A DNA stretch of 64,000 nucleotides, taken from Bacillota bacterium (GTDB lineage Bacteria; Bacillota; Clostridia; TANB77; CAG-508). This document shows positions 1-64,000 of this stretch, one piece after another (within the stretch, counting starts at the first letter, position 1; the number at the start of each line of letters is the position of its first letter). Where the stretch lies: positions 2,890 to 66,889 of the forward strand of contig CAWVJB010000020.1 of assembly GCA_963929525.1 (NCBI GenBank), read 5' to 3'. The notes below the pieces were generated by a model. The model saw nothing but the letters and a program-made list of their open reading frames with translations, did no database searches and was not told where the DNA came from. Both the position numbers and the translations under genes were made by a program.

Positions 1-448
1 AGATTTTTAGAGAAAGATTTAGAGTCTAACTTGTTTGAACATATATCGGAATTTTTACTAGAATTAGGTAGGGGATTTTCTTTTGTTGCAAGACAAAAAA
101 AGGATTGATGTAGATGGCGACAATTTTTATATTGATTTAGTGTTTTATAATTATGTGCTAAAATGTTTCGTTTTAATTGATTTAAAATTGGACAAACTAA
201 GGCATCAAGATATTGGACAAATGGATTTTTATGTTAGATATTATGATAATGAAATAAAAGCAGAAGATGATAATCCAACAATAGGAATTATATTGTGTTC
301 AGATAAGAAAGATACAATAGTAAAATATTCTGTTCTTAATGATAATAAAAACTTATTTGCATCAAAATATCAATTATATTTACCAACTGAAGAAGAATTA
401 GTAAGAGAAATTGAAAAGCAAAAAGAAGAATTTGAAGATAAGAAATGA
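1..448 (+). pseudogene. YhcG/DUF1016-type PDDEXK nuclease, C-terminal part (5' end outside window), frameshifted
   Basis: Frame 1 reads RFLEKDLESNLFEHISEFLLELGRGFSFVARQKKD* and frame 2 continues RIDVDGDNFYIDLVFYNYVLKCFVLIDLK (DUF1016-like core). The frame switch falls in the A7 run at 95-101. Confidence 0.6.
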
Positions 449-782
449 AATATATATTATAACAGGAAGAAATAATGGAGAATATACAAACCCTAATGAA
501 TTAACAAAATGGTGGTTAAATAAATATGATATTGTCTATGATAAATTAATATTTACAGATGCCTATGACAAACATGCAAAAACAGTAGTATGTTTAGAAA
601 ATACTATTGATTTAATGATTGAAGATAGTACAAGAATAAGTTTAGATTTAATAAATAATGGTATTAAAGTTTATACAATGAATACAAGGTATAATCAAAA
701 AGAACAGAACTTAGACAGAGTTTCAAAGTGGAAAGAAATATATGAAAGAATATCAAAATTAAATAAAAAAGAAGATAATCAA
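411..782 (+). pseudogene. YqfW-like HAD-superfamily nucleotidase fragment lacking the N-terminal DxD motif
   Basis: IYIITGR...TKWWLNKYDIVYDKLIFTD..DKH....IEDS matches HAD motifs II-III only. No catalytic N-terminus. Fused in frame to the next fragment. Confidence 0.45.
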
Positions 783-1115
783 AAAGTAAATATTATTTTA
801 GATACAGATATTTACAATGAATGTGATGATCAATTTGCATTATCCTATTTATTAAAATCACGAGATAAATTCAATATTGAAGCAATTACAGTAGAACCAT
901 ATCATCATGATAATAATATATCAATAGAAGAAGGAACAGACAAAAGTTATGATGAAATTATTAAAATATGTAATTGGTTAAATTTTGATTGTACTAACAA
1001 AGTATTTAAAGGTTCAACTGATTATGTAGTAAATGACTATAATGAAAAAAATGATGCAGTAAATAAAATTATAGAGATAGCAAATAAAAATGATAAAACC
1101 TATATTTTAATGTAG
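783..1115 (+). pseudogene. Inosine-uridine-preferring nucleoside hydrolase, N-terminal fragment only
   Basis: KVNIILDTDIYNECDDQFALSYLL resembles the IUNH DxDxxxDD..AL signature. The ORF stops after about 110 aa, where the GPLTN region would follow. Confidence 0.45.
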
Positions 1116-1425
1116 ATATTGATAAAACAATAACACTAGGATATGTTCATGATATTGGAAAATACAACGGAGAATCCCATGGACATGAGATAAGAGGATA
1201 TAACTATTTAAAAGATAAAGGCTATGATGAAGAATATTGCAATATATGTATAACACATGCATATTTGAATAATGACATTATTTGCACGGCTGGAGGAGTT
1301 CCAAATCCACAAGATAAACCTTCTATAGCAGAGTTTGTAAAAACACATAAATACACAATAGAAGAAAGAATAATAAACCTATGTGATTTAATGTGTCCAC
1401 AAGGTGGAAAAGTATTTACAATTTA
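1097..1425 (+). pseudogene. HD-domain phosphohydrolase, C-terminal fragment without a start codon
   Basis: Open frame ...LGYVHDIGKYNGESHGHEIRGYNYLKDKGY... (HD motif) has no ATG/GTG/TTG with an RBS and starts right at the end of the previous fragment. Confidence 0.45.
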
Positions 1426-1604
1426 AATATATGAAAACAGGTGTGAATATCAATTCGAAAAATGAATATGATGCCATATTAATTTCTGAATTTGAAACCA
1501 TGGAAGATTTAGAAACATATAAAAATCATCCAGAACATATCAAAGTATCAAATTTGTGTAAATCAATAAGACTTGATAGACAAGCAATTGATTATGAAAT
1601 TTAG
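1404..1604 (+). pseudogene. Dabb (stress-responsive A/B barrel) protein, C-terminal half only
   Basis: GVNINSKNEYDAILISEFETMEDLETYKNHPEHIKV....DYE matches the second half of Dabb domains. The N-terminal ~45 aa are missing. Confidence 0.45.
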
Positions 1605-1675
1605 AATGTAGAATAAAAGTAAAAATTGCATATGATTGCATAATTATAGAAGAACAACACATGGGAGAGTAAAGT

Positions 1676-2248
1676 ATGAATTTAGAAAAAATAAAAAATG
1701 CAAATACAAAATATATAGGAAAAGAAATAGAATATTTTAAAGAAATTTCTTCTACACATACATATGCAAAAGAAATTGCCATGCAAGAAAAACAGAATGG
1801 GAAAATTATCATAGCAGAAACACAAACAAATGGGATTGGAACTAAAGGAAGAGCTTGGTATACAGGAGAAAGCAAAAACATAGCTTTGACCATTATATTA
1901 AAACCAGAATGTTCAATTAGTAGATTAGAAGGTTTAACTGTAAAGATTGCAAAATGTATGCAGAAAACAATACAAGCGTTATATGAGATTGATTTGGAAA
2001 TAAAAGAACCCAATGATTTAATGTTAAATGGGAAAAAAATTTGTGGAATTTTAACAGAAATCAATACCATAGCAGAAAAGATGAATTATCTATTAATCAG
2101 TTTTGGATTTAATGTTAATGAAGATCATTTTTCAAAGGAAACAGAAGATAGTGCAACATCTTTAAAAAAAGAGTTTGGAAAAGAATTTGTTAGGGAAGAT
2201 ATCATAAAAAAATTTATAGAGATTCTAGAAAAGGAAATAGAATTATAG
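1676..2248 (+). CDS. birA: Biotin--[acetyl-CoA-carboxylase] ligase, group I (no HTH)
   Basis: GIGTKGRAW fits the GRGRxGRxW-type biotin ligase motif. The protein is 190 aa with no N-terminal DNA-binding domain. Confidence 0.8.
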   Translation: MNLEKIKNANTKYIGKEIEYFKEISSTHTYAKEIAMQEKQNGKIIIAETQTNGIGTKGRAWYTGESKNIALTIILKPECSISRLEGLTVKIAKCMQKTIQALYEIDLEIKEPNDLMLNGKKICGILTEINTIAEKMNYLLISFGFNVNEDHFSKETEDSATSLKKEFGKEFVREDIIKKFIEILEKEIEL

Positions 2249-2264
2249 TTCTATTTTTTTTTTT
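2235..2264 (+). terminator. Intrinsic terminator of birA
   Basis: Stem aaatagaa/ttctattt with the TAG stop in the loop, followed by a T11 run. Confidence 0.7.
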
Positions 2265-2381
2265 CGTAAATATACATTAAAAGAAAAACGTATAGAAAGT
2301 ATTGAAAAAATAGAAAATATTAACCAATATTTTACATATTTAAAGGAAAGGAGATTATGATATTTATCATAAAAGAAAAGT

Positions 2382-2774
2382 ATGGAAAATTCAGAAAATG
2401 CAAACAATAAAAATTTTATCAATATATTAAAGGGTCTAGGAATTGCCTTTATTATCACCTTTATTTTTTTATTGATTTTATCAATTGTACTAACATATAC
2501 AAATGTTTCTGAAAATATAATTAATCCAACTATCATTATTATTACAGCAATTAGTATATTGATAGGAAGTAGTATTAGTAATATAAAAATAAAAAAGAAT
2601 GGATTAATAAATGGAGGCATTATAGGAGGAGTATATATTATATTACTATATTTGTTTTCAAGTATTTTCAGCATGCAATTTTCTTTAACCATGCAATCGG
2701 TTATTATGATCATTACAGGAATTGTTTTTGGAATTCTGGGAGGAATTATAGGTGTTAATATATCTTCTAAGTAA
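2382..2774 (+). CDS. TIGR04086-like small membrane protein
   Basis: 130 aa with 3-4 hydrophobic helices. The pattern ILKGLGIAFIITF...IGSSIS...NGLINGGIIG is typical of this family. Confidence 0.55.
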   Translation: MENSENANNKNFINILKGLGIAFIITFIFLLILSIVLTYTNVSENIINPTIIIITAISILIGSSISNIKIKKNGLINGGIIGGVYIILLYLFSSIFSMQFSLTMQSVIMIITGIVFGILGGIIGVNISSK

Positions 2775-2833
2775 AAGTGGTCGCAAAATTTGGATTACAT
2801 ATATGAACTTATGATGCACATGAAAAATGGATA

Positions 2834-2929
2834 CAAATTTTACTAACGTAAAATTTGGCGCTCGAACAATAACGCAGGCTTTAAAATGTTAAGAACAGAG
2901 AAAATATTAAAAAAGCCCGCTATTGTTCT
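2834..2929 (+). repeat. Family F element, copy 1 (TTTTACTAACGTAAAA mini-hairpin plus GAACAATA.CG.GGC/GCCCGCTATTGTTC hairpin)
   Basis: About 95 bp, alignable to 49309-49401 and 61323-61417. The 14-bp stem is followed by ttatttt. Confidence 0.8.
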
Positions 2930-3011
2930 TATTTTATATATTTTGTTATAGAACATTATTTTTTTTATCCAAGAATATAGATTACTCTAAGGATGGCATA
3001 TATATAAGAGT

Positions 3012-4361
3012 TTATCCAACATAATCTGTATAAATGACACGATTCCAGTAATTTAATAAATGCTGTTTTTCTGATTTAGGAACAATATTAATTCTAATAG
3101 CAGAAAAAGGCTTATCATGAGAATAAGTTGTTTCTTCACCATCAGAAGAGGCTCTTAACCAACCAACAGATGGAACATAAATTTGATAAACAATAGAATA
3201 TTCTTCACAATTCTTTAACTGAAAGGCAATTCCAGAAAGACCATATAAATTTTGTTTTGCAATTTCTTGAGGAATAGGATTGGTTTGGTTTAAGCAAGTA
3301 TTGCCAGCTGTATTATGTCCATAGCCACCTAACTGTAAAGTAAATTTACCCAGAAAATGTATAGCATTTTGACTAGAAATGTCAAACCAAGTAGTAGGAC
3401 TAGGTGAATATCCATAGGTATATTTAATTTCAGAAGATTTGCATATAGCACTTGTGTTTTCTCCCCAATAGGTATAATCAAAAACTCTCCCTTGCAATAT
3501 ATGATTATCAATGTCACCATCCAGATAAGTAATGATTCTTTCAGATTTTTTAGAAGAGGAGTCAATAATGGCTTGTTTTCCAGAAATTTCTCCACTATGA
3601 TTAAATTCATTAACAGGATAACCGCTATTATGAGTGGCATAATACAACATGATATTTTTAGCGTGTTGTATATTAACAAAAACTTCGGCTGTGTTTCCAG
3701 CATAATCTGTTATGGTGATAGGATAAGAAATAGGAGAAGAAAATACTTTAGACAAAGAAGAATTTGTATTATAGAAATCCCAACCATTTATAGGTCTTAA
3801 ATTTTCATTAGATTGAATGATATATTGTGATTTATTATTTTCAATAGATAATTCTTTACAAGTAGAAGTAGGAGAAATATTATCAATAGAAATTCCAGTA
3901 TCAAATTTTTGAACATCATTTTTTTGACCAAAAGAATCTTCGATGATGCCTTCTGGAAAAACAATACTTAGATTTCCATTTCCAGATAATTTAGAAAGCA
4001 TAACATCATAAATCAATTCACCAGAATCGTTAGAAAGTAAAAACATATGAATAGATGGATGAGTAAGCGTATCATTTATAAAAATTTGTATATGATCACG
4101 ATTAAATTGATTTATTGCAACATTTTTTTCTGTAATTTTTACTCTAAAAGAAACAACATGTGAAACATTGGCATATTTTTCATATCCTGTATTTGTATTG
4201 GAAATACCTAAAATTTCAATAGTTGGTTTTTTTTGGATTTGAATTTTAGTTGCAGTAAAAGAATCATTAAAGATATATTTTGAAAAACTTATTTGATTAT
4301 GAAATGGTATCCAAAAAAAGAAAATGCAAAATATAAGAATGATAAAAATTTTTTTGTTCAA
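3012..4361 (-). CDS. Membrane-anchored or secreted protein of unknown function with a possible C-terminal ChW-like repeat
   Basis: N-terminal hydrophobic segment followed by FSKY. YQIYVPSVGWLRASSDGEE...AIRINIV resembles a clostridial hydrophobic-W repeat. Confidence 0.5.
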   Translation of the reverse strand: MNKKIFIILIFCIFFFWIPFHNQISFSKYIFNDSFTATKIQIQKKPTIEILGISNTNTGYEKYANVSHVVSFRVKITEKNVAINQFNRDHIQIFINDTLTHPSIHMFLLSNDSGELIYDVMLSKLSGNGNLSIVFPEGIIEDSFGQKNDVQKFDTGISIDNISPTSTCKELSIENNKSQYIIQSNENLRPINGWDFYNTNSSLSKVFSSPISYPITITDYAGNTAEVFVNIQHAKNIMLYYATHNSGYPVNEFNHSGEISGKQAIIDSSSKKSERIITYLDGDIDNHILQGRVFDYTYWGENTSAICKSSEIKYTYGYSPSPTTWFDISSQNAIHFLGKFTLQLGGYGHNTAGNTCLNQTNPIPQEIAKQNLYGLSGIAFQLKNCEEYSIVYQIYVPSVGWLRASSDGEETTYSHDKPFSAIRINIVPKSEKQHLLNYWNRVIYTDYVG

Positions 4362-4707
4362 AAAATCCCTCCTTAAAATGCATATACAATATATACATAG
4401 TTTAAAATTTAATATTTGTTGGAATTTTATACGAAATAAAATATTTGAATATGAATATATTCATTATATAGTGGAAAAAAGAAAAAGTCAAGAAAAATAT
4501 TTAAAGATAATTGTAAGAAAAGTGTCGAATTTTGCGATGAAAAAAACAATAAATAAACATAAACAATTGACAATCATAAAATATGGAAATATAATGTAAT
4601 TATATTTTTTCTATAATTTTTATCATTCATTTTTATCATTAATTTTTAATTTCAAGATGATTTCTCAAATGAACAAAAAAATAAATAAGTAAAGGAGGTC
4701 TGCCTAT

Positions 4708-5292
4708 TTGAATAAAAAGAAAACATTTTTGCTAGTGATTTGTATCATATTAGCCATGACATTTGCTTTTTTGGGAGGAAATGTATTTTCTAAATACTTG
4801 TCAGAAATAACAGGAACAGGAACAGCTGAAATAGCCAATTGGGTTTTTAAAGTCAATGGAAAAGAAGATGCAGTGCAAAACATAAATTTATTATCTACAT
4901 ATCATAATGAAACATTAATTAATAATAAAATAGCACCAGGAACAAGTGGAAGTTTCAATATTGTAGTGGATGCAACAGGGTCTGAAGTAGGAGTAGAATA
5001 TGCTATACACTTTTTAAATGAAAGTGAAAAACCAGAAAATTTAATTTTTATCTATGATAATGAAGAATATTTTACAATACAAGATTTAGAAAAAGATTTA
5101 ACAGGAATAATAAATGCAAATGATGAAGAAAAAACAAGAACAATTACAATTTATTGGGAATGGCAATATGAAACTGGAAACAATGAAAATGAAATTAACC
5201 AAAATGACCAAATTGATACAAATAATGCAAAGCAATTAGAAAACTATACATTTGATATCAATGTCAAAGGTATACAAGTTATGCCACAATAA
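4708..5292 (+). CDS. Secreted protein, paralog A, with TasA/camelysin-like signal region (function unknown)
   Basis: TTG start 9 nt after AAAGGAGG. Signal helix is followed by GGNVFSKY (compare TasA GGGTWAAF). KIAPGTSGSFNIVV and IYWEWQYE are shared with 6099..6722. Confidence 0.6.
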   Translation: MNKKKTFLLVICIILAMTFAFLGGNVFSKYLSEITGTGTAEIANWVFKVNGKEDAVQNINLLSTYHNETLINNKIAPGTSGSFNIVVDATGSEVGVEYAIHFLNESEKPENLIFIYDNEEYFTIQDLEKDLTGIINANDEEKTRTITIYWEWQYETGNNENEINQNDQIDTNNAKQLENYTFDINVKGIQVMPQ

Positions 5293-5537
5293 TTAGGAAT
5301 TTACAAAAGAAATAAAATAGTATGAATATGATAACCCCTAAAAAATATATAAATTAAAATATGGAAATCAAAAATTAATATGGATATTTTTCCAATTAAA
5401 AATTATAGAGAAATATGTAAAACAAAAGCATATGATAAATTATAAAAATATTTAGCAAAACAAATAATCTTTTTTATTCATTAAGAGGACAAGTTCCTCT
5501 TAATGAATATAGTATACGAGAAAGGAGAAATTGAAAT

Positions 5538-6098
5538 TTGAATGTAAATTTTATAAAAAAAACAAAAGGGATGACATTAAAAAATTTAAAAAAAGAACAA
5601 AAGAAATATCATGATAAAAAAAAAGAAATGTTTATCATTTTTAGTGTTTTTATCATAGGAATAACATTTTTTTTGGGTGTCAGTATTGGAAAAGCAGTTC
5701 ATAATACTAATATAAAAAACACAACCCAAATTGCAAAACCAATTTTAGAAGTGGAAAAAGATTCAGAAATCATGATTACAGAAAATAATAAAAAAGGTGA
5801 ATATCATTTTATGGTAAAAAACTTTAATCATACAGATGAGATTTCACAAGTAGATTTAATCTATTACATAGAAATATTAGAAAACAATCTAGATGATTCT
5901 ATTCAATATGAACTATATAAAGATGACAAAAAATTAGAATTGAAAACAAACAAAACAGAACAAATGACATTTCATAAAAATGTAAAAGAAGAACAAAAAT
6001 ATATATTAAAAGTGACATATGATTCTAGTAAAAATAGCATGGAAGATATTATGCAAGAAATACAAATAAAAGTACATTCAGAACAATTAAAAATATAG
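5538..6098 (+). CDS. Membrane-anchored protein of unknown function (beta-rich ectodomain)
   Basis: TTG start after AAAGGAG. K-rich N-terminus, one TM helix, then alternating-polarity strands. Stop abuts the next gene. Confidence 0.55.
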   Translation: MNVNFIKKTKGMTLKNLKKEQKKYHDKKKEMFIIFSVFIIGITFFLGVSIGKAVHNTNIKNTTQIAKPILEVEKDSEIMITENNKKGEYHFMVKNFNHTDEISQVDLIYYIEILENNLDDSIQYELYKDDKKLELKTNKTEQMTFHKNVKEEQKYILKVTYDSSKNSMEDIMQEIQIKVHSEQLKI

Positions 6099-6722
6099 GT
6101 GAGAAAAATGAAAAAAAACAAAAAAATATATATGATGATCATCATCAGTTTGGTATGTATCATTTTGCTGACAATCTATTTTATACAATATGATTTTTTA
6201 CAAGAAGATTTACTATTTTTTCAATTATTCCATTTAAACACATATTCCAATGATAGCTCAGAAAACAATACTTCACAAATTCGTAATACGCAAAAAAATG
6301 CACATATGGAAACAATTTCTTTTTGTGTGCAAAATCAAAATAAAAAATTGAAAGCATTAAATTTAAATAATACTGTAAATAATCAAACTTTAGTAAATGA
6401 AAAAATAGCACCAGGAACAAGTGGTAGATTTGATATTGTATTAAAAAGCTATGAAACTTTAAATTATAAAATTGACTTTAAAAGCGAAAATAAAAAGCCA
6501 ACAAATTTACGTTTCTTTACATCTGAAAATAAAACGACATATAATACCTTAGAAGAATTAGGAAAAAGTTTAACAGGTATTATTTTTCATCATGAAGAAA
6601 AAACAATACCTATTTATTGGCAATGGGATTATGAAATTGATCATCAACAAAATGAACAAGATACCTTAGATGCCGAAGAAATTAAAGAATATCGATTTTT
6701 GATATATGTACAAGGATATTAA
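6099..6722 (+). CDS. Secreted or anchored protein, paralog B of 4708..5292
   Basis: EKIAPGTSGRFDIVL, SLTGII and IYWQWDYE align with paralog A. ATG at 6108 after AGGTGA is the more likely start. Confidence 0.6.
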   Translation: MRKMKKNKKIYMMIIISLVCIILLTIYFIQYDFLQEDLLFFQLFHLNTYSNDSSENNTSQIRNTQKNAHMETISFCVQNQNKKLKALNLNNTVNNQTLVNEKIAPGTSGRFDIVLKSYETLNYKIDFKSENKKPTNLRFFTSENKTTYNTLEELGKSLTGIIFHHEEKTIPIYWQWDYEIDHQQNEQDTLDAEEIKEYRFLIYVQGY

Positions 6723-6800
6723 GGTTACAGTTCAGACCTAATCATCTAAAAATATCATGTATCACACTTACCTTAAGATGATTAGGTCTGAACTGTAACC
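6723..6800. repeat. Family A palindrome, copy 1
   Basis: Perfect 25-bp arms ggttacagttcagacctaatcatct / agatgattaggtctgaactgtaacc with a 28-nt loop, flanked on both sides by TATTAA. Confidence 0.9.
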
Positions 6801-6879
6801 TATTAAGCAGAGAAAGGTTATAAAATCAATAAAAGTACTTGTAAAATGCGAAAAGACATTATATAATAAAAAAGTAGAT

Positions 6880-6954
6880 TGGGGTATCGCCAAGTGGTAA
6901 GGCATCGGACTCTGACTCCGACATTCCTGTGTTCGAATCACAGTACCCCAGCCA
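6880..6954 (+). tRNA. tRNA-Gln (CUG)
   Basis: 75-nt cloverleaf TGGGGTA...TACCCCAGCCA with a U1:A72 pair, anticodon loop CTCTGAC and TTCGAAT T-loop. Close to E. coli tRNA-Gln2. Confidence 0.9.
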
Positions 6955-7078
6955 AAACAAAACGGAACAGGATATAGTTATGCTAGAAATGAAATGTTTA
7001 TCATATCAGAAATTCTCATATAATCATAAATTTGGAACATACTAATATCAAATTTATACAAATATGGAGGATTTAAGA

Positions 7079-7666
7079 ATGACCAACAATATTTCTGGCA
7101 TTACTTTAATTAGTTTGGTGATGACAATTATTGTATTATTAATATTAGTATCTATTACGACATACACTGGAATAGATACAATTCATTCGGCTCAATTGAC
7201 AAAATTTACGATAGAATTAAAAATGATGCAACAAAAAGTGAATGAATTATATGATTGCTATATAAATGGGAGAGTTGTAACAATAAATGGAACAGATTAT
7301 GTGGGAAAAGGAGAATATGCCAACCAACATATAGAAAATGAGCAACAGCAAACAATTCAAATTAAACAAGGCGTTCAAGATATTGGAAAACATATAGAGG
7401 ATTATTTTACAACAAACGAGTTAGAAACAATTTTTTCAATAGAAAAATCAGGAGTAACAGACAAAGAAGGGTATAAATATTATGATGAAAAAACTTTACA
7501 AGAATTAGGATTTACAAATATGAAATATCGTTTTTTTGTAAATGTTGCTAATAGAAGTGTGATATGTACAGAAGGATTTCATGATGGAGAGAATATATAT
7601 TATACATTAAACCAAATTCCAGATGGTGTATATAATGTGCAATATAACAATATAGAAATCAACTAA
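7079..7666 (+). CDS. Type IV pilin-like protein lacking Glu5
   Basis: GGAGGA lies 7 nt upstream of ATG 7079. N-terminus is MTNNISG|ITLISLVMTIIVLLILVSI (prepilin-like leader and helix with Ser at +5). The ORF track start at 7064 is less likely. Confidence 0.55.
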   Translation: MTNNISGITLISLVMTIIVLLILVSITTYTGIDTIHSAQLTKFTIELKMMQQKVNELYDCYINGRVVTINGTDYVGKGEYANQHIENEQQQTIQIKQGVQDIGKHIEDYFTTNELETIFSIEKSGVTDKEGYKYYDEKTLQELGFTNMKYRFFVNVANRSVICTEGFHDGENIYYTLNQIPDGVYNVQYNNIEIN

Positions 7667-7728
7667 TTACCTTTACTTTTTGGTAAAATTAGGATATAAT
7701 GTAACAAGTTAACAAGAAAAAAGGAGAG

Positions 7729-9240
7729 ATGGATATGCAAGAAAATCATGTAAATGAAAATCAAGCAGAAGAATTAGATATCAATCATTTAATGCAAATC
7801 AGACGAGACAAATTAGAAGAATTAAAAGAACAAGGAAAAAATCCATATGAAATTACAAAATTTAATAGAACCAACACAGCAGGAAAAATCAAAGCAAATT
7901 ATGAAGCATTTGAGCAAAAAGATGTAACGATTGCAGGGAGAATGATTGCTAAAAGAATTATGGGAAAAGCATCATTTTGTACGATTCAAGATAGTGATGG
8001 AAAAATCCAAAGTTATGTCAGCATTAATGATTTAGGAGATGAAAGTTATAAAGCATTTAAAACATTTGATATAGGAGATATTATTGGAATTACAGGTTTT
8101 GTATTCAAAACCAGAACAGAAGAAATTTCTGTACATGCAAAAGAAGTGACATTACTTACAAAATCTTTAAGACCATTGCCAGAAAAATTCCATGGATTAA
8201 AAGATATGGACTTAAGATATCGTCAAAGATATGTTGATTTAATTATGAATCCAGAAGTAAAAGAAACATTCATTTTAAGAAGTAAAATTTTAAAAGAAAT
8301 CAGAAAATTTATGGATGAACAAGGATACATGGAAGTAGAAACACCAATGCTTACAACAGTAGCTACTGGTGATGCTGCAAGACCATTTATCACACATCAT
8401 AATACATTAGATTTACAAATGTATTTAAGAATTGCACCAGAACTAAATCTAAAAAGATTAATTGTAGGTGGATTTGATAAAGTATTTGAAATTGGTAAGA
8501 ATTTTAGAAATGAAGGAATGGATATTAAACATAACCCAGAATTTACCAATATGGAATTTTATTCAGCTTACGAAGATTATCATGATATGATGAATCTATC
8601 AGAACAGCTAATTTCAACTGTAGCAAAAAATACCTTAGGAACAACAAACATCACCTATCAAGGACAAGAAATTGATTTAGCTCCAGGTTGGAAGAAAATC
8701 ACCATGATAGATGCCATAAAAGAAGTAACAGGTGTTGATTTCAATACAATCAATACTGATGAAGAAGCACAAGCTTTAGCAAAAGAAAAAGGTGTAGAAT
8801 ATGAAGAAATCAAAAATACAAGAGGACATATTATCAATGAATTTTTCGAAACATTTGTAGAAGAAACCTTAATACAACCAACATTTATCATGGATTATCC
8901 AGTAGAAGTATCACCACTTACAAAAAGAAAGAAAGAAGACTCAAGATTAGTTGAAAGATTTGAATTGTTCATTGGAGGAAGAGAATATGGAAATGCTTAT
9001 TCAGAATTAAATGATCCAATTGATCAATATGAAAGATTTTTAAAACAAGTTGAAGCAAAAGAAAAAGGTGATGAAGAAGCAGGCGGAATGGACGAAGATT
9101 TCGTAAATGCACTAGAAATCGGATTACCACCAACAGGCGGAATGGGAATTGGATTAGATAGACTCATTATGCTATTAACAGATTCTGCTTCCATAAGAGA
9201 TGTATTGTTTTTCCCAACGATGAAACCTTTAAATACTTAG
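7729..9240 (+). CDS. lysS: Lysine--tRNA ligase, class II
   Basis: Full-length LysS-like sequence (OB anticodon domain, RPFITHHN, GGxDKVFEIGxNFRNEG, GLGIGLDRL). Alternative start ATG at 7735. Confidence 0.95.
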
Positions 9241-9312
9241 CAATTTGCAACTATCATGCAAGATAAAAAAAGTATACGAAGGAATTATAAAAAGGGGAAG
9301 ATAGGAGTAAAT

Positions 9313-10053
9313 ATGTTTAATTTTTCATTTGATAGAAGAATCATTTATATAATAATAGGAATTATGGTATTATCTATGGTGGTGCAATATTTAGCAAATC
9401 CAGGGATGTTATTTTCACTATTAATTAGTGTACCAGGTGTATTAATTGCCATCACATTCCATGAATTTGCACATGCATTTGTAGCAGATAAATTAGGAGA
9501 TGATACAGCAAGAAGAGAAGGAAGGCTTAGTTTAAATCCATTAGATCATTTAGACCCAATTGGAACCGTATTATTACTATTTGCGGGATTTGGTTGGGGA
9601 AAACCAGTTCATGTAAATCCAAGAAATTATACAAGAAAAATATCTATGGAAAAAGGAGAAGCACTTGTTTCTATAGCAGGACCTGTCATGAATTTATTAC
9701 TTGCTATCATTTTTGCAATTATATATTATGGCATATATAAATTGGCAGATTCTTCATTTTTGTTATCTACAATAGGTGGAATTTTGATGAAAATTATTGC
9801 TTCAACAGTATCTATTAATGTGGGATTAGGATTATTTAACTTAATTCCATTACCACCATTAGATGGATCAAAAGTCATCATGCCATTTTTACCCTTTAAT
9901 GCAAAACAATGGTTTATAAATAATGAACAAATCTTTTATATTGTATTTGTTGTATTATGGATAACAGGATTAACATCTTATATCATTTCTCCAGGAATTC
10001 AAGCAGTTACAGGTTGGGTATCTAATCTAGCAATGCTGATTTGGGGATTATAA
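9313..10053 (+). CDS. Site-2 protease (M50) family membrane metalloprotease
   Basis: HEFAHAFVADKLGD (HExxH), LNPLDHLDP and NLIPLPPLDG motifs. ATG 9313 follows AGGAG. Confidence 0.85.
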   Translation: MFNFSFDRRIIYIIIGIMVLSMVVQYLANPGMLFSLLISVPGVLIAITFHEFAHAFVADKLGDDTARREGRLSLNPLDHLDPIGTVLLLFAGFGWGKPVHVNPRNYTRKISMEKGEALVSIAGPVMNLLLAIIFAIIYYGIYKLADSSFLLSTIGGILMKIIASTVSINVGLGLFNLIPLPPLDGSKVIMPFLPFNAKQWFINNEQIFYIVFVVLWITGLTSYIISPGIQAVTGWVSNLAMLIWGL

Positions 10054-10068
10054 TATGTGGGAGGAAAC

Positions 10069-11067
10069 ATGAAAGCTATTTATACATTAGGAATTGAAAC
10101 AAGCTGTGATGAAACATCAGTAGCCATTGTGAAAAATGGTAGAGAAATCATATCAAATGTGATTGATACACAAATACCAATCCATGAAAAATATGGAGGC
10201 GTTGTGCCAGAAATTGCATCTAGAAATCATATTGAGGCTATCTCAAGAGTAACCAAAAAGGCTTTAGTAGAAGCAAACTTGACATTAGAGCAAATAGATG
10301 CAGTAACACCTACCTATGGTCCAGGGCTTGTTGGTTCTTTATTAGTGGGATTATCCTATGCAAAAGCATTAAGTTTTGCAATGAATAAACCGCTAGTTGG
10401 TGTAAATCATATCCAAGGACATATTGCAGCAAATTATATTACATATAAAGAACTAGAACCACCCTTTTTATGTGTGATGATGTCAGGAGGCAATACACAA
10501 ATCATACATGTAAAAGATTATACAGAATTTGAAGTTTTAGGAAAAACTAGAGATGATGCTATTGGAGAAGCATTTGATAAAGTAGCAAGAGTAATAGGGT
10601 TAAAATATCCAGGAGGACCTAAAGTAGATAAATTGGCACAAAAAGGAAAACCAACAATAGATTTACCCAAAATACATTTTGAAAATATGGATTTTAGTTT
10701 TAGTGGAATAAAAACAGCAGTAATTAATTTATATCATAAAAATCCAGAAATAAATAAAGCTGATTTATGTGCTAGTTTTGAAAAAACAATCATAGAAATA
10801 TTAATGGAAAATATAAATAAAGCAATAGAATTAACCAGAATTAAAACTGTTACATTAGCAGGAGGTGTATCAGCCAATTGTTATATCAGAAAAGCATTTA
10901 TGAACTTACAGCAAGAAGGATTGCAAATATATATGCCAGATTTAAAATTATGCACAGATAATGCAGCTATGATTGCATCAGCTGGATATTACAATTATAT
11001 AGAAGGAAAAAGAGATACATTAGCTTTAAATGCAATACCAAATTTAAAATTATCATCAGTTTTTTAA
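10069..11067 (+). CDS. tsaD: tRNA N6-adenosine threonylcarbamoyltransferase
   Basis: LGIETSCDETS...GVNHIQGHI...MSGGNTQ... is typical TsaD. ATG 10069 follows GGGAGG. Confidence 0.95.
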   Translation: MKAIYTLGIETSCDETSVAIVKNGREIISNVIDTQIPIHEKYGGVVPEIASRNHIEAISRVTKKALVEANLTLEQIDAVTPTYGPGLVGSLLVGLSYAKALSFAMNKPLVGVNHIQGHIAANYITYKELEPPFLCVMMSGGNTQIIHVKDYTEFEVLGKTRDDAIGEAFDKVARVIGLKYPGGPKVDKLAQKGKPTIDLPKIHFENMDFSFSGIKTAVINLYHKNPEINKADLCASFEKTIIEILMENINKAIELTRIKTVTLAGGVSANCYIRKAFMNLQQEGLQIYMPDLKLCTDNAAMIASAGYYNYIEGKRDTLALNAIPNLKLSSVF

Positions 11068-11151
11068 AAATAAAAAAATTAAAAAAGTATACTCTAAGAA
11101 AAATTTCTTGTATAATGCAATGCTAATTGATATATGAAATGGAGAAAATAA

Positions 11152-11859
11152 ATGGCAATATATACAATAGGAGATCTTCATTTATCCTTTAATGAAAATA
11201 AACCAATGAGTGTGTTTGGAGAAAATTGGGAAGGATATGAAGAAAAAATAAAAGAAGAATGGATAAATCTGGTAGAAGAACATGATTTAGTCATTATACC
11301 AGGAGATTTTTCATGGTCAATGTATTTAAAAGATACATACAAAGATTTTGAATATCTAAATTCTTTACCAGGTAAAAAACTATTATTAAAAGGAAATCAT
11401 GACTATTGGTGGTCTACCATAAAAAGCATGAGAAATTATATCAAAGAAAATCTTTTTCATAATATTGATTTTATTTATAATAATGCTTATGAATATGAAC
11501 AAAAAATCATTGTAGGAACAAGAGGATGGTCATTTGGTGAAGATGAAGAAAGCAAAAAAATGATAAAAAGAGAAGTAACAAGATTAGAATTATCCATAAA
11601 AAATGGACTTGAGACTTATGGAGAAAACAAAGAAATAGTTGCATTTTTACATTATCCGCCAATCATCAATCAACAAATACAAAATAACGAAATGAATGAA
11701 TTTATTAGAATCTTAAAAAAATATAATATAAAAAGATGTTATTATGGACATTTACATAGTATAGCAATAAAAGAAGCAGTAGAAGGGGAACATTTTGGAA
11801 TTTATTTCAAGTTAGTGAGTGCAGATGCACTTGATTTTAATTTAGTAAAAGTAGAATAA
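11152..11859 (+). CDS. Metallophosphoesterase family protein
   Basis: GDLHLS, GDFSW, GNHDYWW, LHYPP and YGHLH motifs. Confidence 0.8.
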   Translation: MAIYTIGDLHLSFNENKPMSVFGENWEGYEEKIKEEWINLVEEHDLVIIPGDFSWSMYLKDTYKDFEYLNSLPGKKLLLKGNHDYWWSTIKSMRNYIKENLFHNIDFIYNNAYEYEQKIIVGTRGWSFGEDEESKKMIKREVTRLELSIKNGLETYGENKEIVAFLHYPPIINQQIQNNEMNEFIRILKKYNIKRCYYGHLHSIAIKEAVEGEHFGIYFKLVSADALDFNLVKVE

Positions 11860-11865
11860 TGAATG

Positions 11866-11971
11866 GGTTGCCAAAGGGGACGGGTTAAATTGGCAACTTT
11901 TTAATTCAAAAAATTAATTATTTACGATAAATAACCAAAGTTGCCAATTTAACCCGTCCCCTTTGGCAACC
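11866..11971. repeat. Family B palindrome, copy 1
   Basis: Perfect 35-bp arms ggttgccaaaggggacgggttaaattggcaacttt with a 36-nt loop. Each arm is itself a hairpin (gttgccaa/ttggcaac) with GGGGACG in its loop. Confidence 0.9.
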
Positions 11972-12043
11972 GCAATTGAGACAAAAAGTCTATTGACAAA
12001 AAAATAGGGAATTGATAATATATACATATAATGGGGGAAAAGT

Positions 12044-12547
12044 ATGAATATATATCCAGATGCATATTTTGAAAAAGTGGAAGATATTAATATAGAATTT
12101 TTAAATAAAAATAAAATAAAGGCGCTATTATTGGATGTAGATAATACATTAGTAGACTATACTAAACAAATGACAGAAAGTGTTATAAAATGGATAAAAG
12201 AGTTAAAAGGTCAAGGAGTAAAACTATATATATTATCCAATACAAATGATAAACAAAAAATTGAAAATATTGTAAAAAAAATAGATATACCGTATCAGCA
12301 TTTTGCAATGAAACCATTAAAAAGAGGCTTTAAAAAAGCACAAAAGAAATTAGGAGAAAAAAGTGAAAATATAGCGATTGTAGGAGATCAAATATTTACA
12401 GATATTATCGGGGGAAAAAGATGCAATATGTATACGATATTGGTGGAGCCAATTAATAAAAAAGATTTTTGGTATACGGCATGGAAAAGACCAATAGAAA
12501 ATAACATAAAAAAGCAAATAAGACTAAAACAAACAATCATGAAATAA
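12044..12547 (+). CDS. yqeG: YqeG-family HAD phosphatase
   Basis: LLLDVDNTLV, LSNT and GDQIFTDIIGG motifs; 167 aa. Confidence 0.8.
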   Translation: MNIYPDAYFEKVEDINIEFLNKNKIKALLLDVDNTLVDYTKQMTESVIKWIKELKGQGVKLYILSNTNDKQKIENIVKKIDIPYQHFAMKPLKRGFKKAQKKLGEKSENIAIVGDQIFTDIIGGKRCNMYTILVEPINKKDFWYTAWKRPIENNIKKQIRLKQTIMK

Positions 12548-12629
12548 ACTTACAATACGATCAAAACAAAAGAAAAAAGATAAAATGACAATGTGAAACA
12601 TAAGGAAAAGGAATAAAAAGGAGATTAGA

Positions 12630-13379
12630 ATGTATTATAATGATGTACATATAGGTTATTATTTAGTAGTAGCCATACTAGGTTTATTGGTTGGACAATT
12701 GATGGATTGGGCAAATAAACGATTACCAGAATATAAGAAATTTTTATCATTAGATATATTTAAAGAATATAAAAGAAATTTTAAACCAAACTATGTATTG
12801 ATGTTATTAACTTCAGTAATTTATATAACATTGGTTTACACATTTGGCATAAAAGATACGTTTATTGCGAATTTAGATTTAATAAAATTCTTAATTTTGA
12901 CACCAATGTTGTTATCAGCATTTACTATAGATTACAAATTACAAATCATACCAAATCGATTAAATCTAACAATATTTGAATTTGGATTACTGTTTGCTTT
13001 CATATATGGATTATCAGATGTAGCAATTACTTTAAATATGTTATTAGGAATGCTAGCAGGTGCTGGAATTTTCTTATTAATCACATTAGTAGGTGGACTA
13101 TTTTATGGTAAAGAAGCCATGGGATTTGGTGATGTTAAATTAATGGGAGCATTAGGACTATTTTTTGGATTGTCCAATATTGTAGTTATTACATTAATAT
13201 CATTTTTAATAGGTGCAATTTTGAGTATTGGATTGTTAATTACAAAAGTAAAGAAAACAAATGAATATATACCATTTGGACCATTTATCGTAATTGCAAC
13301 ATTCATTAGCATGTATATACCATTTGAAACAATAAAATTTGTATTAATGAAAATATTTACATTAGGAATGTATAACTAA
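12630..13379 (+). CDS. Prepilin peptidase (A24 family)
   Basis: Polytopic membrane protein with GFGDVKLMGALGLFFG and IPFGPF motifs. No other type IV pilus or competence machinery genes in the window. Confidence 0.85.
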   Translation: MYYNDVHIGYYLVVAILGLLVGQLMDWANKRLPEYKKFLSLDIFKEYKRNFKPNYVLMLLTSVIYITLVYTFGIKDTFIANLDLIKFLILTPMLLSAFTIDYKLQIIPNRLNLTIFEFGLLFAFIYGLSDVAITLNMLLGMLAGAGIFLLITLVGGLFYGKEAMGFGDVKLMGALGLFFGLSNIVVITLISFLIGAILSIGLLITKVKKTNEYIPFGPFIVIATFISMYIPFETIKFVLMKIFTLGMYN

Positions 13380-13412
13380 AATTAAATATAAATAATAAGA
13401 GGGGATGATACA

Positions 13413-14471
13413 ATGAATCCTAAATTACAATGGTTAAGAAATAAGATGTCTAGTTTAGATTTACAAGGTTTAATTATTTCCAATCCAATAAATATCAAAT
13501 ATTTGACAAACATAAATGCAGAAGGAATATTATTATTAACTAGAAAAGAAAATATTTATATAACAGATGCAAGATATATAGAGCATGTTCATAGTATATT
13601 AACATTGTATGATGAAATTATCGTTTATGATATGAATGATGTATCAAAAGAAGACTATGAAAATTTCTTTATGTTTTGTGAAAATGTTGGATTTGAAGAA
13701 CATTATGTCACATATGCAGAATATAAAGAATATATGAGAAAATATAAAATTAATAGTTTGATAGAAACAGAATATATCATAGAAAAACAAAGAATGATAA
13801 AAGATGAAGAAGAAATCAGTAATATCAAAAAAGCATGTGAAATTACAGATAATTGCTTTTCATACATATTGGACTATATTAAACCAGGTATAACAGAAAA
13901 ACAAATTGCAAACGAAATTGAAGAATATTATAAACAAAGAACAGATGGCTTATCTTTTGATACAATTGTGGCATCAGGAGAAAATACTTCAAAACCACAT
14001 GCGATTCCAACAGATAGAAAAATACAGGATGTCGATATTATAACAATTGATATGGGATGTAAGGTAAATGGATATTGCTCAGATATGACAAGAACGTTTT
14101 TTGTTGGAGAAGTCCCAGAATATGTAAAACTAGTTTATGATTTGGTTTTAAAAAATCAGACACAAACAGCAAATGATTTTAAAGATGGGGTAAGTACAAG
14201 ATTGTTAACAAAAATGGTAGAAAATGATTTTAAATTAAATGGATATGATTTAATTCATAGTTTGGGTCACGGAGTAGGAATGGAAATACATGAAGCACCA
14301 TATATTAGTTATAAATCAGATATATTATTAAAAGAAAATATGGTTGTAACCAATGAACCAGGTATCTATATTCCAGGAAAATTTGGAGTAAGAATAGAAG
14401 ATACTGTACAAATTACAAAATTTGGTTGTATAAATTTAACCAATTCTGAGAAAAATTATATTGTAATATGA
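13413..14471 (+). CDS. M24-family Xaa-Pro aminopeptidase
   Basis: Creatinase-like N-terminal domain plus pita-bread domain (DMGC..NGYCSDMTRT, GHGVGMEIHE, NEPGIY, RIEDT). Confidence 0.85.
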   Translation: MNPKLQWLRNKMSSLDLQGLIISNPINIKYLTNINAEGILLLTRKENIYITDARYIEHVHSILTLYDEIIVYDMNDVSKEDYENFFMFCENVGFEEHYVTYAEYKEYMRKYKINSLIETEYIIEKQRMIKDEEEISNIKKACEITDNCFSYILDYIKPGITEKQIANEIEEYYKQRTDGLSFDTIVASGENTSKPHAIPTDRKIQDVDIITIDMGCKVNGYCSDMTRTFFVGEVPEYVKLVYDLVLKNQTQTANDFKDGVSTRLLTKMVENDFKLNGYDLIHSLGHGVGMEIHEAPYISYKSDILLKENMVVTNEPGIYIPGKFGVRIEDTVQITKFGCINLTNSEKNYIVI

Positions 14472-14474
14472 AAA

Positions 14475-14656
14475 TTTTACACTTCAGCCTAAGATATATA
14501 TTTATTATTTTTTACATCTCCTGTTCGTAATCACTTATGTTGAAAGATAAATCTTTCAACGAATGAAGATTGATCCAATTGCACGCACTATGTTCGTTTG
14601 GTCACTTACGCGATGTTGCAAAATAATAAATACATATCTTCGACTGGACTGTAACC
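14475..14656. repeat. Long degenerate palindrome with family A-like terminus (ggttacagtccagtcgaag)
   Basis: Arms ttacacttcagcctaagatatatatttattatttt / aaaataataaatacatatcttcgactggactgtaa. Central hairpin gttgaaag-ataaat-ctttcaac. Confidence 0.65.
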
Positions 14657-14768
14657 AAAAAGAGCAAAAATAGCTTAAAAACAGCAAAATGCTTGATTTT
14701 TATTGAAAAATGTAGTAAAATATATAAAGTTTTGTAATAGTAATTGAAAAATGAAAGGAGAAATGAAA

Positions 14769-15335
14769 ATGGCATCAGTATATTCAGCAGGAGATTTTAG
14801 AAATGGAACAACATTTGAAATGGAGGGAAATGTATATAGAATCGTAGAATTCCAACATGTTAAACCAGGAAAGGGATCTGCATTTGTAAGAACCAAATTA
14901 AAAAATGTTATCACAGGTGCAACATTAGAAAAAACATTTAACCCAGGAGATAAATTCCCAGCTGCACAAATAGAAAAGAAAAACATGCAATATTTATATA
15001 ATGATAGTGGTTTGTATTATTTTATGGATAATGAAACATATGACCAAATACCATTAAATGAAGACCAAATTGGTGATTGTTTAAAATACTTAAAAGAAAA
15101 TATGGAAGTAACAATACTTTCATACAAAGGAAATGTATTTGCAGTAGAACCACCTATATTTGTTGAACTACAAGTTACATATACTGAACCTGGATTTAGT
15201 GGAAATACAACAACAACATCAGGAAAACCAGCAAAATTAGAAACAGGTTTAGAAATTCAAGTACCATTATTCGTTGAAATTGGAGATATCTTAAGAATAG
15301 ATACTAGAACAGGCGAATATATGGAAAGAGTATAG
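14769..15335 (+). CDS. efp: Elongation factor P
   Basis: [17 protein letters not shown]...[20 protein letters not shown] 14769 lies 8 nt after AGGAG. Confidence 0.95.
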
Positions 15336-15349
15336 AAAGGTGAATCTTA

Positions 15350-15883
15350 ATGGCTAGACTAAGAGAAGAATATAAAAAATTTTTAGATGATATGGAAAAG
15401 AATTTAAAAAATAAAGAAGATTTAGAATATATAAAAGTTAGATTTTCAATGTTTGTTGATAAAGTAATTGATGAAATGGATATGCTTATAAATTATAAAA
15501 CGCAGAAAATGAACGAATTAGAGCAAAAACAAAAAGAAATTGATGATAAAATGAGTCAAATGCAACAAATTATTGATAATATTGAGAAAGATATATATTC
15601 TGATGAAGGTTTTGACTTTGAGATTATTTGTCCTTATTGTGATAATCAATTTGTGATAGATGTTGACGAAGATAAATCAGAAGTGGAATGTCCGGTTTGC
15701 AATAATATTATTGAATTAGATTGGACAGGAGATGTAGAGGAAGATTTAGATTGCAATGGAAGTTGCTCAACTTGTCATGAATGTGATGAAGAGCTAAATG
15801 AAGAACAACAAGGACAAAATAAATCAACTAAAAATAATATTGAAAATGATAATTCACAAGAAAATAATGATGATGATATGTAA
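15350..15883 (+). CDS. CD1247-N-terminal-domain-like protein with zinc ribbon and acidic tail
   Basis: Coiled-coil N-terminus, CPYC...CPVC ribbon and position directly after efp, as in many Clostridia. Confidence 0.5.
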   Translation: MARLREEYKKFLDDMEKNLKNKEDLEYIKVRFSMFVDKVIDEMDMLINYKTQKMNELEQKQKEIDDKMSQMQQIIDNIEKDIYSDEGFDFEIICPYCDNQFVIDVDEDKSEVECPVCNNIIELDWTGDVEEDLDCNGSCSTCHECDEELNEEQQGQNKSTKNNIENDNSQENNDDDM

Positions 15884-15896
15884 ACAAAAATAAAAA

Positions 15897-15932
15897 GTGT
15901 CATAAATAGTTCAGCTATTTGTGGCACTTTTT
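15897..15932 (+). terminator. Intrinsic terminator
   Basis: Stem gtgtcataaatag / ctatttgtggcac (two G.U pairs on the + strand) followed by ttttt. Confidence 0.7.
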
Positions 15933-15935
15933 GGT

Positions 15936-16070
15936 GAATAGGAAACAATATGCAACTTTAAGTTACTTAGGCTCAAAGTGAAAATAAATATTAAAATTTT
16001 ATTTTCAAAAGAAAAATAATTTTTTCGAAAACTTAAATATATATAGTTAAATTAGAAAAGTAAAGAAAGT
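15936..16070 (+). repeat. Family G module R4 (15936-16017) followed by a partial family H copy (16024-16070)
   Basis: gaataggaaacaatatgcaactttaagttacttaggctcaaagtgaaaataaatattaaaattttattttcaaaagaaaaat recurs at 19027, 50612 (-) and 61196. ttcgaaaacttaaatatatatagttaaattagaaaag matches H1/H2. Confidence 0.8.
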
Positions 16071-16087
16071 ACCAAACATATAAAAAA

Positions 16088-16708
16088 CTAGAAAAAATTT
16101 AAAGGATTTTGATATTTTCCATCTATTCGAATGCCTAAATGAAGATGAGTACCAGTTGTGGCACCATTTGTAGGTTTACCAGAAGAATCAGAATATTGAT
16201 TACCTTTTACACCATAAATATATTTAGGACCAACATATCCAATGACTTGTCCTTGTTTTACCATATCTCCCACTTTTACAATATAATTTGGAGAACAATG
16301 ACAATAGGTAACTTTGTAATTGCCAAAAGAAAGGGTAATGGTATATCCACCAGCACCTAAAAATTGTGTAAAAGTGATCTCTCCATCAGCCACAGCAATT
16401 AATTTTGTTCCCTCTGGTGCAGGAATATCAATACCAGAATGAGAGGAAGAAGCACCAGAAGTTGGAGAAACTCTTTTACCAAAATAGGAACTAATTCTAG
16501 TATAACCAGGAATTGGCCAAACAAAACCATCTGGATTCATGGAAATAATCTCAGAATCCAGATTATTTTCATAATAAGCACCGTTTGAACTTATCATAGG
16601 ACTAAAAAAGATAGTAATAAACAAAATCAAAAAAATAAGTATGAAAATAAAAGATTTAATATTTTGAAAAATAAAAATCACCTCATTTAAATAAAAAATA
16701 GAAACCAT
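16088..16708 (-). CDS. M23-family peptidoglycan endopeptidase (start uncertain)
   Basis: HSGIDIPAPEGTKLIAVADGEI...GTHLHLGIR is the M23 signature. The ORF-track N-terminus overlaps tRNA-Trp and its terminator, so the real start lies below 16700. Confidence 0.8.
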   Translation of the reverse strand: MVSIFYLNEVIFIFQNIKSFIFILIFLILFITIFFSPMISSNGAYYENNLDSEIISMNPDGFVWPIPGYTRISSYFGKRVSPTSGASSSHSGIDIPAPEGTKLIAVADGEITFTQFLGAGGYTITLSFGNYKVTYCHCSPNYIVKVGDMVKQGQVIGYVGPKYIYGVKGNQYSDSSGKPTNGATTGTHLHLGIRIDGKYQNPLNFF

Positions 16709-16732
16709 GTAACTGGTGCACAGTTTGGTTTC
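16689..16732 (-). terminator. Intrinsic terminator after tRNA-Trp
   Basis: Minus strand gaaacca-N18-tggtttc followed by tattttttattt. Confidence 0.6.
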
Positions 16733-16737
16733 CATTG

Positions 16738-16812
16738 TGGCAGGGGTAGTAGGATTCGAACCCACACAGGCGGTTTTGGAGACCGATGTGCTACCATTAA
16801 CACTATACCCCT
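16738..16812 (-). tRNA. tRNA-Trp (CCA)
   Basis: Reverse complement AGGGGTATAGTG...CTCCAAA...GGTTCGAATCC...CCCCTGCCA; 75 nt; close to B. subtilis tRNA-Trp. Confidence 0.9.
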
Positions 16813-16929
16813 ATCAATCATTTAATTACAACAATTAATATATTAGCATAAAAAAAAGATTTTATCAATATTTTTTTGAAAATTATTGACTTTTTTTAAT
16901 AAAGATAATAAAATATATAAAATTAAATA

Positions 16930-17152
16930 TCTACGGTGAAGAAGAAAAAATACTGTAATATTTATTTAAAGAGAGTTGGTGAAGGTGAGATACCAGCAAT
17001 AGATAAGTATGGGGAGCTTTGGAGTGGATTTAAAATGAAGGTGCTTAAAACTTCAGATAACTTTCATCTATGTTTTAAGAATTAGGGTGGAAACGCGGAA
17101 TATAACTTTCGTCCCTAGTATGTGATTATACTAGGTTGATGAAAGTTTTTTT
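16930..17152 (+). promoter_or_regulatory. T-box leader (riboswitch) for glyQS
   Basis: AGAGAG box and GGTGAAGGTGAGA distal motif, T-box sequence aattagggtggaaacgcgg, then terminator aactttcgtccctagtat...atactaggttgatgaaagttttttt. Confidence 0.85.
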
Positions 17153-17533
17153 GTTTTAAATTTAATGAAAAGCAGCAATCTGCACATTTTTATAGAAATA
17201 ACAACCCTCAACGTACAGAAGTACGCCCTCGGCTTGTTATTTCTATAAAAATGCACATCTTACTACTTTTGATTAAATTATGCGAATCAGATGAGAATTC
17301 AGCATCTAGCACATTTTCGTAATTTATTTCAAACCTCGATGTACAAATGTACACCTTCGGCTTGAAATAAATCACAAAAATGCACTATATAATAAATCTA
17401 ATCGATTTAGAAAGAATGCACATCTTACTACTTTTGATTAAATTATGTGATCAGATGAGAATTCAGCATCTTGCACATTTTTATTTTATTCATCAAACTT
17501 CGACGTATAGACATATTACAAAAAAACTTTCAT
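17139..17533. repeat. Family I repeat block between T-box terminator and glyQS
   Basis: Perfect 16-bp terminal inverted repeat atgaaagtttttttgt (17139-17154) / acaaaaaaactttcat (17518-17533). Internal ~95-bp direct repeat at 17251 and 17416, plus hairpins sharing cctcggcttg. Confidence 0.8.
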
Positions 17534-17567
17534 GGACTAGCAAATAAAATTAGAAGGAGGAATTGTT

Positions 17568-18950
17568 ATGTTAAAATCAATGGACACACTAGTTGCACTT
17601 TGCAAAAATAGGGGCTATATTTACCCAGGCTCAGAAATTTATGGAGGATTAGCAAACACTTGGGACTATGGACCTTTAGGGAACGAACTAAAAAACAATG
17701 TCAAAATGGCATGGAGAAAAAAATTTATACAAGAAAGCAAATATAATGTAGGATTAGATGCAGCAATTTTAATGAATCCTACAACATGGGTAGCTTCAGG
17801 ACATGTAGGCGGTTTCTCAGATCCATTAATCGATTGTAAAGAATGTAAAACAAGACATAGAGCAGATAAATTAATAGAAGAATGGGCACATGATAATGGA
17901 AAAGATATGATTGCAGATGGTATGTCTGATAAAGAATTAATAGATTTTATTAATGAAAATAAAATACCATGTCCAAATTGTGGAAAAACAAACTTTACAG
18001 ATATTAGAAAATTTAATTTAATGTTTAAAACTTTCCAAGGTGTAACAGAAGATAAAACGGCAGAAATCTATTTAAGACCAGAAACAGCACAAGGTATATT
18101 TGTAAATTTTAAAAATGTGATGAGAACAACAAGAAGAAAATTACCAATGGGAATTGCACAAATAGGAAAAGCTTTTAGAAATGAAATTACACCTGGAAAC
18201 TTCACATTTAGAACAAGAGAATTTGAACAAATGGAACTAGAATTCTTCTGTAAGCCAGGAACAGATTTAGAATGGCATGCATATTGGAAAGAATTCTGTA
18301 AAAATTGGTTATTAAATTTAGGAATCAAAGAAGAAAATATTAGATTAAGAGATCATTCAAAAGAAGAATTATCACACTATAGTAATGCAACAACAGATAT
18401 TGAATTTACTTTCCCATTTGGTTGGGGAGAATTATGGGGAATTGCAGATAGAACAGACTTTGACTTAAAGAGTCATATGAATGTTTCAAAAGAAGACTTC
18501 ACTTATACAGACCCAGAAACAAACGAAAAATATGTACCATATTGTATTGAACCATCATTAGGAGCAGATAGAGTTGCATTAGCATTTTTATGCAATGCCT
18601 ATGATGAAGAAGAAATTGGTGAAGGAGATACAAGAGTAGTATTACATTTACACCCAGTATTAGCACCATTCAAAATAGCCGTACTTCCATTATCTAAAAA
18701 ATTATCAGAAAAAGCACAAGAAGTACATGAGAAATTATCAAAGAAATTCATGTGTGATTATGATGAAACAGGAAGTATTGGAAAAAGATATAGAAGAGAA
18801 GATGAAATTGGTACACCATATTGTTTAACCGTAGACTTTGATACACTTGAAGATAATACAGTAACGATCAGAGATAGAGATACCATGGAACAAATTAGAA
18901 TTCCAATTGATGATGTAGAAAAATGGTTAGAAGAAAAATTAGAATTCTAA
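17568..18950 (+). CDS. glyQS: Glycine--tRNA ligase (homodimeric class II)
   Basis: Full-length GlyQS-like protein, 460 aa. GGAGG RBS and T-box upstream. Confidence 0.95.
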
Positions 18951-18986
18951 ATGTCCAATTGGGGACGTTTCTGTTTGGGACATTTT
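18951..18986 (+). repeat. Family C hairpin, copy 1 (terminator-like)
   Basis: atgtccaattggggacgtttctgtttgggacatttt lies immediately after the glyQS TAA. Confidence 0.85.
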
Positions 18987-19026
18987 ATGAACTTTAGGGA
19001 AATTCCTTAAAGTTCAATTTTTATTG

Positions 19027-19157
19027 TATAGGAAACAATACGAAACTTTAAGTTACTTAGGCTCAAAGTGAAAATAAATATTAAAATTTTATTTTTAAAA
19101 GAAAAATTGACGCTTATCTTGACTCTATATGGATTTTCCGTATCCAACAAGGTTAAG
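19027..19157. repeat. Family G composite (module R4 + inverted module R8)
   Basis: R4 as at 15936. R8 gaaaaattgacgcttatcttgactctatatggattttccgtatccaacaaggttaag is the reverse complement of 24136-24209 and 50544-50618. Confidence 0.8.
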
Positions 19158-19240
19158 TTTTTCTTATTGAATAGAAAAAATACTATGATTTCTCTATATT
19201 TTATGATATATTAGATATACTACATTATATGAGATTAAAT

Positions 19241-19511
19241 ATGAATAAAAAAATGTATATGTTTGAAGTAATCATCAAAAAAGTTCCAGATATAGATGGA
19301 GCATATATTGAATTTCCTTATGATGTAGAGAAAGAATTTAACAAAAAAAAGAGTAAAAGTGCATGCAACATTTGATGAGGAAGCATATGATGGAATTCTA
19401 GTTAGAATGGGAACACCTTGTCATATCATTGGAATTCGTAAGGAGATTCGAAAAAAGATAGGAAAACAACTAGGAGATAAAATAAAAGTAACAATTAAAG
19501 AAAGAGAATAA
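19241..19511 (+). pseudogene. DUF1905-domain protein, frameshifted in an A8 run
   Basis: MNKKMYMFEVIIKKVPDIDGAYIEFPYDVEKEFNKKK... stops at 19372. The next frame continues RVKVHATFDEEAYDGILVRMGTPCHIIGIRKEIRKKIGKQLGDKIKVTIKERE*. The switch is at A8, 19343-19350. Confidence 0.6.
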
Positions 19512-19532
19512 ATATATAAAGGAAGATAGAAA

Positions 19533-21446
19533 ATGAACTATAGAATTGTAAATGGATCTATTTCTTATGGAGCTGAAACGATATTAGAAGAAATAAATTT
19601 TGAAATAAAAGAAAAAGATAAGATAGCGATTATCGGAAGAAATGGAGCAGGAAAAACAACTTTTTTGAATGCTATAATTGATAATGAGATTTTAGAAGAA
19701 GGGATTGGAGAAGAAAAATTTCATGTGTATAAACAAGGAAATCCTGTTATTGGGTATTTAAAACAAATGAATTTTGAAAATTCTAACAAAACTATGTTAG
19801 AGGAAATATTAGAAGTTTATGTACCAATTTTAAATTTAGAAAACAGGATACAAGAAAAAGAAAAAGCCTTGCAAGAAAAGACAGATGAAAAATTGATAAA
19901 AGAATACACAAATGCCTTAGAACAATATGAAATACAAGGTGGATATGTATATAAAAAAGAATATGAAACAGCGATTAAAAAATTCGGATTCAGAGAAGAA
20001 GATAAAAACAAAAAAATAAATGAATTTTCTGGAGGTCAACGAACGAAGATTGCTTTCTTAAAATTATTATTAAGCAAGCCAGATATTTTATTATTAGATG
20101 AACCAACAAACCATTTAGATATTCCAGCAATTGAATGGTTGGAAAACTATTTAAAAAATTATCCAAAAGCAGTTGTGATTGTATCACATGATAGAATGTT
20201 TCTAGATAAGATTGTCAATAAAGTATATGAGATAGAATATGCAAGTATGGTAGAATATACAGGAAATTATACTGATTTTGAAAAACAAAAAAGAGAAAAT
20301 TATGAAAAACAATTGAAAGATTACGAATATCAACAAGCAGAAATCAAAAGATTGCAAGCTATTGCAGATAGGTTTCGATATAAACCAACCAAAGCAAAAA
20401 TGGCATTATCAAAATTAAAAAAGATTGAACAAATGACAATCATAGAAAAGCCAGAAGAATATGATTTAAAAACATTTTATGCTAACTTTGATGTAAAAGT
20501 ACAAAGTGGAAAAATAGTATTAAAAGTAAATAATCTAGAAATTGGATATGATAAACCAATTGCAGAAATATCTTTTGAATTATATAAAGGACAAAAACTA
20601 GCCATTATTGGAGAAAATGGAACGGGAAAATCAACACTTTTAAAAACATTAAATGGAAATATTCCTAAAATTAATGGAGAATTTGAATATGGATATCATG
20701 TGCAAAAAGGTTATTTTGATCAACAGATGGAATTTTCAAATCAAGAAAATACCATATTTGAAGAAATAGCTGAAACGTTTCTGGAATTAACAACGACACA
20801 AGTAAGGACATTGTTAGGAACATTTCTTTTTACAGGAGAAGATGTATTTAAGAAGATAAAAGTATTATCAGGAGGAGAAAGAGGAAGACTACAATTGTGT
20901 AAAATTTTAAAAAAGCAACCTAATGTCTTATTACTAGATGAGCCAACCAATCACATGGATATTGTGGGAAAAGAGAGTTTAGAAAACATACTAAAAGAAT
21001 ATACAGGAACTTTGATTTTTGTTTCTCATGATCGATATTTTGTCAATAAACTTGCAGATTGTATATTAGAATTTGATGATGGAAAAGTAACATTTTATAA
21101 AAAGAATTATCAAGAATTTTTAGAATATAAAGAAAATCAAAAAGATACCATTGATGAAACAAAAGAAGTAGGAGAAAACATAAAACAGGTAAAAGTTAAG
21201 AAAAAAGCAATCCATCCATATTTTATAGAAAAAGAGAGAAATCGAATACAAAATAAGATGAATAAAATTGAACAAGAGATTAATGATAAGGAAAAAAAAA
21301 TTCAAGACATTGAAAAAGAGATGACGAAAGAAGAAAATACTTCAGATTATATAAAACTAAACGAATTACAAGAAGAAATACAAAAAATTAATCAAGAAAT
21401 AGAAGAGAAAATGCAAGAATGGGAGAATTTGAGTGATCAACTTTAG
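19533..21446 (+). CDS. ABC-F family ATPase (two NBDs, no TMD, C-terminal coiled coil)
   Basis: Two Walker A motifs (GRNGAGKTT, GENGTGKST), two LSGG signatures, an inter-domain linker and a K/E-rich tail. Confidence 0.9.
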   Translation: MNYRIVNGSISYGAETILEEINFEIKEKDKIAIIGRNGAGKTTFLNAIIDNEILEEGIGEEKFHVYKQGNPVIGYLKQMNFENSNKTMLEEILEVYVPILNLENRIQEKEKALQEKTDEKLIKEYTNALEQYEIQGGYVYKKEYETAIKKFGFREEDKNKKINEFSGGQRTKIAFLKLLLSKPDILLLDEPTNHLDIPAIEWLENYLKNYPKAVVIVSHDRMFLDKIVNKVYEIEYASMVEYTGNYTDFEKQKRENYEKQLKDYEYQQAEIKRLQAIADRFRYKPTKAKMALSKLKKIEQMTIIEKPEEYDLKTFYANFDVKVQSGKIVLKVNNLEIGYDKPIAEISFELYKGQKLAIIGENGTGKSTLLKTLNGNIPKINGEFEYGYHVQKGYFDQQMEFSNQENTIFEEIAETFLELTTTQVRTLLGTFLFTGEDVFKKIKVLSGGERGRLQLCKILKKQPNVLLLDEPTNHMDIVGKESLENILKEYTGTLIFVSHDRYFVNKLADCILEFDDGKVTFYKKNYQEFLEYKENQKDTIDETKEVGENIKQVKVKKKAIHPYFIEKERNRIQNKMNKIEQEINDKEKKIQDIEKEMTKEENTSDYIKLNELQEEIQKINQEIEEKMQEWENLSDQL

Positions 21447-21526
21447 AGGAAACTTTAAATATTGAAATTTCCGTAAAAGGTTATATAATATTAGAGTTGA
21501 AATTTAGTGATTTGGGAGGATGTAAA

Positions 21527-21707
21527 ATGGTAAAAATAGCATTTTTTGATACAAAAAAATTTATCTATATTACTTTCTATGCCAAATGTATTTATTACTT
21601 CTCATCAAGCATTCTTTACTAAAGAAGCTTTAAATAAAATTGCCAGTGATACATTAGAAAATATAAAAAAAGAAATAGAAACAGGGACATGTGAAAATGA
21701 ACTTTAA
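21527..21707 (+). pseudogene. Remnant of D-2-hydroxyacid (D-lactate) dehydrogenase
   Basis: MVKIAFFDTKK (N-terminus) joins, out of frame, to PNVFITSHQAFFTKEALNKIASDTLENI (C-terminus). About 270 internal codons are missing. Confidence 0.5.
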
Positions 21708-21715
21708 AGGATAGA

Positions 21716-21910
21716 GATAATTTTGGGATGGACTCAATTTTCCATTTTTAAATTGAGAAATCTTAAAAATATAGAATATAAAGTCAATATACGATTTTGT
21801 ATAAGCTAAATTTGAATTTAAATACGCAAAATCGTTTTATTTTTATATTCTATATTTTTTATCTTAATGAAATTAGAAAAAAGGGAAAAATGAATTAGTT
21901 CAAAATTCTT
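21716..21910. repeat. Family E-related degenerate palindrome (mini version)
   Basis: Core cgattttgtataagctaaattt...aaatacgcaaaatcg is shared with 24690-24840 and 54400-54550. Nested arms aaaaatatagaatataaa / tttatattctatattttt. Confidence 0.65.
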
Positions 21911-21911
21911 C

Positions 21912-21947
21912 AAAATGTCCCAAACAGAAACGTCCCCAATAGGACAT
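21912..21947 (-). repeat. Family C hairpin, copy 2
   Basis: aaaatgtcccaaacagaaacgtccccaataggacat. On the minus strand it directly follows, and shares A residues with, the sspH TAA. Confidence 0.85.
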
Positions 21948-22129
21948 TAATTATATAAATTTCTTTCATATAAGTCTTGGATAAATACATCTTTTTCTTC
22001 AAAATTGTCAATAAAACCTACTTTTGCTATATTTTCATTGACTCCTTGAATCCATACAGGTCTATCGTCATAAAAAACATCACACTTTTCTTTATTTGCT
22101 AATATAGAATTAATTCTAGAAATATCCAT
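21947..22129 (-). CDS. sspH: H-type small acid-soluble spore protein
   Basis: 60 aa; MDISRINSILANKEKCDVFYDDRPVWIQGVNE fits the SASP-H pattern. GGGAGG RBS. Confidence 0.7.
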   Translation of the reverse strand: MDISRINSILANKEKCDVFYDDRPVWIQGVNENIAKVGFIDNFEEKDVFIQDLYERNLYN

Positions 22130-22349
22130 AAGAAATCCCTCCCATAAAATTATACTAATAAAAATATATCCAAAAAGATAATTTTATATTCATAAGAAAT
22201 ATGTTTTCAGAAAAGAAAAAAAGAAATAAGAATTTTTAATTCTAATTTTTAATGTATTTTTTGACATATTTTAACATCTTTTTACAATGCTTGACTTATA
22301 TACAGATTTCATATACAATGAATTAGGGAAGAACTAAAGGAGGAATTAT

Positions 22350-23990
22350 ATGAAAATACAATATAAAGATAAAGTAATGGAATTTGATCAACCAATGACA
22401 ATTAATGAATTATTAAAAGAAGAAATTGAAAATACTGAGTATACAGTGGTAGCTGCTGTTTTCAATAATGAATATAAAAACTTAGAATCTATAATTGAAG
22501 AAGATGGAAAAATAGAATTAATTGATATTTCTTCAAAAGAAGGAATGAAGGTATATAGAAGAACATTAGTATATATAGTAGGAAAAGCATTTGAGAACAT
22601 ATGTCCTAATAAGAAAATGGAAGTGAACTATCAATTATCAAATGCCATGTTTTGTGATTTAATAGATGAAGAAGTAACAGATGAATTTTTAGAAGAATTA
22701 GCACAAGAAGTGAGAAGAATTGTGAAAGAAGATTTGCCAATCAGACAAGTCATTATGAATCGAGAAGAAGCAACAAAATTTTTTAATGAAACCCAAAGCT
22801 CAAAAGGAAGATTGCAATTAGATTTAGAAGGCAATAATGAAATTTTTATGTATTATTGTGAAGACTACTATAACTATTGTTATGGAACATTGGCGAATCG
22901 AACAGGAGTTACGAAAATATTTGAGATAGTAAGATATAATGATGGATTTTTGGTTAGATATCCAAGTCAAAATGATCCAGAAAGAATGCCAAAGTTTGTA
23001 AAAAATAAAAAGTTAGCATGGGCAATGGAAGAATATGATGATATCAATAAAATTTTAAATATAGATAGAGTTTATCGAATCAACCAAGCAATAAAAAAAG
23101 GAACCATTAAAGATATTATTCTTTTAGCAGAAGCTTTGCATGAAAAGAAAATAGCAAAAATTGCAGATAATATAGCTAAAAACAAAAACATAAAAATGGT
23201 ATTGATTGCAGGTCCTTCATCATCAGGAAAAACAACTTTTGCACAAAGATTAGGCATTCAGTTAAAATTAAATAGAATAAAACCAGTAACCATTTCTGTA
23301 GACAATTATTTTGTAGAAAGAAAAGATACACCAAGAGACGAAAATGGAGATTATGATTTTGAATGTTTAGAAGCAATAGATTTAGAATTGTTTAATGATC
23401 ATTTAACAAGACTATTAAATGGTGAAGAAGTAGAAATACCACAATTTGACTTCCTTGTAGGAACCAAAAGATATAATGGTAAAAAATTAAAATTAGAAGA
23501 AGATGAAGTATTAGTTATAGAAGGAATCCACTGCTTAAATGATAAATTAACAAGTAAAATACCAGCAGAACAAAAATATAAAGTATATATTAGTGCACTA
23601 ACCGTATTGAATTTAGATAGGTTTAACAGAATATCTACAACAGACACAAGATTAATCAGAAGAATTGTAAGAGATTATCAATTTAGAGGATATTCAGCTA
23701 AAAACACAATTGCCACATGGAATAAAGTAAACGAAGGAGAAAAGAGAAATATATTCCCATTCCAAGAGGAAGCCAACTTTATATTTAATACATCATTGGT
23801 CTATGAAATTGGAGCTTTAAAGCCAATTATTATGCCATTATTGAAAGAAATTACCAAAGAAGACCCAGAATATGCAGAAGCTTTTAGATTAATGAATATG
23901 TTAAAATATTTTGAAGAAATACCTAAAGAATATGTACCAAATAACTCTCTATTAAAAGAGTTTTTAGGTGACGGAGATTTTAAATATTAG
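22350..23990 (+). CDS. Uridine-kinase-family nucleoside kinase with N-terminal TGS-like domain
   Basis: P-loop LIAGPSSSGKTTFAQRL and a PRK/uridine-kinase-like C-terminal half; 546 aa. Confidence 0.7.
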   Translation: MKIQYKDKVMEFDQPMTINELLKEEIENTEYTVVAAVFNNEYKNLESIIEEDGKIELIDISSKEGMKVYRRTLVYIVGKAFENICPNKKMEVNYQLSNAMFCDLIDEEVTDEFLEELAQEVRRIVKEDLPIRQVIMNREEATKFFNETQSSKGRLQLDLEGNNEIFMYYCEDYYNYCYGTLANRTGVTKIFEIVRYNDGFLVRYPSQNDPERMPKFVKNKKLAWAMEEYDDINKILNIDRVYRINQAIKKGTIKDIILLAEALHEKKIAKIADNIAKNKNIKMVLIAGPSSSGKTTFAQRLGIQLKLNRIKPVTISVDNYFVERKDTPRDENGDYDFECLEAIDLELFNDHLTRLLNGEEVEIPQFDFLVGTKRYNGKKLKLEEDEVLVIEGIHCLNDKLTSKIPAEQKYKVYISALTVLNLDRFNRISTTDTRLIRRIVRDYQFRGYSAKNTIATWNKVNEGEKRNIFPFQEEANFIFNTSLVYEIGALKPIIMPLLKEITKEDPEYAEAFRLMNMLKYFEEIPKEYVPNNSLLKEFLGDGDFKY

Positions 23991-24000
23991 AAAATGTTAA

Positions 24001-24257
24001 AGGTTGCCAAAGGGGACGGGTTAAAATGGCAACTTTTCAATTTTAAATTAAGAATGTTATTGATTAATAAGAAAGGCGTGCATTAACGAAATCAAAGATT
24101 TCGATGCACACATGTGAAGACTGCTTCGCAGTACTTCACGAATATAAGAAGCCTAACCTTGTTGTATACGGAAAAATCTACATAGGGTCAAGATAAAGGT
24201 CGATTTTTCCTATACAATAAAAAAGTTGCCATTTTAACCCGTCCCCTTTGGCAACCT
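24001..24257. repeat. Family B palindrome, copy 2 (arms enclosing other modules)
   Basis: Perfect 37-bp arms aggttgccaaaggggacgggttaaaatggcaactttt. Interior carries module R8 (24136-24209) and two GC-containing hairpins. TTAA on both flanks. Confidence 0.9.
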
Positions 24258-24278
24258 TTAATTGAAAAAGGAGAAAAC

Positions 24279-24593
24279 ATGGAAAATAGAAGATTTATAG
24301 AAATCGATGAAGAATTTATATGTGATAATTGCGGAAAAAAGGTTCCAAAACTAGGCTATTCTTGTAGAGACCATTGTCCATATTGTTTACATTCTAGACA
24401 TGTGGACAAAAATCCAGGAGATAGACAAGAAACTTGCCATGGGGATTTAGAGCCAGTTTCTTTAGAAATTGATGGAAAAAAAGGTTATGTGATTATTTAT
24501 AGATGTAAAACTTGTGGAGCAATTAGAAAAAATAAAGCAGCGAAAGATGATAACATGGATTTAATCATAGATTTAAGCAGTAAACAAATCTGA
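24279..24593 (+). CDS. RNHCP-domain protein
   Basis: CDNCG...RDHCPYCLHSRHVD...CKTCG cysteine pattern of the RNHCP family. Confidence 0.7.
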   Translation: MENRRFIEIDEEFICDNCGKKVPKLGYSCRDHCPYCLHSRHVDKNPGDRQETCHGDLEPVSLEIDGKKGYVIIYRCKTCGAIRKNKAAKDDNMDLIIDLSSKQI

Positions 24594-24939
24594 AACGTTG
24601 AGAACGTGCCAAATCGTTCCAAAATGTGCCAAAAGGGACAGACCTTAACCTATCCACCAAGGGGACTTGTGTTTATATAAAATCATTCACAATTTTGTAT
24701 AAGCTAAATTTTCATAGAATTCTAAAAGAAAAAGATGTATTCATGCACTCAGACCCTCTCGTAACGAGAGTACCGTGCAATTCGTACATCTTTTTCTTTA
24801 AGAATCTCTATATTCAAATTTAGATACGCAAAATCGATTCATTCTTTTATATAAACACAAGTCCCCTTGGTGGATAGGTTAAGGTCTGTCCCTTTTGGCA
24901 CATTTTGGAACGATTTGGCACGTCCCTAACGTTTCAGAT
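24588..24939. repeat. Family E palindrome, copy 1 (352 bp)
   Basis: Arms atctgaaacgtt.agggacgtgccaaatcgttccaaaatgtgccaaaagggacagaccttaacctatccaccaaggggacttgtgtttatataaaa and their complement. Centre ctctcg-taa-cgagag near 24763. Confidence 0.9.
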
Positions 24940-27405
24940 TTCTTTATTCAAATTTCCATTTGTATAATGGCTACCGTCAAACCTTTGATTATTAAGCACT
25001 CTGTGAATAATTTCATTGATTTCTTCAATGGTTTCATCCAAAACATCAATTCTTGCATAATCAACATTGAATTCTTTGGGATAAATAGAGGTGATCTTAC
25101 TATTAAAAATCGTTGTAACTGTTTGAATATTATCAGGTAAAATTCTAAAATTCATATGTAAACGGTCTTTTAATTCATAAATATTATTGGTAATACATCT
25201 TTGCTTACAAGTTGGATAACATTTATCGGTTTCACCTAAAAGACAATAATTCATATTTAATAATGGTGTTCTACCATAAACGATAATTTCATTTGGTAAT
25301 TCTGCACAATTACACAAATCATGAATCATTTTTCTATTTAATTCAGGAGATATGGTATATCGGCAAATTCCTAAATTTTTTAATTCATTGATTGTATGAG
25401 AGTTATATACATTAAAGGTGTAATTGGTAATTAATTCTAGGTTTGTATTAAGATTTGCAAAAAGTGTATGTAATAATTTTATATTACAAATATTTGAAAT
25501 GACAAATCCTTTAATATGATAATTACTTAAAGTGGTTTCTATATTACTAGATAATAGATTTTTATAATTTGATTTGATAATAGTTGGCATATAAATGTAT
25601 ATATTAAATTTATCATCCAGAATATGTAAAATTTCTTGATAATCTTTCATAGAAAAATATTTTAAAGGGATATATACATTTTCAATATCATGAAGTTGTG
25701 TATAATCAAAATCCTTATGCAAAATGTTTAATAATAAAGAAATTTTTGTCTTTTTGATAGAAGAAATAGGCTGTTCCAAATCTTCCTTTTTTACTAGCTT
25801 GTCGATTTCTTTAGTTTCTTTTTTACTTGCAAAGATATTTTTATTAATAATAGAAGAATTTCTTTTCATTGTTCTTATGGCATATAGTTCTACCATTTGT
25901 AAAATCGTTCTTCTTAAATCATTTAATGTACTTAACTTCGGAATAAATACATTATGATCTAATTCGATATCTAAAGTTTTAAAAGCATAAGGAGTAGAAC
26001 CAGTTTTTGAAAATTGTGATATCACTGTATTTTTATCTACTGGTCTGGTGATAGCTTTTAAAGGAAGAATATCACTAGTATATTGTATATTTAAATCTTT
26101 ATATAATTCCATATTACTAGCAGATGTTACTGTAATAGAAATCGGTTTATTTTCCTTAATCACAATATGGCAATTTAAAAGTACTTTTCGATTTTCCTTT
26201 GCACAACTATTTTGTGCCAAAAGATTTAATTTTTTAGAACTCATTTTGAAAATCTGATTTCCTAATTTGATATTTCCTTTCATCCTACCAATTACAACTG
26301 TTTGACCAATTTCTGTAAATTTAATATTTTTCATATTTGTATCCATTAATTCAGAAATGGTATAAGTTCCTTCTTCTTTTTCTAAAGAAATGGTATCACC
26401 AATACCGATAGGTTCATTTAATTTAACCGTAATATATCCTTTTTTGGCATTATATTTTTGAACTTTACCTAAGAATAATCCCATATTGTTTGGCTTTTCT
26501 TTAAAGACTAAATTTCGGTTAGCTTCATTGCTTAAGTGACCAGAAGAAGACATACCTCTATTAAACACTTGTAATAATTCTTTCTTATCATCTTCATCAA
26601 TGATATATTCATTATCAGACAAGGCTAAATCTATATATTTTCGATAAATTCTAGTAACCGTTGCTACATATTCAAGTGATTTCATACGTCCCTCTATTTT
26701 AAAAGACTTTACACCAGCTTGAATTAAATATGGAATAAATTCTAAACCGCATAAATCTCTTGTACTTAATAGATATCCTAAATTGATAGACTTTCCATTT
26801 TCTAATAATTCAAAAGGAAGTCTACAAGGACCTGCGCATTTTCCTCTATTTCCAGAACGTCCACCTAACATACTAGAAAATAGACATTGTCCAGAATAAG
26901 AAATACAAAGTGCTCCATGGATAAAGGTTTCTATTTCAATATTTGTATTTTTACAAATATAATCAATTTCATTAACAGAAAGTTCTCTTGCAAGAACAAC
27001 TCTTTTAAATCCTAGTTCTTGCAATTCTAAAGCTCCATTTAAATTATGGACAGTCATTTGTGTACTAGCATGAATTGGTAAATCAGGAAATGCTCTCATA
27101 AGAGCCATAGCCAATCCTAAATCTTGAACAATAATGGCATCAATTCCAAATTCATAAGCTTTTTTGGCTACATGCATAGCAGATTCAAATTCTGTATCTG
27201 TTACTAAAGTATTTAATGTTAAATGGGTTTTAACACCACGGAGTTTTGCATATTGAATGGCTTTTTCTAAATCTTCAAGAGAAAAATTGGTAGCAAAAGC
27301 TCGCGCACTAAACATATCGGCACCAAAATAAACACTGTTAGCACCATTTTGTACAGCAGCTTTTAAACATTCAAAATCACCAACAGGAGAAAGTAATTCT
27401 ACCAT
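24934..27405 (-). CDS. U32-family peptidase-like protein (long form with DUF3656-like C-terminal region)
   Basis: MVELLSPVGD...AVQNGANSVYFG...ARELS, a typical U32 N-terminal barrel; 823 aa. Confidence 0.85.
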   Translation of the reverse strand: MVELLSPVGDFECLKAAVQNGANSVYFGADMFSARAFATNFSLEDLEKAIQYAKLRGVKTHLTLNTLVTDTEFESAMHVAKKAYEFGIDAIIVQDLGLAMALMRAFPDLPIHASTQMTVHNLNGALELQELGFKRVVLARELSVNEIDYICKNTNIEIETFIHGALCISYSGQCLFSSMLGGRSGNRGKCAGPCRLPFELLENGKSINLGYLLSTRDLCGLEFIPYLIQAGVKSFKIEGRMKSLEYVATVTRIYRKYIDLALSDNEYIIDEDDKKELLQVFNRGMSSSGHLSNEANRNLVFKEKPNNMGLFLGKVQKYNAKKGYITVKLNEPIGIGDTISLEKEEGTYTISELMDTNMKNIKFTEIGQTVVIGRMKGNIKLGNQIFKMSSKKLNLLAQNSCAKENRKVLLNCHIVIKENKPISITVTSASNMELYKDLNIQYTSDILPLKAITRPVDKNTVISQFSKTGSTPYAFKTLDIELDHNVFIPKLSTLNDLRRTILQMVELYAIRTMKRNSSIINKNIFASKKETKEIDKLVKKEDLEQPISSIKKTKISLLLNILHKDFDYTQLHDIENVYIPLKYFSMKDYQEILHILDDKFNIYIYMPTIIKSNYKNLLSSNIETTLSNYHIKGFVISNICNIKLLHTLFANLNTNLELITNYTFNVYNSHTINELKNLGICRYTISPELNRKMIHDLCNCAELPNEIIVYGRTPLLNMNYCLLGETDKCYPTCKQRCITNNIYELKDRLHMNFRILPDNIQTVTTIFNSKITSIYPKEFNVDYARIDVLDETIEEINEIIHRVLNNQRFDGSHYTNGNLNKEI

Positions 27406-27623
27406 AATTTCACCACCTTTTTTGAGTTTGATACTATATATTATTTAAAAAAATCTTTTTTGAACCAATTTTACCTAATTATACCATAAAATACTTGGAA
27501 TTTCTAGGTTACATAAAGTTACAATAAAAAGTGGAAAATATTTTATTGCTTATGGTTAGATAAAATAGAATATTATTAGAACATTTAGGAATTTTTTAAT
27601 AGCATTATTTTACCTATAACAAA

Positions 27624-27711
27624 CAAAAATGTGATTTAAATAATAAAAATACTTGCAAAAATGTGATAAAAGCAATAAAAAACTTTGCAAAAATGTGATT
27701 ATATGGTATAA
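27624..27711 (+). promoter_or_regulatory. Three phased direct repeats ending in an extended -10 promoter
   Basis: caaaaatgtgat at 27624, 27656 and 27688 (exactly 32 bp apart). The last copy abuts tggtataat (27703-27711). Confidence 0.6.
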
Positions 27712-27755
27712 TGATAATAGATAATGTATATATTATAGATGGGAAGTGTTGCCAG

Positions 27756-29057
27756 ATGAAAAGATTTATAATGGAAAAATTAATAAAATGGAAAGATAGT
27801 AAATATAGAAAACCATTAATTTTAAAAGGTGCTAGACAAGTAGGAAAAACATATATTATAAAACAATTTGGAGAAGAAAATTATGAAGGCATTGCTTATT
27901 TCAACTTTGACCATGATGAAGATTTGCACAATTTGTTTGTCAATACAAAAGATCCCAAAAGAATACTAGAGCAATTAGCATTCATATATGGAAAAGCAAT
28001 ATTACCAGGAAAGACATTGATATTTTTTGATGAGATACAAGAATGTCCAGATGCTTTAAATAGTTTAAAATATTTTCAAGAAGAGGCAAATGAATATCAT
28101 ATTATTTGTGCAGGAAGTTTGTTGGGAATCAGATTATCACATACATCCTTTCCAGTTGGAAAAGTAGAATTTATGAATATGTATCCAATGTCTTTTAGTG
28201 AGTTTTTAATTGCTGATAATTGTGAAAACCTAGTTGACTACATGAAATCTATTACAAAAATTGAAAATATTCCAGAAATATTTTTTAATCAATTAGAGGA
28301 AAAATTAAAAGCATATTTTATTATTGGAGGAATGCCAGAAGCTGTGTATTCATGGGTAAATGAAAAAAATATGGAATTCGTAAATGCCATACAAGAAAAT
28401 ATATTAAAAGCCTATGAAAGTGATTTTTCAAAACATACGCAAAATCATGAAGCAAATAAGATTTCTTTAATATGGAATAGTATACCATCACAATTGGCAA
28501 AGGAAAACAAGAAGTTTTTATATCAAACCATAAAAGAGGGAGCACGTACAAGAGAATATGAAAGTGCTTTAAACTGGTTAAATGATGCGAATTTGATATA
28601 TAAAGTATATCATGTTAACAAGACAGATTTCCCATTAAAAGCATATCATGATTTAAGTTGTTTTAAAATCTATATGAATGATGTAGGATTACTTAGAAGA
28701 ATGGTGAATTTAGATAGTAGAATTGTGATAGAAGGAGATAAATTATTTGAAGAATTTAAAGGTGCTTTTACAGAAAATTATGTATTAAATATGCTAACAA
28801 TGCTTTACGAAGAAGTTCCAAATTATTTTACTTTTGATAGATATGAAATAGATTTTGTAATTCAAAATAGAAATAGAATAATACCAATAGAGGTAAAATC
28901 TAATAAGTTGACAAGTAATGCTAGTTTAACAAAATATAATGAAAAATTTAATAATAACATATCCATTAGACTATCAATGAATAATTTAAAAAAGGATGAT
29001 AAAATTTTAAATATACCATTATTTTTGATAGAATATATGGAGAATTTAATAGACTGA
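27756..29057 (+). CDS. AAA-family ATPase with DUF4143-like C-terminal domain
   Basis: Walker A GARQVGKT, FFDEIQ Walker B-like motif and a C-terminal restriction-endonuclease-like fold (EIDFVI...IPIEVKS). Confidence 0.8.
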   Translation: MKRFIMEKLIKWKDSKYRKPLILKGARQVGKTYIIKQFGEENYEGIAYFNFDHDEDLHNLFVNTKDPKRILEQLAFIYGKAILPGKTLIFFDEIQECPDALNSLKYFQEEANEYHIICAGSLLGIRLSHTSFPVGKVEFMNMYPMSFSEFLIADNCENLVDYMKSITKIENIPEIFFNQLEEKLKAYFIIGGMPEAVYSWVNEKNMEFVNAIQENILKAYESDFSKHTQNHEANKISLIWNSIPSQLAKENKKFLYQTIKEGARTREYESALNWLNDANLIYKVYHVNKTDFPLKAYHDLSCFKIYMNDVGLLRRMVNLDSRIVIEGDKLFEEFKGAFTENYVLNMLTMLYEEVPNYFTFDRYEIDFVIQNRNRIIPIEVKSNKLTSNASLTKYNEKFNNNISIRLSMNNLKKDDKILNIPLFLIEYMENLID

Positions 29058-29076
29058 ATATTATAAAAAAATAAGA

Positions 29077-29120
29077 AATAGAAAATCATGTTAGTCAATA
29101 TGTGATTTTCTATTTTTTTC
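29077..29120 (+). terminator. Intrinsic terminator
   Basis: Stem aaatagaaaatca / tgattttctattt followed by a T run. Confidence 0.7.
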
Positions 29121-29222
29121 ATTTTGTTCGCTTGAAATGTTAAAAAAATAGTATATAATAGAAACCATAGGAAAGAGAAAAACAGATGTGGTTTGCCTCC
29201 TACATAATAGGAGGTGATGCAT

Positions 29223-29345
29223 ATGATAGAAATAGAAACTTTATTATTGATTATAAAATTACTATTTGCTGGTCTAGTATCAATAACTATCATTACATTT
29301 ACCTTAATTCTAGCAATCGTTGTAATTATGAGTAAACATAAATAA
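29223..29345 (+). CDS. Candidate type I toxin, 40-aa hydrophobic peptide (holin-like toxin style); not in the ORF track
   Basis: MIEIETLLLIIKLLFAGLVSITIITFTLILAIVVIMSKHK. AGGAGG lies 8 nt upstream. Own promoter ttgaaa-N16-tataat (29132-29159). The SD is paired in a cctccta/taggagg hairpin (29196-29214). Confidence 0.5.
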   Translation: MIEIETLLLIIKLLFAGLVSITIITFTLILAIVVIMSKHK

Positions 29346-29351
29346 AATACA

Positions 29352-29438
29352 AAAAAACACACATCTGTATTTTGCCGAAAAAGATGTGTGTTTTTAACAC
29401 TTCACGAGGCAAACCACATAGTGGTTTCTCCTTCCTAT
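29352..29438 (-). ncRNA. Candidate antisense small RNA convergent with the toxin mRNA
   Basis: Minus-strand promoter ttgact-N16-tataat (29472-29445). The transcript would end at the shared terminator and overlap only the toxin 3' end. Confidence 0.3.
29353..29395. terminator. Bidirectional intrinsic terminator
   Basis: aaaaacacacatct-N15-agatgtgtgttttt with an A run on the left and a T run on the right. Confidence 0.75.
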
Positions 29439-29530
29439 ACAAATATTATATCATAAAAATAATAAAAGTCAATAAATTTAGATAATCCTGAAAAATGATA
29501 AAGAAGTTCAAAACAAAGGAGCAAAGATAC

Positions 29531-32500
29531 ATGCAAGAAACGGTAAAAACAAAAAAAGTAGGAGAAATATTTCGTGACTATCAAACCAAATCCAATATAC
29601 AATATGCCAATATCCAAGGACTAAATGTCATCAAAAAGACAAATACATTAGAAGTCATGTTATATTTTGATGAATATATAGAAATCAAAGAACTATGGAT
29701 GTTTGAAAAATTTTTAATTGATCGATTTCATTTTGAACACATTGATATGATTATCAAATACCATGAAGGTGTTGTACTAAAAGACATAAAAACAGAATGG
29801 AGAAATATTATTGCTTACATGTCACACAAATATCCATTGATGAAACCCATGCTTTTATTAAAAAGTGATGTAGAAGTAGATGGAAATGAAGTCAATATCA
29901 AAATGCATATTCGAGGAGCAGATTTTTTAAAGGCAAAAAAGACAGACAAAGAATTAGAAAAGGTTTTGAAAAATTTATTTGGAAAAGAATATAAAGTAAA
30001 TCTTACAGAACAATTATCCAAAGAAGAAATAGAAGAAATACGAGAAGAAATCAAACAAGTAGAAGAAAAAGCCATTGCCCATATTGAAGAATTAAATGCA
30101 GAAAAACAAAGAGAACATGCAAATAATGAAAATTATGATGAATATGGAAATGTACCAGAATACAATGATCCAGATTATATACCACCTATGGATATGGAAG
30201 GATATATTCCAGAAGAGGCGATGGATGGAATGCCTCCAATGGAAGATATGGTACCAATTCAAGAAGAACAAGAATATATTATGGGAAAACCATCAAAAGC
30301 TAAAGAAAATAAAATAGCGATAAAAGATATCACAGCAAGTAACTCTAGAATTACGATAGAGGGAAGAGTATTAACAAGTGAATGCCGTGAAACGAGAACT
30401 GGAAAAGGCATGCTAATCTTTGACATTTATGATGGAACAGGAACGATTACTTGTAAATCATTTGCAAAAGATGCAGATGAAGGAAAAGAAATGATTGACA
30501 AAATTCAAGATGCAAAAGTAATCAAAGCAGTTGGAAAAGCAGGATTAGATGCCTATGCTGGTGATGTAACGATTATGGTAAATACGATTATGGTAAGCCA
30601 TATGGAAGCTCCAGAATTACCAGAAGAAGATGAAAGTACACCACTTATTTTGGGAATGAATCCAAACATCACAGAACCATTAGTGAAAATTGCAGAGTTA
30701 AATGTAGATGATGGAAAAGTTTCTATTGAAGGTGAAGTCATCGATATGGAGGATAGAGAGCTAAAGTCTGGAAAAACCTTACTTAGTTTTGATATCTATG
30801 ATGGAACTAGCAGTATGACATGTAAAGCTTTTCTAAATAAAGACAATAGTAAACGTGTCATTAAAAGAATCAAAAATGCCAAAGGATTAAAAATAGAAGG
30901 AACCGCACAAATGGATTCCTTCTCAAATGAATTAACCATTATGGCAAATACAATTGTAGAAGGTGAAGGCATTAAAAAGAAAATCAGAGAAGACCATGCA
31001 GAAGTCAAAAGAGTAGAACTTCATATGCATACACAAATGAGTCAAATGGATGCCATGACCTCAGCAACAGATTTAATTAAAAGAGCGATAAAATGGGGAA
31101 TGAAATCAATTGCGATTACTGACCATGGTGTTGTGCAAGCATTTCCAGAAGCCCATAAGTTATTAGGATATGATAATCCTGATATGAAAATTATTTATGG
31201 AGTGGAAGCATATCTAGCGCCAGATAACACAAAAACCGTATATAATGGCAAGAAACAAAACATAGATACCACTTATTGTGTATTAGACTTGGAAACAACT
31301 GGATTTTCAGCAACTACTGAGAAAATTACAGAAATTGGTGTAATGAAGGTAAAAAATGGAGAAGTGATGGATGAGTTTAGCTGTTTTGTCAATCCTAAAA
31401 AACACATTCCAGAAAGGGTTACAGAAGTTACCAACATTACAGATGAGATGGTAAAAGATGCAGAGACCATTGATAAAGTATTTCCAAAACTATTAGCCTT
31501 TTTAGGAGATGACAAGGAAACAGTAATTGTAGCACATAATGCCAATTTTGATGTTGGATTTTTAAAGCAAAATGCCAAAGTATTAGGATATGATTTTAAT
31601 TATACGTATTTAGACACGTTAAGCTTGGCAAAAGATTTATTCCCAGATTACAAGAAATATAAATTAGGAAAAATTGCAGAAAACTTAGGAATTAAAGTAG
31701 AAGTCGCACACCGTGCTTTGGATGATGTAGATACCACTGTAAAAGTATTTAAAGTCATGGTAGATATGTTAAAGAAAAAGGGAGCAACCATTGTAGAAGA
31801 TATTGACAGAGTAGCAGCCAGTGAAGAAGCCAAAAAAGAAGAATATAAAAAGCTAAAAACCTATCATGCGATTATCTTAGCGAAAAATTATGTAGGATTA
31901 AAGAATCTATATAAGTTAGTGTCTTTATCACATTTACATTATTTTTATAGAAAACCACGTATCTTAAAAAGTTTGTTAAAGAAATATTCAGAAGGATTGA
32001 TATTGGGAAGTGCCTGTGAAGCAGGAGAACTATATCAAGCCATTGAGCTTGGAAAAACAAATGAAGAAATCGAAGCAATTGCCAATGACTATGACTATTT
32101 AGAAATTCAACCAACTGGAAACAATCAATTCTTAATTCGAAATGGAACCGTTGCTGATGAAGAAGCATTAAGAGATATCAATAGAAAAATTGTAGAATTG
32201 GGAGAAAAACTAAATAAACCAGTTGTTGCCACTTGTGATGTGCATTTTATGGATCCACAAGATGAAATTTATAGACGTATCTTAGAAGCAGGGCAAAAAT
32301 ATGATGATGCCGATAACCAAGCACCACTTTATTTAAGAACAACAGAAGAAATGCTAGAAGAATTTAGTTATTTAGGGAAAGAAAAAGCCTATGAAGTGGT
32401 TGTTACCAATACCAATAAAATATCAGATATGTGTGAGCAGATTAGTCCGATATCACCAGAAAAATGTCCACCACATATTCCGGGATGTGAACAAACCATA

Positions 32501-34354
32501 AAAGATATTGCATATAGCAAAGCACATGAATTATATGGAGATCCATTACCAGAAATTGTACAAACCAGATTAGATAAAGAATTAGATTCTATTATCAAAA
32601 ATGGATTTTCCGTTATGTATATCATTGCTCAAAAACTGGTATGGAAATCCAATGAAGATGGATATATCGTAGGTTCCAGAGGGTCTGTTGGTTCATCATT
32701 TGTGGCAAACATGACAGGAATTACAGAAGTAAATTCACTTCCAGCACATTACAGATGTCCAAATTGTAAATATTCAGATTTTACCGATTATGGCGTAAAA
32801 AATGGATTTGACTTACCAGATAAAGAATGCCCAAAATGTGGACACAAATTAGATAAAGACGGAATGGATATTCCATTTGAAACGTTCCTTGGATTTAATG
32901 GAGATAAAGAGCCAGATATTGACTTAAACTTCTCAGGAGAATATCAAGCAAAAGCACATAAATATACAGAAGTAATCTTTGGAAAAGGAACGACTTTTAA
33001 AGCTGGAACCATTGGTACAGTTGCTGATAAAACAGCGTATGGATATGTAAAAAATTATTATGAAGAAAGACATATTCCCATTAATCAAGCAGAGATTAAA
33101 AGAATATCCCATGGCTGTACGGGAATTAAAAGAACAACTGGACAACACCCAGGAGGAATTATTGTTGTACCAAAAGGAAGAGAAATCTATGAATTTTGTC
33201 CAGTACAACACCCAGCAGATGACCCAAACTCTGATATTATTACCACTCATTTTGATTATCACTCAATCGACCAAAACTTGTTAAAATTAGATATACTAGG
33301 ACACGACGATCCGACAGTCATTAGAATGTTGCAAGATATTACAGGAATAGACCCAACAAAGATACCATTAGATGATAAAGCAACCATGTCTATTTTTAGT
33401 TCAACAGATGCTTTAGGTGTTACACCAAAACAAATTGGCTCAGAAGTAGGAAGTTATGGAATACCAGAATTTGGAACAAAGTTTGTTAGAGGTATGTTGG
33501 TAGATACAAGACCAACCACATTTGATGAACTGATTCGTATATCAGGATTATCACATGGTACAGATGTATGGCTTGGAAATGCACAAACCTTAATCGAAAA
33601 TGGAACAGTAACCCTAACAGAAGCCATCTGTTGTCGTGACGACATTATGATATATTTAATCAAACAAGGATTACCACCAAACTCAGCATTTAAAATCATG
33701 GAAACCGTACGTAAAGGAAAAGCATTAAAAGACCCAGTAAAATGGAAAGAATATACAGACTTAATGAGAGAACATAATGTACCAGAATGGTATATCAAAT
33801 CTTGTGAAAAGATAAAATACATGTTCCCAAAAGCACATGCGGCAGCCTATGTAACAAATGCCTTTCGTATTGCATGGTTTAAAGTACATGAACCAAAAGC
33901 CTATTATGCAGCCTTTTTCTCAATCAGAGCAGCAGACGAATTTGACAGTGAAATCATGACATTTGGAGAAGAAAAAGTAAAAAATAAAATGAAAGAAATT
34001 GATTTACAAGGAAATAACGCAACACAAAAAGACAAAGCCATGTATCCTGTATTAGAACTTGTCTTAGAAATGTATGAAAGAGGAATCAAATTCTTACCAA
34101 TCGATTTATACAAATCAAGCGCTACAAAATTTATCGTAGAAGAAGATGGAATACGTCCACCATTAAACAGTATAGCAGGACTAGGAACAGTAGCAGCAGT
34201 AGGAATTGAAAATGCCAGAAAAGATGGAAAATTCATGTCAATCGATGATATGAAAATTAGATCTAAAGTAGGAGACTCCGTAGCAGAATTATTGAAAAAA
34301 TTTGGATGCTTAGACGGCATGAGCCAAAGTAATCAATTAAGTTTGTTTGGATAA
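29531..34354 (+). CDS. polC: DNA polymerase III PolC-type, with duplicated OB domain
   Basis: PHP (VELHMHTQMS), DEDD exonuclease (VLDLETTG), zinc-finger (CPNC...CPKC) and polymerase core motifs. ATG 29531 follows AAAGGAG. Confidence 0.95.
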   Translation: MQETVKTKKVGEIFRDYQTKSNIQYANIQGLNVIKKTNTLEVMLYFDEYIEIKELWMFEKFLIDRFHFEHIDMIIKYHEGVVLKDIKTEWRNIIAYMSHKYPLMKPMLLLKSDVEVDGNEVNIKMHIRGADFLKAKKTDKELEKVLKNLFGKEYKVNLTEQLSKEEIEEIREEIKQVEEKAIAHIEELNAEKQREHANNENYDEYGNVPEYNDPDYIPPMDMEGYIPEEAMDGMPPMEDMVPIQEEQEYIMGKPSKAKENKIAIKDITASNSRITIEGRVLTSECRETRTGKGMLIFDIYDGTGTITCKSFAKDADEGKEMIDKIQDAKVIKAVGKAGLDAYAGDVTIMVNTIMVSHMEAPELPEEDESTPLILGMNPNITEPLVKIAELNVDDGKVSIEGEVIDMEDRELKSGKTLLSFDIYDGTSSMTCKAFLNKDNSKRVIKRIKNAKGLKIEGTAQMDSFSNELTIMANTIVEGEGIKKKIREDHAEVKRVELHMHTQMSQMDAMTSATDLIKRAIKWGMKSIAITDHGVVQAFPEAHKLLGYDNPDMKIIYGVEAYLAPDNTKTVYNGKKQNIDTTYCVLDLETTGFSATTEKITEIGVMKVKNGEVMDEFSCFVNPKKHIPERVTEVTNITDEMVKDAETIDKVFPKLLAFLGDDKETVIVAHNANFDVGFLKQNAKVLGYDFNYTYLDTLSLAKDLFPDYKKYKLGKIAENLGIKVEVAHRALDDVDTTVKVFKVMVDMLKKKGATIVEDIDRVAASEEAKKEEYKKLKTYHAIILAKNYVGLKNLYKLVSLSHLHYFYRKPRILKSLLKKYSEGLILGSACEAGELYQAIELGKTNEEIEAIANDYDYLEIQPTGNNQFLIRNGTVADEEALRDINRKIVELGEKLNKPVVATCDVHFMDPQDEIYRRILEAGQKYDDADNQAPLYLRTTEEMLEEFSYLGKEKAYEVVVTNTNKISDMCEQISPISPEKCPPHIPGCEQTIKDIAYSKAHELYGDPLPEIVQTRLDKELDSIIKNGFSVMYIIAQKLVWKSNEDGYIVGSRGSVGSSFVANMTGITEVNSLPAHYRCPNCKYSDFTDYGVKNGFDLPDKECPKCGHKLDKDGMDIPFETFLGFNGDKEPDIDLNFSGEYQAKAHKYTEVIFGKGTTFKAGTIGTVADKTAYGYVKNYYEERHIPINQAEIKRISHGCTGIKRTTGQHPGGIIVVPKGREIYEFCPVQHPADDPNSDIITTHFDYHSIDQNLLKLDILGHDDPTVIRMLQDITGIDPTKIPLDDKATMSIFSSTDALGVTPKQIGSEVGSYGIPEFGTKFVRGMLVDTRPTTFDELIRISGLSHGTDVWLGNAQTLIENGTVTLTEAICCRDDIMIYLIKQGLPPNSAFKIMETVRKGKALKDPVKWKEYTDLMREHNVPEWYIKSCEKIKYMFPKAHAAAYVTNAFRIAWFKVHEPKAYYAAFFSIRAADEFDSEIMTFGEEKVKNKMKEIDLQGNNATQKDKAMYPVLELVLEMYERGIKFLPIDLYKSSATKFIVEEDGIRPPLNSIAGLGTVAAVGIENARKDGKFMSIDDMKIRSKVGDSVAELLKKFGCLDGMSQSNQLSLFG

Positions 34355-34390
34355 TGTCCTTTTGGGGACGTTTCTGTTTGGGACATTTTT
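34353..34390 (+). repeat. Family C hairpin, copy 3
   Basis: aatgtccttttggggacgtttctgtttgggacattttt. The first two A residues belong to the polC TAA. Confidence 0.85.
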
Positions 34391-34508
34391 ATGTAAAATT
34401 CTAAATTTGAACAATTTGTGCCGTCTCCAATGTTCATAAAAGGGACGTAAATTAGCCAGTAATCAATATACAAATTATTTCTAAAAGAAAAAATAAAAGG
34501 GGAAGAAA

Positions 34509-35570
34509 ATGATAAGTTATATAATGTTTGCAATGTTTATATATGGTTTTCTTGTTGTAATTGGTGTTATCATTACAATTGCAAAAAAAAGGAAAATAGA
34601 ACCACAAAAAATTTTTTTAGCAATAATTCCACTATATCTTATGTTTGCAATCATTCCATTTCTATTTGCTAATAGTTTATTTGGAAATGGATTTATACTG
34701 TTAACCTCTGTTACAATAATAGGATATCTTGTGATAAGAGTAGGAAATGCTATATATAATAAAATAAAGGTAAAATTATCAAAAGATGAAGGAATTTATA
34801 TTAGAGATATAGAGGTAGAATATAGTCCAGCAGTATTATCTTATTTGCAAAATCAAAAAATAGAAAAGAAGAAAGACTTAGTTTCATGTATATTAAATCT
34901 ATGTGCAAAGGGATTTCTAAAAATAGAAAAGAAAGAAGAAATTTATTATGAACTAGAGCCATTATCAAACCAAAATAGTGAAACATTAAAAAAAGATGAA
35001 AAATATTTATATGATAGAATTTGTAAAAAAGAAAAGATAAATACGAGTACATGGATAAGATATGTAAGAGAAGAATTTGAAAGTTATCATTTTACGAAAG
35101 AAAATAAAATACAATTGAGCAATGTATTTTTATTCTTATATATTGCAATCATGATAATTTTAGCTATATTTTCTGCAATAACTGGAAATAATCAACTTAG
35201 TAATGGGATGTTTAAAATGATATTTGTTCCATTCTTTGTAGCTTTTGAACTTGCTATATTAGAGCCTCTTATGAGAATAATCGTACGTTATCTAAGAAAA
35301 GGAGAATATCTAGATGGTACCTACACTATAAAAGGTGCCAAAGAAATGAAACGATGGGACAAATATAAAAAGTTTTTAGAAGATTATACTTTATTAGAAG
35401 ATAAACCGTTAGAAAGTGTCATTGTGTTAGAAAAACATCTTGCTTATGCAACTGTTTTAGATGTAAATACAAGTTATACCAAAAGTTTTATAGAACAATT
35501 AGAAGTGACACATAAAATGAATTTAGATGATATAAATAACATGTTAGTAGAAATGAATAAAGAAGCTTAG
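34509..35570 (+). CDS. DUF2207-like membrane protein
   Basis: N-terminal TM helices, YSPAVLSYLQNQKIEKKKDLVSCILNLCAKGFLKIE (DUF2207-like motif) and further TM helices. Confidence 0.5.
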   Translation: MISYIMFAMFIYGFLVVIGVIITIAKKRKIEPQKIFLAIIPLYLMFAIIPFLFANSLFGNGFILLTSVTIIGYLVIRVGNAIYNKIKVKLSKDEGIYIRDIEVEYSPAVLSYLQNQKIEKKKDLVSCILNLCAKGFLKIEKKEEIYYELEPLSNQNSETLKKDEKYLYDRICKKEKINTSTWIRYVREEFESYHFTKENKIQLSNVFLFLYIAIMIILAIFSAITGNNQLSNGMFKMIFVPFFVAFELAILEPLMRIIVRYLRKGEYLDGTYTIKGAKEMKRWDKYKKFLEDYTLLEDKPLESVIVLEKHLAYATVLDVNTSYTKSFIEQLEVTHKMNLDDINNMLVEMNKEA

Positions 35571-35585
35571 GGATAAGCTTTTTTT
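35563..35585 (+). terminator. Intrinsic terminator overlapping the stop codon
   Basis: aagctta-ggga-taagctt followed by ttttt. The stem includes the TAG stop. Confidence 0.65.
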
Positions 35586-35618
35586 GTGTTATAGGAAAAA
35601 TCGTTTTTCCTATAACAC
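35586..35618. repeat. Family G minimal palindrome
   Basis: gtgttataggaaaaa-tcg-tttttcctataacac (15-bp perfect arms). A related copy lies at 60021-60054. Confidence 0.8.
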
Positions 35619-35627
35619 AAAAAAATA

Positions 35628-35750
35628 ACGTTGCACAGAAAAATTGCTACGCAATTTTTCGCGTCGACAAATATTTATGCTTCTTCGAGAACTTAAATAT
35701 ATAGTTAAGTTAGAAAAGTAGAGAAAAGTTCTCGCGAAGCGAGATTTGTC
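35628..35750 (+). repeat. Family H element, copy 1 (candidate structured RNA)
   Basis: About 123 bp, nearly identical to 60062-60187. Hairpins gaaaaattgc-tac-gcaatttttc, cttcgagaactt...aagttctcgcgaag and ctcgc-gaa-gcgag. Confidence 0.85.
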
Positions 35751-36029
35751 CTTAAATTAAATGAAAATAAAATATTCTTAGAGTATTGAAATTCAAGTTT
35801 AAAACAAGAAATAAAATACGATAATATATTGACTAAATTCAACACAAATTGAATTAAATAAAAACATAAAGAAAAAATTTTTTTGTAAATAGGTAGTAAG
35901 AGCATTAAAAAATAGAAAGAATGATTGAATAAAGAGAAAAAGAATGCAAATACTATTAAAAAATAAAACATGTTTACTAATGAAAAATTGTATAAACATA
36001 GTAAAGAAGAAAGAAAAGGGGAATTTACA

Positions 36030-37448
36030 ATGAAAGAACAAAAGAGCAAAAAGAATAATGGTATTACTATAATTGCATTAGTCATTACAATTATAGTCTT
36101 GTTAATATTAGCAGGTGTAACGATTGCAACATTAACAGGAGAAAACGGAATTTTGACAAAAGCAAGTGAAGCAAGTGAACAAACTAAAATATCAGAAGAA
36201 AAAGAGGCAATAGGAATTGCATATAGTGGAGTAATGGCATATAATTCAAGAAATGAAGTAAGTGACATAGATTTAGAAAATGAATTAAAGAATAATGGAT
36301 ATAATACGACAGTGACAGATAATGGAGATGGCACATTAAAAGTATTTTTTAAAGATTCACAAAATACTTATAAAGTAGAAAATGGTAGTGTTTCTGAATA
36401 TATAGTAACTGAACAAAAAATGAATTTAGAAACAGGAACAATCCAGACAATCAATTCTGAAACAAAGGAAATCATAAGTGAAGAAAAAGTGGCTATATTA
36501 AAAACAATGAAGTTTTCAACTTCTGCAACAGAAATCTATTTTGTGGATTCAAGAGAACAATCTGATCCAAAACAATATTTAATAGACACATATGGTATTG
36601 ATGAAGCAAATATTGAAAATATAGCTTATAATGATAATTGCTTACCAGTTTATATGGGAAATAATGGAACAATATATTATGTAGCAAGCCAAGGGAATAC
36701 TTACTTGAATAGTGAAGAAGAAGGTGGAGGGTATTGCTTATTTGGAAGAACTGGAGCACCAGCGATTCCAGCACTTCAATCACTGATAAAATTGGATCTT
36801 ACGAATTTAAATACAACATATGCTACAAATATGGCATATATGTTTGCTAAAGCAGGGCATAAAGCATACACTACAGGAGAATACTTGGAAATTATATATG
36901 GTTCGAATTTTGATACTTCTAATGTAGTAACAATGGAATCTATGTATGCTTATGTAGGAATCAAAAATATTATATTACCAGAGTCTTTTAATACAATAAA
37001 AGTGACAAATATGTCATATATGTTTCGTGGTTATTCATCACGATCAATGGTAGAAACAATAGATGTGGGAGAAAATTTTGATACCTCTAATGTAACAAAT
37101 ATGTCACATATGTTTTTGTATTGTGGACTGGACACACTAATATCAATTGATTTAGGAAAAAAATTTGATACTTCACAGGTAACGAATATGGATTCAATGT
37201 TTTTTGCATGTAGTTATGTGTTACCATCTTTAAATTTAGGTAAAAAATTCAATACGACAAATGTAACAGAATATACAAATATGATGATGGGTTGTGGAAA
37301 AGATAATCTAACTGAAATAATCTATGAAGATACGATAGCAAATTTTGAAACAAATTGTGAAATTTTGATCAGTGCACTTGGAAAATCTCCATTTTCTAGT
37401 TGGGATTATCAAGTAACATGTACAGATGGTGAATATAGTGTTAAATAA
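36030..37448 (+). CDS. BspA-type leucine-rich-repeat surface protein with pilin-like N-terminus
   Basis: MKEQKSKKNNG|ITIIALVITIIVLLILAGVTIA leader, followed by repeated FDTSNVTNMSxMF units (DUF285/BspA LRR). Confidence 0.75.
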   Translation: MKEQKSKKNNGITIIALVITIIVLLILAGVTIATLTGENGILTKASEASEQTKISEEKEAIGIAYSGVMAYNSRNEVSDIDLENELKNNGYNTTVTDNGDGTLKVFFKDSQNTYKVENGSVSEYIVTEQKMNLETGTIQTINSETKEIISEEKVAILKTMKFSTSATEIYFVDSREQSDPKQYLIDTYGIDEANIENIAYNDNCLPVYMGNNGTIYYVASQGNTYLNSEEEGGGYCLFGRTGAPAIPALQSLIKLDLTNLNTTYATNMAYMFAKAGHKAYTTGEYLEIIYGSNFDTSNVVTMESMYAYVGIKNIILPESFNTIKVTNMSYMFRGYSSRSMVETIDVGENFDTSNVTNMSHMFLYCGLDTLISIDLGKKFDTSQVTNMDSMFFACSYVLPSLNLGKKFNTTNVTEYTNMMMGCGKDNLTEIIYEDTIANFETNCEILISALGKSPFSSWDYQVTCTDGEYSVK

Positions 37449-37452
37449 CAAC

Positions 37453-37484
37453 AAAGAAGCTTAGACTTTTTCCTAAGCTTCTTT
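37453..37484. terminator. Bidirectional terminator shared by convergent genes
   Basis: aaagaagcttag-N8-ctaagcttcttt. The right arm encodes the last codons (KEA*) of the thioesterase. Confidence 0.7.
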
Positions 37485-37889
37485 TAATGCCTCAAACTTA
37501 TTACTAAAATCAGGACAATGTTTCTTCAAATTAACTGGTCTTAAATTTTTATCAGTAAAACAATGTTTCGTTTCAGCAAAAATAACATCTTTTCCCATTT
37601 TTTTATCTTTTACTTCATAACCAATGGTTAAACGCACACCATTAAAATCTTTTACAGACACTTTAATAGAAATTGTATCAGCAAAAGTCACATGTTGTTT
37701 ATATTTACATTTGACTTCTAAAACAGGAATGGTGATGCCTTGTTCTTCAAATTTTTCAAAAGGCATACCAACTTCTTTTAGCCATGCACATCTAGCTTCT
37801 TCTAAAAATCGAATATAATTAGAGTGATGAACAACACCCATTCTATCTGTTTCATAATAATTTATTGTTCTTTCATATGTAAAACTCAT
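37473..37889 (-). CDS. Acyl-CoA thioesterase (YbgC/4HBT family)
   Basis: YYETDRMGVVHHSNYIRFLEEAR hotdog-fold signature; 138 aa. Confidence 0.8.
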   Translation of the reverse strand: MSFTYERTINYYETDRMGVVHHSNYIRFLEEARCAWLKEVGMPFEKFEEQGITIPVLEVKCKYKQHVTFADTISIKVSVKDFNGVRLTIGYEVKDKKMGKDVIFAETKHCFTDKNLRPVNLKKHCPDFSNKFEALKEA

Positions 37890-37960
37890 TTAAAATCGCA
37901 TCCTTTCGAAAAGGTATTATATAAAATAAAAAAGTATCTGTCAAATAGTATTTAGATACA

Positions 37961-38008
37961 TGTTACAGTTCACACCTACCTTAAGATGATTAGGTCTGAA
38001 TTGTAACC
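37961..38008. repeat. Family A, copy 2 (left arm internally deleted)
   Basis: tgttacagttcacacctaccttaagatgattaggtctgaattgtaacc aligns to 6723-6800 minus about 28 bp. Confidence 0.75.
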
Positions 38009-38095
38009 GTAAAAGCAGAATATTTCAATATTTTTTTCAATTTGACCTAGAAATTATTCATTACAAATGATATAATGCAAACAGAAAAAACAATA

Positions 38096-38131
38096 AAAAA
38101 TGTCCCAAACAGAAACGTCCCCAAAAGGACA
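38096..38131 (-). repeat. Family C hairpin, copy 4 (inverted, in the amylase 5' leader)
   Basis: aaaaaatgtcccaaacagaaacgtccccaaaaggaca, ending 8 nt before the amylase RBS. Confidence 0.85.
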
Positions 38132-38148
38132 AAAGGAGAAAGCAGAAA

Positions 38149-39588
38149 ATGAAAAAATTAAATGGAGTAATATTACAAGCATTTGAATGGTATTTGGAAA
38201 CGAATCAAAATTGGTGGAATACATTAGCAAATGAAGCAGAAAAGTTAGCAGATATAGGAATAACAGCTGTATGGCTTCCGCCGGCATATAAAGGTATTAA
38301 CGGAAAAGATGAAGTAGGATATGGTGTATATGACTTATATGATTTAGGAGAATTTGACCAAAAGGGAACTGTGAAAACGAAATATGGTTCTAAAGATGAA
38401 TATTTAAATTGTATTATGACTTTAAAACAAGCAGGTATTGAAACATACGCAGATATTGTGTTAAATCACAAAATGGGAGCAGATTTGTTGCAAACTATTC
38501 CAGCAGAACAAGTTGATTGGGGAAACCACAATCATTTTGTAGAAAATCAAGTGGTAAGAGTAGCAACAAAATTCACTTTTCCAGGAAGAAAACATAAATA
38601 TTCAGATTTTGAATGGAATTGGACACATTTTGATGGAATTGACTATGATGATAAAACTAAAGAACATGCTATCTTTCGTTTTAAAGATAAAAGTTGGAGT
38701 GGGGCAGTTGATGAAGAATTTGGAAATTATGATTATTTAATGGGAGCAGATTTGGATTTTAAAAATCCAGAAGTGGTTCAAGAATGCTTAGATTGGGGAA
38801 AATGGTATTTAGAATTAACAAAGGTAGATGGTTTTCGTTTAGATGCTGTCAAACATATTGATGCCAATTTTTATAAAGATTGGATTAAAACACTAAGAAA
38901 ACAAACAGAAGATGAATTATTTGCAGTAGGAGAATATTGGAGTGGAGATATTTCAAAATTACATAGATATATTACAGAAACAGAAGGACAAATTTCTTTA
39001 TTTGATGTACCTTTGCATTATAATTTATATAATGCTTCAAAAGATGGAAATTATGACTTAACGAAAATCCTAAATAGCACATTAGTAAAAGAAAATCCAA
39101 GCAAAGCAGTAACATTTGTAGATAATCATGATACACAACCAGGACAAAGTTTAACAAGCTTTGTAGAAAGATGGTTTAAATTACCAGCATATGCAATTAT
39201 TTTATTAAGAGATGAAGGATATCCATGTGTATTTTGGGGAGATTTATATGGTATCAAACATGACAATATCGTACAAATTGAAGGTTTGTCAACATTGATT
39301 GATTTAAGAAAAGAAAAAGCATATGGAAAACAAAATGATTATTTTGATCATCCAAACTGTATCGGCTGGACGAGAGAAGGGGATAGAGAACATATAAAAT
39401 CTGGATTAGCCGTATTAATTGCGAATAAATTTGATGCAGAAAAACGAATGTATATAGGTACGCAATTTGCAGGAGAAAAATTTATAGATGCTATTGGTAG
39501 TTGTCAAGAAGAAGTTATCATTGATAATGAGGGATTTGGTATTTTTAAAGTAAAAGCAAAAACAGCTTCTGTTTGGATAAATGCATAG
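38149..39588 (+). CDS. GH13 alpha-amylase, no signal peptide
   Basis: DIVLNH, GFRLDAVKHI, EYW and FVDNHD conserved regions I-IV. Confidence 0.9.
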   Translation: MKKLNGVILQAFEWYLETNQNWWNTLANEAEKLADIGITAVWLPPAYKGINGKDEVGYGVYDLYDLGEFDQKGTVKTKYGSKDEYLNCIMTLKQAGIETYADIVLNHKMGADLLQTIPAEQVDWGNHNHFVENQVVRVATKFTFPGRKHKYSDFEWNWTHFDGIDYDDKTKEHAIFRFKDKSWSGAVDEEFGNYDYLMGADLDFKNPEVVQECLDWGKWYLELTKVDGFRLDAVKHIDANFYKDWIKTLRKQTEDELFAVGEYWSGDISKLHRYITETEGQISLFDVPLHYNLYNASKDGNYDLTKILNSTLVKENPSKAVTFVDNHDTQPGQSLTSFVERWFKLPAYAIILLRDEGYPCVFWGDLYGIKHDNIVQIEGLSTLIDLRKEKAYGKQNDYFDHPNCIGWTREGDREHIKSGLAVLIANKFDAEKRMYIGTQFAGEKFIDAIGSCQEEVIIDNEGFGIFKVKAKTASVWINA

Positions 39589-39590
39589 TT

Positions 39591-39814
39591 TTTTAAGTTT
39601 CGACATTTTTGCAGGTGAGGTGCGTTATTTTTTGAATAATTTCCTCGGCTTGCTACATAGATGATAACTTCTAAGTTTTTAATAAGCGAGCCTCTCGCTG
39701 TTCACGCTTCATCACTTATTAAAAACTAAGAATTTATACATTTATTCCACGGCACATTCGTCAATTTATTCAAAAAATAACGCACCTCACCTGCAAAAAT
39801 GTCGAAACTTAAAA
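39591..39814. repeat. 224-bp palindrome with 49-bp perfect arms
   Basis: ttttaagtttcgacatttttgcaggtgaggtgcgttattttttgaataa (39591-39639) and its exact complement (39766-39814). The interior is imperfectly palindromic and shares cctcggcttg with family I. Confidence 0.9.
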
Positions 39815-39893
39815 TGTGGTTTGGGTAGAAAAATCATCCGTTATGTGATATAATGTAGCAAATTGTATAGAAGAAATAAAAAGGAGAATGTAG

Positions 39894-40646
39894 ATGCCTA
39901 AATTTTTTGTGACAACCAATCAAATAGAAGGAAAGAAAATCTCAATACAAAATGAAGATGTCAATCACATAAAAAATGTTCTAAGAGCAAAAATAGACGA
40001 TACAATAGAAATATGTGATAGTATAACTTCTAAAAACTATATCTGCAAGATAGAGCAGATAGAAGAAAAAAATATATGTTGTCATATTGTTGAAGAAATT
40101 GAGTCTAACGTAGAACCACATATACAAGTAAGTATTTTTCAAGGATTACCAAAAGCAGATAAGATGGAATGGGTTATCCAAAAATCAGTAGAGTTAGGCG
40201 TATATGATATTACACCAGTAGAAATGAAAAGATGTGTGGTAAATTTAAAGGACAAAGATAAAGTAAAGAAAATACAAAGATGGCAAAAAATATCTGAAGG
40301 CGCTGCAAAACAGTCTGGAAGAGATAGAATTCCAACAATCCATCCAGTAATCAATGTTCATACATTATGTGAAAACATAAAAGAATATGATTTAGTATTG
40401 GTAGCTTATGAAAATGAGAAAGTAAATACATTAAAACAAGAATTAAAAAAAGTAAAACATGATTCAAATAAAGAAATGAAAATTGCTATTGTCATAGGTC
40501 CAGAAGGTGGAATCGATAAAGAAGAAATTATGAAATTGGAAGAACATCAAGCCAAAATCATCACATTAGGAAATAGGATATTACGAACTGAAACAGTTGC
40601 TTTAAATATATTGAGTATAATTATGTATGAATTAGAAATGAATTAA
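39894..40646 (+). CDS. rsmE: 16S rRNA (uracil1498-N3)-methyltransferase
   Basis: PUA-like N-terminus and SPOUT C-terminus (IVIGPEGG...LGNRILRTETVAL). Confidence 0.85.
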   Translation: MPKFFVTTNQIEGKKISIQNEDVNHIKNVLRAKIDDTIEICDSITSKNYICKIEQIEEKNICCHIVEEIESNVEPHIQVSIFQGLPKADKMEWVIQKSVELGVYDITPVEMKRCVVNLKDKDKVKKIQRWQKISEGAAKQSGRDRIPTIHPVINVHTLCENIKEYDLVLVAYENEKVNTLKQELKKVKHDSNKEMKIAIVIGPEGGIDKEEIMKLEEHQAKIITLGNRILRTETVALNILSIIMYELEMN

Positions 40647-40733
40647 AAAATAATTGCAATTTGGTCGTTTCTAAATTATATTTAAAACTTGAATTTTTTT
40701 AATCAAATATTGTAAATAGAAAGAGAGAAAAGG

Positions 40734-41504
40734 ATGAAAAAAGAAAAGACAAAAGTGAAAAATAGGAATGAGATTGAAACAGAGAAAGATAATAAAGAAA
40801 AAAAAATAATATACAAAGAAGATGAAGAAAAAATACAAGTAATTGTCGAAAAAGAAATAGCAAAGAAAAAAGTTCCTAAACAAATATCACAAGCAATATT
40901 AAAAAAGATATGCAAAAATTTAATATTAGCAATTGTGATTATGATATATTTTATTTCTTGTAATATCGTATATACACAAGTAGAGTGGAAGCAAATGGAA
41001 ACAATAACAAAAACAATTTCTGGTATCTTTTTATTAGTAAGTATTATTCTTTTTGAATTTGCATATAAAAGAGATAGTGAGACATTAACTATGACAGCAA
41101 TAGAATTGTTAGTATTAGCTATCCATGCATTATTTATCGATCATGTTGTTACAATCTATCAGATTGATTTTAGAAATTATTTAATAACGTCATCATGTAT
41201 ATTTGTGATATATTATGCATTAAAATCAACTGTTATTTATACAAGAGCTAGAATAAAATACTTGAAAAGTCTTAGTGATATATCAGAAATAGTAAAAGAT
41301 GAACCAGTTATAAAAGAAGCAAAAAAAAGAAACAAAGAACCAATTGTAGAAATAAAAGAACCAAAAATGGTAGAAAAAGAAGAGAAAAAGCAAAAGAACA
41401 AAAGTAGAGATAAGAATGCAAAAAAAGAAAATCAAGAAGAAATCCAAGACGAAAAAAAAAGAAGAGCTAAAGGTAAAAAAATAACAACAATTCAGAAAAC
41501 ATAA
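40734..41504 (+). CDS. Membrane protein with K/E-rich termini, function unknown
   Basis: Four predicted TM helices between lysine-rich low-complexity tails. GGA-rich RBS. Confidence 0.5.
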   Translation: MKKEKTKVKNRNEIETEKDNKEKKIIYKEDEEKIQVIVEKEIAKKKVPKQISQAILKKICKNLILAIVIMIYFISCNIVYTQVEWKQMETITKTISGIFLLVSIILFEFAYKRDSETLTMTAIELLVLAIHALFIDHVVTIYQIDFRNYLITSSCIFVIYYALKSTVIYTRARIKYLKSLSDISEIVKDEPVIKEAKKRNKEPIVEIKEPKMVEKEEKKQKNKSRDKNAKKENQEEIQDEKKRRAKGKKITTIQKT

Positions 41505-41529
41505 TTTGAGAAAGGAAATGTAGTAAAAG

Positions 41530-42405
41530 ATGATTAAAAGTATGACTGGTTATGGAAAATCCAATATGTCAAAAAATTCAAGAGAATATCAAGTAGAAAT
41601 AAAAAGTGTGAATCATAGATATTTAGATGTTTCCGTAAAAATGCCTAGGAGTTTAAGTTATCTAGAAGAAGAAATCAAAAAGGCTGTTTCAGCAAAGTTA
41701 ACCAGAGGAAAGGTAGATGTATTTATTACATTTAATAATAATTCTTTAGAAGGTAGAGATATTAAAATTAATACAGAAATTGCCAGAATGTATATAAAAG
41801 AATTAAGAGATTTGGCAGAATCAGAAGGGATTGTAGCAGATATTCCTGTAACAGAAATTTCTAAATTACCAGATGTATTAACCATTCAAAACAATCAAGA
41901 TGATGAAACAATAAAAAATGAATTGCTTGAAGTAAGTAGCAAAGCAATTGATAATCTAGTCGATATGAGAAAAGTGGAAGGAGAAAAAATTGCACAGGAT
42001 TTATTGGTAAGAATACAGGATATAGAAGAGAAAGTAAAAAAAATATCTTCACTTTCCACTGGACTTATTGACGAATATGTAGTAAAATTAAGTACGAGGA
42101 TAAAAGATTTGTTACAAGACCAAGAAATAGATGAAGCAAGATTAGCGCAAGAAGTCGTTATCTATGCAGACAAATGCTCTATAGAAGAAGAAGTAACAAG
42201 ATTACATAGCCATATTTATCAATTTAGAGAATTATCAAATAGTAATGAGGCTATAGGTAAAAAATTAGATTTCATGATTCAAGAAATGAATCGAGAAACC
42301 AATACCATTGGTTCAAAAGCAAATAATTTAGAAATTACAAATGAAGTCATTAACATGAAAACACAATTAGAAAACATAAGAGAGCAAGTACAAAATATAG
42401 AATAA
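41530..42405 (+). CDS. yicC: YicC/YloC family protein
   Basis: MIKSMTGYG...EIKSVNHRYLD...DFMIQEMNRETNTIGSKA. Confidence 0.85.
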   Translation: MIKSMTGYGKSNMSKNSREYQVEIKSVNHRYLDVSVKMPRSLSYLEEEIKKAVSAKLTRGKVDVFITFNNNSLEGRDIKINTEIARMYIKELRDLAESEGIVADIPVTEISKLPDVLTIQNNQDDETIKNELLEVSSKAIDNLVDMRKVEGEKIAQDLLVRIQDIEEKVKKISSLSTGLIDEYVVKLSTRIKDLLQDQEIDEARLAQEVVIYADKCSIEEEVTRLHSHIYQFRELSNSNEAIGKKLDFMIQEMNRETNTIGSKANNLEITNEVINMKTQLENIREQVQNIE

Positions 42406-42420
42406 GAAGGGAATGATTTT

Positions 42421-42675
42421 ATGCAATTAGTAAATATTGGATTTGGAAATATTGTATCAGCAGAGAGAATTGTAGCAATTGTTAGTCCAGAATCAGCACC
42501 AATTAAAAGATTAATACAAGAAGCAAAAGATAATAAAACAGCAGTAGATGCAACATATGGAAGAAGAACAAGAGCTGTATTAATTATGGACTCAGGACAT
42601 GTTATTTTATCAGCTGTACAACCAGAGACAGTTGGAGGAAGAATTGATAAAGACATTTCACAAGAAGAAAACTAA
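42421..42675 (+). CDS. remA: RemA (DUF370) family regulator
   Basis: [32 protein letters not shown]...[10 protein letters not shown]. Confidence 0.9.
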
Positions 42676-42676
42676 G

Positions 42677-42805
42677 TGATGATTTTGGGTGATTTTGGGT
42701 GATTTTGGGGACGGAGCAAAAAATCATCATCTGAATGTTAATGATAAAATTAAAATAATCAAGATTTAAAAATGATGATTTTTTTCTCCGTCCCCAAAAT
42801 CATCA
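42677..42805. repeat. Family D palindrome, copy 1
   Basis: Arms tgattttggggacggagcaaaaaatcatca / tgatgatttttttctccgtccccaaaatcatca. The left edge carries gattttgggt x3 (42681-42710). Confidence 0.9.
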
Positions 42806-42828
42806 GAAAAGAAAGGAAATGATAAACA

Positions 42829-43020
42829 ATGATCGTAAAACCTAGTGTTTCAGAATTACTTACAAAAGCAAATAATCGATATGAATTAGTAATTGCAACA
42901 GCTAGAAGAGCAAGACAAATTGCTTCTGGTGCAACACCATTAGTAGAAACAAAAGAAGAATCACCAGTAACCATAGCTGCTATTGAAATTGCAGAAGGGA
43001 AGGTTGCCATAGAATGTTAG
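42829..43020 (+). CDS. rpoZ: DNA-directed RNA polymerase subunit omega
   Basis: PSVSELLTKANNRYELVIATARRARQI. Confidence 0.85.
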   Translation: MIVKPSVSELLTKANNRYELVIATARRARQIASGATPLVETKEESPVTIAAIEIAEGKVAIEC

Positions 43021-43589
43021 TCATATTATCCGGAGTAGCAGGCGCAGGAAAAGATACGATAAAAAAAGAACTAATTAAACGAATGGAAAATGTAGAATCA
43101 CTACCTTCTTATACATCAAGAGCTATTCGTGGAGGAGATGTAGAAGGAGAAACTTACCATTTTGTTTCTAGAGAAGAATTTGAAACAATGATAGAAAATG
43201 AAGAGTTTTATGAATATGATATTCATCATAATCAATATTATGGAACGTCTAGAAAATTATTGAATGATAAAATAAAAAGTGGAAAAATTATTGTTAAAGA
43301 TATTGATGTAAATGGTACAGAACACTTAAAAGATTTATTAGGAAATGACACAAAAGTGGTTACTATATTTTTACGTGTTCCCAAAGAGGAGTTAAAACAT
43401 CGTTTGGAAAATAGAATAGACAAGCCAAGTCCGCAAGAAATTATATTACGTTTAAATCGTTTTGATTATGAAGAATCTAGAATTCATTTATATGATTATG
43501 TATTAAAAAATAATGATTTAGAAAAAACGGTACAAATTATTATGACCATTATAGAAAATGAAGTAAGATTGGAAAAAGAACAAAATTAA
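43014..43589 (+). CDS. gmk: Guanylate-kinase-like protein (divergent)
   Basis: SGVAGAGKDT P-loop and SYTSRAIRGGDVEGETYHFVSREEFE resemble GMP kinase. Start overlaps the rpoZ stop (ATGTTAG). Confidence 0.6.
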   Translation: MLVILSGVAGAGKDTIKKELIKRMENVESLPSYTSRAIRGGDVEGETYHFVSREEFETMIENEEFYEYDIHHNQYYGTSRKLLNDKIKSGKIIVKDIDVNGTEHLKDLLGNDTKVVTIFLRVPKEELKHRLENRIDKPSPQEIILRLNRFDYEESRIHLYDYVLKNNDLEKTVQIIMTIIENEVRLEKEQN

Positions 43590-43658
43590 TATTTGACAAT
43601 CCTATTTTATAAATATACAAAAATAAGCATGAATAGAAATATTTGTGTTTATTTTTTT

Positions 43659-43777
43659 GATGATGATTTTGGGGACGGAGCAAAAAATCATCACTTGTGA
43701 TTAATAATAAAAAAAATTTAATAGATAAATGTAAATTTAAAAGTGATGATTTTTTGCTCCGTCCCCAAAATCATCAC
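43659..43777. repeat. Family D palindrome, copy 2
   Basis: 35-bp perfect arms tgatgattttggggacggagcaaaaaatcatcactt with a 44-nt AT-rich loop. Confidence 0.9.
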
Positions 43778-43872
43778 CAAACTCTTGTTTTTACAAAAAA
43801 AGTATAGTATAATGTGACTGAAAATATAAACATTAGAAATAAATATAAATATCAGATTATGGAGGAATTTTC

Positions 43873-46702
43873 ATGAATGACAAAATTATCATAAAGGGTG
43901 CAAAAGAACATAATTTAAAAAATATAAATTTAGAAATACCAAGAGATAAATTGGTAGTTATTACAGGGCTATCTGGTTCTGGAAAATCTAGTTTAGCATT
44001 TGATACCTTATATGCAGAAGGTCAAAGAAGATATGTAGAAAGTTTGTCATCTTATGCTAGACAATTCTTAGGATTAATGGAAAAACCAGATGTAGAAAGT
44101 ATAGAAGGATTATCACCAGCGATTTCCATCGATCAAAAAACAACTTCAAAAAATCCTCGTTCCACAGTAGGAACTGTTACAGAAATCTATGACTATATCC
44201 GTTTGTTATATGCCAGAATTGGTGTACCATATTGTCCAAATTGTGGAAAGAAAATAGAAAAACAAACCATTGATCAAATTGTAGATAATATCATGGCGTT
44301 AGAAGAGGGGACTAGAATTCAAGTATTGGCACCAGTGGTTAGAGGAAGAAAAGGTGAATATACAAAACAATTAGAGGAATTCCAAAAAGAAGGATTTGTC
44401 AGAGTTCGAATTGATGGAGAGATGTATGAGCTTTCTGATGACATTACATTAGATAGAAAGAAAAAACACAATATTGAATTAGTAGTAGATAGATTGGTGA
44501 TTAAACCAGAAATCTTAAGTAGATTAACAGAATCAGTAGAAATTGCTTTAAAACATGCAAATCACTTGGTGTTAATTGATGCAGTTGGAAAAGGAGAAAA
44601 ATTATACAGTTGTAATTATGCATGTCCTGATTGTGGTTTTAGTTTTCCAGAATTAACACCTAGAATGTTTTCATTTAATAATCCAATGGGAGCTTGTCCA
44701 ACTTGTACAGGTATTGGATATCTAATGAAAATGGATGAAGACTTAATTATTCCAGATAAGAACAAAACTTTATATGATGGTGTAAAAGCTTTTGGATCAA
44801 GTACCATGAAAAAAGGAGACACCATGGCAAAAATGTATTTTGAAAGTATCGGAAAACATTATGGAATTGATATCAGAGGAAAGAAAATCAAAGAATTGCC
44901 TAGAAGTTTTATGGAAAAAATCTTGTATGGTACAGGTGATGAAGAAATTGATTTTGAATATGCTTCACCAGCAGGAGTAAGAAGATTTACAGCACCATTT
45001 GAAGGGGTACTTCCAACATTAGATAGACGTCATAATGAAACAAAATCACAAGGAATGCGTGATTTTTATGAAATGTATATGACAAATTCTCCATGTTATG
45101 CATGTCATGGAGCCAGATTAAGACCTGAAATTTTGTCTATCAAAGTGGGGGATAAAAATATCAATGAATTAACTGCTATGTCCATTAACCAAATCAAAGA
45201 CTATTTAGATAATTTACAATTAAATAAAACAGAAGCCATGATTTCAGATTTAATTTTAAAAGAAATCCATCAAAGATTACAATTTTTAATGGATGTGGGA
45301 CTAGAATATTTAACACTATCTAGAAGTGCAGGAACTTTGTCAGGAGGAGAAGCACAAAGAATTCGTTTGGCAACACAAATTGGATCTGGTCTAACAGGTG
45401 TATTATATATCTTAGATGAACCAAGTATCGGATTACATCAAAGAGATAATGATCGATTATTAGCAACATTAAAAAAATTAAGAGATTTGGGAAATACTCT
45501 ATTGGTTGTAGAACATGATGAAGATACCATGTATGCAGCAGATCAAGTCATTGACATAGGACCAGGAGCAGGAACACATGGTGGACAAGTGATGGCTCAG
45601 CGGAACGGCTGAAGAAATTAAGCAAGTAGAAAATTCGATTACAGGAAAATATTTAAGTGGAAGATTAAAAATTCCATTACCACAAAAAAGAAGAAAACAT
45701 ACAAAATCAAAAGTCATTGAAGTACAAGGTGCCACAGAAAATAACCTAAAAAATATTAGTGTGAAATTCCCATTAGGCGTATTTACTTGTGTGACAGGAG
45801 TATCTGGTTCAGGAAAGTCTACATTAGTAAATGAAGTGTTATATAAAACCATTGCTAAAGAATTAAATGGTTCTAATGAAAAACCAGGAAAATGTAAGGG
45901 AATCAAAGGTATTAATCAAATTGACAAAATTATTAATATAGATCAATCACCAATTGGAAGAACGCCTCGTTCAAATCCAGCAACATATACAGGTGTATTT
46001 GATTTTATTAGAGATATTTTTGCTGAAACAGAAGAAGCAAAATTAAGAGGATATCAAAAGGGAAGATTTAGCTTTAATGTTGAAGGAGGAAGATGTGAAA
46101 GTTGTCATGGTGATGGTGTGCATAAAATTGAAATGCATTTCTTGCCAGATATCTATGTACCTTGTGAAGTGTGTAAAGGAAAAAGATACAACAGAGAAAC
46201 CTTAGAGGTAAAATATAAAGGAAAAACCATTGCAGATGTGCTAGACATGACAGTTGAAGAGGCTTTACAATTTTTTGATAAAATACCAAGAATTAAACAA
46301 AAAATTCAAACATTATATGATGTAGGATTAAGTTATATCAAATTAGGACAGCCATCAACAACCTTATCAGGAGGAGAAGCACAAAGAGTAAAATTAGCAA
46401 CAGAATTATCAAAAAAAGCAACAGGAAAAACATTATATATTTTAGACGAACCAACCACAGGACTTCATATTGCAGATGTTCATAAATTGGTAGATATCTT
46501 ACAAAGATTAGTCGATACAGGAAATACGATTATTGTTATCGAGCATAATCTAGATTTAATCAAAACTTGTGATCATATTATTGACTTAGGTCCAGAAGGT
46601 GGAGACAATGGAGGAGAAGTCGTTGCTGTTGGAACACCTGAGCAGGTTTGTTTAAATGAGAAAAGCTATACAGGTAAATTTTTGAAGAAATATTTAGAAT
46701 AA
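43873..46702 (+). pseudogene. uvrA: Excinuclease ABC subunit A with a +1 frameshift near 45601
   Basis: Frame 1 ends [10 protein letters not shown]. The next frame continues [20 protein letters not shown]... through the second ABC module to 46702. An extra C appears in gctcagCggaacg. Confidence 0.85.
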
Positions 46703-47151
46703 AACCAGAGGGAAAAAAGTGTGCATTTACAATGCCATCCAGCAGAAGAGGATGAGTCAGTGTAAAAAAGAATATTGTAAGAGTTCTGAGAACTTGGCTT
46801 ATAAAAGTCAGATTCTACTGCATGTAATCCAAGGAGAGTACAGTCCCGTTTCACACATTGAACTATACTGTTAATTTGAAACGGAGTGAAAATATACTTT
46901 TCTCCAGTTCTCCAGTGTTTTTTTAAAGTGTTTAAGGTATCTTCAATTTCACCTTCATCAAAGATATCACTTTCATTAAAAAGAGCAGATAAAATCCCAG
47001 GACAATAATATTTCTGATTTTCATCTTTATAATGAAGACCTAAGGCATGTGCATAGCAATTAATTCCTTCCTAATTCCGGTATTCGGGAAAAAAAGGTGG
47101 GAAGTTTCCCATAGATTTTTTAATTTCTTCAAAAATTTTTTTTGATTCCAT
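46666..47151 (-). pseudogene. Hypothetical protein interrupted by an in-frame TAG (possible Cys/His hydrolase fold)
   Basis: MESKKIFEEIKKSMGNFPPFFPEYRN-TAG-EGINCYAHALGLHYKDENQKYYCPGIL...SSAGWH lies in a single frame. The 3' end overlaps uvrA by about 37 nt. Confidence 0.4.
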
Positions 47152-47371
47152 ATAAAATTTCCTTTCTTTGATAGCTATCTGAACAATATGATAGCTGAAT
47201 GTATGGTTCATTGTTACAAACATAAAATAAAGAAAATGCAAATTTGTATAAATTATGTTTTTTTGCAAATACTAAAAATATCCATTCAAGAAATGTACAG
47301 GCAAAAGCAGGCTTTTTTAGGTATTCTTTTTATAACTTTTTAAAAGCCATGTCATAAGAAAGGAGAAATGT

Positions 47372-48307
47372 ATGTTGAATTTTAGAACAGATTTGGCAGC
47401 AGAGAGAAGGGAAATCTATAGAACAGCGAATAAATTAGAAAATGAGATTAATGGTATAGAAAGTGAAGAACAACAAATTAATGAAAATATAAAAGTGGAT
47501 AGAGTAAAAATAACGAATGAAGAAGGGGAAAAAGCAATCGGAAAACCAAAAGGTGTCTATGTAACCATTGATATTAAAAATTTAAAAATTGCAGGAGAAG
47601 AAGAAATTCAAAAATCAGCAGATACCGTAGCTGAGGAATTAAGAAAAATTGTAGATAGTCATGTTGACAAAAATGGAGAAATATTAGTAGTGGGACTTGG
47701 AAATATTTATGTAACACCAGATGCATTAGGTCCAAAAGTCATTAATGATATAGAGGTAACAAGACATATGATTAAATATTTGCCACAATATGTAAAAGAA
47801 GGTGCTAGAAATGTGAGTGCTATATCTCCAGGAGTGCTAGGAACAACAGGTATAGAAACAGTGGAAATTTTAAAGGGAATTGTAGAGAATACACATCCTA
47901 AATTATTGATTGTGATTGATGCTTTAGCATCTAGAAGTATAGAAAGAATTAGTAGTACTGTACAAATATCAGATACAGGTATTGTACCAGGTGCAGGGGT
48001 TGGAAATACCAGAAAAGAAATTAGTCAAAATACATTAGGAATTCCAGTCGTGGCAATAGGAATTCCAACAGTTGTGGAAACAGCAGTTTTGGTCAATGAT
48101 TCATTAGATTTATTTATTACGAAGTTACAGGATGAAGCAAAATCAAATGATTATTTAAATCAATTAAAGGAAGAAGATAATTATGAAGAAATTAAAGAAG
48201 CATTGGTTCCACAAGATTATAATCTCATTGTGACTCCAAAAGAAATTGATGGATTGATTGATAATATGAGTAAAATTGTAGCAACAGGAATTAATCAAGC
48301 AATATAG
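47372..48307 (+). CDS. gpr: Germination protease (GPR endopeptidase)
   Basis: MLNFRTDLAAERREIY...VVGLGN..VTPDALGP...VIDALA is typical of the A25 spore protease. Confidence 0.85.
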   Translation: MLNFRTDLAAERREIYRTANKLENEINGIESEEQQINENIKVDRVKITNEEGEKAIGKPKGVYVTIDIKNLKIAGEEEIQKSADTVAEELRKIVDSHVDKNGEILVVGLGNIYVTPDALGPKVINDIEVTRHMIKYLPQYVKEGARNVSAISPGVLGTTGIETVEILKGIVENTHPKLLIVIDALASRSIERISSTVQISDTGIVPGAGVGNTRKEISQNTLGIPVVAIGIPTVVETAVLVNDSLDLFITKLQDEAKSNDYLNQLKEEDNYEEIKEALVPQDYNLIVTPKEIDGLIDNMSKIVATGINQAI

Positions 48308-48453
48308 AATACCATAACTTTTCCCTGTCCTTTAGTGGGTTGTGAATTGCAACGAACTGTAACACAATTTGTAGAAATTATAGAAAAATGGTTGAAAAAA
48401 ACTCTTTCTTAAGATATAATCTTTATAAATAGGAAAAGAAAAGAGGGATTTCT

Positions 48454-49245
48454 ATGGGTAATGAAGAAAAAATGGATAATACAAAAAAGGTAGAAGAAGT
48501 AAAAGAATCAAAAACAGAAAAAGTTGAAGAACCAAAATTCAATAAAGTAGAATCAAAAGATTTAAAAAAAGAAAAAGGAATGAATCATATAGATAATAAA
48601 AAAGAAAAAAAAGAGAAGAAGCAGAAAAATAAAATAAAAAAAGAAGGTACAGAAAAGGGAAATAAAAAAGTTGGCTATTGGGTTGGTGGAGTTGTGTTAT
48701 TATTAGTTGTACTAGCCATAGTAACAGCTTTACTATTATTACCAGCAACACCAGAAAAAAGTGTAGAAGGAATGTTAAATAGTTTAAAAAATGCTGATTT
48801 TGAAAGTGTTAACAAATATGTTAATTATGAAGAAATTGTGAATGAATCAGAGACATTACAAAATTCAGAAATGGATGCAGAAACACAAAGCTTACTTTTT
48901 GATAAATTGTCATGGAAAATTTTAAATATTTCAAAAGAAGAAAATACAGCAAATGTTGAAGTAGAAATTACCAATAAAGATTTTAACCAAATCATCACAA
49001 ATTATAAACAAGAAGCATTAAAAATTGCATTTAGTGGAGAATCTTTTACTCAAGAGGAACAAAATAATAAACTAAAAGAGCAATTAAAAAATGAAGAAAT
49101 TGGAACCAAAACAGTTACGACAACCATACAATTGGTTAAACAAGATAAAGAATGGAAAGTACAAGCAGATGAAAGTTTAGTAAATGCTTTATTACCAGGT
49201 TTACAAGAAGCTATTAACTCTTTAAATAAAATTATTAATGGATAG
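48454..49245 (+). CDS. Membrane-anchored protein, function unknown
   Basis: K/E-rich N-terminus, one TM helix, and a ~160-aa ectodomain. Confidence 0.5.
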   Translation: MGNEEKMDNTKKVEEVKESKTEKVEEPKFNKVESKDLKKEKGMNHIDNKKEKKEKKQKNKIKKEGTEKGNKKVGYWVGGVVLLLVVLAIVTALLLLPATPEKSVEGMLNSLKNADFESVNKYVNYEEIVNESETLQNSEMDAETQSLLFDKLSWKILNISKEENTANVEVEITNKDFNQIITNYKQEALKIAFSGESFTQEEQNNKLKEQLKNEEIGTKTVTTTIQLVKQDKEWKVQADESLVNALLPGLQEAINSLNKIING

Positions 49246-49308
49246 TATCTAAAATACTATAGAGGAGATGCACCTATAAATATGAAATTGATGTTTTATA
49301 TTTTAGGT

Positions 49309-49401
49309 GCATTTTACTAACGTAAAATTTGGAGCCAAATAATAAAACGGGATTTGAAATGTTATAAACAGAAAAATATTAAAAAAACCCGCTATTGTTC
49401 T
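49309..49401 (+). repeat. Family F element, copy 2
   Basis: gcattttactaacgtaaaatttggagccaaataataaaacggg...aaacccgctattgttct. Confidence 0.8.
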
Positions 49402-49480
49402 TTGTTTATATTATCACGTTACATGATGATTGTAAAAAAATAGGAGCTTATATAAAATTTATGTCAAAATTATCATTTTT

Positions 49481-49551
49481 GTTCAGACCATTTTATCTAA
49501 AAAATATAAGGTATTCTGTCTTCTTTAAGATGTTAAAGTTTGAACCGTAAC
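49481..49551. repeat. Family A, copy 3 (degenerate)
   Basis: gttcagaccattttatctaaaaaatat...ctttaagatgttaaagtttgaaccgtaac aligns to 6730-6799. It ends 1 nt from the ytxC-like stop. Confidence 0.65.
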
Positions 49552-50421
49552 TTATTTTTTAGTAAATGTTGTTTTATGATATCGATACAAATTACAAATT
49601 TCACAATTCAAACAGATAGATATACGATTTTCAAAAATTAATTGTAAGGTATTAATAAATTGATCAATTTGATTATCAATTAAATGTATATAAATTTTTT
49701 TTGGTAGTAAATTTAAAAGTGAATTTAAAGTATAATCATTAGAAGAAAAGGATATATCACTTAAATATTTTGCGTTAAAAATTTCTTCTGAATTCATAAT
49801 AATATTTTTATTTTCATCTAGTAAAATAGATTCAGAAGTATTATAAATTAAATGTACAATATTAGAATTATTTTTTTGAGAATTGATATATAATTTCAAT
49901 AAGGAAATAAATTCCATATATTCTTTTTCAATGATATAATTATTGACACCTTCTGATACAATCTCATCTAATATAGAAGTATATAATTGTAATCTAAAGT
50001 TGATAAAACCATCTAATACTAAAACTTTATTAGTAGAAATAAACGAATATAAAGAATTGTAAAGGGCATCAAACTTTTTATCAAACCATGTATAATATTC
50101 ATCAGACAAAATTGTATAGCAATTTCTTAATATTTTATCCCTTTCTAGTGCATCAAAATAAAAATAATTTTTATCAATAATTCTCTTAGTAAGTAGATCT
50201 TCAAACTCATCAATAATCATAAAAGCTAAAAGATTACTGATTTTAGAAAAAAAGTAAGGGTAATCATTATTAGAAAGATAATGTATGATAATATTTTTGT
50301 AATTTTTAAACTGATTTTTAGAAAAACATATATGTTTTATTTCTGAATATTTTAATTCATTTAGTAGATAATCTAGTATTTCGGAATTATTTGTTTTTAT
50401 ACATAAAGATCTCATATACAA
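49552..50421 (-). CDS. ytxC: YtxC-like sporulation protein
   Basis: 289 aa; LDGFINFRLQLY...IIEKEYMEFISLLKLYINSQ resembles the YtxC family. Confidence 0.55.
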   Translation of the reverse strand: MYMRSLCIKTNNSEILDYLLNELKYSEIKHICFSKNQFKNYKNIIIHYLSNNDYPYFFSKISNLLAFMIIDEFEDLLTKRIIDKNYFYFDALERDKILRNCYTILSDEYYTWFDKKFDALYNSLYSFISTNKVLVLDGFINFRLQLYTSILDEIVSEGVNNYIIEKEYMEFISLLKLYINSQKNNSNIVHLIYNTSESILLDENKNIIMNSEEIFNAKYLSDISFSSNDYTLNSLLNLLPKKIYIHLIDNQIDQFINTLQLIFENRISICLNCEICNLYRYHKTTFTKK

Positions 50422-50494
50422 AAATACCCCTTTCTTATAAGACTAGTATCTACCAAACTAAAAAAACTTATACATTATTATATGATAAGAAAAG

Positions 50495-50740
50495 AAAAGT
50501 TGCCAAAGGGGACGTGTCATTTTGGCAACTTTTATAAAATAGATTCACGAATGTAAGAGGCGTAACCTTGTTGTATATGGAAAAATCCACATAGGGTTAA
50601 AATAAAAGTCGATTTTTCTTTTGAAAATAAAATATAAGAAATTTATTTTCACTTTGAGCCTAAGTAACTTAAAGTTTCATATTGTTTCCTATTCAATGAA
50701 AAAGAAAGTTGCCAAAATGGCACGTCCCCTTTGGCAACTT
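50495..50740. repeat. Family B palindrome, copy 3 (arms enclose G modules R8 + inverted R4)
   Basis: Arms aagttgccaaaggggacgtgtcattttggcaactt / aagttgccaaaatggcacgtcccctttggcaactt (one T.G mismatch). Interior 50544-50695 matches R8 and R4. Confidence 0.9.
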
Positions 50741-50743
50741 CTC

Positions 50744-52330
50744 TTAATAATAAATCATATAATCAATATCTGGAAAGACACAATCCTTTTTAGAAATGTC
50801 TTTTAAGAAATCTTCATCAATATGATTTTCTTTTATTTGATAATATAATTTTGTAAATCTACCAATGTGGTCTTTAATTCTTTTTTTAGCATAATCTACC
50901 ATGGTACCATTTGTGATGATAAATAGCCAATCACTACTTTGTGCTAATAATAATTCTCTAGCACATTGATTTAATGCTTTTTTCTTCAAGCCTTTTGCAT
51001 TTGGATATAAATGAGCAAGTTCACACATTCTATCACCTGCAACATGAAGATGTCTATGTACATAATCATTTGTTTGATTTAACCAAACTTCACTATATCC
51101 ATTAGCTCCCCAACTAGAACGACAAGGAGAAGCAACTTGCATGTTTGGATATTTATCAATATATTCAGATGGTGTAATTAATTCAAAATTACAATCATCA
51201 TAGTAGATTTTTTTAAATAATACATATAACCAATATGGTCCTTCATACCACCAATGACCATATAATTCAGCATCATAAGGGCACAATATAATTGGTGGAT
51301 TTTCTGTATATTGAGCAAGATTTCCAATTTGCGCATTTCGACAGTCAAAGAAGTGAGCAGCTTGTCTTTCTGCGGAATCTTTTGCCCATTGAAGATTGTA
51401 ATAATCTTTAAATTCTGTTTTTCCCGTAATTCTATAATATTTAATACCTGTATGAACTCTAACACCATTATGAGCGATATATGGTTTGATATAGTCATAA
51501 TCAGCATCATAACCAATATCACGGTAAAATTCTCTGTAATTAAAATCACCTGGGTAACCATTAATAGAACTCCATACTTGTCTTGAAGATTCTATGTCTC
51601 TACCAAAAGCAATCACACCTTCTGGGGAAACAATAGGAGCAAAGGTACCATATAATGGAGTAGGGTCTGCATATAGAATTCCGTGTGTTTCTGTAATAAT
51701 ATAATCAATGCCAAATTCTTTTAAGTATTTATCAGCTTCTGGAACATAACCGCATTCAGGTAGCCAAATACCACGAGGTTTTCTTCCGAAATATCTTTCA
51801 TATGTTTGTACACCAACAGCGATTTGTGCTTTTACGGTTTTTTCATTAACATATAGTATTGGGAAATATCCATGTGTTGCTCCACAAGTGATAATTTCTA
51901 ATACGCCAATATCTTGAAAATGTTTAAAACCTTGAATCAGATTACATTTATAAACATCTTTAAATAAATGTAAATCATTTGAATATCTATCATAATAGTA
52001 ATGTGCTAATTGATTTAAACGCTCATTACCAGCAGTTCTTTTGATTTCTTTTCCAGATAATTCAATCATTTGTTTTAAATAGCGAATATATTTCTTTTGT
52101 AATAATTTGTTATCCAACATAGAAAGTAGAGGAGGGGTCATAGACATAGTAATTCTAAAATGAACGCCTTCATCTACTAATTTTTGAAAATTTGTTAATA
52201 ATGGTATATAAGTTTCAGATATTGCTTCATATAGCCAAGATTCCTCTAGATAATCATCACTTTCTGGATGATGAATAAATGGAAGATGTGCATGAAGAAC
52301 GAAACTAACATAACCTTTTTTTTCTTGCAT
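50744..52330 (-). CDS. GH57-family 1,4-alpha-glucan branching enzyme-like protein
   Basis: MQEKKGYVSFVLHAHLPFIHHPE... is a GH57/DUF1957 pattern. ATG 52330 follows AAAGGAG. Confidence 0.85.
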   Translation of the reverse strand: MQEKKGYVSFVLHAHLPFIHHPESDDYLEESWLYEAISETYIPLLTNFQKLVDEGVHFRITMSMTPPLLSMLDNKLLQKKYIRYLKQMIELSGKEIKRTAGNERLNQLAHYYYDRYSNDLHLFKDVYKCNLIQGFKHFQDIGVLEIITCGATHGYFPILYVNEKTVKAQIAVGVQTYERYFGRKPRGIWLPECGYVPEADKYLKEFGIDYIITETHGILYADPTPLYGTFAPIVSPEGVIAFGRDIESSRQVWSSINGYPGDFNYREFYRDIGYDADYDYIKPYIAHNGVRVHTGIKYYRITGKTEFKDYYNLQWAKDSAERQAAHFFDCRNAQIGNLAQYTENPPIILCPYDAELYGHWWYEGPYWLYVLFKKIYYDDCNFELITPSEYIDKYPNMQVASPCRSSWGANGYSEVWLNQTNDYVHRHLHVAGDRMCELAHLYPNAKGLKKKALNQCARELLLAQSSDWLFIITNGTMVDYAKKRIKDHIGRFTKLYYQIKENHIDEDFLKDISKKDCVFPDIDYMIYY

Positions 52331-52377
52331 TTGAATTCTCCTTTTACTGTTACTAAATTTATTCCCTAAAAATGAAT

Positions 52378-52409
52378 GAGGCACTTTTGAATTGAGCCTC
52401 AAGTGCCTC
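52378..52409 (-). promoter_or_regulatory. Intercistronic hairpin between the DUF4912 and GH57 genes
   Basis: gaggcactt-N14-aagtgcctc (9-bp GC-containing stem). Confidence 0.5.
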
Positions 52410-52413
52410 AAAA

Positions 52414-53376
52414 TTATTTAAACCTTGAAGAAAGACTTTTTGATGATGGATTACCAGAAGAAGGATTAGATAAATCATAAATTTCTTCAATATTTTCATT
52501 TTGATAAATTACTTTATAAATATCATATATATTATATATTTTGCCCATATTTCTAATAAAGGAAATATTTGCTGAAATTGGTTTTTTAGTTTGAACACCA
52601 GTTTTAACATTTCTAAAATATACCATTTTTTGTTCTTTATTAAATAAAATATGGTCATTTGGTGATTCAATATGATTAGAGCTAGAGATATAAATATAAT
52701 CGGTATTAATTTTTGAATTTTCTTTAATAGGACGTCTACCTAATTCTATTCTATAATTACATTTTGCATCATTTACATGAAGATACCAACTATTTGCAAA
52801 ATCATTAATATCAATTTCAAAACTGTAATTCATCGTTGTATTGTGAACAATTAAAACTGGTTTGGTTGTTTCGAAAAAGTCTTCACCATATTGTGCTTTA
52901 TAATTTTCTCTATCTTCGTCAGAGATATCCCAATAAATAAATAAATTGGTAGGAGTTTGCGCCAATAATTTTACAACAGTTTGATTATATCGATATGGTA
53001 AATCATAATATTCTACAATATCTACTTTTTGCTTTTTAGTTGTTGTAGTTTTTCCTTTGGTTGCAGAGGATTTTTTTGTTGTCGCTTTTTTAGATATTGT
53101 TTTTTTAGTTGGTGATTTTGTAGATGCTTTCTTTTTGATAGTTGTTGATTTCTTGGTTGAAGATGTTTTTTTAGAAGCAATACTTTTAGTGGTAGCAGAA
53201 GTATTTTTTGCTACACTTTTTGTAGTAGAAGATTTTTTTGTATCTGTTTTTGTAGCCACATCTTTTTTAACTGATGTTTTTTTTGCAACAGATTTTCCTT
53301 CTATTTTAGCTGGTTTCCTTTTTGTTGTTATAACTTCATTTGTTTTCTCATTTGTTTCTTGTTTTTTCCTTGGCAT
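52414..53376 (-). CDS. DUF4912-domain protein with K/T/S-rich N-terminus
   Basis: YDLPYRYNQTVVKLLAQTPTNLFIYWDISDEDRE, and position upstream of GH57 as is usual for DUF4912. Confidence 0.7.
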   Translation of the reverse strand: MPRKKQETNEKTNEVITTKRKPAKIEGKSVAKKTSVKKDVATKTDTKKSSTTKSVAKNTSATTKSIASKKTSSTKKSTTIKKKASTKSPTKKTISKKATTKKSSATKGKTTTTKKQKVDIVEYYDLPYRYNQTVVKLLAQTPTNLFIYWDISDEDRENYKAQYGEDFFETTKPVLIVHNTTMNYSFEIDINDFANSWYLHVNDAKCNYRIELGRRPIKENSKINTDYIYISSSNHIESPNDHILFNKEQKMVYFRNVKTGVQTKKPISANISFIRNMGKIYNIYDIYKVIYQNENIEEIYDLSNPSSGNPSSKSLSSRFK

Positions 53377-53479
53377 TCTATATCCTCCTATGTAAATCTC
53401 TTTTATTACTTTTATATATTATACTAAATGAAAAATAAATGCAAGGGAATAAGATAATTTTTTAAATTTATTTTAAAAT

Positions 53480-53720
53480 AGTTTCTGTTCAGACTAGTAT
53501 ATAAGGGGGAAGTATTTATAAAGTATTTATTACTCGGTTCAATACAAATATTAAAAAATTCTAAAATCATTTTATGGTGACTTTTCACTTACTTCTCACT
53601 ACGTTCGACGTGAACATTTTCCAAAAAAAGATTTAAGAATTTCTAAATATTTTCCAATCACATTCATAATGAAATAATTTATAAATACTTCTCCCTTATA
53701 TACTAGTTTGAATAGAAACT
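53480..53720. repeat. 241-bp long palindrome (K)
   Basis: agtttctgttcagactagtatataagggggaagtatttataaa pairs with tttataaatacttctcccttatatactagtttgaatagaaact. The three mismatches are all G.T on the + strand. Confidence 0.85.
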
Positions 53721-53858
53721 TAAAATAAGTTTTTAGTGAGTTGAAAAAATCATATAGATAAAAATAAAATGGGAATTAGAGGCAGAGAAAATCTGATATT
53801 TGAAAAAATGAAATACATTTTGTATAATATCAGTATATTATATAGGAGGGTTTTTTAT

Positions 53859-54305
53859 ATGGTAGAAAAAAATAATAAATTAACAATAAGAGTGGCAGGC
53901 ATTGTACCCGTGGATAATGGATTTATATTTATGCATAGAAAAAAAGTAAAAAGGAATAAGGATTATGAGGAATACTATACTTTCCCAGGAGGACATTTAG
54001 AAAATGGCGAAACATTAGAAGAAGGAGTTATCAGAGAAATTAAAGAAGAATTCGGTATAAAGGTAAAAGTAATAAAGAAATTATATGAATTAGAAAATAA
54101 TAAATTGAATATGAAAGAATATTTCTTTTTATGTGAATATATAGAAGGAAAATTTGGAACAGGAGATGGAGAAGAATTTTTCAATAATCCAGAATATAAA
54201 GATTCTGGTGAATATATTCCAGAAATTATGAAAAAAGAAGACATATCAAAAATTGTGTTATTACCACCAGAAATAAAAGAAAAGTTTTTAAAAGATTTCT
54301 GTTAG
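53859..54305 (+). CDS. NUDIX hydrolase
   Basis: GGHLENGETLEEGVIREIKEEFG Nudix box. ATG 53859 follows GGAGGG. Confidence 0.8.
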   Translation: MVEKNNKLTIRVAGIVPVDNGFIFMHRKKVKRNKDYEEYYTFPGGHLENGETLEEGVIREIKEEFGIKVKVIKKLYELENNKLNMKEYFFLCEYIEGKFGTGDGEEFFNNPEYKDSGEYIPEIMKKEDISKIVLLPPEIKEKFLKDFC

Positions 54306-54637
54306 GGACGTGCCAAATCGTTTCAAAATGAGCCCAAAAGGGACAGACCTTAACCTTTTCGTTCCAAAGGAACCTGTAGTTATATAAAGTCACTCACGAT
54401 TTTGTATAAGCTAAATTTTCATAGAATTCTAAAATAAAAAAAATGTATTCATGCACTCAGACCCTCTCATAACGAGAGTACCGTGCAATTCATACATTTT
54501 TTTATTTAAGAATTTCTACATTCAAATTTAGATACGCAAAATCGATTCGTTTTTTATATAACTACAGATCCCTTTGGAACGAAAAGGTTAAGGTCTGTCT
54601 CTTTTGGGCTCATTTTGAAATGATTTGACACGTCCTC
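54302..54637. repeat. Family E palindrome, copy 2 (336 bp)
   Basis: ttagggacgtgccaaatcgtttcaaaatgagcccaaaagggacagaccttaacc... and its complement. The central ~150 bp is nearly identical to copy 1. Confidence 0.9.
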
Positions 54638-54716
54638 AAAAAACAAAAAAAAAATCAAAAATTTGTTTGACATTTTTTTGTTTGTATGATATGATGAGAC
54701 AAAATAGGAGAATGGA

Positions 54717-55376
54717 GTGAAGAAAATGCCAAAAAAGAAACCAGAATTAAATAGAAGAGAAAAATCAATTTTACATTTTATTGAAAAAAATATTATGACA
54801 CAAGGATATCCACCATCAGTAAGAGAAATCGGAAAAGCGGTTGGACTAAATTCTACAGCAACTGTACATGGCTATTTAGCAAAACTAGAAGAAAAAGGAT
54901 ATATTAAGAAAAAAGACAAAAAAGGAAGAACTTTACGATTATTAAAAGGTGCTTCTGGTGAATCTAAAGTAACATCAAGTAAAGATTTCTATACACAAAA
55001 AGAATTGGTTGAAGTTCCTATTATCGGAAAAATAACAGCAGGTGAACCAATATTAGCTGTAGAAAATATTACAGATACATTCCCAATTCCAATTGACTTT
55101 GTTGGAAATTCAGAAAGTTTTATGTTAATTGTTAGAGGAGAAAGTATGATTGAAGCAGGAATATTAGATGGAGACTATATTCTTGTAAAAAGACAAAATA
55201 CAGCTAATAATGGAGAAATTGTTGTTGCTTTAATTGGAGATGAAGCAACAGTTAAAACATTTTATAAAGAAGCAGACCATATCAGATTACAACCAGAAAA
55301 TTCCACAATGGATCCTATTATCGTACCAGATTGTGAGATATTGGGAAAAGTTGCAGGCGTATTTAGAAAAATGTAA
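54717..55376 (+). CDS. lexA: LexA repressor
   Basis: Winged HTH ([25 protein letters not shown]), an A-G cleavage-site region and S24 peptidase motifs (GESM...VKR). Alternative start ATG at 54726. Confidence 0.9.
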
Positions 55377-55443
55377 GAGAAAAGGGGTATTGGACTTAAA
55401 TAAAAGCCAATGTTCTTTTTTAAAAAGACTATTTTCACCATAG

Positions 55444-55690
55444 TTAGTAAGTTATAGTTCGGACCTAAGTAGTCTTCCAGGGGGGATAGGTTATATTTTC
55501 AAGCGTTCGAATGCGACCAGAATAGTTTTACAAATTCTTAGGATAAAAGCACAAAGGATCCTGTTTCCAGGGATTGTTGTGTTTTTATTCTTAGAATTTG
55601 TTAAACGGGAATTGGCGGGTAGTCGAGAACCTTAAAAATATAACCTATCCCCCTTGGAAGATTACTTAGGTCTGAGCAGTAACTTAGTAA
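55444..55690. repeat. 247-bp long palindrome (L) with family A-like termini
   Basis: ttagtaagttatagttcggacctaagtagtcttccaggggggataggttatatttt pairs with aaaatataacctatcccccttggaagattacttaggtctgagcagtaacttagtaa. Confidence 0.85.
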
Positions 55691-55722
55691 TGATAATTCA
55701 CAAAAAATTCACAATATAAATA

Positions 55723-55769
55723 TTGACTAATGACATTGTGTCACATATAATAAATAATACAATGTCATT
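55723..55769 (+). promoter_or_regulatory. Sigma-A-type promoter with an operator-like inverted repeat
   Basis: ttgact-N17-tataat (55723-55751). Perfect 11-bp arms aatgacattgt (55729-39) / acaatgtcatt (55759-69) bracket the -10 box. Confidence 0.55.
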
Positions 55770-55873
55770 TTTTTTGTTAAATAAGAAAGCAATGTTACGC
55801 AGAAAAATTGTTTTCTTTTGAAAATAAGATATACCATTCAAAAAAATTTAAATAAGAAAGAGGGAGGAAAAAT

Positions 55874-58159
55874 ATGCTAAAAGTATTAAAAAACTTAAAA
55901 AAGTCACTAGGAGCAGTTATTGTAATTGTTATCTTACTTTGTATACAAGCAGCAACAGATTTGGCATTACCAGATTATACTTCAAAAATTGTAAATGAAG
56001 GTATACAATCTGGGGGAATTACTAGTCCTATACCAGAGATTATTTCTAAAGAAGATATGGACAATATGTTAATCTTTACAGATAAAGATGATGAAATATT
56101 AGAAAATTATACAATGGTTTCAACAACAAACAATACATATGAAACACAGGAAAAACATGAAGAGCAAGTTATAAAAGAATATTTTGGAAAAGATTATGAA
56201 ACCAAACAGGATACCATTTATGTATTAAAAGATTTAAGTGAAGAGCAAGAAGAAAGTTTATCAGGAATCATGATAAATCCATTAATGGAATTAACAACTG
56301 TTACAAATGAAGAAACAGCCAATCAAATAAAAGAACAATTATTACAACAAGTTCCAGAAGCACAAAGAGAATATATTCAAAATATGTCTCTAATGGAAAT
56401 GATCGAGCAAATGCCAGAAGAGCAAAGGAATCAAGCTTTACAAGAATTCACAAAGCAAATTACGGAAATGAGTGATTCTATCAAAGAACAAGCAGCAGTT
56501 TCATCTGTAAAACAAATTTATATCAATGCAGGAATTAACACAGATGACATTCAAAATAACTATATTTTGAAAACTGGTTTACAAATGTTAGGAATTGCAT
56601 TAATTACAATGGTATGCGCAGTAACGATTATGTTGTTATCATCAAGAGTGGCAGCTAAATTAGGAAAAACATTAAGAGAAAAAGTATTTAAAAAAGTCAT
56701 GACATTTTCCAATGCAGAATTAAATCAATTTTCAACAGCATCCCTAATTACACGTAGTACCAATGATGTGCAACAAATACAAATGTTAATTACCATATTG
56801 TTTAGGGTAGTTGTATATGCACCAATTATTGGTATAGGAGGATTCCTTAGAGTATTAACAACAACAGATAATTCGATGGCATGGATTATTGGAATAGCAA
56901 TATTAGCAATTTTATTGATTGTAGGAACTTTATTTGCCATTGCAATGCCTAAATTTAAAAAATTACAAGATTTAATAGACAAATTAAATGAAGTTTCAAG
57001 AGAAATCCTTACAGGATTACCAGTTATTAGAGCATTTAACAAAGAGAAAAAAGAAGAAGCCAGATTTGATGTAGCCAATAAAGATTTAATGAAAACCAAC
57101 TTATTTGTAAATAAAGCCATGTCTATGATGATGCCTTTATTAATGTTCATTATGAACTCAATCATGATATTGATTGTTTGGGTAGGTGGTCACAATGTAG
57201 ACCAAGGTGTTATGCAAGTGGGAGACATGATGGCATTTATTCAATATACAATGCAAATCGTTATGGCATTCTTAATGATATCTATGATTTCTATCATGCT
57301 TCCTAGAGCAGCGGTTTCTGCAAGAAGAATTAATGAAGTGATAGAGGCTAAGCCAAGTATTACAGATAAAAAAGAAACAAAGAAATTTAATCCAGATAAA
57401 AAGGGATTAGTAGAATTTAAAAATGTTTCTTTTAGATATCCAGATGCAGATACAGAAATCTTAGAGGATATTAATTTTACAGCAGAACCGGGAAAAACAA
57501 CAGCGATTATTGGTAGCACAGGAAGTGGTAAATCAACCGTTGTCAACTTGATACCAAGATTTTATGATGTCACAGGGGGAGAATTATATATTGACGGTGT
57601 GAATGTAAAAGATGTATCACAAAAAGATTTGAGAGATATTATTGGATTTGTACCACAAAAAGGAGTGTTGTTCTCAGGAACTATCGAATCTAATATTAAA
57701 TACGCAGATGAAACCATGTCAGATGAAAGAATGGTGGAAGCAGCAGAGATTGCACAAGCAACAGAATTTATTGAAGGAAAAGAAAACAAATATCAAGACC
57801 CAATCGCACAAGGCGGAGGAAATGTATCTGGTGGTCAAAAACAAAGATTATCTATCGCAAGAGCGATTGCAAAAGATCCAGAAATTTTTGTATTTGATGA
57901 TAGTTTTTCAGCCTTAGACTTTAAGACAGATAGCGCTTTAAGAGAAGCACTAGCTACCAGAACAAAAAATAAAACAGTGATCATTGTTGCCCAAAGAATT
58001 AGTACCATTTTGAATGCAGACAAAATTATCGTTTTAGAAGAAGGAAAAATGGTAGGAATGGGTACACATGAAGAATTAATGAAACATAATGAAACATATA
58101 GGCAAATTGCCTTATCACAATTGTCTGAAGAAGAATTAGGCGAGAAAGGAGGTAAGTAA
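55874..58159 (+). CDS. ABC exporter permease/ATPase subunit (type IV fold) with a large TM1-TM2 insertion
   Basis: Six TM helices and an NBD (GSTGSGKST, VSGGQKQRLSIARA, FVFDD). About 175 extra residues lie between TM1 and TM2. Confidence 0.9.
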   Translation: MLKVLKNLKKSLGAVIVIVILLCIQAATDLALPDYTSKIVNEGIQSGGITSPIPEIISKEDMDNMLIFTDKDDEILENYTMVSTTNNTYETQEKHEEQVIKEYFGKDYETKQDTIYVLKDLSEEQEESLSGIMINPLMELTTVTNEETANQIKEQLLQQVPEAQREYIQNMSLMEMIEQMPEEQRNQALQEFTKQITEMSDSIKEQAAVSSVKQIYINAGINTDDIQNNYILKTGLQMLGIALITMVCAVTIMLLSSRVAAKLGKTLREKVFKKVMTFSNAELNQFSTASLITRSTNDVQQIQMLITILFRVVVYAPIIGIGGFLRVLTTTDNSMAWIIGIAILAILLIVGTLFAIAMPKFKKLQDLIDKLNEVSREILTGLPVIRAFNKEKKEEARFDVANKDLMKTNLFVNKAMSMMMPLLMFIMNSIMILIVWVGGHNVDQGVMQVGDMMAFIQYTMQIVMAFLMISMISIMLPRAAVSARRINEVIEAKPSITDKKETKKFNPDKKGLVEFKNVSFRYPDADTEILEDINFTAEPGKTTAIIGSTGSGKSTVVNLIPRFYDVTGGELYIDGVNVKDVSQKDLRDIIGFVPQKGVLFSGTIESNIKYADETMSDERMVEAAEIAQATEFIEGKENKYQDPIAQGGGNVSGGQKQRLSIARAIAKDPEIFVFDDSFSALDFKTDSALREALATRTKNKTVIIVAQRISTILNADKIIVLEEGKMVGMGTHEELMKHNETYRQIALSQLSEEELGEKGGK

Positions 58160-58160
58160 T

Positions 58161-59984
58161 ATGCCGGGACCAATGAGAGGACCTAGAGGAGGTCAAACAA
58201 CAGAAAGAGCAAAAGATTTTAAGAAAACAACAAAAAAATTAATAAAATCCTATTTAGCAAAATACAAAATTCCTATTATCATTGTTATGATATTTGCCAT
58301 TGGTAGTACGATATTTACCATTGTAGGACCAAAAATATTAGGAAATGCAACCACAGAAATCTTTAATGGATTGGTTAGTAAATTAAGTGGTGGAACAGGT
58401 ATTGATTTTGGAAAAGTTGGTCAAATTGCTTTAACATTATTAGGATTATATGTTATCAGTGCATTGTTTTCTTTTGTACAAAGATTTTTAATGACAAATG
58501 TAGCACAAAAAATCACTTATAAAATTAGAAATGATATAGCCATCAAAATTAATAAATTGCCAATGAAATATTTTGATAAAAAGACACATGGAGAAGTGTT
58601 ATCTATTATCACAAATGATATTGATACATTGGGAATGAACCTAAATCAAAGCATTACAGAAATTATTACATCTATATGTACCATTATTGGTATATTGATT
58701 ATGATGTTTTCTATCAGCTGGCAAATGACATTAATTTCATTAGTTATCTTGCCAATAGCAGGAATATTAGTAACCTTTATTGTCAAAAAATCACAAAAAT
58801 ATTTTACAAGACAACAAGACTACTTAGGACATGTCAATGGTCAAGTAGAAGAAATCTATGGTGGATTAAATATTGTAAAAGTATTTAATGCAGAAGAAAA
58901 AGTCACAAAAGATTTTGAAAAAGCGAATGAAGAATTATATCATTCTGGTTGGAAATCACAATTCTTATCAGGTTTAATGCATCCAGTTATGAACTTTATA
59001 TCAAATGTAGGATATGTGGCAGTAGCTGTAGCTGGTGGATATCTAGCAATTAATGGAACGATTACCGTTGGTAATATTCAAAGTTTTATACAATATAATA
59101 GACAATTTACTCAGCCAATCAATCAATTGGCACAAATTTCTAACATGTTACAAGCCATGATGGCAGCAGCAGAAAGAATTTTTGAATTCTTAGAAGAACC
59201 AGAAGAAGTTGTAACAGCAAAAGGAAATATAGATACTTCTAAATTAAAAGGAAATGTAGAATTTAAACATGTTAAATTTGGATATGCCCCAGAAAGAACC
59301 ATTATCAATGATTTTAATGCAAGTGTCCATGAAGGACAAAAAATAGCCATTGTTGGACCAACAGGAGCTGGAAAAACCACCATGGTAAAACTATTAATGA
59401 GATTTTATGATGTCACAGATGGAGAAATTGATGTGGACGGTCATAATGTAAAAGACTTTGATAGAGGCGAACTTCGTAAAATGTTTGGTATGGTATTGCA
59501 AGATACATGGTTATTTGGTGGAACAGTAGAAGAAAATATCAAATATAGTAAAGAAGACGCCACAGATACAGAAGTGGTAGAAGCAGCAAAAGCAGCACAT
59601 GTACATCATTTTATCAAAACATTACCAAATGGATATCATTCATTAATCAATGAAGAATCAACCAATATATCAGCAGGTCAAAAGCAATTACTTACCATTG
59701 CCAGAGTCATATTAGCAGACCCTAAAATCTTAATATTAGATGAAGCAACAAGTTCAATTGACACAAGAACAGAAATACAAATACAGGCAGCTATGGATAA
59801 TCTAATGAAGGGAAGAACAAGCTTTATCATTGCTCATAGATTATCAACCATAAAAAATGCAGATTTAATATTAGTTATGAATCATGGAGACATTGTAGAA
59901 CAAGGTACTCATGAAGAGCTACTTGCAAAAAATGGATTTTATGCTGATTTATATAATTCTCAATTTGAAGAAGTGGAAGAATAA
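58161..59984 (+). CDS. ABC exporter permease/ATPase subunit (heterodimer partner)
   Basis: Six TM helices and an NBD (GPTGAGKTT, ISAGQKQLLTIAR, LILDEATS). Start is 1 nt after the upstream stop. Confidence 0.9.
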   Translation: MPGPMRGPRGGQTTERAKDFKKTTKKLIKSYLAKYKIPIIIVMIFAIGSTIFTIVGPKILGNATTEIFNGLVSKLSGGTGIDFGKVGQIALTLLGLYVISALFSFVQRFLMTNVAQKITYKIRNDIAIKINKLPMKYFDKKTHGEVLSIITNDIDTLGMNLNQSITEIITSICTIIGILIMMFSISWQMTLISLVILPIAGILVTFIVKKSQKYFTRQQDYLGHVNGQVEEIYGGLNIVKVFNAEEKVTKDFEKANEELYHSGWKSQFLSGLMHPVMNFISNVGYVAVAVAGGYLAINGTITVGNIQSFIQYNRQFTQPINQLAQISNMLQAMMAAAERIFEFLEEPEEVVTAKGNIDTSKLKGNVEFKHVKFGYAPERTIINDFNASVHEGQKIAIVGPTGAGKTTMVKLLMRFYDVTDGEIDVDGHNVKDFDRGELRKMFGMVLQDTWLFGGTVEENIKYSKEDATDTEVVEAAKAAHVHHFIKTLPNGYHSLINEESTNISAGQKQLLTIARVILADPKILILDEATSSIDTRTEIQIQAAMDNLMKGRTSFIIAHRLSTIKNADLILVMNHGDIVEQGTHEELLAKNGFYADLYNSQFEEVEE

Positions 59985-60021
59985 TGTCCTTTTGGGGACG
60001 TTTTTGTTTGGGACATTTTTT
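59983..60021 (+). repeat. Family C hairpin, copy 5
   Basis: aatgtccttttggggacgtttttgtttgggacatttttt, sharing AA with the TAA stop. Confidence 0.85.
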
Positions 60022-60054
60022 ATGGTATAGAAAAAGCACTTTTCCTATACCATA
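60021..60054. repeat. Family G minimal palindrome, second copy
   Basis: tatggtatagaaaaagcacttttcctataccata. Confidence 0.75.
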
Positions 60055-60061
60055 AAAAAAC

Positions 60062-60187
60062 AACGTTGCACAGAAAAATTGCTATGCAATTTTTCGCGTC
60101 GACAAATCTTTATGCTTCTTCGAGAACTTAAATATATATAGTTAAGTTAGAAAAGTAGAGAAAAGTTCTCGCGAAGCGAGATTTGTC
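60062..60187 (+). repeat. Family H element, copy 2
   Basis: Differs from 35628-35750 at only three positions (tac/tat, atattt/atcttt, a TA indel). Confidence 0.85.
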
Positions 60188-60399
60188 TGGTATTGCATTT
60201 AGAAATGTTTTCTTTTGAAAATTTTGAAGATGAATAAAAGATAACAAAAATATTAAGATAATATAAAAAATAAATGAATAAAAGGCATCGTTTTGAACTA
60301 TACCCCAAAAAGTAGAGTTCAAAACGATGCCTTTTAAAAGTGTGACAAGTATGTCGTTTAGCTAATTTAAATATGTCATATTCGCCATATTTAGAAAAG

Positions 60400-61077
60400 C
60401 TAATCTCTTCTCTTTCCAAAAATAGAAAGAATCCTTAAGAAAATGTTGATAAAATCAAGATATAATTGCATAGCACAATAAATATATATTTTTTCTTGGT
60501 CAATATTAGGTTCTAATTGTAAAGCTTTTATTTTATTAATATCATAAACAGTAACTCCAAAGAATACTGATAAAATTACCCAATCTAGTATTAAGTCAAA
60601 CATAGAACTTTTAAAAATAAATAAGTTTACTAAGCTCAGAATTAAACCAATAATCAAAAATACATTTAGATAAGTTCCCCAACTGCTTAAGTCTTTATTT
60701 GTTTTATATCCGATCAAACTTAAAATACCAAAAATCAAAGCAGAAGCAATAAATAAAGTAATGATTGAGTTTAATTCAAAAACAGCAAAAATAACAGACA
60801 GTGTGACTCCATTTAGTGCAGCATATACAAAATACAGAATGCCAACAATAACTGGTGGTAATTTTCTAAATAGAAGGCTAAATAGCAAAACAGCAATAAC
60901 TTCTATAATAAGTAATCCTGTAAAAGAACCTTCTAATGCGATTGTATAAAATAATCCAGAAGAATAGGTATACCAAGCGATAAATGCTGAACCCAATAGA
61001 CCTAAGAACATCCAGAAAAATGTTTTTCCAAAAAGTTTATTCTCAGTAGACATATTTTGTACTTCGTTTTCTTCCAT
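60400..61077 (-). CDS. Bax inhibitor-1/YccA family membrane protein
   Basis: Seven TM helices, FFWMFLGLL..., typical BI-1 length. ATG 61077 follows AAAGGGG. Confidence 0.8.
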   Translation of the reverse strand: MEENEVQNMSTENKLFGKTFFWMFLGLLGSAFIAWYTYSSGLFYTIALEGSFTGLLIIEVIAVLLFSLLFRKLPPVIVGILYFVYAALNGVTLSVIFAVFELNSIITLFIASALIFGILSLIGYKTNKDLSSWGTYLNVFLIIGLILSLVNLFIFKSSMFDLILDWVILSVFFGVTVYDINKIKALQLEPNIDQEKIYIYCAMQLYLDFINIFLRILSIFGKRRD

Positions 61078-61188
61078 ATCAAAACCCCTTTCCATATTAT
61101 ATAAATTTAGTATACAAATAAAATAGAAAATATGCAATATATAAAAGTAAATTGTTAAAATATGACTAAATTTATTGTTAACCGTATT

Positions 61189-61297
61189 GTTCTTGTATAG
61201 GAAACAATATGAAACTTTAAGTTACGCAACTCAAAGTGAAAATAAATTTCTCACATTTTATTTTCAAAAGAAAAATCGAGTTTCCCTATACAAGAAC
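61189..61297. repeat. Family G element (R4 core flanked by gttcttgtatagg / cctatacaagaac)
   Basis: 13-bp terminal inverted repeat encloses an R4 copy (61196-61276). Confidence 0.8.
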
Positions 61298-61322
61298 GTC
61301 GCTTTGCTCTAACCATTTCACA

Positions 61323-61417
61323 CAAATTTTACTAACATAAAATTTGACGCCGAACAATAATGCGCGCTTTAAAATCTTAGGAATAGAGAAAATATAAAAA
61401 AAGCCTGCTATTGTTCT
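61323..61417 (+). repeat. Family F element, copy 3
   Basis: caaattttactaacataaaatttgacgccgaacaataatgcgcgc...aaagcctgctattgttct. Confidence 0.8.
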
Positions 61418-61481
61418 AAATATATTTATGAAAACGGTTATACATTTATTGAAATTTTATTTAACATATGGCATAATAAAA

Positions 61482-61551
61482 ATGTCCCACAGAGAAACGA
61501 ATGCAATGGGACATAAAAAATGTCGCACAAACAAACGAACCCAATGCGACA
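61482..61551 (-). repeat. Two tandem degenerate family C hairpins
   Basis: atgtccca-N17-tgggacat and tgtcgca-N17-tgcgaca. Both loops keep (a)aacga. Confidence 0.7.
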
Positions 61552-61566
61552 AAAAAGGAGTTAGGG

Positions 61567-62262
61567 ATGAAACAAAAAATAAAGCAAGAACTAAAACAAT
61601 TAGCAGATGAAAAATATAGAAAATTCCATACAGGTTTATGCCCTGGTACAGAAAACATACTAGGAATAAGAGTGCCAGTTCTTAGAGATTATGCTAAAAA
61701 GTTATCCAAAGAATATGAAATTCGAGACTTATTAAACGATATAGATAACGAGTATTATGAAGAAATTATGTTACAAGGTATGCTAATAGGGTTAGAAAAA
61801 CAAACAGATGAAGAGATACAAAATATATTACAAGATATAGAGAGATTTGTACCTAAAATTGATAACTGGGCAGTTTGTGATGTGTTTTGTGCAGGACTAA
61901 AAATAACAAAAAAACATGTAAAAGAAATGTGGAAGTTTTTACAAAAATATGTAAGATCAGATAAAGAATTTGAAATTCGATTTGGTGTGGTGATGATACT
62001 AGATTATTATATTACAGAAGAATATGTAGAGAAAAATTTTGCCATATTTGATTATATACAAAGTGATAAATATTATGTACAGATGGCAGTAGCATGGGCA
62101 ATTTCTATTTGCTTGATTAAATTTTATGATAAAACAATAGATTATCTAAAACAAGCTAACATAGATAAATTTACATATAATAAAGCATTGCAAAAAGCAA
62201 TAGAATCTTATCGAATATCAAATGAACAAAAAGCAGAATTAAGAAAAATGAAAAAAATGTAA
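61567..62262 (+). CDS. DNA alkylation repair protein (AlkD-like HEAT repeats)
   Basis: LADEKYRKFHTGLCPGTENILGIRVPVLRDYAKKL...WAVCDVFC...; ATG 61567 follows AGGAG. Confidence 0.8.
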   Translation: MKQKIKQELKQLADEKYRKFHTGLCPGTENILGIRVPVLRDYAKKLSKEYEIRDLLNDIDNEYYEEIMLQGMLIGLEKQTDEEIQNILQDIERFVPKIDNWAVCDVFCAGLKITKKHVKEMWKFLQKYVRSDKEFEIRFGVVMILDYYITEEYVEKNFAIFDYIQSDKYYVQMAVAWAISICLIKFYDKTIDYLKQANIDKFTYNKALQKAIESYRISNEQKAELRKMKKM

Positions 62263-62384
62263 AATTATATTTGCTTAAAAGTATTTTTATGTTATAGTAA
62301 TAAGGAAAGTTGCATAACCAAATGAAAAAATTCTATGCACAGAGATATAAAAGAAATATAAAAAGAAGTACAAAGGAGAGAAGA

Positions 62385-64000
62385 ATGGGAAGAGGAAAAA
62401 GAGAATTAGGAAAAGAACCAAAAAGAATGTCATATGGAGAGGTAGATAAAAAGAAAAAAATCATTATTAGAACAGGAATTATTATAGTAGCTATTATTGT
62501 ATTATTTATAATTGCCATGATAGCGAATAACTATATCATTTTAGACAATAATACAACAATCAATTTAATTATTAACAATAGAAATGTAACATCCGATTTA
62601 CGAAATGATATCATACAAGAAGATGGTGTTATTTATTTATCAGAAGATGATATTGCCAATTTTTTTGATAAACATATTTATTTGGAAGAAGAAAATCATA
62701 GAATAATTACAACATATCATACAAAAATAGCAGAAGTTAGTTTAGACGAAAATGTGATAAATGTAAATGGTGAAGACAAAAGAACATATGCACATGCAAT
62801 GGAGCGAGATGGTGTGATTTATATACCAATTTCAGAAATGACAGAAGTATATGATATAGAGATTGGAAATATAGAAGAGACCAAAGTGCTTACAATAGAC
62901 TCATTAGACAGAGAGCAAAAGAAAGCAACCATTACATCTAGTGTAGCAGTAAAATCTTCAAAGAATTTTATAGCAAAAACAGTAGATAGAATAGCAAAGG
63001 GAGATTCTGTTATTGTGATATCTTCTGATGGAGGTTATTCTAGAATTAGAACAAAAAATGGAAAACTTGGTTATGTAAAAACCAATAAACTAGAAAATGA
63101 ATCTGTTGTTAGAGAAGCGATTCCAGAAGAAAAGCAAATTGAAGGAAAAATCAATATGACATGGGATTACTATTCAGAAGTTGCCAGTGCACCTAATAGA
63201 ACAGTAACAACCATAGAAGGTGTCAATGTGGTATCGCCATCCTTTTTCTATATAGATGAAAATGGGGATTTTAAAGAAAATATAGGAGAAAGTGGAGAAA
63301 CATATGTAGATTGGGCACATGGTAATGGCTATAAAGTATGGCCAATGGTATCTAATGCACCAGCAGCTCATGAAAGTTTAGAAATCACATCAGAAATTAT
63401 GAATAGCTATAAAAATAGAAAAATATTAATAGAAGAAATTGTTGATGCATGTGTTAAATACGATTTAGACGGTATTAATATAGATTTTGAAAATATGAAA
63501 CAAGAAGATATTGATTTATATTCAAGATTTATTATAGAATTAACACCAAGATTAAATGATTTGAAAAAAGTAGTATCTGTTGATGTAACTGCACCAGATG
63601 GTGGTGAAACATGGTCAATGTGTTTTGATAGAAATGTCATTGGAGATGTAGCAGACTATATCGTATTTATGGCATATGATCAAAATGGTGTTTCTAGTAC
63701 AACTGCTGGAACAAATGCAGGATATAATTGGATAAAATTAAACTTAGTAAAATTCTTGCAAACAGAAGAAATCGATTCAGATAAATTAATATTGGGAATT
63801 CCATTCTATACAAGAATTTGGACAGAAGATGCCAGTGGGGAAGTTGTAAGAAGTTCGACAGTGAATATGGAAGATATTGAAGATGTTTTACCAGATGATG
63901 TTCAGAAAACTTGGGATGACGATTTAAAGCAATATTATGTAGAATATCAAGATGGGGAATACACAAGAAAAATGTGGATAGAAGATGTAGAATCATTAAA
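62385..64000 (+). CDS. GH18 glycoside hydrolase (YaaH/YdhD-like spore peptidoglycan hydrolase), 3' end outside window; not in the ORF track
   Basis: ATG 62385 follows AAGGAG. TM anchor, SH3b-like segment (GDSVIVISSDGGYSRIRTKNGKLGYV) and GH18 catalytic motif LDGINIDFENM. The frame is open to the window end. Confidence 0.75.
   Translation, partial: MGRGKRELGKEPKRMSYGEVDKKKKIIIRTGIIIVAIIVLFIIAMIANNYIILDNNTTINLIINNRNVTSDLRNDIIQEDGVIYLSEDDIANFFDKHIYLEEENHRIITTYHTKIAEVSLDENVINVNGEDKRTYAHAMERDGVIYIPISEMTEVYDIEIGNIEETKVLTIDSLDREQKKATITSSVAVKSSKNFIAKTVDRIAKGDSVIVISSDGGYSRIRTKNGKLGYVKTNKLENESVVREAIPEEKQIEGKINMTWDYYSEVASAPNRTVTTIEGVNVVSPSFFYIDENGDFKENIGESGETYVDWAHGNGYKVWPMVSNAPAAHESLEITSEIMNSYKNRKILIEEIVDACVKYDLDGINIDFENMKQEDIDLYSRFIIELTPRLNDLKKVVSVDVTAPDGGETWSMCFDRNVIGDVADYIVFMAYDQNGVSSTTAGTNAGYNWIKLNLVKFLQTEEIDSDKLILGIPFYTRIWTEDASGEVVRSSTVNMEDIEDVLPDDVQKTWDDDLKQYYVEYQDGEYTRKMWIEDVESL

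Follow-up and report, generated by a model that had tools for sequence, protein, structure and literature searches.

What are the palindromic repeats that crowd the spacers of this chromosomal region, and what put them there? The stretch of DNA analyzed here (the window, 64,000 nt) comes from the genome of an uncultured gut Clostridia bacterium, and an original prediction made from its letters alone held that about 7% of it is modular palindromic DNA of the small, nonautonomous BOX/RUP/Correia/REP/RPE kind, with no transposase present. That classification proved right, REP being the fitting analogy. We propose, with a probability of about 0.72, that the repeats are the REP/REPIN-like, nonautonomous hairpin population of a single-copy, vertically inherited Y1 (HUH) transposase of the RAYT or "TIRYT" type, encoded elsewhere in the genome.

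Extent and reality of the repeats

A BLASTN comparison of the window with itself (E ≤ 1e-3) recovered 6,059 nt of self-similar DNA, direct or inverted; five block-shuffled copies yielded 80, 0, 0, 0, and 0 nt. The intergenic part of the self-similar or palindromic DNA amounts to 4,131 nt, or 6.5% of the window; intergenic DNA totals 11.8 kb, and these repeats make up 35% of it. Listing the repeats element by element (Table 1) gave ~4.3 kb, where a tally by hand had given 4.4 kb, and the repeats lie where they had been placed. Comparison of the elements bore out the modularity, nesting, and deletion series previously described. Set against F4a (24581), F4b (54301), and full copies in related loci L019, L022, L056, L068, and L078, the "mini" element at 21716-21900 proves to be a tip-deleted relative of these palindromes. 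The 39591, 53480, and 55444 palindromes, all long, are likewise real; they are unique within the window, as claimed, but their cores recur in related loci elsewhere.

Ten contigs from 10 samples, built by several assemblers, align without breaks at 99.6 to 100% identity over window positions 1-19,240, a segment that includes seven elements. Because these independent contigs agree unbroken, the repeats are not an assembly artefact. Nor are the families confined to the window: at least 27 related metagenome-assembled genomes (MAGs) carry them genome-wide, at >107 loci, and only the local repeats at 17159-17507 and the 6723-type palindrome did not recur in other loci. As the source of the repeats, artefact or purely local duplication can thus be discounted for practical purposes. 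The hairpin repeats found no match in viral contigs.

Table 1. Repeat elements of the window, with their setting and their counterparts in related loci (L numbers)
Positions	Strand	Element	Structure and setting	Related loci
2833..2941	.	F3 copy	9-bp hairpin, then 19-bp-stem hairpin; between convergent genes	Window copies (n = 3: 2833, 49311, 61322) 65-85% identical; matches in 8 other loci
6723..6800	.	Palindrome F6 (GGTTACAGTTCAGACCTAATCATCT... and complement)	Directly past stop codon, upstream of tRNA-Gln	No match in related loci sampled
11867..11970	.	GTTGCC-stem GGGGACG inverted doublet	Hairpins 11867-11897 (+) and 11940-11970 (-); spacer 42 nt; arms 35/35 complementary	Orthologous spacer: L011, single hairpin; L013, doublet, each arm bearing compensatory changes
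14476..14650	.	Palindrome, ~175 nt	GTTACAC...GTAAC termini, G+C-richer core	Also in L011, L012; L013, 14-nt right-end remnant only; core recurs at another locus, L088
15925..16017	+	F2 copy	TATAGGAAA-type terminus and ~70 nt cargo	L013 spacer has F5 instead
17159..17507	.	Local palindromic and tandem expansion	glyS leader, between T-box (16927-17119) and start codon	
18952..18982	+	Solo GGGGACG hairpin (TGTCC stem)	Begins 1 nt past glyS stop codon; T-run after	
19015..19167	.	Composite: F2 (19015-19107), reversed F7 (19108-19167)		Absent from orthologous spacer of L031
21716..21900	.	"Mini" F4 member	Degenerate class-4 hairpins and palindromic shell; central tip deleted	
21916..21946	-	Solo GGGGACG hairpin	Abuts stop of short minus-strand ORF remnant	
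24003..24255	.	GTTGCC-stem doublet, ~190 nt cargo	Core 24056-24135 and F7 24135-24223	Cargo core in 7 other loci; hairpins of same spacer arranged in four other ways (L031, L073, L096, L117)
24581..24946	.	Giant palindrome F4a, 366 nt	Arms 102 nt, 96% complementarity	L073 and L096 hold only 93-106 nt
34355..34385	+	Solo GGGGACG hairpin	Begins at first base past polC stop codon	
35579..35750	.	F5 copy	TATAGGAAA hairpin and palindromic modules	89% identity to copy at different spacer in L013
37970..38016	.	Short F6 relative	Relative of 6723..6800, left arm shortened	
38101..38131	-	Solo hairpin, antisense	Alpha-amylase gene 5' UTR, abuts ribosome-binding site; 36/36 complementary to 34355-34390	
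39591..39814	.	Palindrome	Arms 52 nt (98% complementary), core 120 nt	Core 83% identical to L075:1382-1500
42698..42804	.	GATGAT-stem GGGGACG doublet	Upstream of rpoZ-like gene	Orthologous L113 spacer without hairpin
43662..43775	.	GATGAT-stem doublet	Between gmk and uvrA; arms 41 nt, 98% complementarity	L113: identical flanks, 66 nt unrelated sequence instead
49311..49413	.	F3 copy		
50499..50738	.	GTTGCC-stem doublet	Carries F7 (50544-50632), which itself holds reversed F2 cargo (50614-50702); nesting three levels deep	
53480..53720	.	Palindrome	Arms 49 nt (92% complementary), core 143 nt	Core homologues in 8 other loci
54301..54639	.	Giant palindrome F4b, 339 nt	lexA lies just downstream	
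55444..55690	.	Palindrome	Arms 60 nt (87% complementary), G+C-richer core 127 nt	Core 76% identical to element adjoining RAYT gene in L109; arms unrelated
59985..60015	+	Solo GGGGACG hairpin	Begins at first base past ABC-transporter gene stop codon	Conserved in L024
60022..60187	.	F5 copy		Absent from L024
61184..61290	.	F2 copy	Complete inverted termini (GTTCTTGTATAGGAAAC / GTTTCCCTATACAAGAAC)	
61322..61429	.	F3 copy		
61483..61551	-	Two tandem "B"-type hairpins	TGTCCCATTGCATTCG... and TGTCGCATTGGGTTCG...; 5' UTR of AlkD-like gene	

The GGGGACG hairpin

Most families are built around one type of hairpin, which the original prediction had not singled out. The unit at their core is an imperfect hairpin, 31 nt long and of fixed geometry, with a stem of 5 to 9 bp and a loop of ~13 to 21 nt that opens on its 5' side, after 0 to 4 A/T bases, with the heptamer GGGGACG. 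The window has 15 copies of this heptamer where 0.37 would be expected, all of them intergenic and at the same position within the hairpin. Heptamer and spacing are constant while the stem sequence varies provided pairing is kept, such that one geometry accommodates four or more unrelated stem sequences (TGTCC, GTTGCCAA, GATGATTTT, and AGGGA). Across 122 distinct GGGGACG contexts, picked without regard to pairing, the five outer stem pairs form in 83.3% of cells versus 50.2% in shuffles (0/500); changes on both sides occur at 5/5 of these pairs, and the pairing signal peaks sharply at register 0.

The units mostly occur as inward-facing inverted doublets enclosing 40 to 300 nt: among pairs within 300 nt, 57 are convergent and 3 divergent. 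The partner arms of a doublet have private variants in common, and other palindromic modules are carried inside doublets as cargo.

Could the hairpins simply be functional RNA or DNA signals (intrinsic terminators, mRNA-stabilizing stem-loops, or a protein-binding site), alike through selection and gene conversion rather than transposition? This idea has some force: of 242 units, 126 (52%) have their 5' end behind the stop codon of a co-oriented gene (median distance, 3 nt), a T-run follows the stem, the RNA folds as predicted, at -10 to -13 kcal/mol, and a conserved loop heptamer would fit a binding protein. The T-run end of the unit, by comparison, lies near the end of an ORF in only 30 of 242 cases. 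Signals maintained by selection, however, would have to account for identical or near-identical sequences at hundreds of unrelated sites in at least 27 genomes, for orthologous spacers that differ in both the presence and the type of element, for the 15% of units that stand antisense in 5' UTRs, and for inverted doublets between co-directional genes. The loop also exceeds the 3 to 8 nt allowed by the terminator scan that we used, which reported one F1 copy, and that only via an alternative short stem. We consider a primarily functional origin improbable. Given the T-run end and the usual sense position directly after a stop codon, many copies are probably also transcription terminators or mRNA 3' stabilizers.

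A Y1 transposase in related genomes

A scan of ~40 ORFs of the window against Pfam or NCBIfam found no transposase domain, so the earlier claim of absence holds for the window itself; it does not extend to related genomes, where a single-copy Y1 transposase gene is flanked by the same hairpin. It is for this reason that we regard the repeats as a REP/REPIN-like system. In loci L070, L086, and L109, ORFs of ~257 aa lie between convergent hairpins and match Pfam Y1_Tnp (E, 1e-15 to 1e-17); they score 61 to 74 bits on NCBIfam REP_Tyr_transpos (model cutoff, 80) versus 20 to 25 on the IS200 model. The motifs HxH (NHVHL), YIHQNP, and WSSY are invariant or nearly so in alignments. An AlphaFold model (pLDDT, 89) best matches 4ER8, the Escherichia coli RAYT bound to a REP hairpin (E, 7e-8; TM, 0.71; rmsd, 2.8 Å), with the TnpA structures of IS200, IS608, and ISDra2 ranking below it; at the sequence level, the profile has only a weak PDB match (E, 0.08).

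The genomes in which the gene was located belong to sister lineages at ~85 to 92% nucleotide identity and to more distant ones, not to the lineage of the window itself, and the gene is single copy at a conserved site upstream of radA. The order MreB > MiaB-like > small ORF > RAYT > radA > disA is kept in seven orthologues, down to 56% identity, and all seven are flanked by inverted repeats with GGGGAC. The association of RAYT with the hairpin is one of position and covariation only.

P0152, a RAYT paralogue, has at its flanks 2+2 inverted copies of TGTCGCATTAGGTTCG...GCGACA, which form a hairpin of identical geometry with the heptamer AGGTTCG in place of GGGGACG. This "B" hairpin has 23 to 31 copies in the sampled loci and 2 in the window (61483-61551), where geometry is the same and sequence nearly the same as at the paralogue (L121-L124). 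Under the functional-signal account the RAYT neighborhood would be a coincidence, which is hard to sustain for two paralogues, each with its own hairpin type and conserved synteny, in eight lineages. In one contig (L124), an IS110-family transposase adjoins the paralogue.

TnpA of IS608 and E. coli TnpA-REP suggest, by analogy, how the transposase would act: it would recognize the hairpin folded on single-stranded DNA and take its specificity from the loop heptamer, and its cutting and rejoining of DNA could copy doublets and the sequence they enclose to new AT-rich intergenic sites.

Turnover, nesting, and palindrome growth

At orthologous spacers, sister lineages have either no element or other elements (Table 1), in support of a mobile population. 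The F2+F3 block at about 61183-61445, for example, is absent from L024, as is the F5 copy at 60022-60187, an insertion whose site is flanked by the direct repeat GGTAT. Several empty-site comparisons (e.g., gmk>uvrA) reveal replacement and not clean insertion, and comparisons of orthologous spacers yielded no consistent target signature or target-site duplications.

That 5-nt repeat, the terminal inverted repeats on many elements, and the IS110-family neighbor of the paralogue are what one might cite for classical MITEs, deletion derivatives of a DDE-type IS whose terminal inverted repeats would be the hairpins or the TATAGGAAA/GTTACAG termini. Against this, 993 ORFs in ~900 kb of hairpin-proximal DNA include no multicopy ORF and no transposase besides the Y1 genes, and the only protein-coding genes bracketed by hairpins 1.0 to 1.3 kb apart are RAYT and, once, an ordinary BaxI gene. 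With consistent target-site duplications also lacking, we regard a MITE origin as very improbable.

A more serious challenge concerns the large and nested palindromes. The palindromes at 24581 and 54301 (340 to 366 nt) fold as hairpins ~170 bp long, F4a as one hairpin of -219 kcal/mol (z, -30) and F4b at -176 kcal/mol (z, -22), and the two differ by many compensatory changes, paired or complementary indels included. In the glyS leader, ~270 to 300 nt of window sequence is absent from L013, whose single-copy native segment matches 17461-17529 in full and, in shorter pieces, 17297-17317 and 17182-17193 (direct) and 17409-17395 (inverted). Of the arms in the RNHCP<U32 spacer, the inner ones and only the right outer one are present in L073 and L096, where the window has both outer arms. 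In sequence, both the F4a site and the expansion in the glyS leader have the look of native DNA duplicated locally in inverted orientation, not of transposition.

These observations can be cited for growth driven by the host: at replication, and with no transposase, a hairpin nucleus would be extended in place by fold-back (template-switch) inverted duplication into the large and nested palindromes, the doublets perhaps having the same origin, and repair within each palindrome would homogenize them. RAYT would then account for no more than the spread of the 31-nt hairpin. The paired changes between F4a and F4b arise more easily by copying arm from arm than by independent compensatory mutation, and the 55444 element and its L109 relative combine a common core with unrelated arms. 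Yet the same composites occur at unrelated loci, the whole assembly of hairpin doublet, shell, and tip standing at two loci (L019 and L068) of one genome, CALXXJ, and F2, F3, F5, and F7 recur at nonorthologous spacers in different lineages, a dispersal beyond the reach of local duplication. We think it rather unlikely that host-driven growth is the better account, and it overlaps with ours, competing only over the nonhairpin modules and the origin of nesting.

Under the transposase-based reading, the other palindromic modules would travel as cargo or enter existing palindromes, hence the onion-like nesting; these modules are the TATAGGAAA hairpins, F2, F3, F5, F7, and, in the giant palindromes, shells and tips. 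Mismatch correction or fold-back copying may keep palindrome arms identical. F3, F5, F6, and several long palindromes have ends of their own without the GGGGACG hairpin, so their link to RAYT is indirect.

We found no REP/REPIN-like system described in the literature for this bacterial group. Against our proposal, the GGGGACG hairpin is without the GTAG tag that classical REPs carry, and some of its stem classes are weak as folded DNA (-2 to -7.5 kcal/mol). Together, the repeats of the window and RAYT resemble a REP/REPIN-RAYT system of the "TIRtron/TIRYT" type.

Intergenic repeats of the window and their hairpin unit

Comparison of the window with itself by BLASTN yielded 6,059 nt of self-similar DNA, the intergenic part of which (4,131 nt) makes up 6.5% of the window and 35% of its intergenic DNA, against 0 to 80 nt in five block-shuffled control windows. 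The original prediction had put the palindromic repeats at about 4.4 kb; our element list totals about 4.3 kb and contains all of the families, long palindromes, and deletion series that it described. The repeats are not assembly artefacts, because ten contigs, each of another sample and produced with various assemblers, align to positions 1 to 19,240 of the window at 99.6 to 100% without a break. Rfam searches of the window reported two tRNAs only at gathering thresholds and added, at E ≤ 1, a T-box and spurious miRNA-precursor matches on the palindromes; no Rfam family accounts for the repeats or for their G+C-richer cores. A search of viral contigs for the repeats gave no match.

The window (28.3% G+C) carries a range of housekeeping genes (lysS, a TsaD-like gene, efp, glyS with a T-box leader, an ABC-F protein gene, polC, and gmk), together with rpoZ, uvrA, lexA, and genes for a spore germination protease and YtxC. 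Many gut metagenomes hold contigs near-identical to it; uncultured Clostridia, Eubacteriales, and Clostridium sp. appear as titles of the related MAGs, whose isolate and contig names point to chicken, goat, and other sample sources. The RadA of one relative sits on a 1.56-Mb contig, which hints at a genome size of about 1.5 Mb for the lineage. The recorded LysS (P0001) starts two codons after our call of a 503-aa ORF, and an exact look-up of the 503-aa form returned no match. Several other genes drew our attention. The split uvrA of the window lineage may have been frameshifted or have become a pseudogene. Three tandem ORFs, the first and third of them paralogous, and a 449-aa ORF had no Pfam or NCBIfam match, and their synteny is kept in sister lineages. 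One 900-nt "spacer" looks like gene remnants overrun by repeats. Surface proteins with DUF285/PARCEL repeats, a family otherwise typical of Mollicutes, occur both in the window and in a related locus (L121), where the protein exceeds 6,000 aa and adjoins a paralogue of the transposase considered below.

Where 0.37 occurrences of the heptamer GGGGACG would be expected in the window, we counted 15, all of them intergenic and at the 5' side of a hairpin loop. The hairpin unit is 31 nt long; 241 units were found in 842 kb of related loci, and a separate search placed the repeat in more than 107 loci of at least 27 MAGs. With the heptamer numbered 0 to 6, position -9 pairs with +21 through -5 with +17 in all hairpin classes, the stem sequences of which are wholly unlike one another; a few rarer stem classes exist besides the four in the table. 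We assembled 122 distinct GGGGACG contexts from the window and the 842 kb of related DNA, with no selection for pairing. The five outer pairs were formed in 83.3% of cells versus 50.2% after shuffling (0 of 500 shuffles reached the observed value), all five of them changed on both sides, and the signal collapsed when the partner columns were slid by one position or more. Only A/T-rich flanks lie 5' of the stem, with no GTAG (GT[AG]G) tag, and the conserved bases of the unit are those of GGGGACG, inside the loop. Judged from sequence, a conserved loop motif at a fixed distance within a freely varying stem is the signature of a structure that a protein would read. A scan for the geometry and a T-rich tail found GGGGACG by far the commonest loop heptamer (182 cases), followed by AGGTTCG (23) and AGGGACG (15). 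Loci fetched without regard to the hairpin held 0.11 to 0.23 units per kb; extrapolated, the copy number would be roughly 170 to 360 per 1.56-Mb genome.

Arrangement, nesting, and turnover

The hairpins are strongly biased toward inverted doublets: within 300 nt of one another we counted 57 convergent (inward-facing) pairs versus 3 divergent ones, with 35 further close tandems, and the arms of one pair almost always belong to the same class and have private substitutions in common. They are also polar with respect to genes. Of 242 units, 126 have their 5' end (on the GGGGACG strand) just past the stop of a gene read in the same direction (median, 3 nt), and 30 abut the stop codon directly; in 37 the 5' end lies beside the start of a gene reading away, and the T-run end falls near an ORF end in only 30. 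Position and T-run are as in terminators, the loop is 13 to 21 nt, the stems are modest, and a consensus terminator scan did not report the canonical hairpin fold. The T-run and post-stop position suggest a secondary use of the hairpins as terminators or 3' stabilisers, for the former of which their loops are large.

Most of the other families are cargo or neighbours of the hairpins, and for F3, F5, F6, and some of the long palindromes, which have no hairpin at their ends, the link to a REP-associated tyrosine transposase (RAYT) is indirect. The giant palindromes of family F4 match, in seven other loci, an AGGGA-class doublet around a palindromic shell that is conserved and a tip that varies; in many cases TGTCC-class hairpins in turn surround the doublet. 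Because two loci of one MAG (L019 and L068) carry F4-type composites, the composite would appear to move or be copied as a unit, and dispersed identical composites of this kind argue for nesting by movement as units. F4a and F4b differ by many paired changes, complementary indels included. Arms may also have been made in place by inverted duplication, as two sites argue: the glyS leader, a single native segment in L013, has about 300 extra nt in the window with direct and inverted partial copies, and at the F4a site there are relatives with only one outer arm. About 450 nt separate the T-box from the glyS start codon, some 270 to 300 nt of them palindromic or tandem copies, so that a T-box-controlled glyS transcript would have to read through these copies.

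Differences in presence and absence at orthologous spacers, listed in the table, point indirectly to a possible mobility of the repeat. The G+C-richer cores of the long palindromes are 76 to 91% conserved between lineages, and the arms around them can be unrelated (55444 versus L109); these cores could be small RNA genes or captured fragments.

Features of the repeat system and its surroundings. Positions are those of the window unless a locus (L number, a contig piece of a related genome) is named; F2 to F7 are repeat families of the window.
Feature	Position (nt)	Sequence or observation
Hairpin class		TGTCCawttGGGGACGtttctgtTTGGGACA
Hairpin class		GTTGCCAAaGGGGACGggttaaaTTGGCAAC
Hairpin class		GATGATTTTGGGGACGgagcaAAAATCATC
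Hairpin class		AGGGAttttGGGGACGgactcatttTCCCT
Solo hairpin directly after glyS	18952	
Solo hairpin directly after polC	34355	
Solo hairpin directly after ABC-transporter gene	59985	
Solo hairpin at amylase gene	38101-38131	Antisense, against the ribosome-binding site
Second-type hairpins (AGGTTCG)	61483-61551	Two copies
F4a giant palindrome	24581	
F4b giant palindrome	54301	
Mini F4	21716	Tip lost, hairpins decayed
Doublet	24003	Arms in common with 50499; F7 cargo
Doublet	50499	Arms in common with 24003; F7 cargo with F2 cargo inside it (three nesting levels)
Cores of long palindromes	55504-55630, 39643-39762, 14510-14625, 24056-24135	G+C-richer than surroundings
T-box leader of glyS	16927-17119	78 bits, E 3.5e-15, below the Rfam gathering score of 93
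Copies before glyS	17159-17507	About 270-300 nt absent from L013
A24>M24 spacer		Empty in window; hairpin right after stop codon in L011 and L013
udk-like>RNHCP spacer		Five hairpin arrangements in five lineages
gmk>uvrA doublet		Replaced in L113 by 66 unrelated nt; flanks identical
F5	60022-60187	Absent from L024
F2+F3 block	about 61183-61445	Absent from L024
Palindrome	14476	14-nt remnant in L013
F2 or F5 site	15925	F2 in window, F5 in L013
uvrA, two ORFs	43873-45612, 45761-46702	579 and 313 aa; gap of 148 nt
Stretch after split uvrA	46703-47371	670 nt without long ORF; resembles decayed coding sequence
Three tandem ORFs	4708-5292, 5538-6098, 6099-6722	About 190-205 aa each
449-aa ORF	3012-4361	
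"Spacer"	21447-22349	Short ORF fragments on both strands, mini F4, and solo hairpin
DUF285/PARCEL-repeat proteins	35970-37448; L121:1-4707	
radA called as two ORFs	L135:3342-4707; L137:3338-4727	Directly downstream of RAYT; two distant lineages
IS110-family transposase	L124:7077-8240	DEDD_Tnp_IS110 / Transposase_20

A tyrosine transposase between the hairpins of related genomes

About 40 window ORFs were scanned and none held a transposase domain, in keeping with the prediction that the window lacks a transposase. A multi-copy transposase was considered and rejected: when 993 ORFs of hairpin-proximal loci were clustered, the big clusters proved to be orthologous housekeeping genes (MiaB, DacA, and ClpB among them). 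The RAYT was found only through ORFs lying between convergent hairpins 0.4 to 4 kb apart, a rule that returned a shared ORF of about 257 aa in three loci of three MAGs. This protein, RAYT-A, matches Pfam Y1_Tnp (E, 1e-15 to 1e-17) and scores 61 to 74 bits with the NCBIfam model for REP-associated tyrosine transposases (cut-off, 80) and 20 to 25 bits with the IS200 model (cut-off, 55). In 25 homologues, H62 of the HuH motif (NHVHL), Y119, H121, N123, and P124 (YIHQNP), and W137, S138, and S139 of the WSSY motif are invariant, and H60 of HuH is kept in at least 90%. A single-sequence search of the PDB gave no match and a profile search returned only a weak match to 4ER8, the E. coli RAYT-REP complex. 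That same structure is the best PDB match of the AlphaFold model (mean pLDDT, 89; E, 7e-8; target TM, 0.71; rmsd, 2.8 Å), with the IS200, IS608, and ISDra2 transposases ranking lower. Where the sequence searches were weak, this comparison of a predicted fold is decisive for kinship with RAYTs. About 115 residues beyond the Y1 core are modelled as helices, the protein ending in GTSKAQIARVLGINRKIVER, and this C-terminal part has no Pfam family at E ≤ 0.01.

The gene occupies one conserved place, in the order MreB > MiaB-like > small ORF > RAYT > radA > disA, in seven orthologue groups that reach down to 56% protein identity, and inverted repeats containing GGGGAC bracket it in every one of them. 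It is single-copy and flanked by inverted repeats in L070, L086, L109, L125 to L134, and L135 to L137. In the window's own lineage the RAYT was not located: the cluster members of the recorded proteins P0127, P0152, and P0140 and a RadA search share no contig of that lineage. A palindrome of the form AAAAGTATAGCA-(8-22 nt)-TGCTATACTTTTT lies about 60 to 150 nt upstream of the RAYT start (L070, L086, L109, L125, and L135 to L137); no RAYT-A gene lacks it, including those whose proteins are only 56% identical, and it could be an operator or leader structure controlling the transposase. The two-ORF radA of L135 and L137 could stem from a frameshift or from a sequencing error, or the gene could truly be split.

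A paralogue, RAYT-B (P0152), is 58% identical to RAYT-A and has on each side two copies, in inverted orientation, of TGTCGCATTAGGTTCGTTTGTCTATGCGACA, which has the same 31-nt geometry and another heptamer, AGGTTCG. Each paralogue thus has its own repeat type, RAYT-A the GGGGACG hairpins and RAYT-B the AGGTTCG hairpins; hairpins of the second type are present in the window as well. P0152 and the lysS region of a sister lineage are probably on one contig, because the longest recorded contig of the former and the recorded contig of the latter are each 311,551 nt. Elements of the IS110/IS1111 group target REP-like hairpins, and on a single contig an IS110-family transposase gene is inserted beside the hairpins that follow the RAYT paralogue on its downstream side. 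REP-RAYT systems are defined by such a picture, in which every RAYT paralogue has a repeat type of its own and copies of that repeat flank the gene (PMC6006769, PMC2817692).

Proposed mechanism and comparison with known systems

The anatomy, the covariation, the doublet bias, the polarity, the RAYT association, and the turnover are direct observations; the working of the enzyme is proposed by analogy with what is established for the Y1 HUH transposases IS608 TnpA and E. coli TnpA-REP (PMC3479197, PMC8266576). The enzyme would recognise the hairpin when it is folded in single-stranded DNA, its specificity would be set by the loop heptamer, and it would mobilise doublets together with the DNA that they enclose. 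We tentatively propose, at a probability of roughly 30%, that a RAYT of the Group 1 / subclass 2.1 / TIRYT class drives a dense and recently active REPIN population in gut Clostridia, that it reads a loop heptamer rather than a foot tag, with the heptamer covarying with the RAYT paralogue, that the hairpins have been co-opted as the main gene-end signals of the lineage, and that the onion-like palindromes arise by fold-back copying in the same single-strand reaction. To our knowledge, this largest of the RAYT classes has no demonstrated substrate, and what is known of REPIN-RAYT systems, which are discussed as long-lived, vertically inherited replicators in bacterial genomes, has been learned almost wholly on Proteobacteria and on RAYT groups 2 and 3. 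Our system would add a second, phylogenetically remote test case: a genome of the Bacillota, about 1.5 Mb in size and with 28% G+C, in which repeats make up about one-third of the intergenic DNA. It would also give the large, HTH-bearing class of RAYTs, of unknown function, a natural substrate. Two paralogues, two loop heptamers, and one geometry would constitute a built-in specificity experiment. In practical terms, metagenomic assemblies of this common gut clade are broken up by the repeats, which at almost all spacers also serve as markers of variation between strains. In full-text literature searches we met with no account of a comparable repeat population from Clostridia.

BOX, RUP, Correia, ERIC, and RPE are likewise small, non-autonomous, intergenic palindromic repeats, and BOX is modular, as are the elements here. 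As far as we know, their mobilisation is attributed to DDE-type IS elements or they have no known driver, they are not linked with any Y1 transposase, and a hairpin whose stem covaries around a fixed loop motif is not their building block; on these descriptions our system, hairpin-built and with a Y1 transposase in relatives, would differ from them. Derivation as a MITE of a DDE transposon was rejected, there being no consistent target-site duplication (a single GGTAT case was seen) and no parent IS among the 993 ORFs. Nor do the elements behave as IS200/IS605 elements, which are multi-copy and have unlike subterminal hairpins at their left and right ends, or as PATE derivatives of these: the IS200 score is below the cut-off, the gene is single-copy at a conserved locus, and both of its ends are inverted copies of one hairpin. 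The CGTC-tagged REPs, which have a terminal tag, a stem of 8 to 9 bp, a loop of 4 to 5 nt, a CCA tail, and no associated transposase, form mostly head-to-head dimers (PMC3733652). The dimers here are mostly head-to-head too, and the reverse complement of the heptamer begins with CGTC; identity with these REPs was rejected, as CGTCCCC lies inside a loop of 13 to 21 nt and there is no CCA tail.

The likeness to the classical REP/REPIN-RAYT systems of E. coli and Pseudomonas (Nunvar 2010, PMC2817692; Bertels & Rainey 2011, PMC3116915; Messing 2012, PMC3479197) is extensive. In both, short, extragenic, imperfect palindromes are present in high copy and stand mainly as inverted doublets; the RAYT is single-copy, is inherited vertically, and has its own repeat on its flanks, with a repeat type per paralogue; gene 3' ends are preferred; and there are mosaic arrays with other motifs, as in BIMEs. 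The best structural match, 4ER8, is itself from such a system. The differences are that the GTAG tag is absent 5' of the stem and the conserved bases lie in a large loop, that the host has a small, AT-rich genome (28% G+C) and belongs to the Bacillota, not the Proteobacteria, that the doublets carry palindromic cargo of up to about 370 nt, and that the protein has an extra C-terminal domain.

The protein and the motif are closest to the TIRtrons (TIRYT), which comprise RAYT-like genes with flanking inverted repeats sharing GGGG[AT][CG]A[CG] (GGGGWSAS), some families of which are moderately abundant, repeated, and dimer-forming (Di Nocera et al. 2013, PMC3733652). In both, a low-copy RAYT-like Y1 gene is flanked by terminal inverted repeats; the TIRtron motif is exact in L135 to L137 (GGGGACAG in L135 and L137, GGGGACAC in L136), and the window-type GGGGACG[TG] departs from it at one position (7). 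Quentin et al. (2018, PMC6006769) equate the TIRYT class with TnpA-Y1 subclass 2.1 and Bertels' Group 1, describe the subclass as long, HTH-bearing, and with a Y---NP signature, and identified no REP-like sequences next to its genes. Bertels et al. (2017, PMC5581495) noted that Clostridia have RAYTs of Group 1, but the 16-mers at their flanks occurred only about 12 times per genome in Group 1, and neither study reports repeat families of the present kind from Firmicutes or Clostridia. An HTH domain (Bac_DnaA_C, HTH_23, or HTH_28-like) in the C-terminal extension characterises the class. Our protein is similarly long, with Y---NP, HuH, and WSS motifs and a C-terminal helical extension that, in the model and the sequence, may end in an HTH-like segment without a Pfam match; its motif and protein features resemble those of subclass 2.1 and Group 1. 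Unlike in the TIRYT class, the inverted repeat here itself folds as a hairpin, the geometry of which is fixed while its stems covary, and it is highly abundant. By most of the features that define REP-RAYT systems, the system can therefore be classed as REP/REPIN-like in operation and of TIRYT type in protein and motif, and it is unusual in its host, in a loop-located motif with fixed geometry, and in its density and nesting.

Follow-up and report, generated by a model that had tools for sequence, protein, structure and literature searches.

A conserved gene module of uncultured gut Clostridia encoding predicted surface proteins remotely related to TasA/camelysin

Background

The closest described systems are the tapA-sipW-tasA genes of Bacillus subtilis and the sipW-tasA-calY genes of B. 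cereus (PF12389; PDB 8aur), whose subunit beta-sandwich displays profile homology to the gA family analysed here. A clostridial system is the sipW-bsaA-bsaB-bsaC operon of Clostridium perfringens, with its BsaA fibre (Obana 2020, PMC7395162; Kivimaki et al., bioRxiv 10.1101/2024.11.04.621531). This operon has remote paralogs of TasA and a SipW, and polymerisation by donor-strand exchange is predicted (bioRxiv 10.1101/2024.11.04.621531); the presence of multiple paralogs per operon suggests heteropolymers (Kivimaki et al., bioRxiv 10.1101/2024.11.04.621531). The AbpA bundling pili of Pyrobaculum calidifontis (PMC9245690) are described as having TasA-like subunits, donor-strand complementation and an archaeal-type signal peptidase. 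A further system is that of the McrBC-linked pilus assembly loci (CoCoPALM).

The locus described here resembles the TasA systems in the end of the signal region (G-G-x-T/V-aromatic-small-x-aromatic) with a flexible N-terminal segment behind it, in the several paralogs per operon, and in the tie of the family to SipW-type peptidases. One protein, gC, is possibly an anchored accessory paralog comparable in role to TapA. The locus differs in that its proteins are below the PF12389 and TIGR04088 thresholds, and in the motif that would follow the cut, which is K-Y-[ILV]-[ST]-E as opposed to [AFY]-F-[ST]-D in the TasA systems. Unlike the TasA operons, the copy analysed here is without sipW, and its additional components are gB and an Ig-domain protein of 449 aa. 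Like the bsa operon, it is clostridial and has TasA-remote paralogs and a larger accessory protein, which carries Ig-like domains here and a von Willebrand A domain in the bsa operon. Unlike the bsa operon, a link to a type IV pilin is unsupported, and no NCBIfam model of SipW-exported proteins is matched.

Results and discussion

Gene organization and conservation

The five ORFs of the initial annotation are all present, with unchanged coordinates, in the window, i.e., the whole 64,000-nt stretch of DNA analysed. The gene g449 (positions 3012–4361, minus strand) encodes 449 aa. On the plus strand, gA (4708–5292), gB (5538–6098) and gC (6099–6722) encode 194, 186 and 207 aa, respectively, with the start codon of gC abutting the stop codon of gB. 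A pilin-like gene is at positions 7079–7666 on the same strand. The source organism is an uncultured chicken-gut Clostridia bacterium; the organisms with such loci are uncultured gut Clostridia whose genomes are small and have 28% GC.

The set gA-gB-gC-g449 is kept in 76–80 of 80 related species, and in the 80 related loci gA and gC are present throughout, gB in 79 and g449 in 76. Among relatives g449 switches strand and side, yet it remains within the cluster; in distant relatives it is downstream of gC on the same strand. The four genes are one conserved module, with gA-(sipW)-gB-gC-g449 as the probable ancestral operon. Its products belong to the TasA/camelysin superfamily and would be secreted or exposed at the surface.

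None of the five proteins reaches a threshold in Pfam and NCBIfam searches. The reported lack of a sortase and of a SipW-type peptidase in the window extends to the whole contig on which it lies, although the genome has eight sortase genes elsewhere. A pattern search finds the LP.[TSA]G sorting signal in none of the five proteins; the missing LPxTG signal, together with the absence of a neighbouring sortase, sets the locus apart from sortase-dependent Gram-positive pili.

Two promoter-like sites are situated between g449 and gA. One is on the minus strand at positions 4463–4491 (TTGACT-17-TATAAT, 11/12 consensus matches), approximately 100 nt upstream of the g449 start, and is a consensus match only. 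The other, on the plus strand at 4567–4595 (TTGACA-17-TATAAT, 12/12), is approximately 110 nt upstream of the gA start and outscores all others in the 5.1 kb scanned. Shuffles of this region yield at least as many promoter-like matches in total, so that the gA site is supported by its position and score only. A strong Shine-Dalgarno sequence, AAAGGAGG, is upstream of the gA start. A chicken-gut metatranscriptome has error-free contigs for g449, gA and the pilin gene, and for part of gC; the contig over gA (4524–5304) has a depth of 17.5, although contig depth is a poor expression measure and DNA carry-over is possible in RNA runs.

Remote homology to TasA/camelysin

The N-terminus of gA is signal-like and reads ...AFLGGNVFSKY. 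An AlphaFold model (pLDDT 87.3) displays a hydrophobic helix (residues 3–26), a flexible segment of low confidence (28–40) and a beta-sandwich. The family is large, with 2014 representatives at E ≤ 1e-3 and at least 2,000 clusters at 50% identity. There is no Pfam or NCBIfam model for it, and none of the 120 close gA homologs listed has a source-given name.

The proteins gA and gC were initially annotated as paralogs with three common motifs. This is confirmed by BLASTP over the full length (E 9e-28, 33% identity), and the motifs are KIAPGTSG.F.IV, [DS]LTGII and IYW.W.YE. Comparison of gC with the gA family by hhalign gives a probability of 100% (E 3e-44), confined to the sandwich. In gC this sandwich is preceded by a hydrophobic helix, a conserved [KQ]Y.F.QEDL[IL]FF[KQ]LF segment and a variable linker.

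A profile of 74 gA-family members was compared with one of 14 PF12389 (TasA/camelysin) proteins by hhalign. The two match with a probability of 97.1% (E 5.1e-11, 159 columns), and with 91% (E 1e-6, 107–120 columns) when the signal and N-terminal strand are removed. The APGT/APGD, WxWxYE/lPxxAGNxYQG and C-terminal TGTQ/AxQ motifs are aligned in register. The strand motif of gA had been proposed as an analogue of a TasA/camelysin motif, and KIAPGT does line up in register with the strand N[ML]APGD. By these profiles, the gA/gC family is a remote homolog of TasA/camelysin, and the TasA-like reading is largely supported.

The structural comparison is less clear. In Foldseek, the gA model has its best PDB match in the TasA fibre (8aur_A; probability 0.98, E 1.1e-3), yet the match is weak (TM 0.33/0.30, rmsd 8 Å). 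No archaeal bundling pilus is among the top 50 fold matches of this model, and a search of PDB sequences with the gA profile gives no match. PF12389 has no match at E ≤ 1 to gA, gB, gC or g449, or in a six-frame search of the whole genome. It is also absent from the 25 Pfam families listed as most matched by the 74 gA-family members (E ≤ 1; 93 families matched). The proteins of the window are unmatched by TIGR04088 and the other NCBIfam SipW-cognate models (TIGR04087, TIGR04089, TIGR04090). Within the gA family, 2 of 74 members match TIGR04088 (best E 0.0058) and 2 of 74 match TIGR04087, all below threshold.

The protein gB, which had been assigned to no clear family, is a remote gA relative of the same superfamily (hhalign probability 96.4%, E 1.1e-9). 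Its N-terminus is long and basic; its other features are a single hydrophobic helix, the conserved motif GVS[VI]GKA[VI][HY]N and a small beta domain. Both gB and gC connect to PF12389 solely via the gA family.

The sequence of g449 begins with a basic N-terminus and a hydrophobic helix (residues 3–26), immediately followed by SFSKY (...HNQISFSKY) and a flexible segment of low model confidence (25–40). Behind these come two Ig-like domains and, at the C-terminus, a conserved beta-rich domain of approximately 210 aa. The AlphaFold model has a pLDDT of 91.2, and Foldseek yields generic Ig-domain matches only. The signal and N-terminal segment align with the gA profile over 37 columns (hhalign probability 79%, E 1.7e-5).

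The FSKY motif of gA and g449 pointed out in the initial annotation is conserved in both families, as [FY][AS]KY behind the hydrophobic helix. Y30 of gA is at least 90% conserved in the 74-member alignment (homologs 31–53% identical), and K28 and Y29 of g449 are invariant across 43 orthologs with identities down to 31%. Judging from these alignments, the motif is beyond chance.

Linkage to SipW-type peptidase genes

A genome search reveals 10 SipW-type (TIGR02228-type) paralogs, none of which is in the window. All four other gA-like paralogs of the genome and both gB-like paralogs abut a SipW-type gene (6/6). The gB-like paralogs, found with the gB profile, are at C88:2886–3470 (3e-8) and C11:58946–59518 (1e-6), and each directly adjoins the peptidase gene. 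Four of four distant homologs sampled are within 1–2 genes of a small S24/S26 peptidase. At 7 of 80 orthologous loci, gA and gB flank an intact small sipW with the boxes SxSMxP, THRI and GDNN. The SipW neighbourhood holds for the gA family but not for the copy in the window.

In the window, the 245-bp spacer between gA and gB shows no detectable SipW remnant. It has a 15-bp perfect hairpin (positions 5475–5509, plus strand) just upstream of the gB ribosome-binding site, where some relatives have the small sipW. The hairpin has no T-tract behind it and is therefore not a canonical terminator; a terminator scan of the locus also found none.

Within the genus, SipW-type matches occur in 44 of 51 genomes with the module, against 4 of 9 genomes that lack the module (Fisher p 0.012). 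Seven of the 51 are without a clear SipW-type gene, two of these being at least 95% complete; SipW may not be strictly required for the module, or the MAGs may miss it. Three relatives have one orphan SipW with no substrate gene adjoining. This orphan was not found in the source genome, where a peptidase of the McrBC-linked loci would need to act in trans.

A proposed surface fibre and alternative explanations

These properties make it fairly probable that the module builds a SipW-processed, donor-strand-type surface fibre, with the SipW encoded elsewhere in the genome. The scheme is one in which we infer export, the cleavage site, the SipW that acts, polymerisation and the subunit roles. Membrane insertion of each protein would rely on the basic N-terminus and the hydrophobic helix. 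A signal peptidase of SipW type (archaeal/ER-type), acting behind the small residue in front of a conserved K-Y or K-A, would then cut gA, g449 and, probably, gB, e.g., at GGNVFS/KY and QISFS/KY (slash, predicted cut). This would release the flexible N-terminal segment, which, as in the fibres of TasA and BsaA, would insert as donor strand into the beta-sandwich of the following subunit. The flexible, low-confidence segments behind the proposed cut in the gA and g449 models are indirect evidence for such polymerisation.

It is proposed that gA is the major fibre subunit, since its promoter-like site and ribosome-binding site are the strongest and its RNA contigs the deepest, and that gB is a minor or adaptor subunit. 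In gC orthologs the residue preceding KY is not small, which disfavours cleavage at this position. Because of this, and of the conserved hydrophobic segment behind the helix, gC would stay membrane-bound as a base or nucleator subunit, a TapA-like role. The putative tip or adhesin subunit is g449, with its two Ig-like domains and conserved C-terminal domain.

An alternative is that the hydrophobic helices are uncleaved signal anchors and that four single-pass proteins display their beta-sandwich and Ig-like domains as a coat or adhesin complex, with no fibre. The long hydrophobic stretches of the gA and g449 models agree with this, as do the basic, cytoplasmic-looking N-terminus of gB (approximately 30 residues), the KY context of gC and the seven related genomes with no detectable SipW. 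However, the invariant KY of gA is preceded by a helix-breaking GG and by small residues at -1 and -3, a layout that parallels the GGAT.A.F pattern of the TasA family. Moreover, the family has homologs whose cleavage and secretion are established, and its constant SipW linkage would have no reason. Uncleaved anchors are considered unlikely, though they merit some weight.

Cleavage could instead be carried out by a LepB-type signal peptidase I, giving soluble or wall-associated monomers, with SipW irrelevant for a SipW-less copy. The genome has a canonical Peptidase_S26 gene (C97:13408–13992). This explanation also fits the window, which has no SipW, and 7 of the 51 relatives with the module, in which none is detected. 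It is distinctly improbable in view of the conservation past the cut site ([FY][AS]KY and the next strand), which is typical of dedicated peptidase-substrate pairs, the sipW inside the orthologous operon at seven loci, and the co-occurrence of module and SipW.

In C. perfringens, secretion of BsaC, a protein of the bsa operon, depends on the pilin PilA3 (bioRxiv 10.1101/2024.11.04.621531). By this precedent the pilin-like gene, 340 bp downstream of gC, and type IV pilus machinery could be functionally coupled to the module. The genome encodes such machinery, i.e., an A24 prepilin peptidase at positions 12630–13379 and PilB, PilT and PilC on contig C75. However, a tRNA-Gln(CTG) gene (6880–6954, plus strand; ARAGORN; Rfam RF00005, 62.6 bits) stands between gC and the pilin-like gene. 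Only 26 of 80 loci retain the latter, which has a highly variable C-terminal part (orthologs of 173 to 716 aa) and is one among at least nine dispersed paralogs. The pilin-like gene does not close the cluster, as was initially thought, but is a neighbour and not a core part of the module. Functional coupling is very doubtful.

The start of the pilin-like gene is likely 7079, preferred over the alternative at 7064 because the conserved upstream codons form a Shine-Dalgarno sequence. Its leader would read MTNNISG/ITLISLV, with Gly present and Ser at position +5. The Glu at +5 of type IV class III signals is missing here and in all pilin-like paralogs of the genome inspected (G/ITLI[AS]LV), and the protein has no match to TIGR02532 or PF07963.

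That the module supplies alternative subunits for the CoCoPALM machines on C11, C88 and C104 is extremely improbable: gA-like and gB-like paralogs are found in these loci beside SipW paralogs (the only SipW genes of the source genome), a membrane-anchored McrB-like AAA+ protein and a DUF2357 protein, but only 10 of 51 same-genus module genomes have an McrB-like protein, so the module exists without this machine in most relatives. In the source genome the McrB-like protein is encoded on C11 and C88 only. Unlike CoCoPALM loci, the module in the window is without McrB-like, McrC-like and SipW genes, and the absence of a neighbouring McrB-like GTPase or McrC-like/DUF2357 gene sets it apart from such loci.

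Conclusion

Tentatively, the gA family may represent a major branch, so far unrecognised, of the donor-strand fibres that depend on SipW in gut Clostridia, and [FY][AS]/KY would be its own recognition motif. The module would then form a heteropolymer with division of labour: gC would be the base in the membrane, gA would form the shaft, gB would act as adaptor, and g449, with its Ig domains, would be the adhesin at the tip. Peptidases would be interchangeable, being encoded in the operon, as an orphan elsewhere, or borrowed from McrBC-linked loci. If the fibre reading is true, a large unnamed branch would be added to a known kind of system.

Conservation and membership of the module

The genome assembly of this uncultured member of the Clostridia is 1.88 Mb in 106 contigs, with 27.8% GC; the window covers positions 2890–66889 of contig C20. 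The habitat of the organism, judged from public runs and related records, is the gut of chickens and other animals. The module consists of gA (194 aa, positions 4708–5292), gB (186 aa, 5538–6098) and gC (207 aa, 6099–6722), all on the plus strand, and of the ORF g449 (449 aa, 3012–4361) on the minus strand. The start of gC abuts the gB stop, and strong Shine-Dalgarno sequences lie upstream of gA, gB and g449. Among 80 orthologous loci of related species, gA and gC are found in all 80, gB in 79 and g449 in 76; the module is carried by 51 of the 60 species of the genus. In distant relatives g449 follows gC in the same orientation, which argues that the ancestral order was gA-(sipW)-gB-gC-g449, where sipW encodes an archaeal/ER-type signal peptidase.

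The initial annotation had a pilin-like gene (7079–7666, plus strand, with an alternative start at 7064) closing the cluster. It is not accepted as an operon member. It is present in only 26 of the 80 loci, a tRNA-Gln(CTG) gene (6880–6954) separates it from gC, and its products, encoded just downstream of tRNA-Gln, range in relatives from 173 to 716 aa. This genome has at least nine pilin-like paralogs (window positions 7079–7666 and 35970–37448; contigs C75, C24, C18, C10, C21, C3, C82 and C14). All have G|ITLI[AS]LV, none has Glu5, and the common N-terminus is G|ITLI[AS]LV[IM]TII. Among them is the protein presumed to be the major pilin, encoded with PilB, PilT and PilC on contig C75, the site of the type IV pilus machinery. 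Two A24 prepilin peptidases are encoded (12630–13379 in the window and C75:7646–8461). A Glu5-less pilin repertoire throughout a lineage is unusual.

Relation to TasA

No Pfam or NCBIfam model scored above threshold on any of the five proteins or on the 74 family members scanned. A profile comparison of the gA family with a reference set of 14 genuine TasA/camelysin (PF12389) proteins from other Bacillota genomes gave a probability of 97.1% and an E value of 5.1e-11 over 159 columns. Because common signal peptides can inflate profile scores, the comparison was repeated on profiles trimmed first of the signal and next of the N-terminal strand as well, and it still gave a probability of 91% (E 1e-6). 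The two families align in register. The W.W.YE strand of the gA family is opposite the lP..AGN.YQG strand of the PF12389 proteins, the C-terminal TGTQ is aligned to A.Q, and APGT is aligned with APGD, in agreement with the earlier proposal that a strand motif of gA is analogous to that of TasA/camelysin.

The AlphaFold model of gA (pLDDT 87) consists of a helix (residues 3–26), a low-confidence segment (28–40) and a beta-sandwich. The TasA fibre 8aur_A ranks first among its PDB matches with a probability of 0.98, but the TM score is only 0.33. PDB sequences, searched with a profile, yielded nothing at E ≤ 10. Together, the profiles and the model are read here as indicating that the gA family, with 2014 representatives at E ≤ 1e-3, is a remote homolog of the TasA superfamily and not a member of PF12389. 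A reading of gA as a protease, after the name camelysin, was set aside because that name is considered to rest on a misidentification.

The paralogy of gA and gC first noticed from shared motifs is confirmed (E 9e-28, motifs present). gB matches the gA family in a profile comparison with a probability of 96.4%. g449 resembles gA in the signal and the segment after it only (79%, 37 columns). The repetition of the FSKY motif in the two proteins proves to be more than coincidence: it is conserved in both gA homologs and g449 orthologs. The gA-family consensus at the motif is T-[FY]-[AS]-K-Y, with Y30 at least 90% conserved in a 74-member alignment of homologs 31–53% identical to gA, and K28 and Y29 of g449 are invariant in 43 orthologs with identity down to 31%. 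The conserved motif of gB differs (GVS[VI]GKA[VI][HY]N), and that of gC is [KQ]Y.F.QEDL[IL]FF[KQ]LF.

The g449 model (pLDDT 91) starts with the same helix and flexible segment as the gA model, followed by two Ig-like domains and a conserved C-terminal domain. Foldseek finds only generic Ig-domain matches, and no specific fold match for the C-terminal domain. The second Ig-like module (residues about 98–257; NE.IRP..GW..S...LSK.F...Y...ITDYAGN) recurs in a 1082-aa pectate-lyase-like protein with Big_2-like repeats (C97:22625–25873) and in a 212-aa dockerin-like protein (C59:5756–6394). This recurrence gives no functional clue.

SipW-type signal peptidases

The search for SipW proposed in the initial annotation revealed 10 TIGR02228-type paralogs in this genome, on contigs C11, C88 and C104, and one ordinary S26 peptidase. 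All four other gA-like paralogs of the genome and both gB-like paralogs directly adjoin a SipW gene. In seven of the 80 orthologous loci an intact small sipW is located between gA and gB, with products of 123–141 aa that have SxSMxP, THRI and GDNN boxes. This position corresponds to the 245-bp gA–gB spacer of the window, in which a search for a SipW pseudogene or remnant gave noise only. Each of the four distant homologs taken from metagenomes has a small S24/S26 peptidase gene one or two genes away. Within the genus, a SipW-type match is present in 44 of 51 module-bearing vs 4 of 9 module-free genomes (p 0.012, not corrected for phylogeny). The main caveat to the SipW link is that SipW was not seen in seven of the 51 module-bearing genomes, two of which are nearly complete.

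Three relatives inspected (G307, G319 and G352) each have a single orphan SipW gene in a housekeeping neighbourhood (L138:4865–5491, L139:4550–5152 and L140:4526–5182, respectively). These encode 200–218 aa with a basic C-terminal tail, and the module in these genomes has no adjacent peptidase. The genome studied here has no ortholog of the orphan SipW; in it, a peptidase from one of the further loci would be needed in trans.

The three loci that contain SipW genes in this genome (C11:38000–61500, C88:46–20506 and C104:150–8000) include genes for a membrane-anchored McrB-like AAA+ protein and for a DUF2357 (McrC-like) protein. They have 2–5 SipW-type paralogs together with gA-like and gB-like proteins, proteins with TYAWF-type signals, giant proteins (2573 and 4322 aa) and coiled-coil proteins. 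This composition matches that of CoCoPALM, an uncharacterised class named in Bell et al. 2024. Dependence of the module on these McrBC-linked machines was rejected, as only 10 of the 51 module-bearing relatives have the McrB-like protein.

Expression and intergenic elements

Error-free contigs from one chicken-gut metatranscriptome extend over g449 (2944–4547), over gA and its flanks (4524–5304, depth 17.5), over part of gC, and over the pilin gene. The module genes are therefore present in RNA-derived assemblies, with the provisos that contig depth is rough and DNA carry-over possible. Depth is about 1–2 for gB and about 4–12 for lysS; by this rough measure, the data point to gA as the most abundant transcript.

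The 346-bp spacer between the divergent g449 and gA contains the top two sigma-70-like matches of the region, 12/12 toward gA and 11/12 toward g449. These putative sites are only positional hints, because the total number of matches in the region is the same as in shuffled sequences. No canonical terminator was found 3' of gA: the 15-bp perfect hairpin of the gA–gB spacer at positions 5475–5509 (TATTCATTAAGAGGA-CAAGT-TCCTCTTAATGAATA), immediately 5' of the gB ribosome-binding site, lacks a T-tract. This hairpin may set the gA:gB expression ratio. In one relative (locus L015) the hairpin sequence is translated inside an extended ORF, and is thus conserved there.

Positions 2826–2930, between a DUF3792 gene and the 3' end of g449, have an RNA contig depth far above that of the neighbours in two chicken-gut metatranscriptomes (bin mean 53–56, local peak about 140–170, neighbours 17 or less). 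The segment folds into two hairpins (z -3.4), with a U-rich tail after the second, and no Rfam family matched it at E ≤ 1. Possible identities are a small RNA, a stable fragment of a terminator, or an element common to other organisms.

Proposed fibre and its significance

By analogy to TasA (PMC9674648), TapA (PMC10151520) and BsaA (bioRxiv 10.1101/2024.11.04.621531), a fibre mechanism is proposed. SipW would cleave directly C-terminal to the small residue preceding K-Y, and the flexible N-terminal strand, once freed, would complement the neighbouring subunit's sandwich. gA would form the shaft and gB a minor subunit; gC, left uncleaved, would be the base or nucleator, and g449 the adhesive tip.

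The SipW/TasA-type fibre operon is an already known kind of system, and the family is sequence-divergent, often with several paralogs per operon (Kivimaki et al., bioRxiv 10.1101/2024.11.04.621531). What is new is a very large unlabelled branch with a distinct motif, a conserved four-gene composition that includes an Ig-domain protein, and an interchangeable peptidase location.

In Bacillus biofilms the principal protein scaffold consists of TasA-type fibres, a role recently recognised for them in biofilms of Clostridium perfringens and of archaea as well. The results show a divergent four-gene version, unlabelled in current databases, to be near-universal among the uncultured gut Clostridia with small genomes that are represented in chicken, human, mouse and rabbit metagenomes. 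In practical terms the return is modest yet concrete, in that the family is defined, a cleavage motif is predicted and the proposed subunit roles can be tested. The varying position of the peptidase (in the operon, as an orphan, or only at other loci) represents a natural experiment in the enzyme-substrate pairing of SipW paralogs. If the fibre with an Ig-domain tip is true, the module would be a candidate means by which these abundant uncultured commensals adhere to mucus, to feed particles or to one another.

Follow-up and report, generated by a model that had tools for sequence, protein, structure and literature searches.

The 64,000-nt stretch of DNA analysed here (the window) has a coding fraction of 0.81 and carries 15 exact matches to GGGGACG or its reverse complement CGTCCCC, where 0.30 would be expected on both strands. 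This corresponds to a density of ~0.23 copies per kb, and the largest count reached in 100 dinucleotide-preserving shuffles was 3. The original prediction had reported the same number of copies, with 14 of 15 start positions correct and one displaced by a single nucleotide (50508, not 50507). It had also placed every copy outside confident coding sequences, and all 15 indeed lie outside the 48 ORFs that were accepted as genes in the window, an outcome with a chance probability of ~2e-11. The excess persists beyond the window, since 226 copies were counted in the related low-GC DNA that was fetched against ~4.7 expected.

In minimum-energy folds, 14 of the 15 copies have the heptamer near the apex of a hairpin of 7-13 bp, in line with the proposal that each copy occupies a hairpin loop; the exception, 38116, possesses the canonical GTCC/GGAC stem but prefers an alternative fold. 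The stems named in that proposal were read correctly, namely GTTGCCAA/TTGGCAAC (family B), ATGTCC/GGGACAT (family C) and GATGATTTT/AAAATCATC (family D), and its relaxed family E termini belong to inverted-repeat elements of 330-370 bp whose tips carry TTAGGGACGTGCC. The hairpins are real, but they are not the independent units that had been assumed: they come in pairs, as the ends of doublets and of MITE-like elements. Indeed, the copies in the window alternate strictly in strand (+,-,+,-...), which indicates that they come as convergent inverted pairs.

Elements of the window and their common design

The end module, 30-35 nt in length, consists of an outer arm (~5-10 nt including a W-run), the GGGGACG box, 5-9 variable nucleotides, an inner arm complementary to the outer one, and a T-run. 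The resulting hairpins have AT-rich stems of 7-13 bp and loops of 13-17 nt. Two such modules face each other around an AT-rich centre, with the box outward, to form a doublet, which is either short (~105-120 bp) or long (250-370 bp) and may fold into a single long hairpin or into a pair of small ones. The inverted-repeat arms, 35-102 nt long and 88-100% complementary, constitute terminal inverted repeats.

The short doublet B1 (11866-11971) is composed of two identical 35-nt end modules, GGTTGCCAAA-GGGGACG-GGTTAAA-TTGGCAAC-TTT, on either side of a 36-nt AT-rich centre. Its arms are 100% complementary, and it folds as a single long hairpin (dG -64.8, z -16.6). A deletion allele occupies this site in L001, and between sister species the two arms bear mirrored substitutions, which show concerted change. 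Directly 3' of the glyS stop codon lies a C-type end module (18948-18987, plus strand), ATGTCC-AATT-GGGGACG-TTTCTGTTT-GGGACAT-TTTT, which forms the left terminus of a longer, now decayed element; the interior at 19015-19190 is an inverted homologue of those of B2 and B3 (below).

Several apparently solitary copies have degenerate or heterologous partners. The copy at 21931 belongs to a heterologous doublet (21713-21949), in which an AGGGA-type module with GGGATGG in place of the heptamer (21713-21749) is paired with an intact, minus-strand C-type module (21912-21949); the intact version of this doublet is found in L001 (14998/15160). The copy at 34364 lies in an element at 34351-34447, where a plus-strand C-type module (34351-34390) is accompanied by a minus-strand hairpin, TGAACA...TGTTCA, bearing GGAGACG (34408-34436) and followed by the outer arm AAAAGGGACGT.

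The long doublet B2 (23997-24261; dG -124, z -17) has B-type end modules around a 147-nt interior that it shares with B3, and its slot between PRK and RNHCP holds five different alleles in related strains, including a nested ++-- form. B3 itself (50492-50745; dG -94.6, z -10.4) is located between ytxC and a GH57 gene. Family E is represented by E1 (24581-24946) and by E2 (54301-54637), the latter upstream of lexA. E1 has inverted arms of ~100 nt, a tip hairpin of the form GAAACG-TTA-GGGACG-TGCCAAAT-CGTTCC and a second box, GGGACAGACC; its left tip has decayed to GAGAACG, while a solo-arm deletion allele is present in L045 and a 120-nt version in the sister species.

Two short D-type doublets lie close together. 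D1 (42677-42805), between remA and rpoZ, is built of the module GATGATTTT-GGGGACG-GAGCA-AAAAATCATC with two extra TGATTTTGGG units at its left end; it exists as three alleles among ~99.9% identical strains and is kept at the orthologous site across species. D2 (43659-43778), between gmk and uvrA, has arms that are 98% complementary and a centre that is 80% identical to that of the remA-site doublet of L157. The relatives L151 and L158 lack D2, which, from these comparisons, appears to be a recent copy of a remA-site-type D doublet. The remaining modules are of the C type: one at 38096-38131 (minus strand) adjoins the ribosome-binding site of an amylase gene, and one at 59981-60020 (plus strand) overlaps the stop codon of an ABC transporter gene. 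Two tandem decayed modules at 61479-61551 (minus strand), with CGAATGC and CGAACCC in place of CGTCCCC, are candidate partners of the copy at 59994.

The same arrangement is found in related metagenome contigs, where adjacent distinct copies no more than 300 nt apart comprise 40 convergent (+-), no divergent (-+) and 10 same-strand pairs, the last being nested or tandem layers. All 40 close opposite-strand pairs are thus convergent, with a spacing peak at 76-89 nt. At least seven arm types, or stem families, occur across these contigs. The eight-pair stem is paired in 87.8% of cells, compared with 63.6% in shuffles and 29-53% in slid controls, and cells with a double change number 59, compared with 17.8 in shuffles. 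When hairpins were ascertained by their arms alone, GGGGACG was present in 63/63 (B), 25/28 (C) and 15/18 (D), and the remaining loop letters were variable. The stems covary while the heptamer stays at least 90% invariant.

Turnover and breakpoints among relatives

Doublets are present or absent between strains. A clean comparison of an empty with a filled site reveals that the outer arm GTCC-AATT belongs to the inserted DNA, and one doublet has been copied whole to a second locus (D2 at gmk-uvrA, matching the remA-site doublet of another lineage). These alleles show the whole doublet, including its outer arms, to be the apparent unit of insertion and copying; the copying event and the filled and empty sites are comparisons between species, whose intergenic DNA turns over by other routes as well. 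Between near-identical strains, no recent clean insertion of a whole element was seen. In syntenic relatives no copy occurs, either in 20 kb or in 10 loci of 8 kb, and in sister lineages that have the same genes and no modules, PRK and RNHCP even overlap.

Element sites were also compared between ~99.9% identical strains using flank anchors. Length changes at these sites are tandem units that end at GG(G)^GACG (TGATTTTGGG in one to three copies, and TGTCCTTTTGGG, a 12-nt tandem duplication that ends at GGG^GACG at the 38096-38131 site of L011), except for a 1-nt change in an A-run at 38116 and 1-nt changes in E2. Sister species exhibit a like pattern (AATGTCCAATTGGG, and TATGTTAGG in one to three copies), and three deletion alleles end in or beside the box. 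Slippage between the AAAGG repeats on either side of TTGCC can account for the B-type micro-duplications, and structure-specific nucleases, in place of a dedicated enzyme, could have produced the breakpoints in hairpin loops.

At an orthologous site, species whose third codon positions are ~78% identical share 91-100% identity in the modules and 63-72% in the centre. Furthermore, the two modules of the remA site keep a fixed C/A difference across species, and heterologous doublets persist; hence it is not invariably the long palindrome that is preserved. An invertible promoter (inverton) would show the segment between its inverted repeats in both orientations among strains; it was rejected, since no centre gives a better alignment when reversed and all alleles are co-linear.

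Competing explanations for the invariant box

Within a single subclade of uncultured, low-GC, spore-forming gut Clostridia, these elements fill the DNA between genes. A loop sequence shared by unrelated stems suggests a sequence-specific reader, and this core of the original prediction is upheld by the covarying stems around a constant heptamer. The presence/absence alleles, the copied doublet, the breakpoints at the motif and the absence from syntenic sisters favour a reader that acts on DNA as part of a mobile-element system. We consider it probable that these are small palindromic mobile elements, non-autonomous and forming one superfamily with a REPIN/BIME-type function, which carry GGGGACG as their invariant subterminal box and are served by an enzyme acting in trans. 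Such an enzyme, encoded elsewhere in the genome, would recognise the hairpin-displayed GGGGACG on single-stranded or extruded DNA and would nick it at GG(G)^GACG, so that every stem family would be mobilised and the whole system would operate in the manner of REPINs/BIMEs. Fixed copies may then be kept as modules that are useful or harmless at gene ends, where 10-30 nt separate the stop codon from the first hairpin and the two T-runs are directed inward.

A Y1/RAYT-like transposase had been put forward as one candidate reader; no such enzyme was found in the DNA sampled, and the elements depart from the REP definition (see below). As had been noted, no partner gene is visible in the window, where the ORFs scanned contain no transposase-like domain. 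Related DNA totalling ~0.67 Mb, a sample that covers only a few percent of any one genome, contained no IS200/RAYT-like ORF, no multi-copy transposase-like protein was found in 42 MAG loci, and a link to competence was not seen. It is conceivable, though we hold it only tentatively, that the enzyme is of an undescribed kind which reads the loop heptamer whatever the stem and nicks inside it at GG(G)^GACG, the elements then being a chromosomal REPIN-like replicator system of Firmicutes unrelated to RAYT/IS200 transposases.

The elements might instead be ordinary MITEs moved by a DDE cut-and-paste transposase, with GGGGACG as a double-stranded transposase box in the terminal inverted repeat and the small hairpin incidental. 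The terminal inverted repeats are true ones, the ~100-nt arms of family E with their related second box recall multi-site transposon ends, and breakage a few nucleotides inside the end resembles staggered end cleavage. One filled site displays a possible 7-bp direct repeat, CTAAAAT, and TA flanks E1 on its intact right side. Set against this, no target duplication, of fixed length or otherwise, accompanies any of 26 distinct doublets, and the tips differ between families (GTTGCC, TGTCC, TGATGA, AGGGA), the invariant box being 9-15 nt inside. Nor does a double-stranded model explain the covariation of the stem within each repeat. No parent element with the same ends was present among the matches listed from exact-word scans of genome, metagenome, viral and plasmid sequences, and GGGCCC-type excision footprints were not found. 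On balance, we regard this explanation as rather unlikely.

Less likely still is a host RNA or DNA signal, such as a bidirectional terminator/insulator or a loop site for an RNA-binding protein, that was spread by duplication and kept by selection with no dedicated enzyme. Five of the eight plus-strand modules start 10-30 nt after the stop codon of a plus-strand gene, the T-runs point inward from both sides, solo modules retain the orientation of a terminator, and across species the modules are far more conserved than synonymous sites. However, intrinsic terminators combine a GC-rich stem and a 3-8 nt loop with a U-run; here a T-run is present, while loops of 13-17 nt make poor intrinsic terminators. 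A terminator scan of 10000-26000 called no canonical module hairpin, its only overlap with a module being an alternative eight-pair hairpin at 21929-21948 in a C module, and it identified separate canonical terminators (for example 18988-19016). Minus-strand partners, being located in 5' leaders, cannot bring about termination of the gene downstream, and sister lineages manage the same genes without modules. Breakpoints at the DNA level, tandem end duplications, nested layers and presence/absence alleles likewise argue against such a signal. The terminator or RNA-binding-protein role that had been suggested is, therefore, weak as a main function.

A DNA-uptake-type signal, also among the earlier candidates, or another genome-wide word (Chi- or KOPS-like) is very improbable: like the Neisseria DUS, the heptamer is short, highly over-represented and sometimes arranged in inverted pairs near gene ends, yet it occurs only inside hairpin modules and never in the coding 81% of the window, has no strand skew and a strictly convergent pairing, is missing from close relatives and lacks any visible connection to competence. 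An uptake sequence would be scattered through the genome, coding DNA included, and would not depend on a larger repeat.

Comparison with known repeat systems

REPINs/BIMEs are doublets of REP sequences whose mobility in Proteobacteria depends on RAYT (TnpA-REP) transposases, which are tyrosine HUH enzymes (PMC3116915, PMC3337134, PMC5581495). The elements described here are likewise extragenic (15/15 intergenic), of high copy number and devoid of target duplications; they consist of two inverted short palindromic units with a less conserved spacer and a long-hairpin fold, persist at orthologous sites, comprise several sequence families per genome, and are vertically inherited and confined to particular lineages. 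The doublet organisation of REPINs is reproduced in the 40 convergent and 0 divergent close pairs and in a centre that is less conserved than the modules. They differ in their AT-rich 7-13 bp stems, their Clostridium-like Firmicute host and the use of one tag on at least seven unrelated stems. A single-copy RAYT (Y1 HUH) gene bordered by the repeats belongs to the REPIN system, and RAYT was found neither in the window nor in the ~0.67 Mb searched. A REP is defined as a palindromic unit of 20-40 nt that carries a GT[AG]G tag 0-2 nt 5' of its stem and has either a loop of 2-5 nt or the shape of a bulged long hairpin (PMC6006769). Formal REP membership was rejected, because the tag here is a heptamer inside a 13-17 nt loop and no GTAG/GTGG stands at the foot of the stem.

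CGTC REPs possess an unpaired CGTC at the end of an 8-9 bp stem, a 4-5 nt loop and a CCA tail, and reports place them in Proteobacteria, Chlorobi, Bacteroidetes, Spirochaetes and Thermotogae but not in Firmicutes (Di Nocera et al. 2013, PMC3733652). CGTC also forms part of the heptamer when this is read as its reverse complement. Both kinds of element occur mostly as head-to-head dimers, both have stems of 8-9 bp in which A/T pairs adjoin the tag, and for neither is a dedicated transposase known. Membership of this class was nevertheless rejected, since CGTC is here internal to a 13-17 nt loop as part of the longer invariant GGGGACG, is not terminal and is accompanied by no CCA tail.

Among bacterial MITEs, elements such as Correia (Neisseria), RUP (Streptococcus pneumoniae) and bcr1 (Bacillus cereus group) duplicate TA or another target and have the same ends as a known insertion sequence. 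The present elements resemble them in that they measure 100-370 bp, lie between genes, end in terminal inverted repeats, have long-hairpin transcripts and include copies that are nested or mosaic, but neither a duplication nor, among the matches listed from the scans, a parent element was found, and each repeat has its own covarying hairpin. The two hairpins of IS200/IS605 are direct copies that are read on a single strand, and cleavage occurs outside the hairpin, guided by base pairing. The ends of IS200/IS605 and their miniature derivatives (PATEs) share with our elements subterminal hairpins and the lack of target duplication, and would share recognition of the hairpin as single-stranded DNA with cleavage at fixed points from it; in contrast, the modules here stand in inverted orientation and breakage falls within the loop.

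HUH Rep proteins nick within hairpin loops at pT181 IR-II, pMV158 IR-I and the CRESS-virus nonanucleotide. These sites also combine a conserved short loop sequence with a variable stem and a nick inside the loop sequence, as would be the case here, but they are single replication origins of plasmids or viruses, unlike the hundreds of chromosomal inverted doublets. If an enzyme that reads the loop heptamer whatever the stem does exist, its recognition logic would resemble that of plasmid and viral Rep origins more than that of any transposon end so far known.

Hairpin modules and their pairing

Scanning of the 64 kb window revealed 15 copies of the heptamer GGGGACG/CGTCCCC (the box), the number given in the original prediction, against an expectation of 0.30 and a maximum of 3 in 100 dinucleotide-preserving shuffles; the GC content of the window is 26-32%. 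Fourteen of the 15 start positions had been placed correctly, while the copy assigned to 50507 begins at 50508. As had also been claimed, every copy lies outside genes (48 ORFs accepted as genes), an arrangement with a probability of ~2e-11 given a coding fraction of 0.81. With approximately one copy per 4 kb, the heptamer pattern is a real and strongly non-random feature. When 42-nt windows were folded, 14 of the 15 copies were in the apical part of a hairpin of 7-13 bp, and the three stem types described for these hairpins are correct. Family E, in turn, is an inverted-repeat element of 330-370 bp with tips TTAGGGACGTGCC.

The copies had been read as separate hairpins, which overlooked the strict alternation of their strands along the window (+,-,+,-...). 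They are the paired ends of convergent inverted doublets, found at 11866-11971, 23997-24261, 42677-42805, 43659-43778 and 50492-50745. Each module consists of an outer arm that includes a W-run, the box, 5-9 variable nucleotides, a complementary inner arm and a T-run, and is oriented in the doublet with its box outward and its T-run inward. Some seeming singletons or long-range pairs have a local partner that is degenerate or of another stem type: the copy at 21931 (-) faces a decayed AGGGA-type module (21713-21749), of which the sister species keeps an intact version, and the copy at 34364 (+) faces a TGAACA/TGTTCA hairpin carrying GGAGACG (34408-34436). Decayed copies of the module are also present at 61479-61551. 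In the related low-GC DNA that was fetched, neighbouring distinct copies no more than 300 nt apart are convergent in 40 cases, divergent in none and on the same strand in 10, the last being nested or tandem layers. The spacing within pairs peaks at 76-89 nt, with long forms of 125-275 nt. The modules and their pairing rule are thereby established.

One box is carried on at least seven arm types, namely TTGCCAAA/TTTGGCAA, GTGCC/GGCAC, TGTCC/GGACA, GATGATTTT/AAAATCATC, AGGGA/TCCCT, TAGGGATT/AATCCCTA and CCAATTT/AAATTGG, with additional arms in family E (GAAACG/CGTTYC) and in one window hairpin (TGAACA/TGTTCA). Aligned without gaps, 39 distinct modules establish stem covariation: 87.8% of cells of the 8-pair stem are paired, compared with 63.6% in shuffles and 29-53% in slid controls, and 59 cells are double changes, compared with 17.8 in shuffles. 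Since these modules had been chosen for an exact heptamer, hairpins were also collected by their arms alone. GGGGACG was present in all 63 B hairpins obtained in this way, in 25 of 28 C hairpins and in 15 of 18 D hairpins, while the rest of the loop varies among copies, which establishes the invariance of the box. Folded as single strands, the doublets each form one long hairpin (z -10 to -31). Furthermore, end modules and interiors are mixed among elements: two B-ended elements have interiors homologous to the one beside the C module at 18961.

Site variation, breakage and constraint

Presence/absence alleles of the elements are well established. In the A24-M24 gap the window is empty, AACTAAAAT running directly into TAAATATAAATAA, whereas the sister species is filled, AACTAAAAT being followed by GTCCAATT-GGGGACG-...; the insertion therefore includes the outer arm, with the box subterminal at roughly nt 9-15. 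The slot between the PRK and RNHCP genes, which holds the doublet at 23997-24261, has five alleles among close relatives: three are doublets (C-type, short B and long B), one is a nested ++-- form and one a bare palindrome whose centre is an odd CC. The centre of the D doublet in the gmk-uvrA gap (43659-43778) is 80% identical to that of the remA-site doublet of another lineage (shuffled background: mean 0.55, maximum 0.65), and this gmk-uvrA doublet is missing from two relatives, L151 and L158. It follows that whole doublets have been copied to new sites. None of 26 distinct doublets is flanked by a target duplication, and no excision footprints of the arm-W-GGGCCC-W-arm type were found. An inverton was rejected, no inverted centres being present.

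Element sites in strains ~99.9% identical to the window were compared via flank anchors. The only length differences found at these sites are tandem insertions directly 5' of GACG, with two exceptions, a 1-nt change in an A-run at 38116 and 1-nt changes in the family E element at 54301-54637. At 42707 there are 0, 1 or 2 extra copies of TGATTTTGGG, as well as a scrambled GATGAGGGGAGGG form, and at 38116 one locus (L011) carries TGTCCTTTTGGG. In the sister species AATGTCCAATTGGG is duplicated, and the right tip of its family E element has TATGTTAGG once, twice or three times depending on the strain. Two further loci (L022 and L048) contain units from another arm type at the same position 5' of GACG. 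In addition, three deletion alleles end inside or beside the box: ...GGGGCAA/CC/AATTGCCCC in L006, GGGGAC/ in L001 and GGGAACG/ATTTGGCACGTCCC in L045 (slashes mark junctions). The clustering of breakpoints at the box is thus established. Slippage between the AAAGG repeats flanking TTGCC is sufficient to explain the B-type units; the C, D and E units are devoid of microhomology, which suggests that strand breaks have occurred repeatedly at GG(G)^GACG.

Constraint is visible between species. At the orthologous remA-rpoZ site (42677-42805 in the window), identity is 91-100% for the modules and 63-72% for the centre, with flanking genes only ~78% identical at third codon positions. The two modules of this doublet keep a C/A difference that is fixed across species, and doublets of heterologous type have also persisted; maintenance therefore extends to the small hairpin and is not confined to the long palindrome. 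In the doublet at 11866-11971, two substitutions separate each arm from its counterpart in the sister species, the same in both arms and mirrored, a pattern that indicates arm-to-arm homogenisation or selection for complementarity.

Distribution and genomic surroundings

The syntenic contigs derive from animal-gut metagenomes, in MAGs titled 'uncultured Clostridium sp.', 'Clostridia', 'Eubacteriales' or 'Bacillota'. As PolC, SspH, GPR, YtxC and RemA are encoded, the host is a spore-forming Firmicute. Related loci that share gene order with the window lineage, and whose proteins are near-identical, contain no heptamer (L167, 20 kb; L168-L177, ten loci of 8.3 kb; L150-152, L156 and L158). PRK and RNHCP overlap in L167-L177, whereas a doublet separates the pair in the window lineage. 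Given these heptamer-free syntenic relatives, restriction of the elements to one subclade is established; motif-positive are the window lineage, L001-L006, L149, L153-155 and L157. A metagenome scan returned 15 loci, mostly from one sample, and in a 15-mer genome scan chance matches dominate among the matches listed. B and C module words had no match in viral contigs, nor family E in PLSDB. No Rfam family reached its gathering score for the elements, and sub-threshold matches to miRNA precursors merely reflect long hairpins. Searches of the open-access literature for the heptamer, Clostridium MITEs and REPs in Firmicutes turned up no account of the doublet family.

Small palindromic elements are generally abundant genome-wide. 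Four MITE-like inverted-repeat elements in the window are free of the heptamer (17159-17279, 39591-39814, 53480-53720 and 55444-55690), with arms of 49-60 nt that are 84-98% complementary. Dispersed intergenic repeats occur at 15925-16017, 19015-19107 and 61184-61276 (inverted at 50614-50702), at 2863-2941, 49335-49413 and 61351-61429, and at 6762-6811 and 37970-38019. Some are nested in heptamer-ended elements, and the intergenic DNA is therefore a mosaic of modules.

Other features were recorded in the window and related contigs. The glycyl-tRNA synthetase gene is preceded by a T-box leader-like RNA (16927-17119, +; 78 bits, below the Rfam gathering score of 93). The uvrA gene (43873-46702) is split into ORFs of 579 and 313 aa, apparently through a +1 frameshift close to 45600; other strains of the species show the same split, and relatives encode a single protein of 942-944 aa. 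Remnants of a 2-hydroxyacid dehydrogenase gene at 21450-21710 correspond to an intact gene (328 aa) in the sister species (L001, 13995-14981). In a closely related strain (L008, 1-7950, contig_5816), an element of ~11.9 kb with a Mob_Pre relaxase and a large serine recombinase occupies the DUF285 gene, at window position ~36087. In a related species, the gmk-uvrA slot holds a GC-rich, probably structured insertion of ~600 nt (L155, 3240-3850) without an Rfam match. Finally, contigs of the window species (L159-L162, 1-900) break some 7 kb before the window begins, at a region of NikA-like and MobA-type relaxases, which suggests an integrated mobilisable element adjoining the window.

Candidate mechanism and relation to known systems

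A REPIN/BIME-like system is the best-supported reading. The doublets of hairpin modules would be non-autonomous replicators, with the invariant heptamer as the predicted bind-and-nick site of a trans-acting enzyme. We infer a dedicated enzyme whose probable substrate is the hairpin in extruded or single-stranded DNA. No partner gene had been visible in the window, and in agreement with this the Pfam and NCBIfam scans of its unnamed ORFs yielded nothing transposase-like. The suggested IS200/RAYT-type transposase was not seen in the ~0.67 Mb of related sequence searched, where a verified IS608 TnpA query had no match among all ORFs. When the 229 ORFs of 42 MAG loci were compared all against all, only syntenic orthologues and ABC and SpoVA-type paralogues emerged, with no multi-copy transposase-like ORF.

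The RNHCP zinc-ribbon gene (24279-24593) has elements on both sides. It was rejected as partner, since motif-free relatives have the PRK/RNHCP overlap without flanking repeats and the protein is of a highly conserved housekeeping type. Many gut Clostridia encode this protein, at 75-97% identity, and its gene is translationally coupled in relatives to the PRK/uridine-kinase-like gene; no literature or solved structure was found for it. An AAA_14/DUF4143 ATPase gene (27711-29057) is missing at the same position in the sister species, and its insertion junctions have no heptamer modules.

A DDE-type MITE, with the box as a putative double-stranded binding site, is a possible alternative. Inverted repeats are present, family E has a second box, the intact right side of its element at 24581-24946 is flanked by TA, and there is one possible 7-bp repeat; however, target duplications are missing, the tips differ, the stems covary and no parent element was found. 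A primarily RNA-level role, as terminator, insulator or RNA-protein site, is improbable. Modules do lie just after stop codons and have inward T-runs, both of which suit such a role; loops of 13-17 nt do not. A terminator scan of 10000-26000 picked no canonical module hairpin, its only calls being an alternative small hairpin (21929-21948) and canonical terminators close by, 18988-19016 among them. Such a role also leaves the DNA breakpoints and the relatives without modules unexplained. Nor is there support for a DNA-uptake signal or another genome-wide word.

The elements reshape gene boundaries, having split a translationally coupled gene pair, and supply sequence adjoining stop codons and ribosome-binding sites. 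They also break assemblies, which matters for the annotation of these metagenome-assembled genomes.

Understanding of REP/REPIN systems comes almost entirely from Proteobacteria; there the tag stands at the hairpin foot, and a RAYT gene is the partner. A REPIN comprises two inverted REPs with a less conserved spacer, forms a long hairpin, persists and has a trans-acting RAYT (PMC3116915, PMC3337134, PMC5581495), and the window elements work alike. They nevertheless fall outside the definition of a REP, whose GT[AG]G tag precedes the stem on its 5' side by 0-2 nt and whose loop spans 2-5 nt (PMC6006769), and equally outside that of the CGTC-REPs. The latter combine an unpaired CGTC at the end with a stem of 8-9 bp, a loop of 4-5 nt and a tail of CCA; Firmicutes are not among their reported hosts, and no dedicated transposase is known for them (PMC3733652). 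The elements are REP/REPIN-like palindromic doublets of uncultured gut Clostridia, comparable in abundance to those systems, and display their tag in the hairpin loop. Their recognition geometry, one heptamer in the loop on many stems, and their visible break hot spot differ from those of REPs and give a precise handle for the predicted enzyme, whose gene would be single-copy, doublet-flanked and restricted to motif-positive lineages.

Follow-up and report, generated by a model that had tools for sequence, protein, structure and literature searches.

Organisation of the glyQS leader

The leader described here is carried by an uncultured chicken-gut Clostridium with a genome of 1.88 Mb and 27.8% GC, labelled G000 in the comparisons below. 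It lies in the window, i.e. the whole 64-kb stretch of DNA that was analysed (contig C20:2890-66889), and the following features were assigned to the leader and the gene behind it.

16886-16914, forward strand: likely promoter of the glyQS leader, TTGACT-17-TAAAAT, identical to the consensus at 10 of 12 positions and the top match in the region
16927-17119, forward strand: glycine T-box leader (RF00230) with stem I, stem III, T-box sequence and antiterminator, lacking stem II
17095-17119, forward strand: shared strand GGAAUAUAACUUUCGUCCCUAG, made up of the antiterminator 3' strand and the terminator 5' arm, which pairs with 17139-17154 in the MFE structure
17104-17152, forward strand: intrinsic terminator hairpin and T7 tract, taken from the MFE pair table
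17554-17570, forward strand: RBS (GGAGG, 17556-17560) and start codon (ATG, 17568-17570) of glyQS, the predicted partner of the shared strand
17568-18950, forward strand: glyQS, class II glycine--tRNA ligase of 460 aa (NF003211, 704.9 bits, cut-off 312)

In a covariance model search, RF00230 matched 16927-17119 over model positions 1-219 with a score of 78 bits (E=4.5e-17). Rfam sets the gathering score at 93, and the leader falls short of it for want of the stem II segment (40 model positions), which glyQS-type T-box leaders do without. A GGGGA run occupies the specifier position of a glycine T-box, and by analogy with B. subtilis glyQS the probable specifier is presumably GGA at 17013-17015. 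The GGGTGGAAACGCG motif of the T-box is kept in relatives. The terminator, which is kept in all relatives that bear the T-box, consists of a lower stem (17104-17112/17139-17147), an upper stem (17113-17121/17127-17135) and the T7 tract (17146-17152); it is missed by a simple terminator scan due to a bulge in the hairpin.

As stated in an earlier note on this DNA, the terminator ends near 17152 and the ATG of glyQS is at 17568, and the two are separated by a spacer of 415 nt. The spacer had been described as unusually long. This holds for the genus, where spacers of 19-60 nt are the commonest, but not for this genome, where terminator-to-ATG spacers measure 230-560 nt in six of six T-box leaders. 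Since all six are long, the length of the glyQS spacer alone is not unusual here.

Evidence at the RNA level was drawn from assembled metatranscriptome contigs (run X8). One contig covers the T-box, the terminator and the first two repeat units of the spacer (16944-17441, depth 7.2), and another covers the third unit, the distal arm of the inverted repeat described below, the RBS and glyQS (17432-17861, depth 8.0). The two contigs are thus of similar depth. The depth was zero over the promoter region (16844-16904) and the neighbouring tRNA was deep, which argues that the signal comes from RNA and not from DNA carried over into the sample. Leader, spacer and glyQS thus share a transcript. The earlier note had set against its own proposal the prospect of an independent glyQS promoter in the spacer without read-through; no promoter-like site was found on the forward strand of the spacer, and the contigs span the region. 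The sequence TAAAAT at 17545-17550 was considered as an internal promoter and dismissed, as it has no -35 element and would leave no room for the Shine-Dalgarno (SD) sequence.

A dispersed palindromic repeat in the spacer

The spacer contains an array of 2.5 tandem units of a dispersed palindromic repeat, two of them full and one partial.

17159-17279, forward strand: unit u1, full palindromic unit (inverted repeat I1, 49-nt arms, 84% complementary; nhmmer match 17167-17273)
17297-17397, forward strand: unit u2, full palindromic unit (inverted repeat I2, 39-nt arms; nhmmer match 17296-17400, 72.5 bits)
17412-17511, forward strand: unit u3, partial, with a piece of a right arm and, after it, a left arm plus centre; together with 17247-17343 it makes up the ~95-bp direct repeat (D1 and D2; partial nhmmer match 17460-17511)

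The direct repeat of ~95 bp previously noticed inside the spacer was recovered, with 17247-17285 matching 17412-17450 at 95% and 17286-17343 matching 17450-17507 at 81%. A kinship of the spacer hairpins with a palindrome at 39591 was not borne out, as the family profile finds nothing there and only the 8-10-mer CCTCGGCTTG is common to both.

Using an iterated nhmmer profile, 16 units of the family were found at 12 loci in the genome. They are ~110-130 nt long, and most are located 8-35 nt past a stop codon inside co-directional operons, including those of ribosomal-protein and str-operon genes. Each copy is palindromic to its ends, and the outermost ~9 nt, which abut stop codons, vary among copies and remain self-complementary. 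One locus is a second T-box leader, located before an IleRS-like gene on contig C62, and two of the six T-boxes in the genome bear the family just past the terminator.

The units are dispersed multi-copy palindromes, as are REP/REPIN sequences, but a RAYT gene flanked by the repeats was not found. Two genes of the Y1 transposase family (PF01797) are present in the genome, at C4:4403-4735 and C15:3834-4163, and no unit lies beside either of them, the nearest being 12 kb off on C15 and C4 being without any unit. The presence/absence polymorphism at orthologous sites that characterises MITEs was observed in the glyQS and ileS-like leaders, and whole genomes are without the family. No direct target-site duplication was evident at the family copies.

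The 13 full copies all share one orientation relative to the upstream host gene, 12 of them unambiguously and one between convergent genes. In every full copy, the antisense strand is much more stable than the sense strand (-25 to -71 versus -18 to -45 kcal/mol), because the C·A or A·C mismatches that make up 39 of the 57 single mismatches in the sense strand become G·U on the opposite strand. This asymmetry implies that the hairpins are comparatively weak in the mRNA.

A 16-nt inverted repeat bracketing the array

The array is enclosed by the two arms of an inverted repeat, and a related motif is found upstream in the T-box.

17057-17068, forward strand: third motif copy, ATAACTTTCATC, in the stem III loop (direct repeat D5; specific to G000)
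17139-17154, forward strand: proximal arm ATGAAAGTTTTTTTGT, consisting of the native terminator 3' arm, the T-tract and GT (inverted repeat I7; present in empty-site species)
17518-17540, forward strand: distal arm, the proposed decoy, consisting of ACAAAAAAACTTTCAT (17518-17533) and GGA-CTAG (inverted repeat I7)

The perfect 16-nt inverted repeat reported in the earlier note (17139-17154/17518-17533) was confirmed, with 100% complementarity between arms 363 nt apart. Pairing within the terminator likewise bore out the identification of the proximal arm as the terminator 3' arm and U-tract. The complementarity of the distal arm extends over the terminator 3' arm and U-tract and includes the CTAG in the upper stem. 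None of 500 dinucleotide shuffles reached an inverted repeat of 14 nt, and genome-wide only 4 of 2832 comparable 16-mers with a T-run have a perfect reverse complement 50-600 nt downstream. The 16-nt inverted repeat is far beyond chance. No further copies of the 16-mer were found in the genome. The copy in the stem III loop (17057-17068) was considered as a conserved third partner and rejected, as it is restricted to G000, absent from most relatives and degenerate in G314 and G072.

glyQS leaders in related species

The glyQS leader was read in about 60 species of one very large genus. Short, empty spacers of 19-70 nt were found in 10 species, including G276, G007, G003, G004, G018, G012 and G219. 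Unrelated inserts are present at glyQS in 8 species, and 9 species have no T-box there. In 28 species, family units are followed by the distal arm, A6-7CTTTCAT. The arms are adjacent, with no units, in G108 and G170 (ATGAAAGTTTTTTTAACTTTCAT), and units are present with a degenerate or different distal end in G021, G294 and G176. A metagenome scan returned mostly distant short-spacer leaders and only three further arm-bearing loci.

The left junction of the array is uniform, T7-G being followed by an intact unit end. The array is inserted 2-4 nt past the terminator U-tract. The number of units varies from 0.5 to 3.5, and is 0 in G108 and G170. At the other end, the distal arm is always 33-39 nt from the ATG in the 28 species, and the sequence abutting it varies by lineage, the arm itself being always intact. 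Half-sites spaced 0-430 nt apart are incompatible with a palindromic operator for a protein, and this role for the distal arm was discarded.

The discovery of both filled and empty sites among the relatives supports the earlier proposal of a MITE-like insertion at the terminator T-tract; the inserted repeat is MITE/REP-like and lies just 3' of the tract. The other option raised at that time, that part of the terminator is element-derived, did not hold, since the proximal arm is unchanged in species that never had the element. Because empty-site species already have ATGAAAGTTTTTTTG as the terminator arm, the proximal arm is native and not element-derived, and no copy of the family was found anywhere in the five empty-site genomes searched (G276, G007, G003, G219 and G018). 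As judged by comparison of the filled and empty leaders, the repeat units are a later insertion beside a native terminator.

These data bear directly on the possibility of a composite MITE, in which both arms are terminal inverted repeats and the terminator 3' arm was brought by the element. Such an element would explain why a perfect 16-nt inverted repeat brackets the whole block, but the identical arm serves as the terminator at element-free sites, including those of the five genomes without any family copy. In addition, these ends are missing from every other copy of the family, which speaks against the 16-nt repeat as a terminal inverted repeat belonging to the block. The 16-mer does not recur in the genome, and there is no target-site duplication. 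A composite MITE is thus considered extremely unlikely.

The ileS-like T-box leader provides a natural control. The same family is located a few nt past the T-tract of this leader in 16 species, and the site is empty in G276, G239 and G078. A downstream complement of the leader's own terminator arm was found in none of the 16 species with the insert, which further counters the terminal-inverted-repeat claim. The best duplexes in these leaders reach -7 to -12.6 kcal/mol with a longest perfect match of 6-10 nt, whereas the glyQS arms give duplexes of -15 to -24 kcal/mol and matches of 14-17 nt. Insertion of units beside a terminator therefore does not by itself create a distal arm. Together with the uniqueness of the 16-mer, the ileS-like control also led us to reject the idea that the distal arm belongs to the repeat family or forms the end of a MITE. 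In several species the distal arm sits exactly where the unit centre (…TTTC-AAACYTCGATG) would be, and it may derive from a truncated unit centre, AAACTTCGAT, which already resembles the arm complement AAACTTTCAT.

Constraint and pairing of the arms

In the 28 species, the column identity of the distal arm is 0.96, as compared with 0.61 in the 10 nt upstream and 0.57 in the 5 nt downstream, and the terminator loop occurs in 16 variants. This pattern shows that the distal arm, which is found only at this locus, is constrained. As MAFFT mis-registered the species with a T6 tract, a fixed-register alignment was used, in which six T:A pairs are fixed by construction. In this register, 91.7% of the cells of the 15-bp helix are paired, and sliding the partner strand lowers the figure to 45-59%.

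Four pairs are changed on both sides, and the covariation score is 0.139 versus 0.091±0.011, none of 500 shuffles being as high. Compensation is seen in G001 (TCGAAAG/CTTTTGA), in G264, G259 and G021 (GA/TC) and in G218 (GG/CC). Species with T6 have A6 (Fisher p=6e-4, for related species and with no phylogeny correction), and the metagenome loci L200 and L204 show 17/17 complementarity with T6/A6. The proximal arm is changed to ATGGAAG in 9 species, and in 7 of these the distal arm is still uncorrected (G·T). The long-range helix includes 16 G·U wobbles and 1 A·C; this asymmetry was rejected as proof of selection at the RNA level, as most of the wobbles come from A-to-G changes in the proximal arm, which are equally acceptable to the terminator helix. 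Four transitions on the distal side are not significant (p about 0.3, our own estimate). The covariation is modest. With the proximal arm locked by the terminator, the helix shows conservation far more than co-variation, and the support for pairing comes mainly from this conservation together with a few compensations.

The sequence is AT-rich with homopolymer runs, and many of the 28 species are close, with 87-96% nucleotide identity in glyQS. The inverted repeat might therefore be a chance or merely inherited feature, unconstrained and shared through close kinship. This is very unlikely given the shuffling and genome-wide rates reported above, the divergence of the arm flanks to about 0.6 identity, the 16 terminator-loop variants, the many rearrangements of the array content and the existence of compensatory changes.

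Predicted folding and pairing with the RBS

All RNA states described below are thermodynamic predictions for RNAs of 140-680 nt. The MFE structure of the G000 leader keeps the terminator, with a probability of the long-range helix of 0.008 and the best helix-containing structure 1.8 kcal/mol above the MFE, and in the folding the stem III copy of the motif is a rival partner of the 3' arm. When the RNA begins at the 3' arm, the probability of the helix in G000 is 0.995. Over the 28 species, the median probability of the long-range helix is 0.96 in unconstrained folding, exceeding 0.5 in 18 of them, and rises to 0.99 if the antiterminator strand is blocked. The helix displaces the lower terminator stem only and contributes 2-13 kcal/mol.

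Folding with an enforced long-range helix frees the shared strand GGAAUAUAACUUUCGUCCCU, which is then predicted to pair with the SD and the AUG. The median probability of the SD being paired to the shared strand is 0.75 in filled species, whereas the 10 empty-site species and the 15 ileS-like controls all give 0. The SD is free (0.84) with the shared strand blocked, as tRNA would do. An SD sequestrator is predicted, at P about 0.75-0.8, for 15 of the 28 species with the arm as well as for G108 and G170, with a value of only 0.01 in G000, and the compact leaders of G108 and G170 have the same predicted switch within about 140 nt. In G000, the duplex between the shared strand and the RBS has an energy of -15.9 kcal/mol, a value matched by only 1.9% of 313 RBS windows from this genome. 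The median energy of this duplex is -15.6 kcal/mol in leaders with arms versus -10.8 kcal/mol in those without (Mann-Whitney p=8e-7, with no phylogeny correction). Direct pairing of CUUUC of the distal arm with the SD (GAAGG) was considered and rejected, as it would comprise 5 bp only over a 21-nt loop and was never predicted.

The suggestion of the earlier note that the two ends can pair in the read-through RNA and so bring the T-box beside the RBS is supported by the conservation in 28 species, some compensation, the predicted folding and the spanning contigs.

Proposed mechanism and alternative explanations

The following mechanism is proposed. When tRNA-Gly is uncharged, the antiterminator would hold the terminator 5' arm and RNA polymerase would read through. 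The distal arm, once transcribed, would pair with the unoccupied 3' arm and U-tract, looping out the repeat array and serving as a decoy that blocks re-formation of the lower terminator stem. The shared strand GGAAUAUAACUUUCGUCCCU would then adjoin the SD and AUG, to both of which it is unusually complementary. As long as tRNA holds this strand in the antiterminator, the RBS would be free, and once the tRNA is gone the strand could sequester the RBS. The outcome would be a second, post-transcriptional checkpoint on the read-through glyQS mRNA, acting on translation or else on RNase III/RNase J-dependent stability.

The modelled structures suggest tRNA-dependent control of glyQS translation or mRNA stability. 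That the distal arm acts as a decoy for the terminator 3' arm and so adds post-transcriptional control of glyQS has, in our judgement, about an even chance of being correct. The more specific version, in which a transcriptional T-box was turned into a dual transcription and translation switch, with a decoy helix that tolerates 0-430 nt of repeats and with decoy material that the insertion may have supplied, is rather unlikely. Since a translational T-box has no intrinsic terminator and the full terminator with T7 is kept here, the glyQS leader would be at most a dual platform.

Another function for the duplex would be that of an RNase III processing stalk comparable to the stems on either side of rRNAs, which would excise the T-box and the array to give a short mature 5' UTR without any translational switching. 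The duplex is rich in A and U and barely long enough for RNase III, the stalk would leave the complementarity between the shared strand and the RBS unexplained, and G108 and G170 still have the arms although no array is left there to be excised. We therefore regard it as quite improbable, though a duplex of 16-20 bp with an internal loop does close a domain of long hairpins, and RNase III cuts Correia repeats once they are transcribed (PMC10969869), as it does the met T-box terminator of S. aureus (PMC7913692).

The main rival to a function in RNA, and a serious one, is that the repeat originated and is maintained at the DNA level. The locus would then be a quasi-palindrome with no RNA role, in which fold-back of the palindromic units in single-stranded DNA at replication, with template switching, copied or perfected the terminator flank on the far side of the array, and keep correcting the unconstrained distal arm against the arm that is constrained by the terminator. 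The conserved complementarity would be a mutational by-product. Both the process and this reading of the complementarity are possible, if on the unlikely side.

Several properties of the palindromes are in line with such copying. The varying outer ~9 nt of the units remain self-complementary up to the stop codons, and in G259 and G021 the palindrome is unbroken from the unit into the T-tract. Other palindromes of this genome likewise extend into flanking functional sequence, and in the T-box on C80 the T7 tract lies within a perfect 21-bp palindrome ending in A7. The matched lengths of the T and A tracts fit copying at least as well as selection, and the unit centre AAACTTCGAT could have seeded the correction. 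However, 16 species have this family in the corresponding place of the ileS-like T-box, where it has never produced a distal copy, and the G·T remains uncorrected in 7 of the 9 ATGGAAG species. Furthermore, the arms persist 100-430 nt apart where the array is no longer palindromic, and copying leaves unexplained both the fixed distance from the arm to the ATG and the complementarity between the shared strand and the RBS that is associated with the arms.

Comparison with known systems

The glyQS leader is an ordinary transcriptional glycine T-box with an inserted REP/MITE-like array and a conserved distal complement beyond the array. Like the transcriptional T-boxes of B. subtilis glyQS and staphylococcal glyS, it has stem I, the T-box sequence and mutually exclusive antiterminator and terminator, has no stem II, and stands before the only GlyRS gene. 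Unlike in those leaders, a conserved complement of the terminator 3' arm is present downstream, and we know of none in other T-box leaders. Insertions in T-box leaders are already known, as the staphylococcal glyS T-box carries a lineage-specific stem Sa insertion (PMC9177973); the insertion described here differs in being past the terminator rather than in the sensing domains, and in being a mobile repeat array.

The translational T-boxes of Actinobacteria (M. tuberculosis and N. farcinica ileS; PMC7583486) are similar in that the strand of the anti-structure can instead pair with the Shine-Dalgarno sequence, reversibly and on the finished mRNA. They have a local sequestrator and no intrinsic terminator, whereas here a full terminator is present and the sequestrator is predicted only after the distant decoy has removed the 3' arm. 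In S. aureus, the T-box terminator re-forms in the read-through mRNA and triggers RNase III/J decay (PMC7913692), and translational T-boxes use SD sequestrators, the half-life of the glyQS T-box-tRNA complex being about 1 h (PMC7583486). These results make the proposed RNA mechanism plausible. The S. aureus met leader further resembles the glyQS leader in its extra lineage-specific sequence and in that the fate of the read-through mRNA hangs on terminator re-formation (PMC7913692), but no decoy has been described there, whereas here the decoy is predicted to prevent or replace terminator re-formation.

Among repeat families, the REP/BIME/REPIN and CGTC/GTAG repeats (PMC3733652, PMC3116915) are alike in being intergenic palindromes located mostly just downstream of genes in co-directional operons and co-transcribed with them. 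These repeats and the present units are also alike in being often tandem and patchy among related genomes, and Y1 transposase genes are present in the genome. The present units differ from them in length (~110-130 nt versus 20-40 nt), in not flanking the two Y1 transposase genes, in having a Clostridium rather than a proteobacterium as host, and in wobble pairs that favour the strand antisense to host genes. The MITEs ERIC/IRU, Correia (NEMIS) and RUP/BOX/SPRITE (PMC10969869) are likewise imperfect palindromes, 100-150 nt long, that sit in clusters or nested within one another in intergenic regions that are transcribed. Bacterial MITEs can alter mRNA processing and stability, as in the cleavage of Correia hairpins by RNase III (PMC10969869). 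In contrast to these MITEs, a terminal inverted repeat with a target-site duplication was not found for the family, and the inverted repeat at glyQS is a copy of host regulatory sequence, not the end of an element.

The trp leader attenuators (1:2/2:3/3:4) and rRNA processing stalks have in common with the predicted glyQS structures a chain of mutually exclusive helices, two partners per strand and the long-range closure of a large domain. The chain predicted here differs in that it runs past the terminator to the RBS, and one of its loops tolerates 0-430 nt of unrelated repeats.

Significance

T-boxes are treated as two classes, the transcriptional ones taking a single irreversible decision and the translational ones acting as a reversible toggle (PMC7583486). 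If the proposed mechanism is correct, a glyQS leader that gates both the terminator and the RBS via the same tRNA-sensing strand would bridge the two classes, and would illustrate how a member of one class might evolve in the direction of the other. If the palindrome is instead maintained at the DNA level only, the locus would show that palindromic repeats copy adjacent regulatory sequence and keep the match across speciation. Natural variants are offered by the compact leaders of G108 and G170, the empty leader of G276 and arrays of 0.5-3.5 units. In this Clostridium and its relatives, a mobile palindromic repeat may contribute sequence to a regulatory helix of its host, or at least be accommodated by one.

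The T-box leaders of the source genome

In all six T-box leaders of the source genome G000 (contigs C94, C62, C80, C20, C43 and C85), the spacer between the terminator and the ATG is long, about 230-560 nt. The spacer of the pheS leader on C94 may contain a small ORF. In the leader on C80, a perfect palindrome of 21 bp, TTTTTTTGTGGTATAGGAAAA-atcgc-TTTTCCTATACCACAAAAAAA, begins with the T7 tract of the terminator, and a downstream A7 is complementary to the U-tract, as is also the case at the glyQS leader. A second T-box leader that carries units of the dispersed palindromic repeat family found at glyQS precedes an IleRS-like gene on C62.

C80:39853-40119 and downstream, minus strand, T-box leader
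C62:5111-5610, ileS-like T-box leader with the repeat family

The ileS-like leader includes 1.5 units, placed between the terminator and the RBS. Among relatives in the genus, arrays of the same units are present in some ileS-like leaders, the site is empty in G276, G239 and G078, and a different element is inserted in G094, G146, G251 and G314. In G250, a small ORF lies between the terminator and ileS, and a T-box motif was not found in the 700 nt upstream of ileS in G301 and G010.

At glyQS, the loop of stem III is enlarged in G000 and holds ATAACTTTCATC (window positions 17057-17068), a third copy of the motif shared by the terminator 5' arm and the distal arm at 17518-17533. This third copy complements the terminator 3' arm perfectly, and in G000 it is predicted to reduce occupancy of the long-range helix that the distal arm forms with that 3' arm. 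Among relatives, the copy was seen only in degenerate form, in G314 and G072.

Strand asymmetry of the repeat units

17159-17511, repeat units within the window
C4:4403-4735, Y1 (IS200/RAYT-type, PF01797) transposase gene
C15:3834-4163, Y1 (IS200/RAYT-type, PF01797) transposase gene

All 13 full units in G000 (contigs C10, C15, C20, C29, C44, C48, C62 and C80) point in the same direction as the host gene that precedes them. Their predicted fold energies range from -25 to -71 kcal/mol on the antisense strand versus -18 to -45 kcal/mol on the sense strand. The antisense fold is far more stable because the sense strand has 57 single mismatches, 39 of them C·A or A·C pairs that read as G·U on the antisense strand. 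The opposite asymmetry would be expected from the strand bias that C-to-T mutation usually shows, so the pattern suggests selection, either preserving the antisense fold or favouring a weaker hairpin in the mRNA. The two Y1 transposase genes of G000 have open frames of about 257-260 aa, and repeat units do not flank either gene.

T-box loss and spread of the repeat family

In several members of the genus (G014, G011, G023, G092, G053 and G250; loci L041, L051, L052, L176, L155 and L159), glyQS lacks an upstream T-box, and T-box loss at this gene appears to be recurrent. In G014, the promoter almost directly abuts the CTAG...RBS segment, as though the leader and insert had been deleted entirely, and G053 and G250 have, in place of the T-box leader, a short leader of a different kind. 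The association of glyQS with a divergent tRNA gene just upstream of its promoter is kept in most relatives, including those without the T-box.

16741-16812, minus strand, tRNA gene, anticodon CCA (Trp)

By gene identity (94-95% at the nucleotide level), G276 falls inside the G000 clade, but both of its T-box sites are empty (glyQS leader L145 and ileS-like leader L195), and a search of its genome, the assembly of which is only 74% complete, found no copies of the repeat family. Its spacer is ancestral-looking and common to the distant G007. The emptiness of G276 therefore implies either that the family was purged genome-wide or that both the family and the filled leader allele spread horizontally between sister species.
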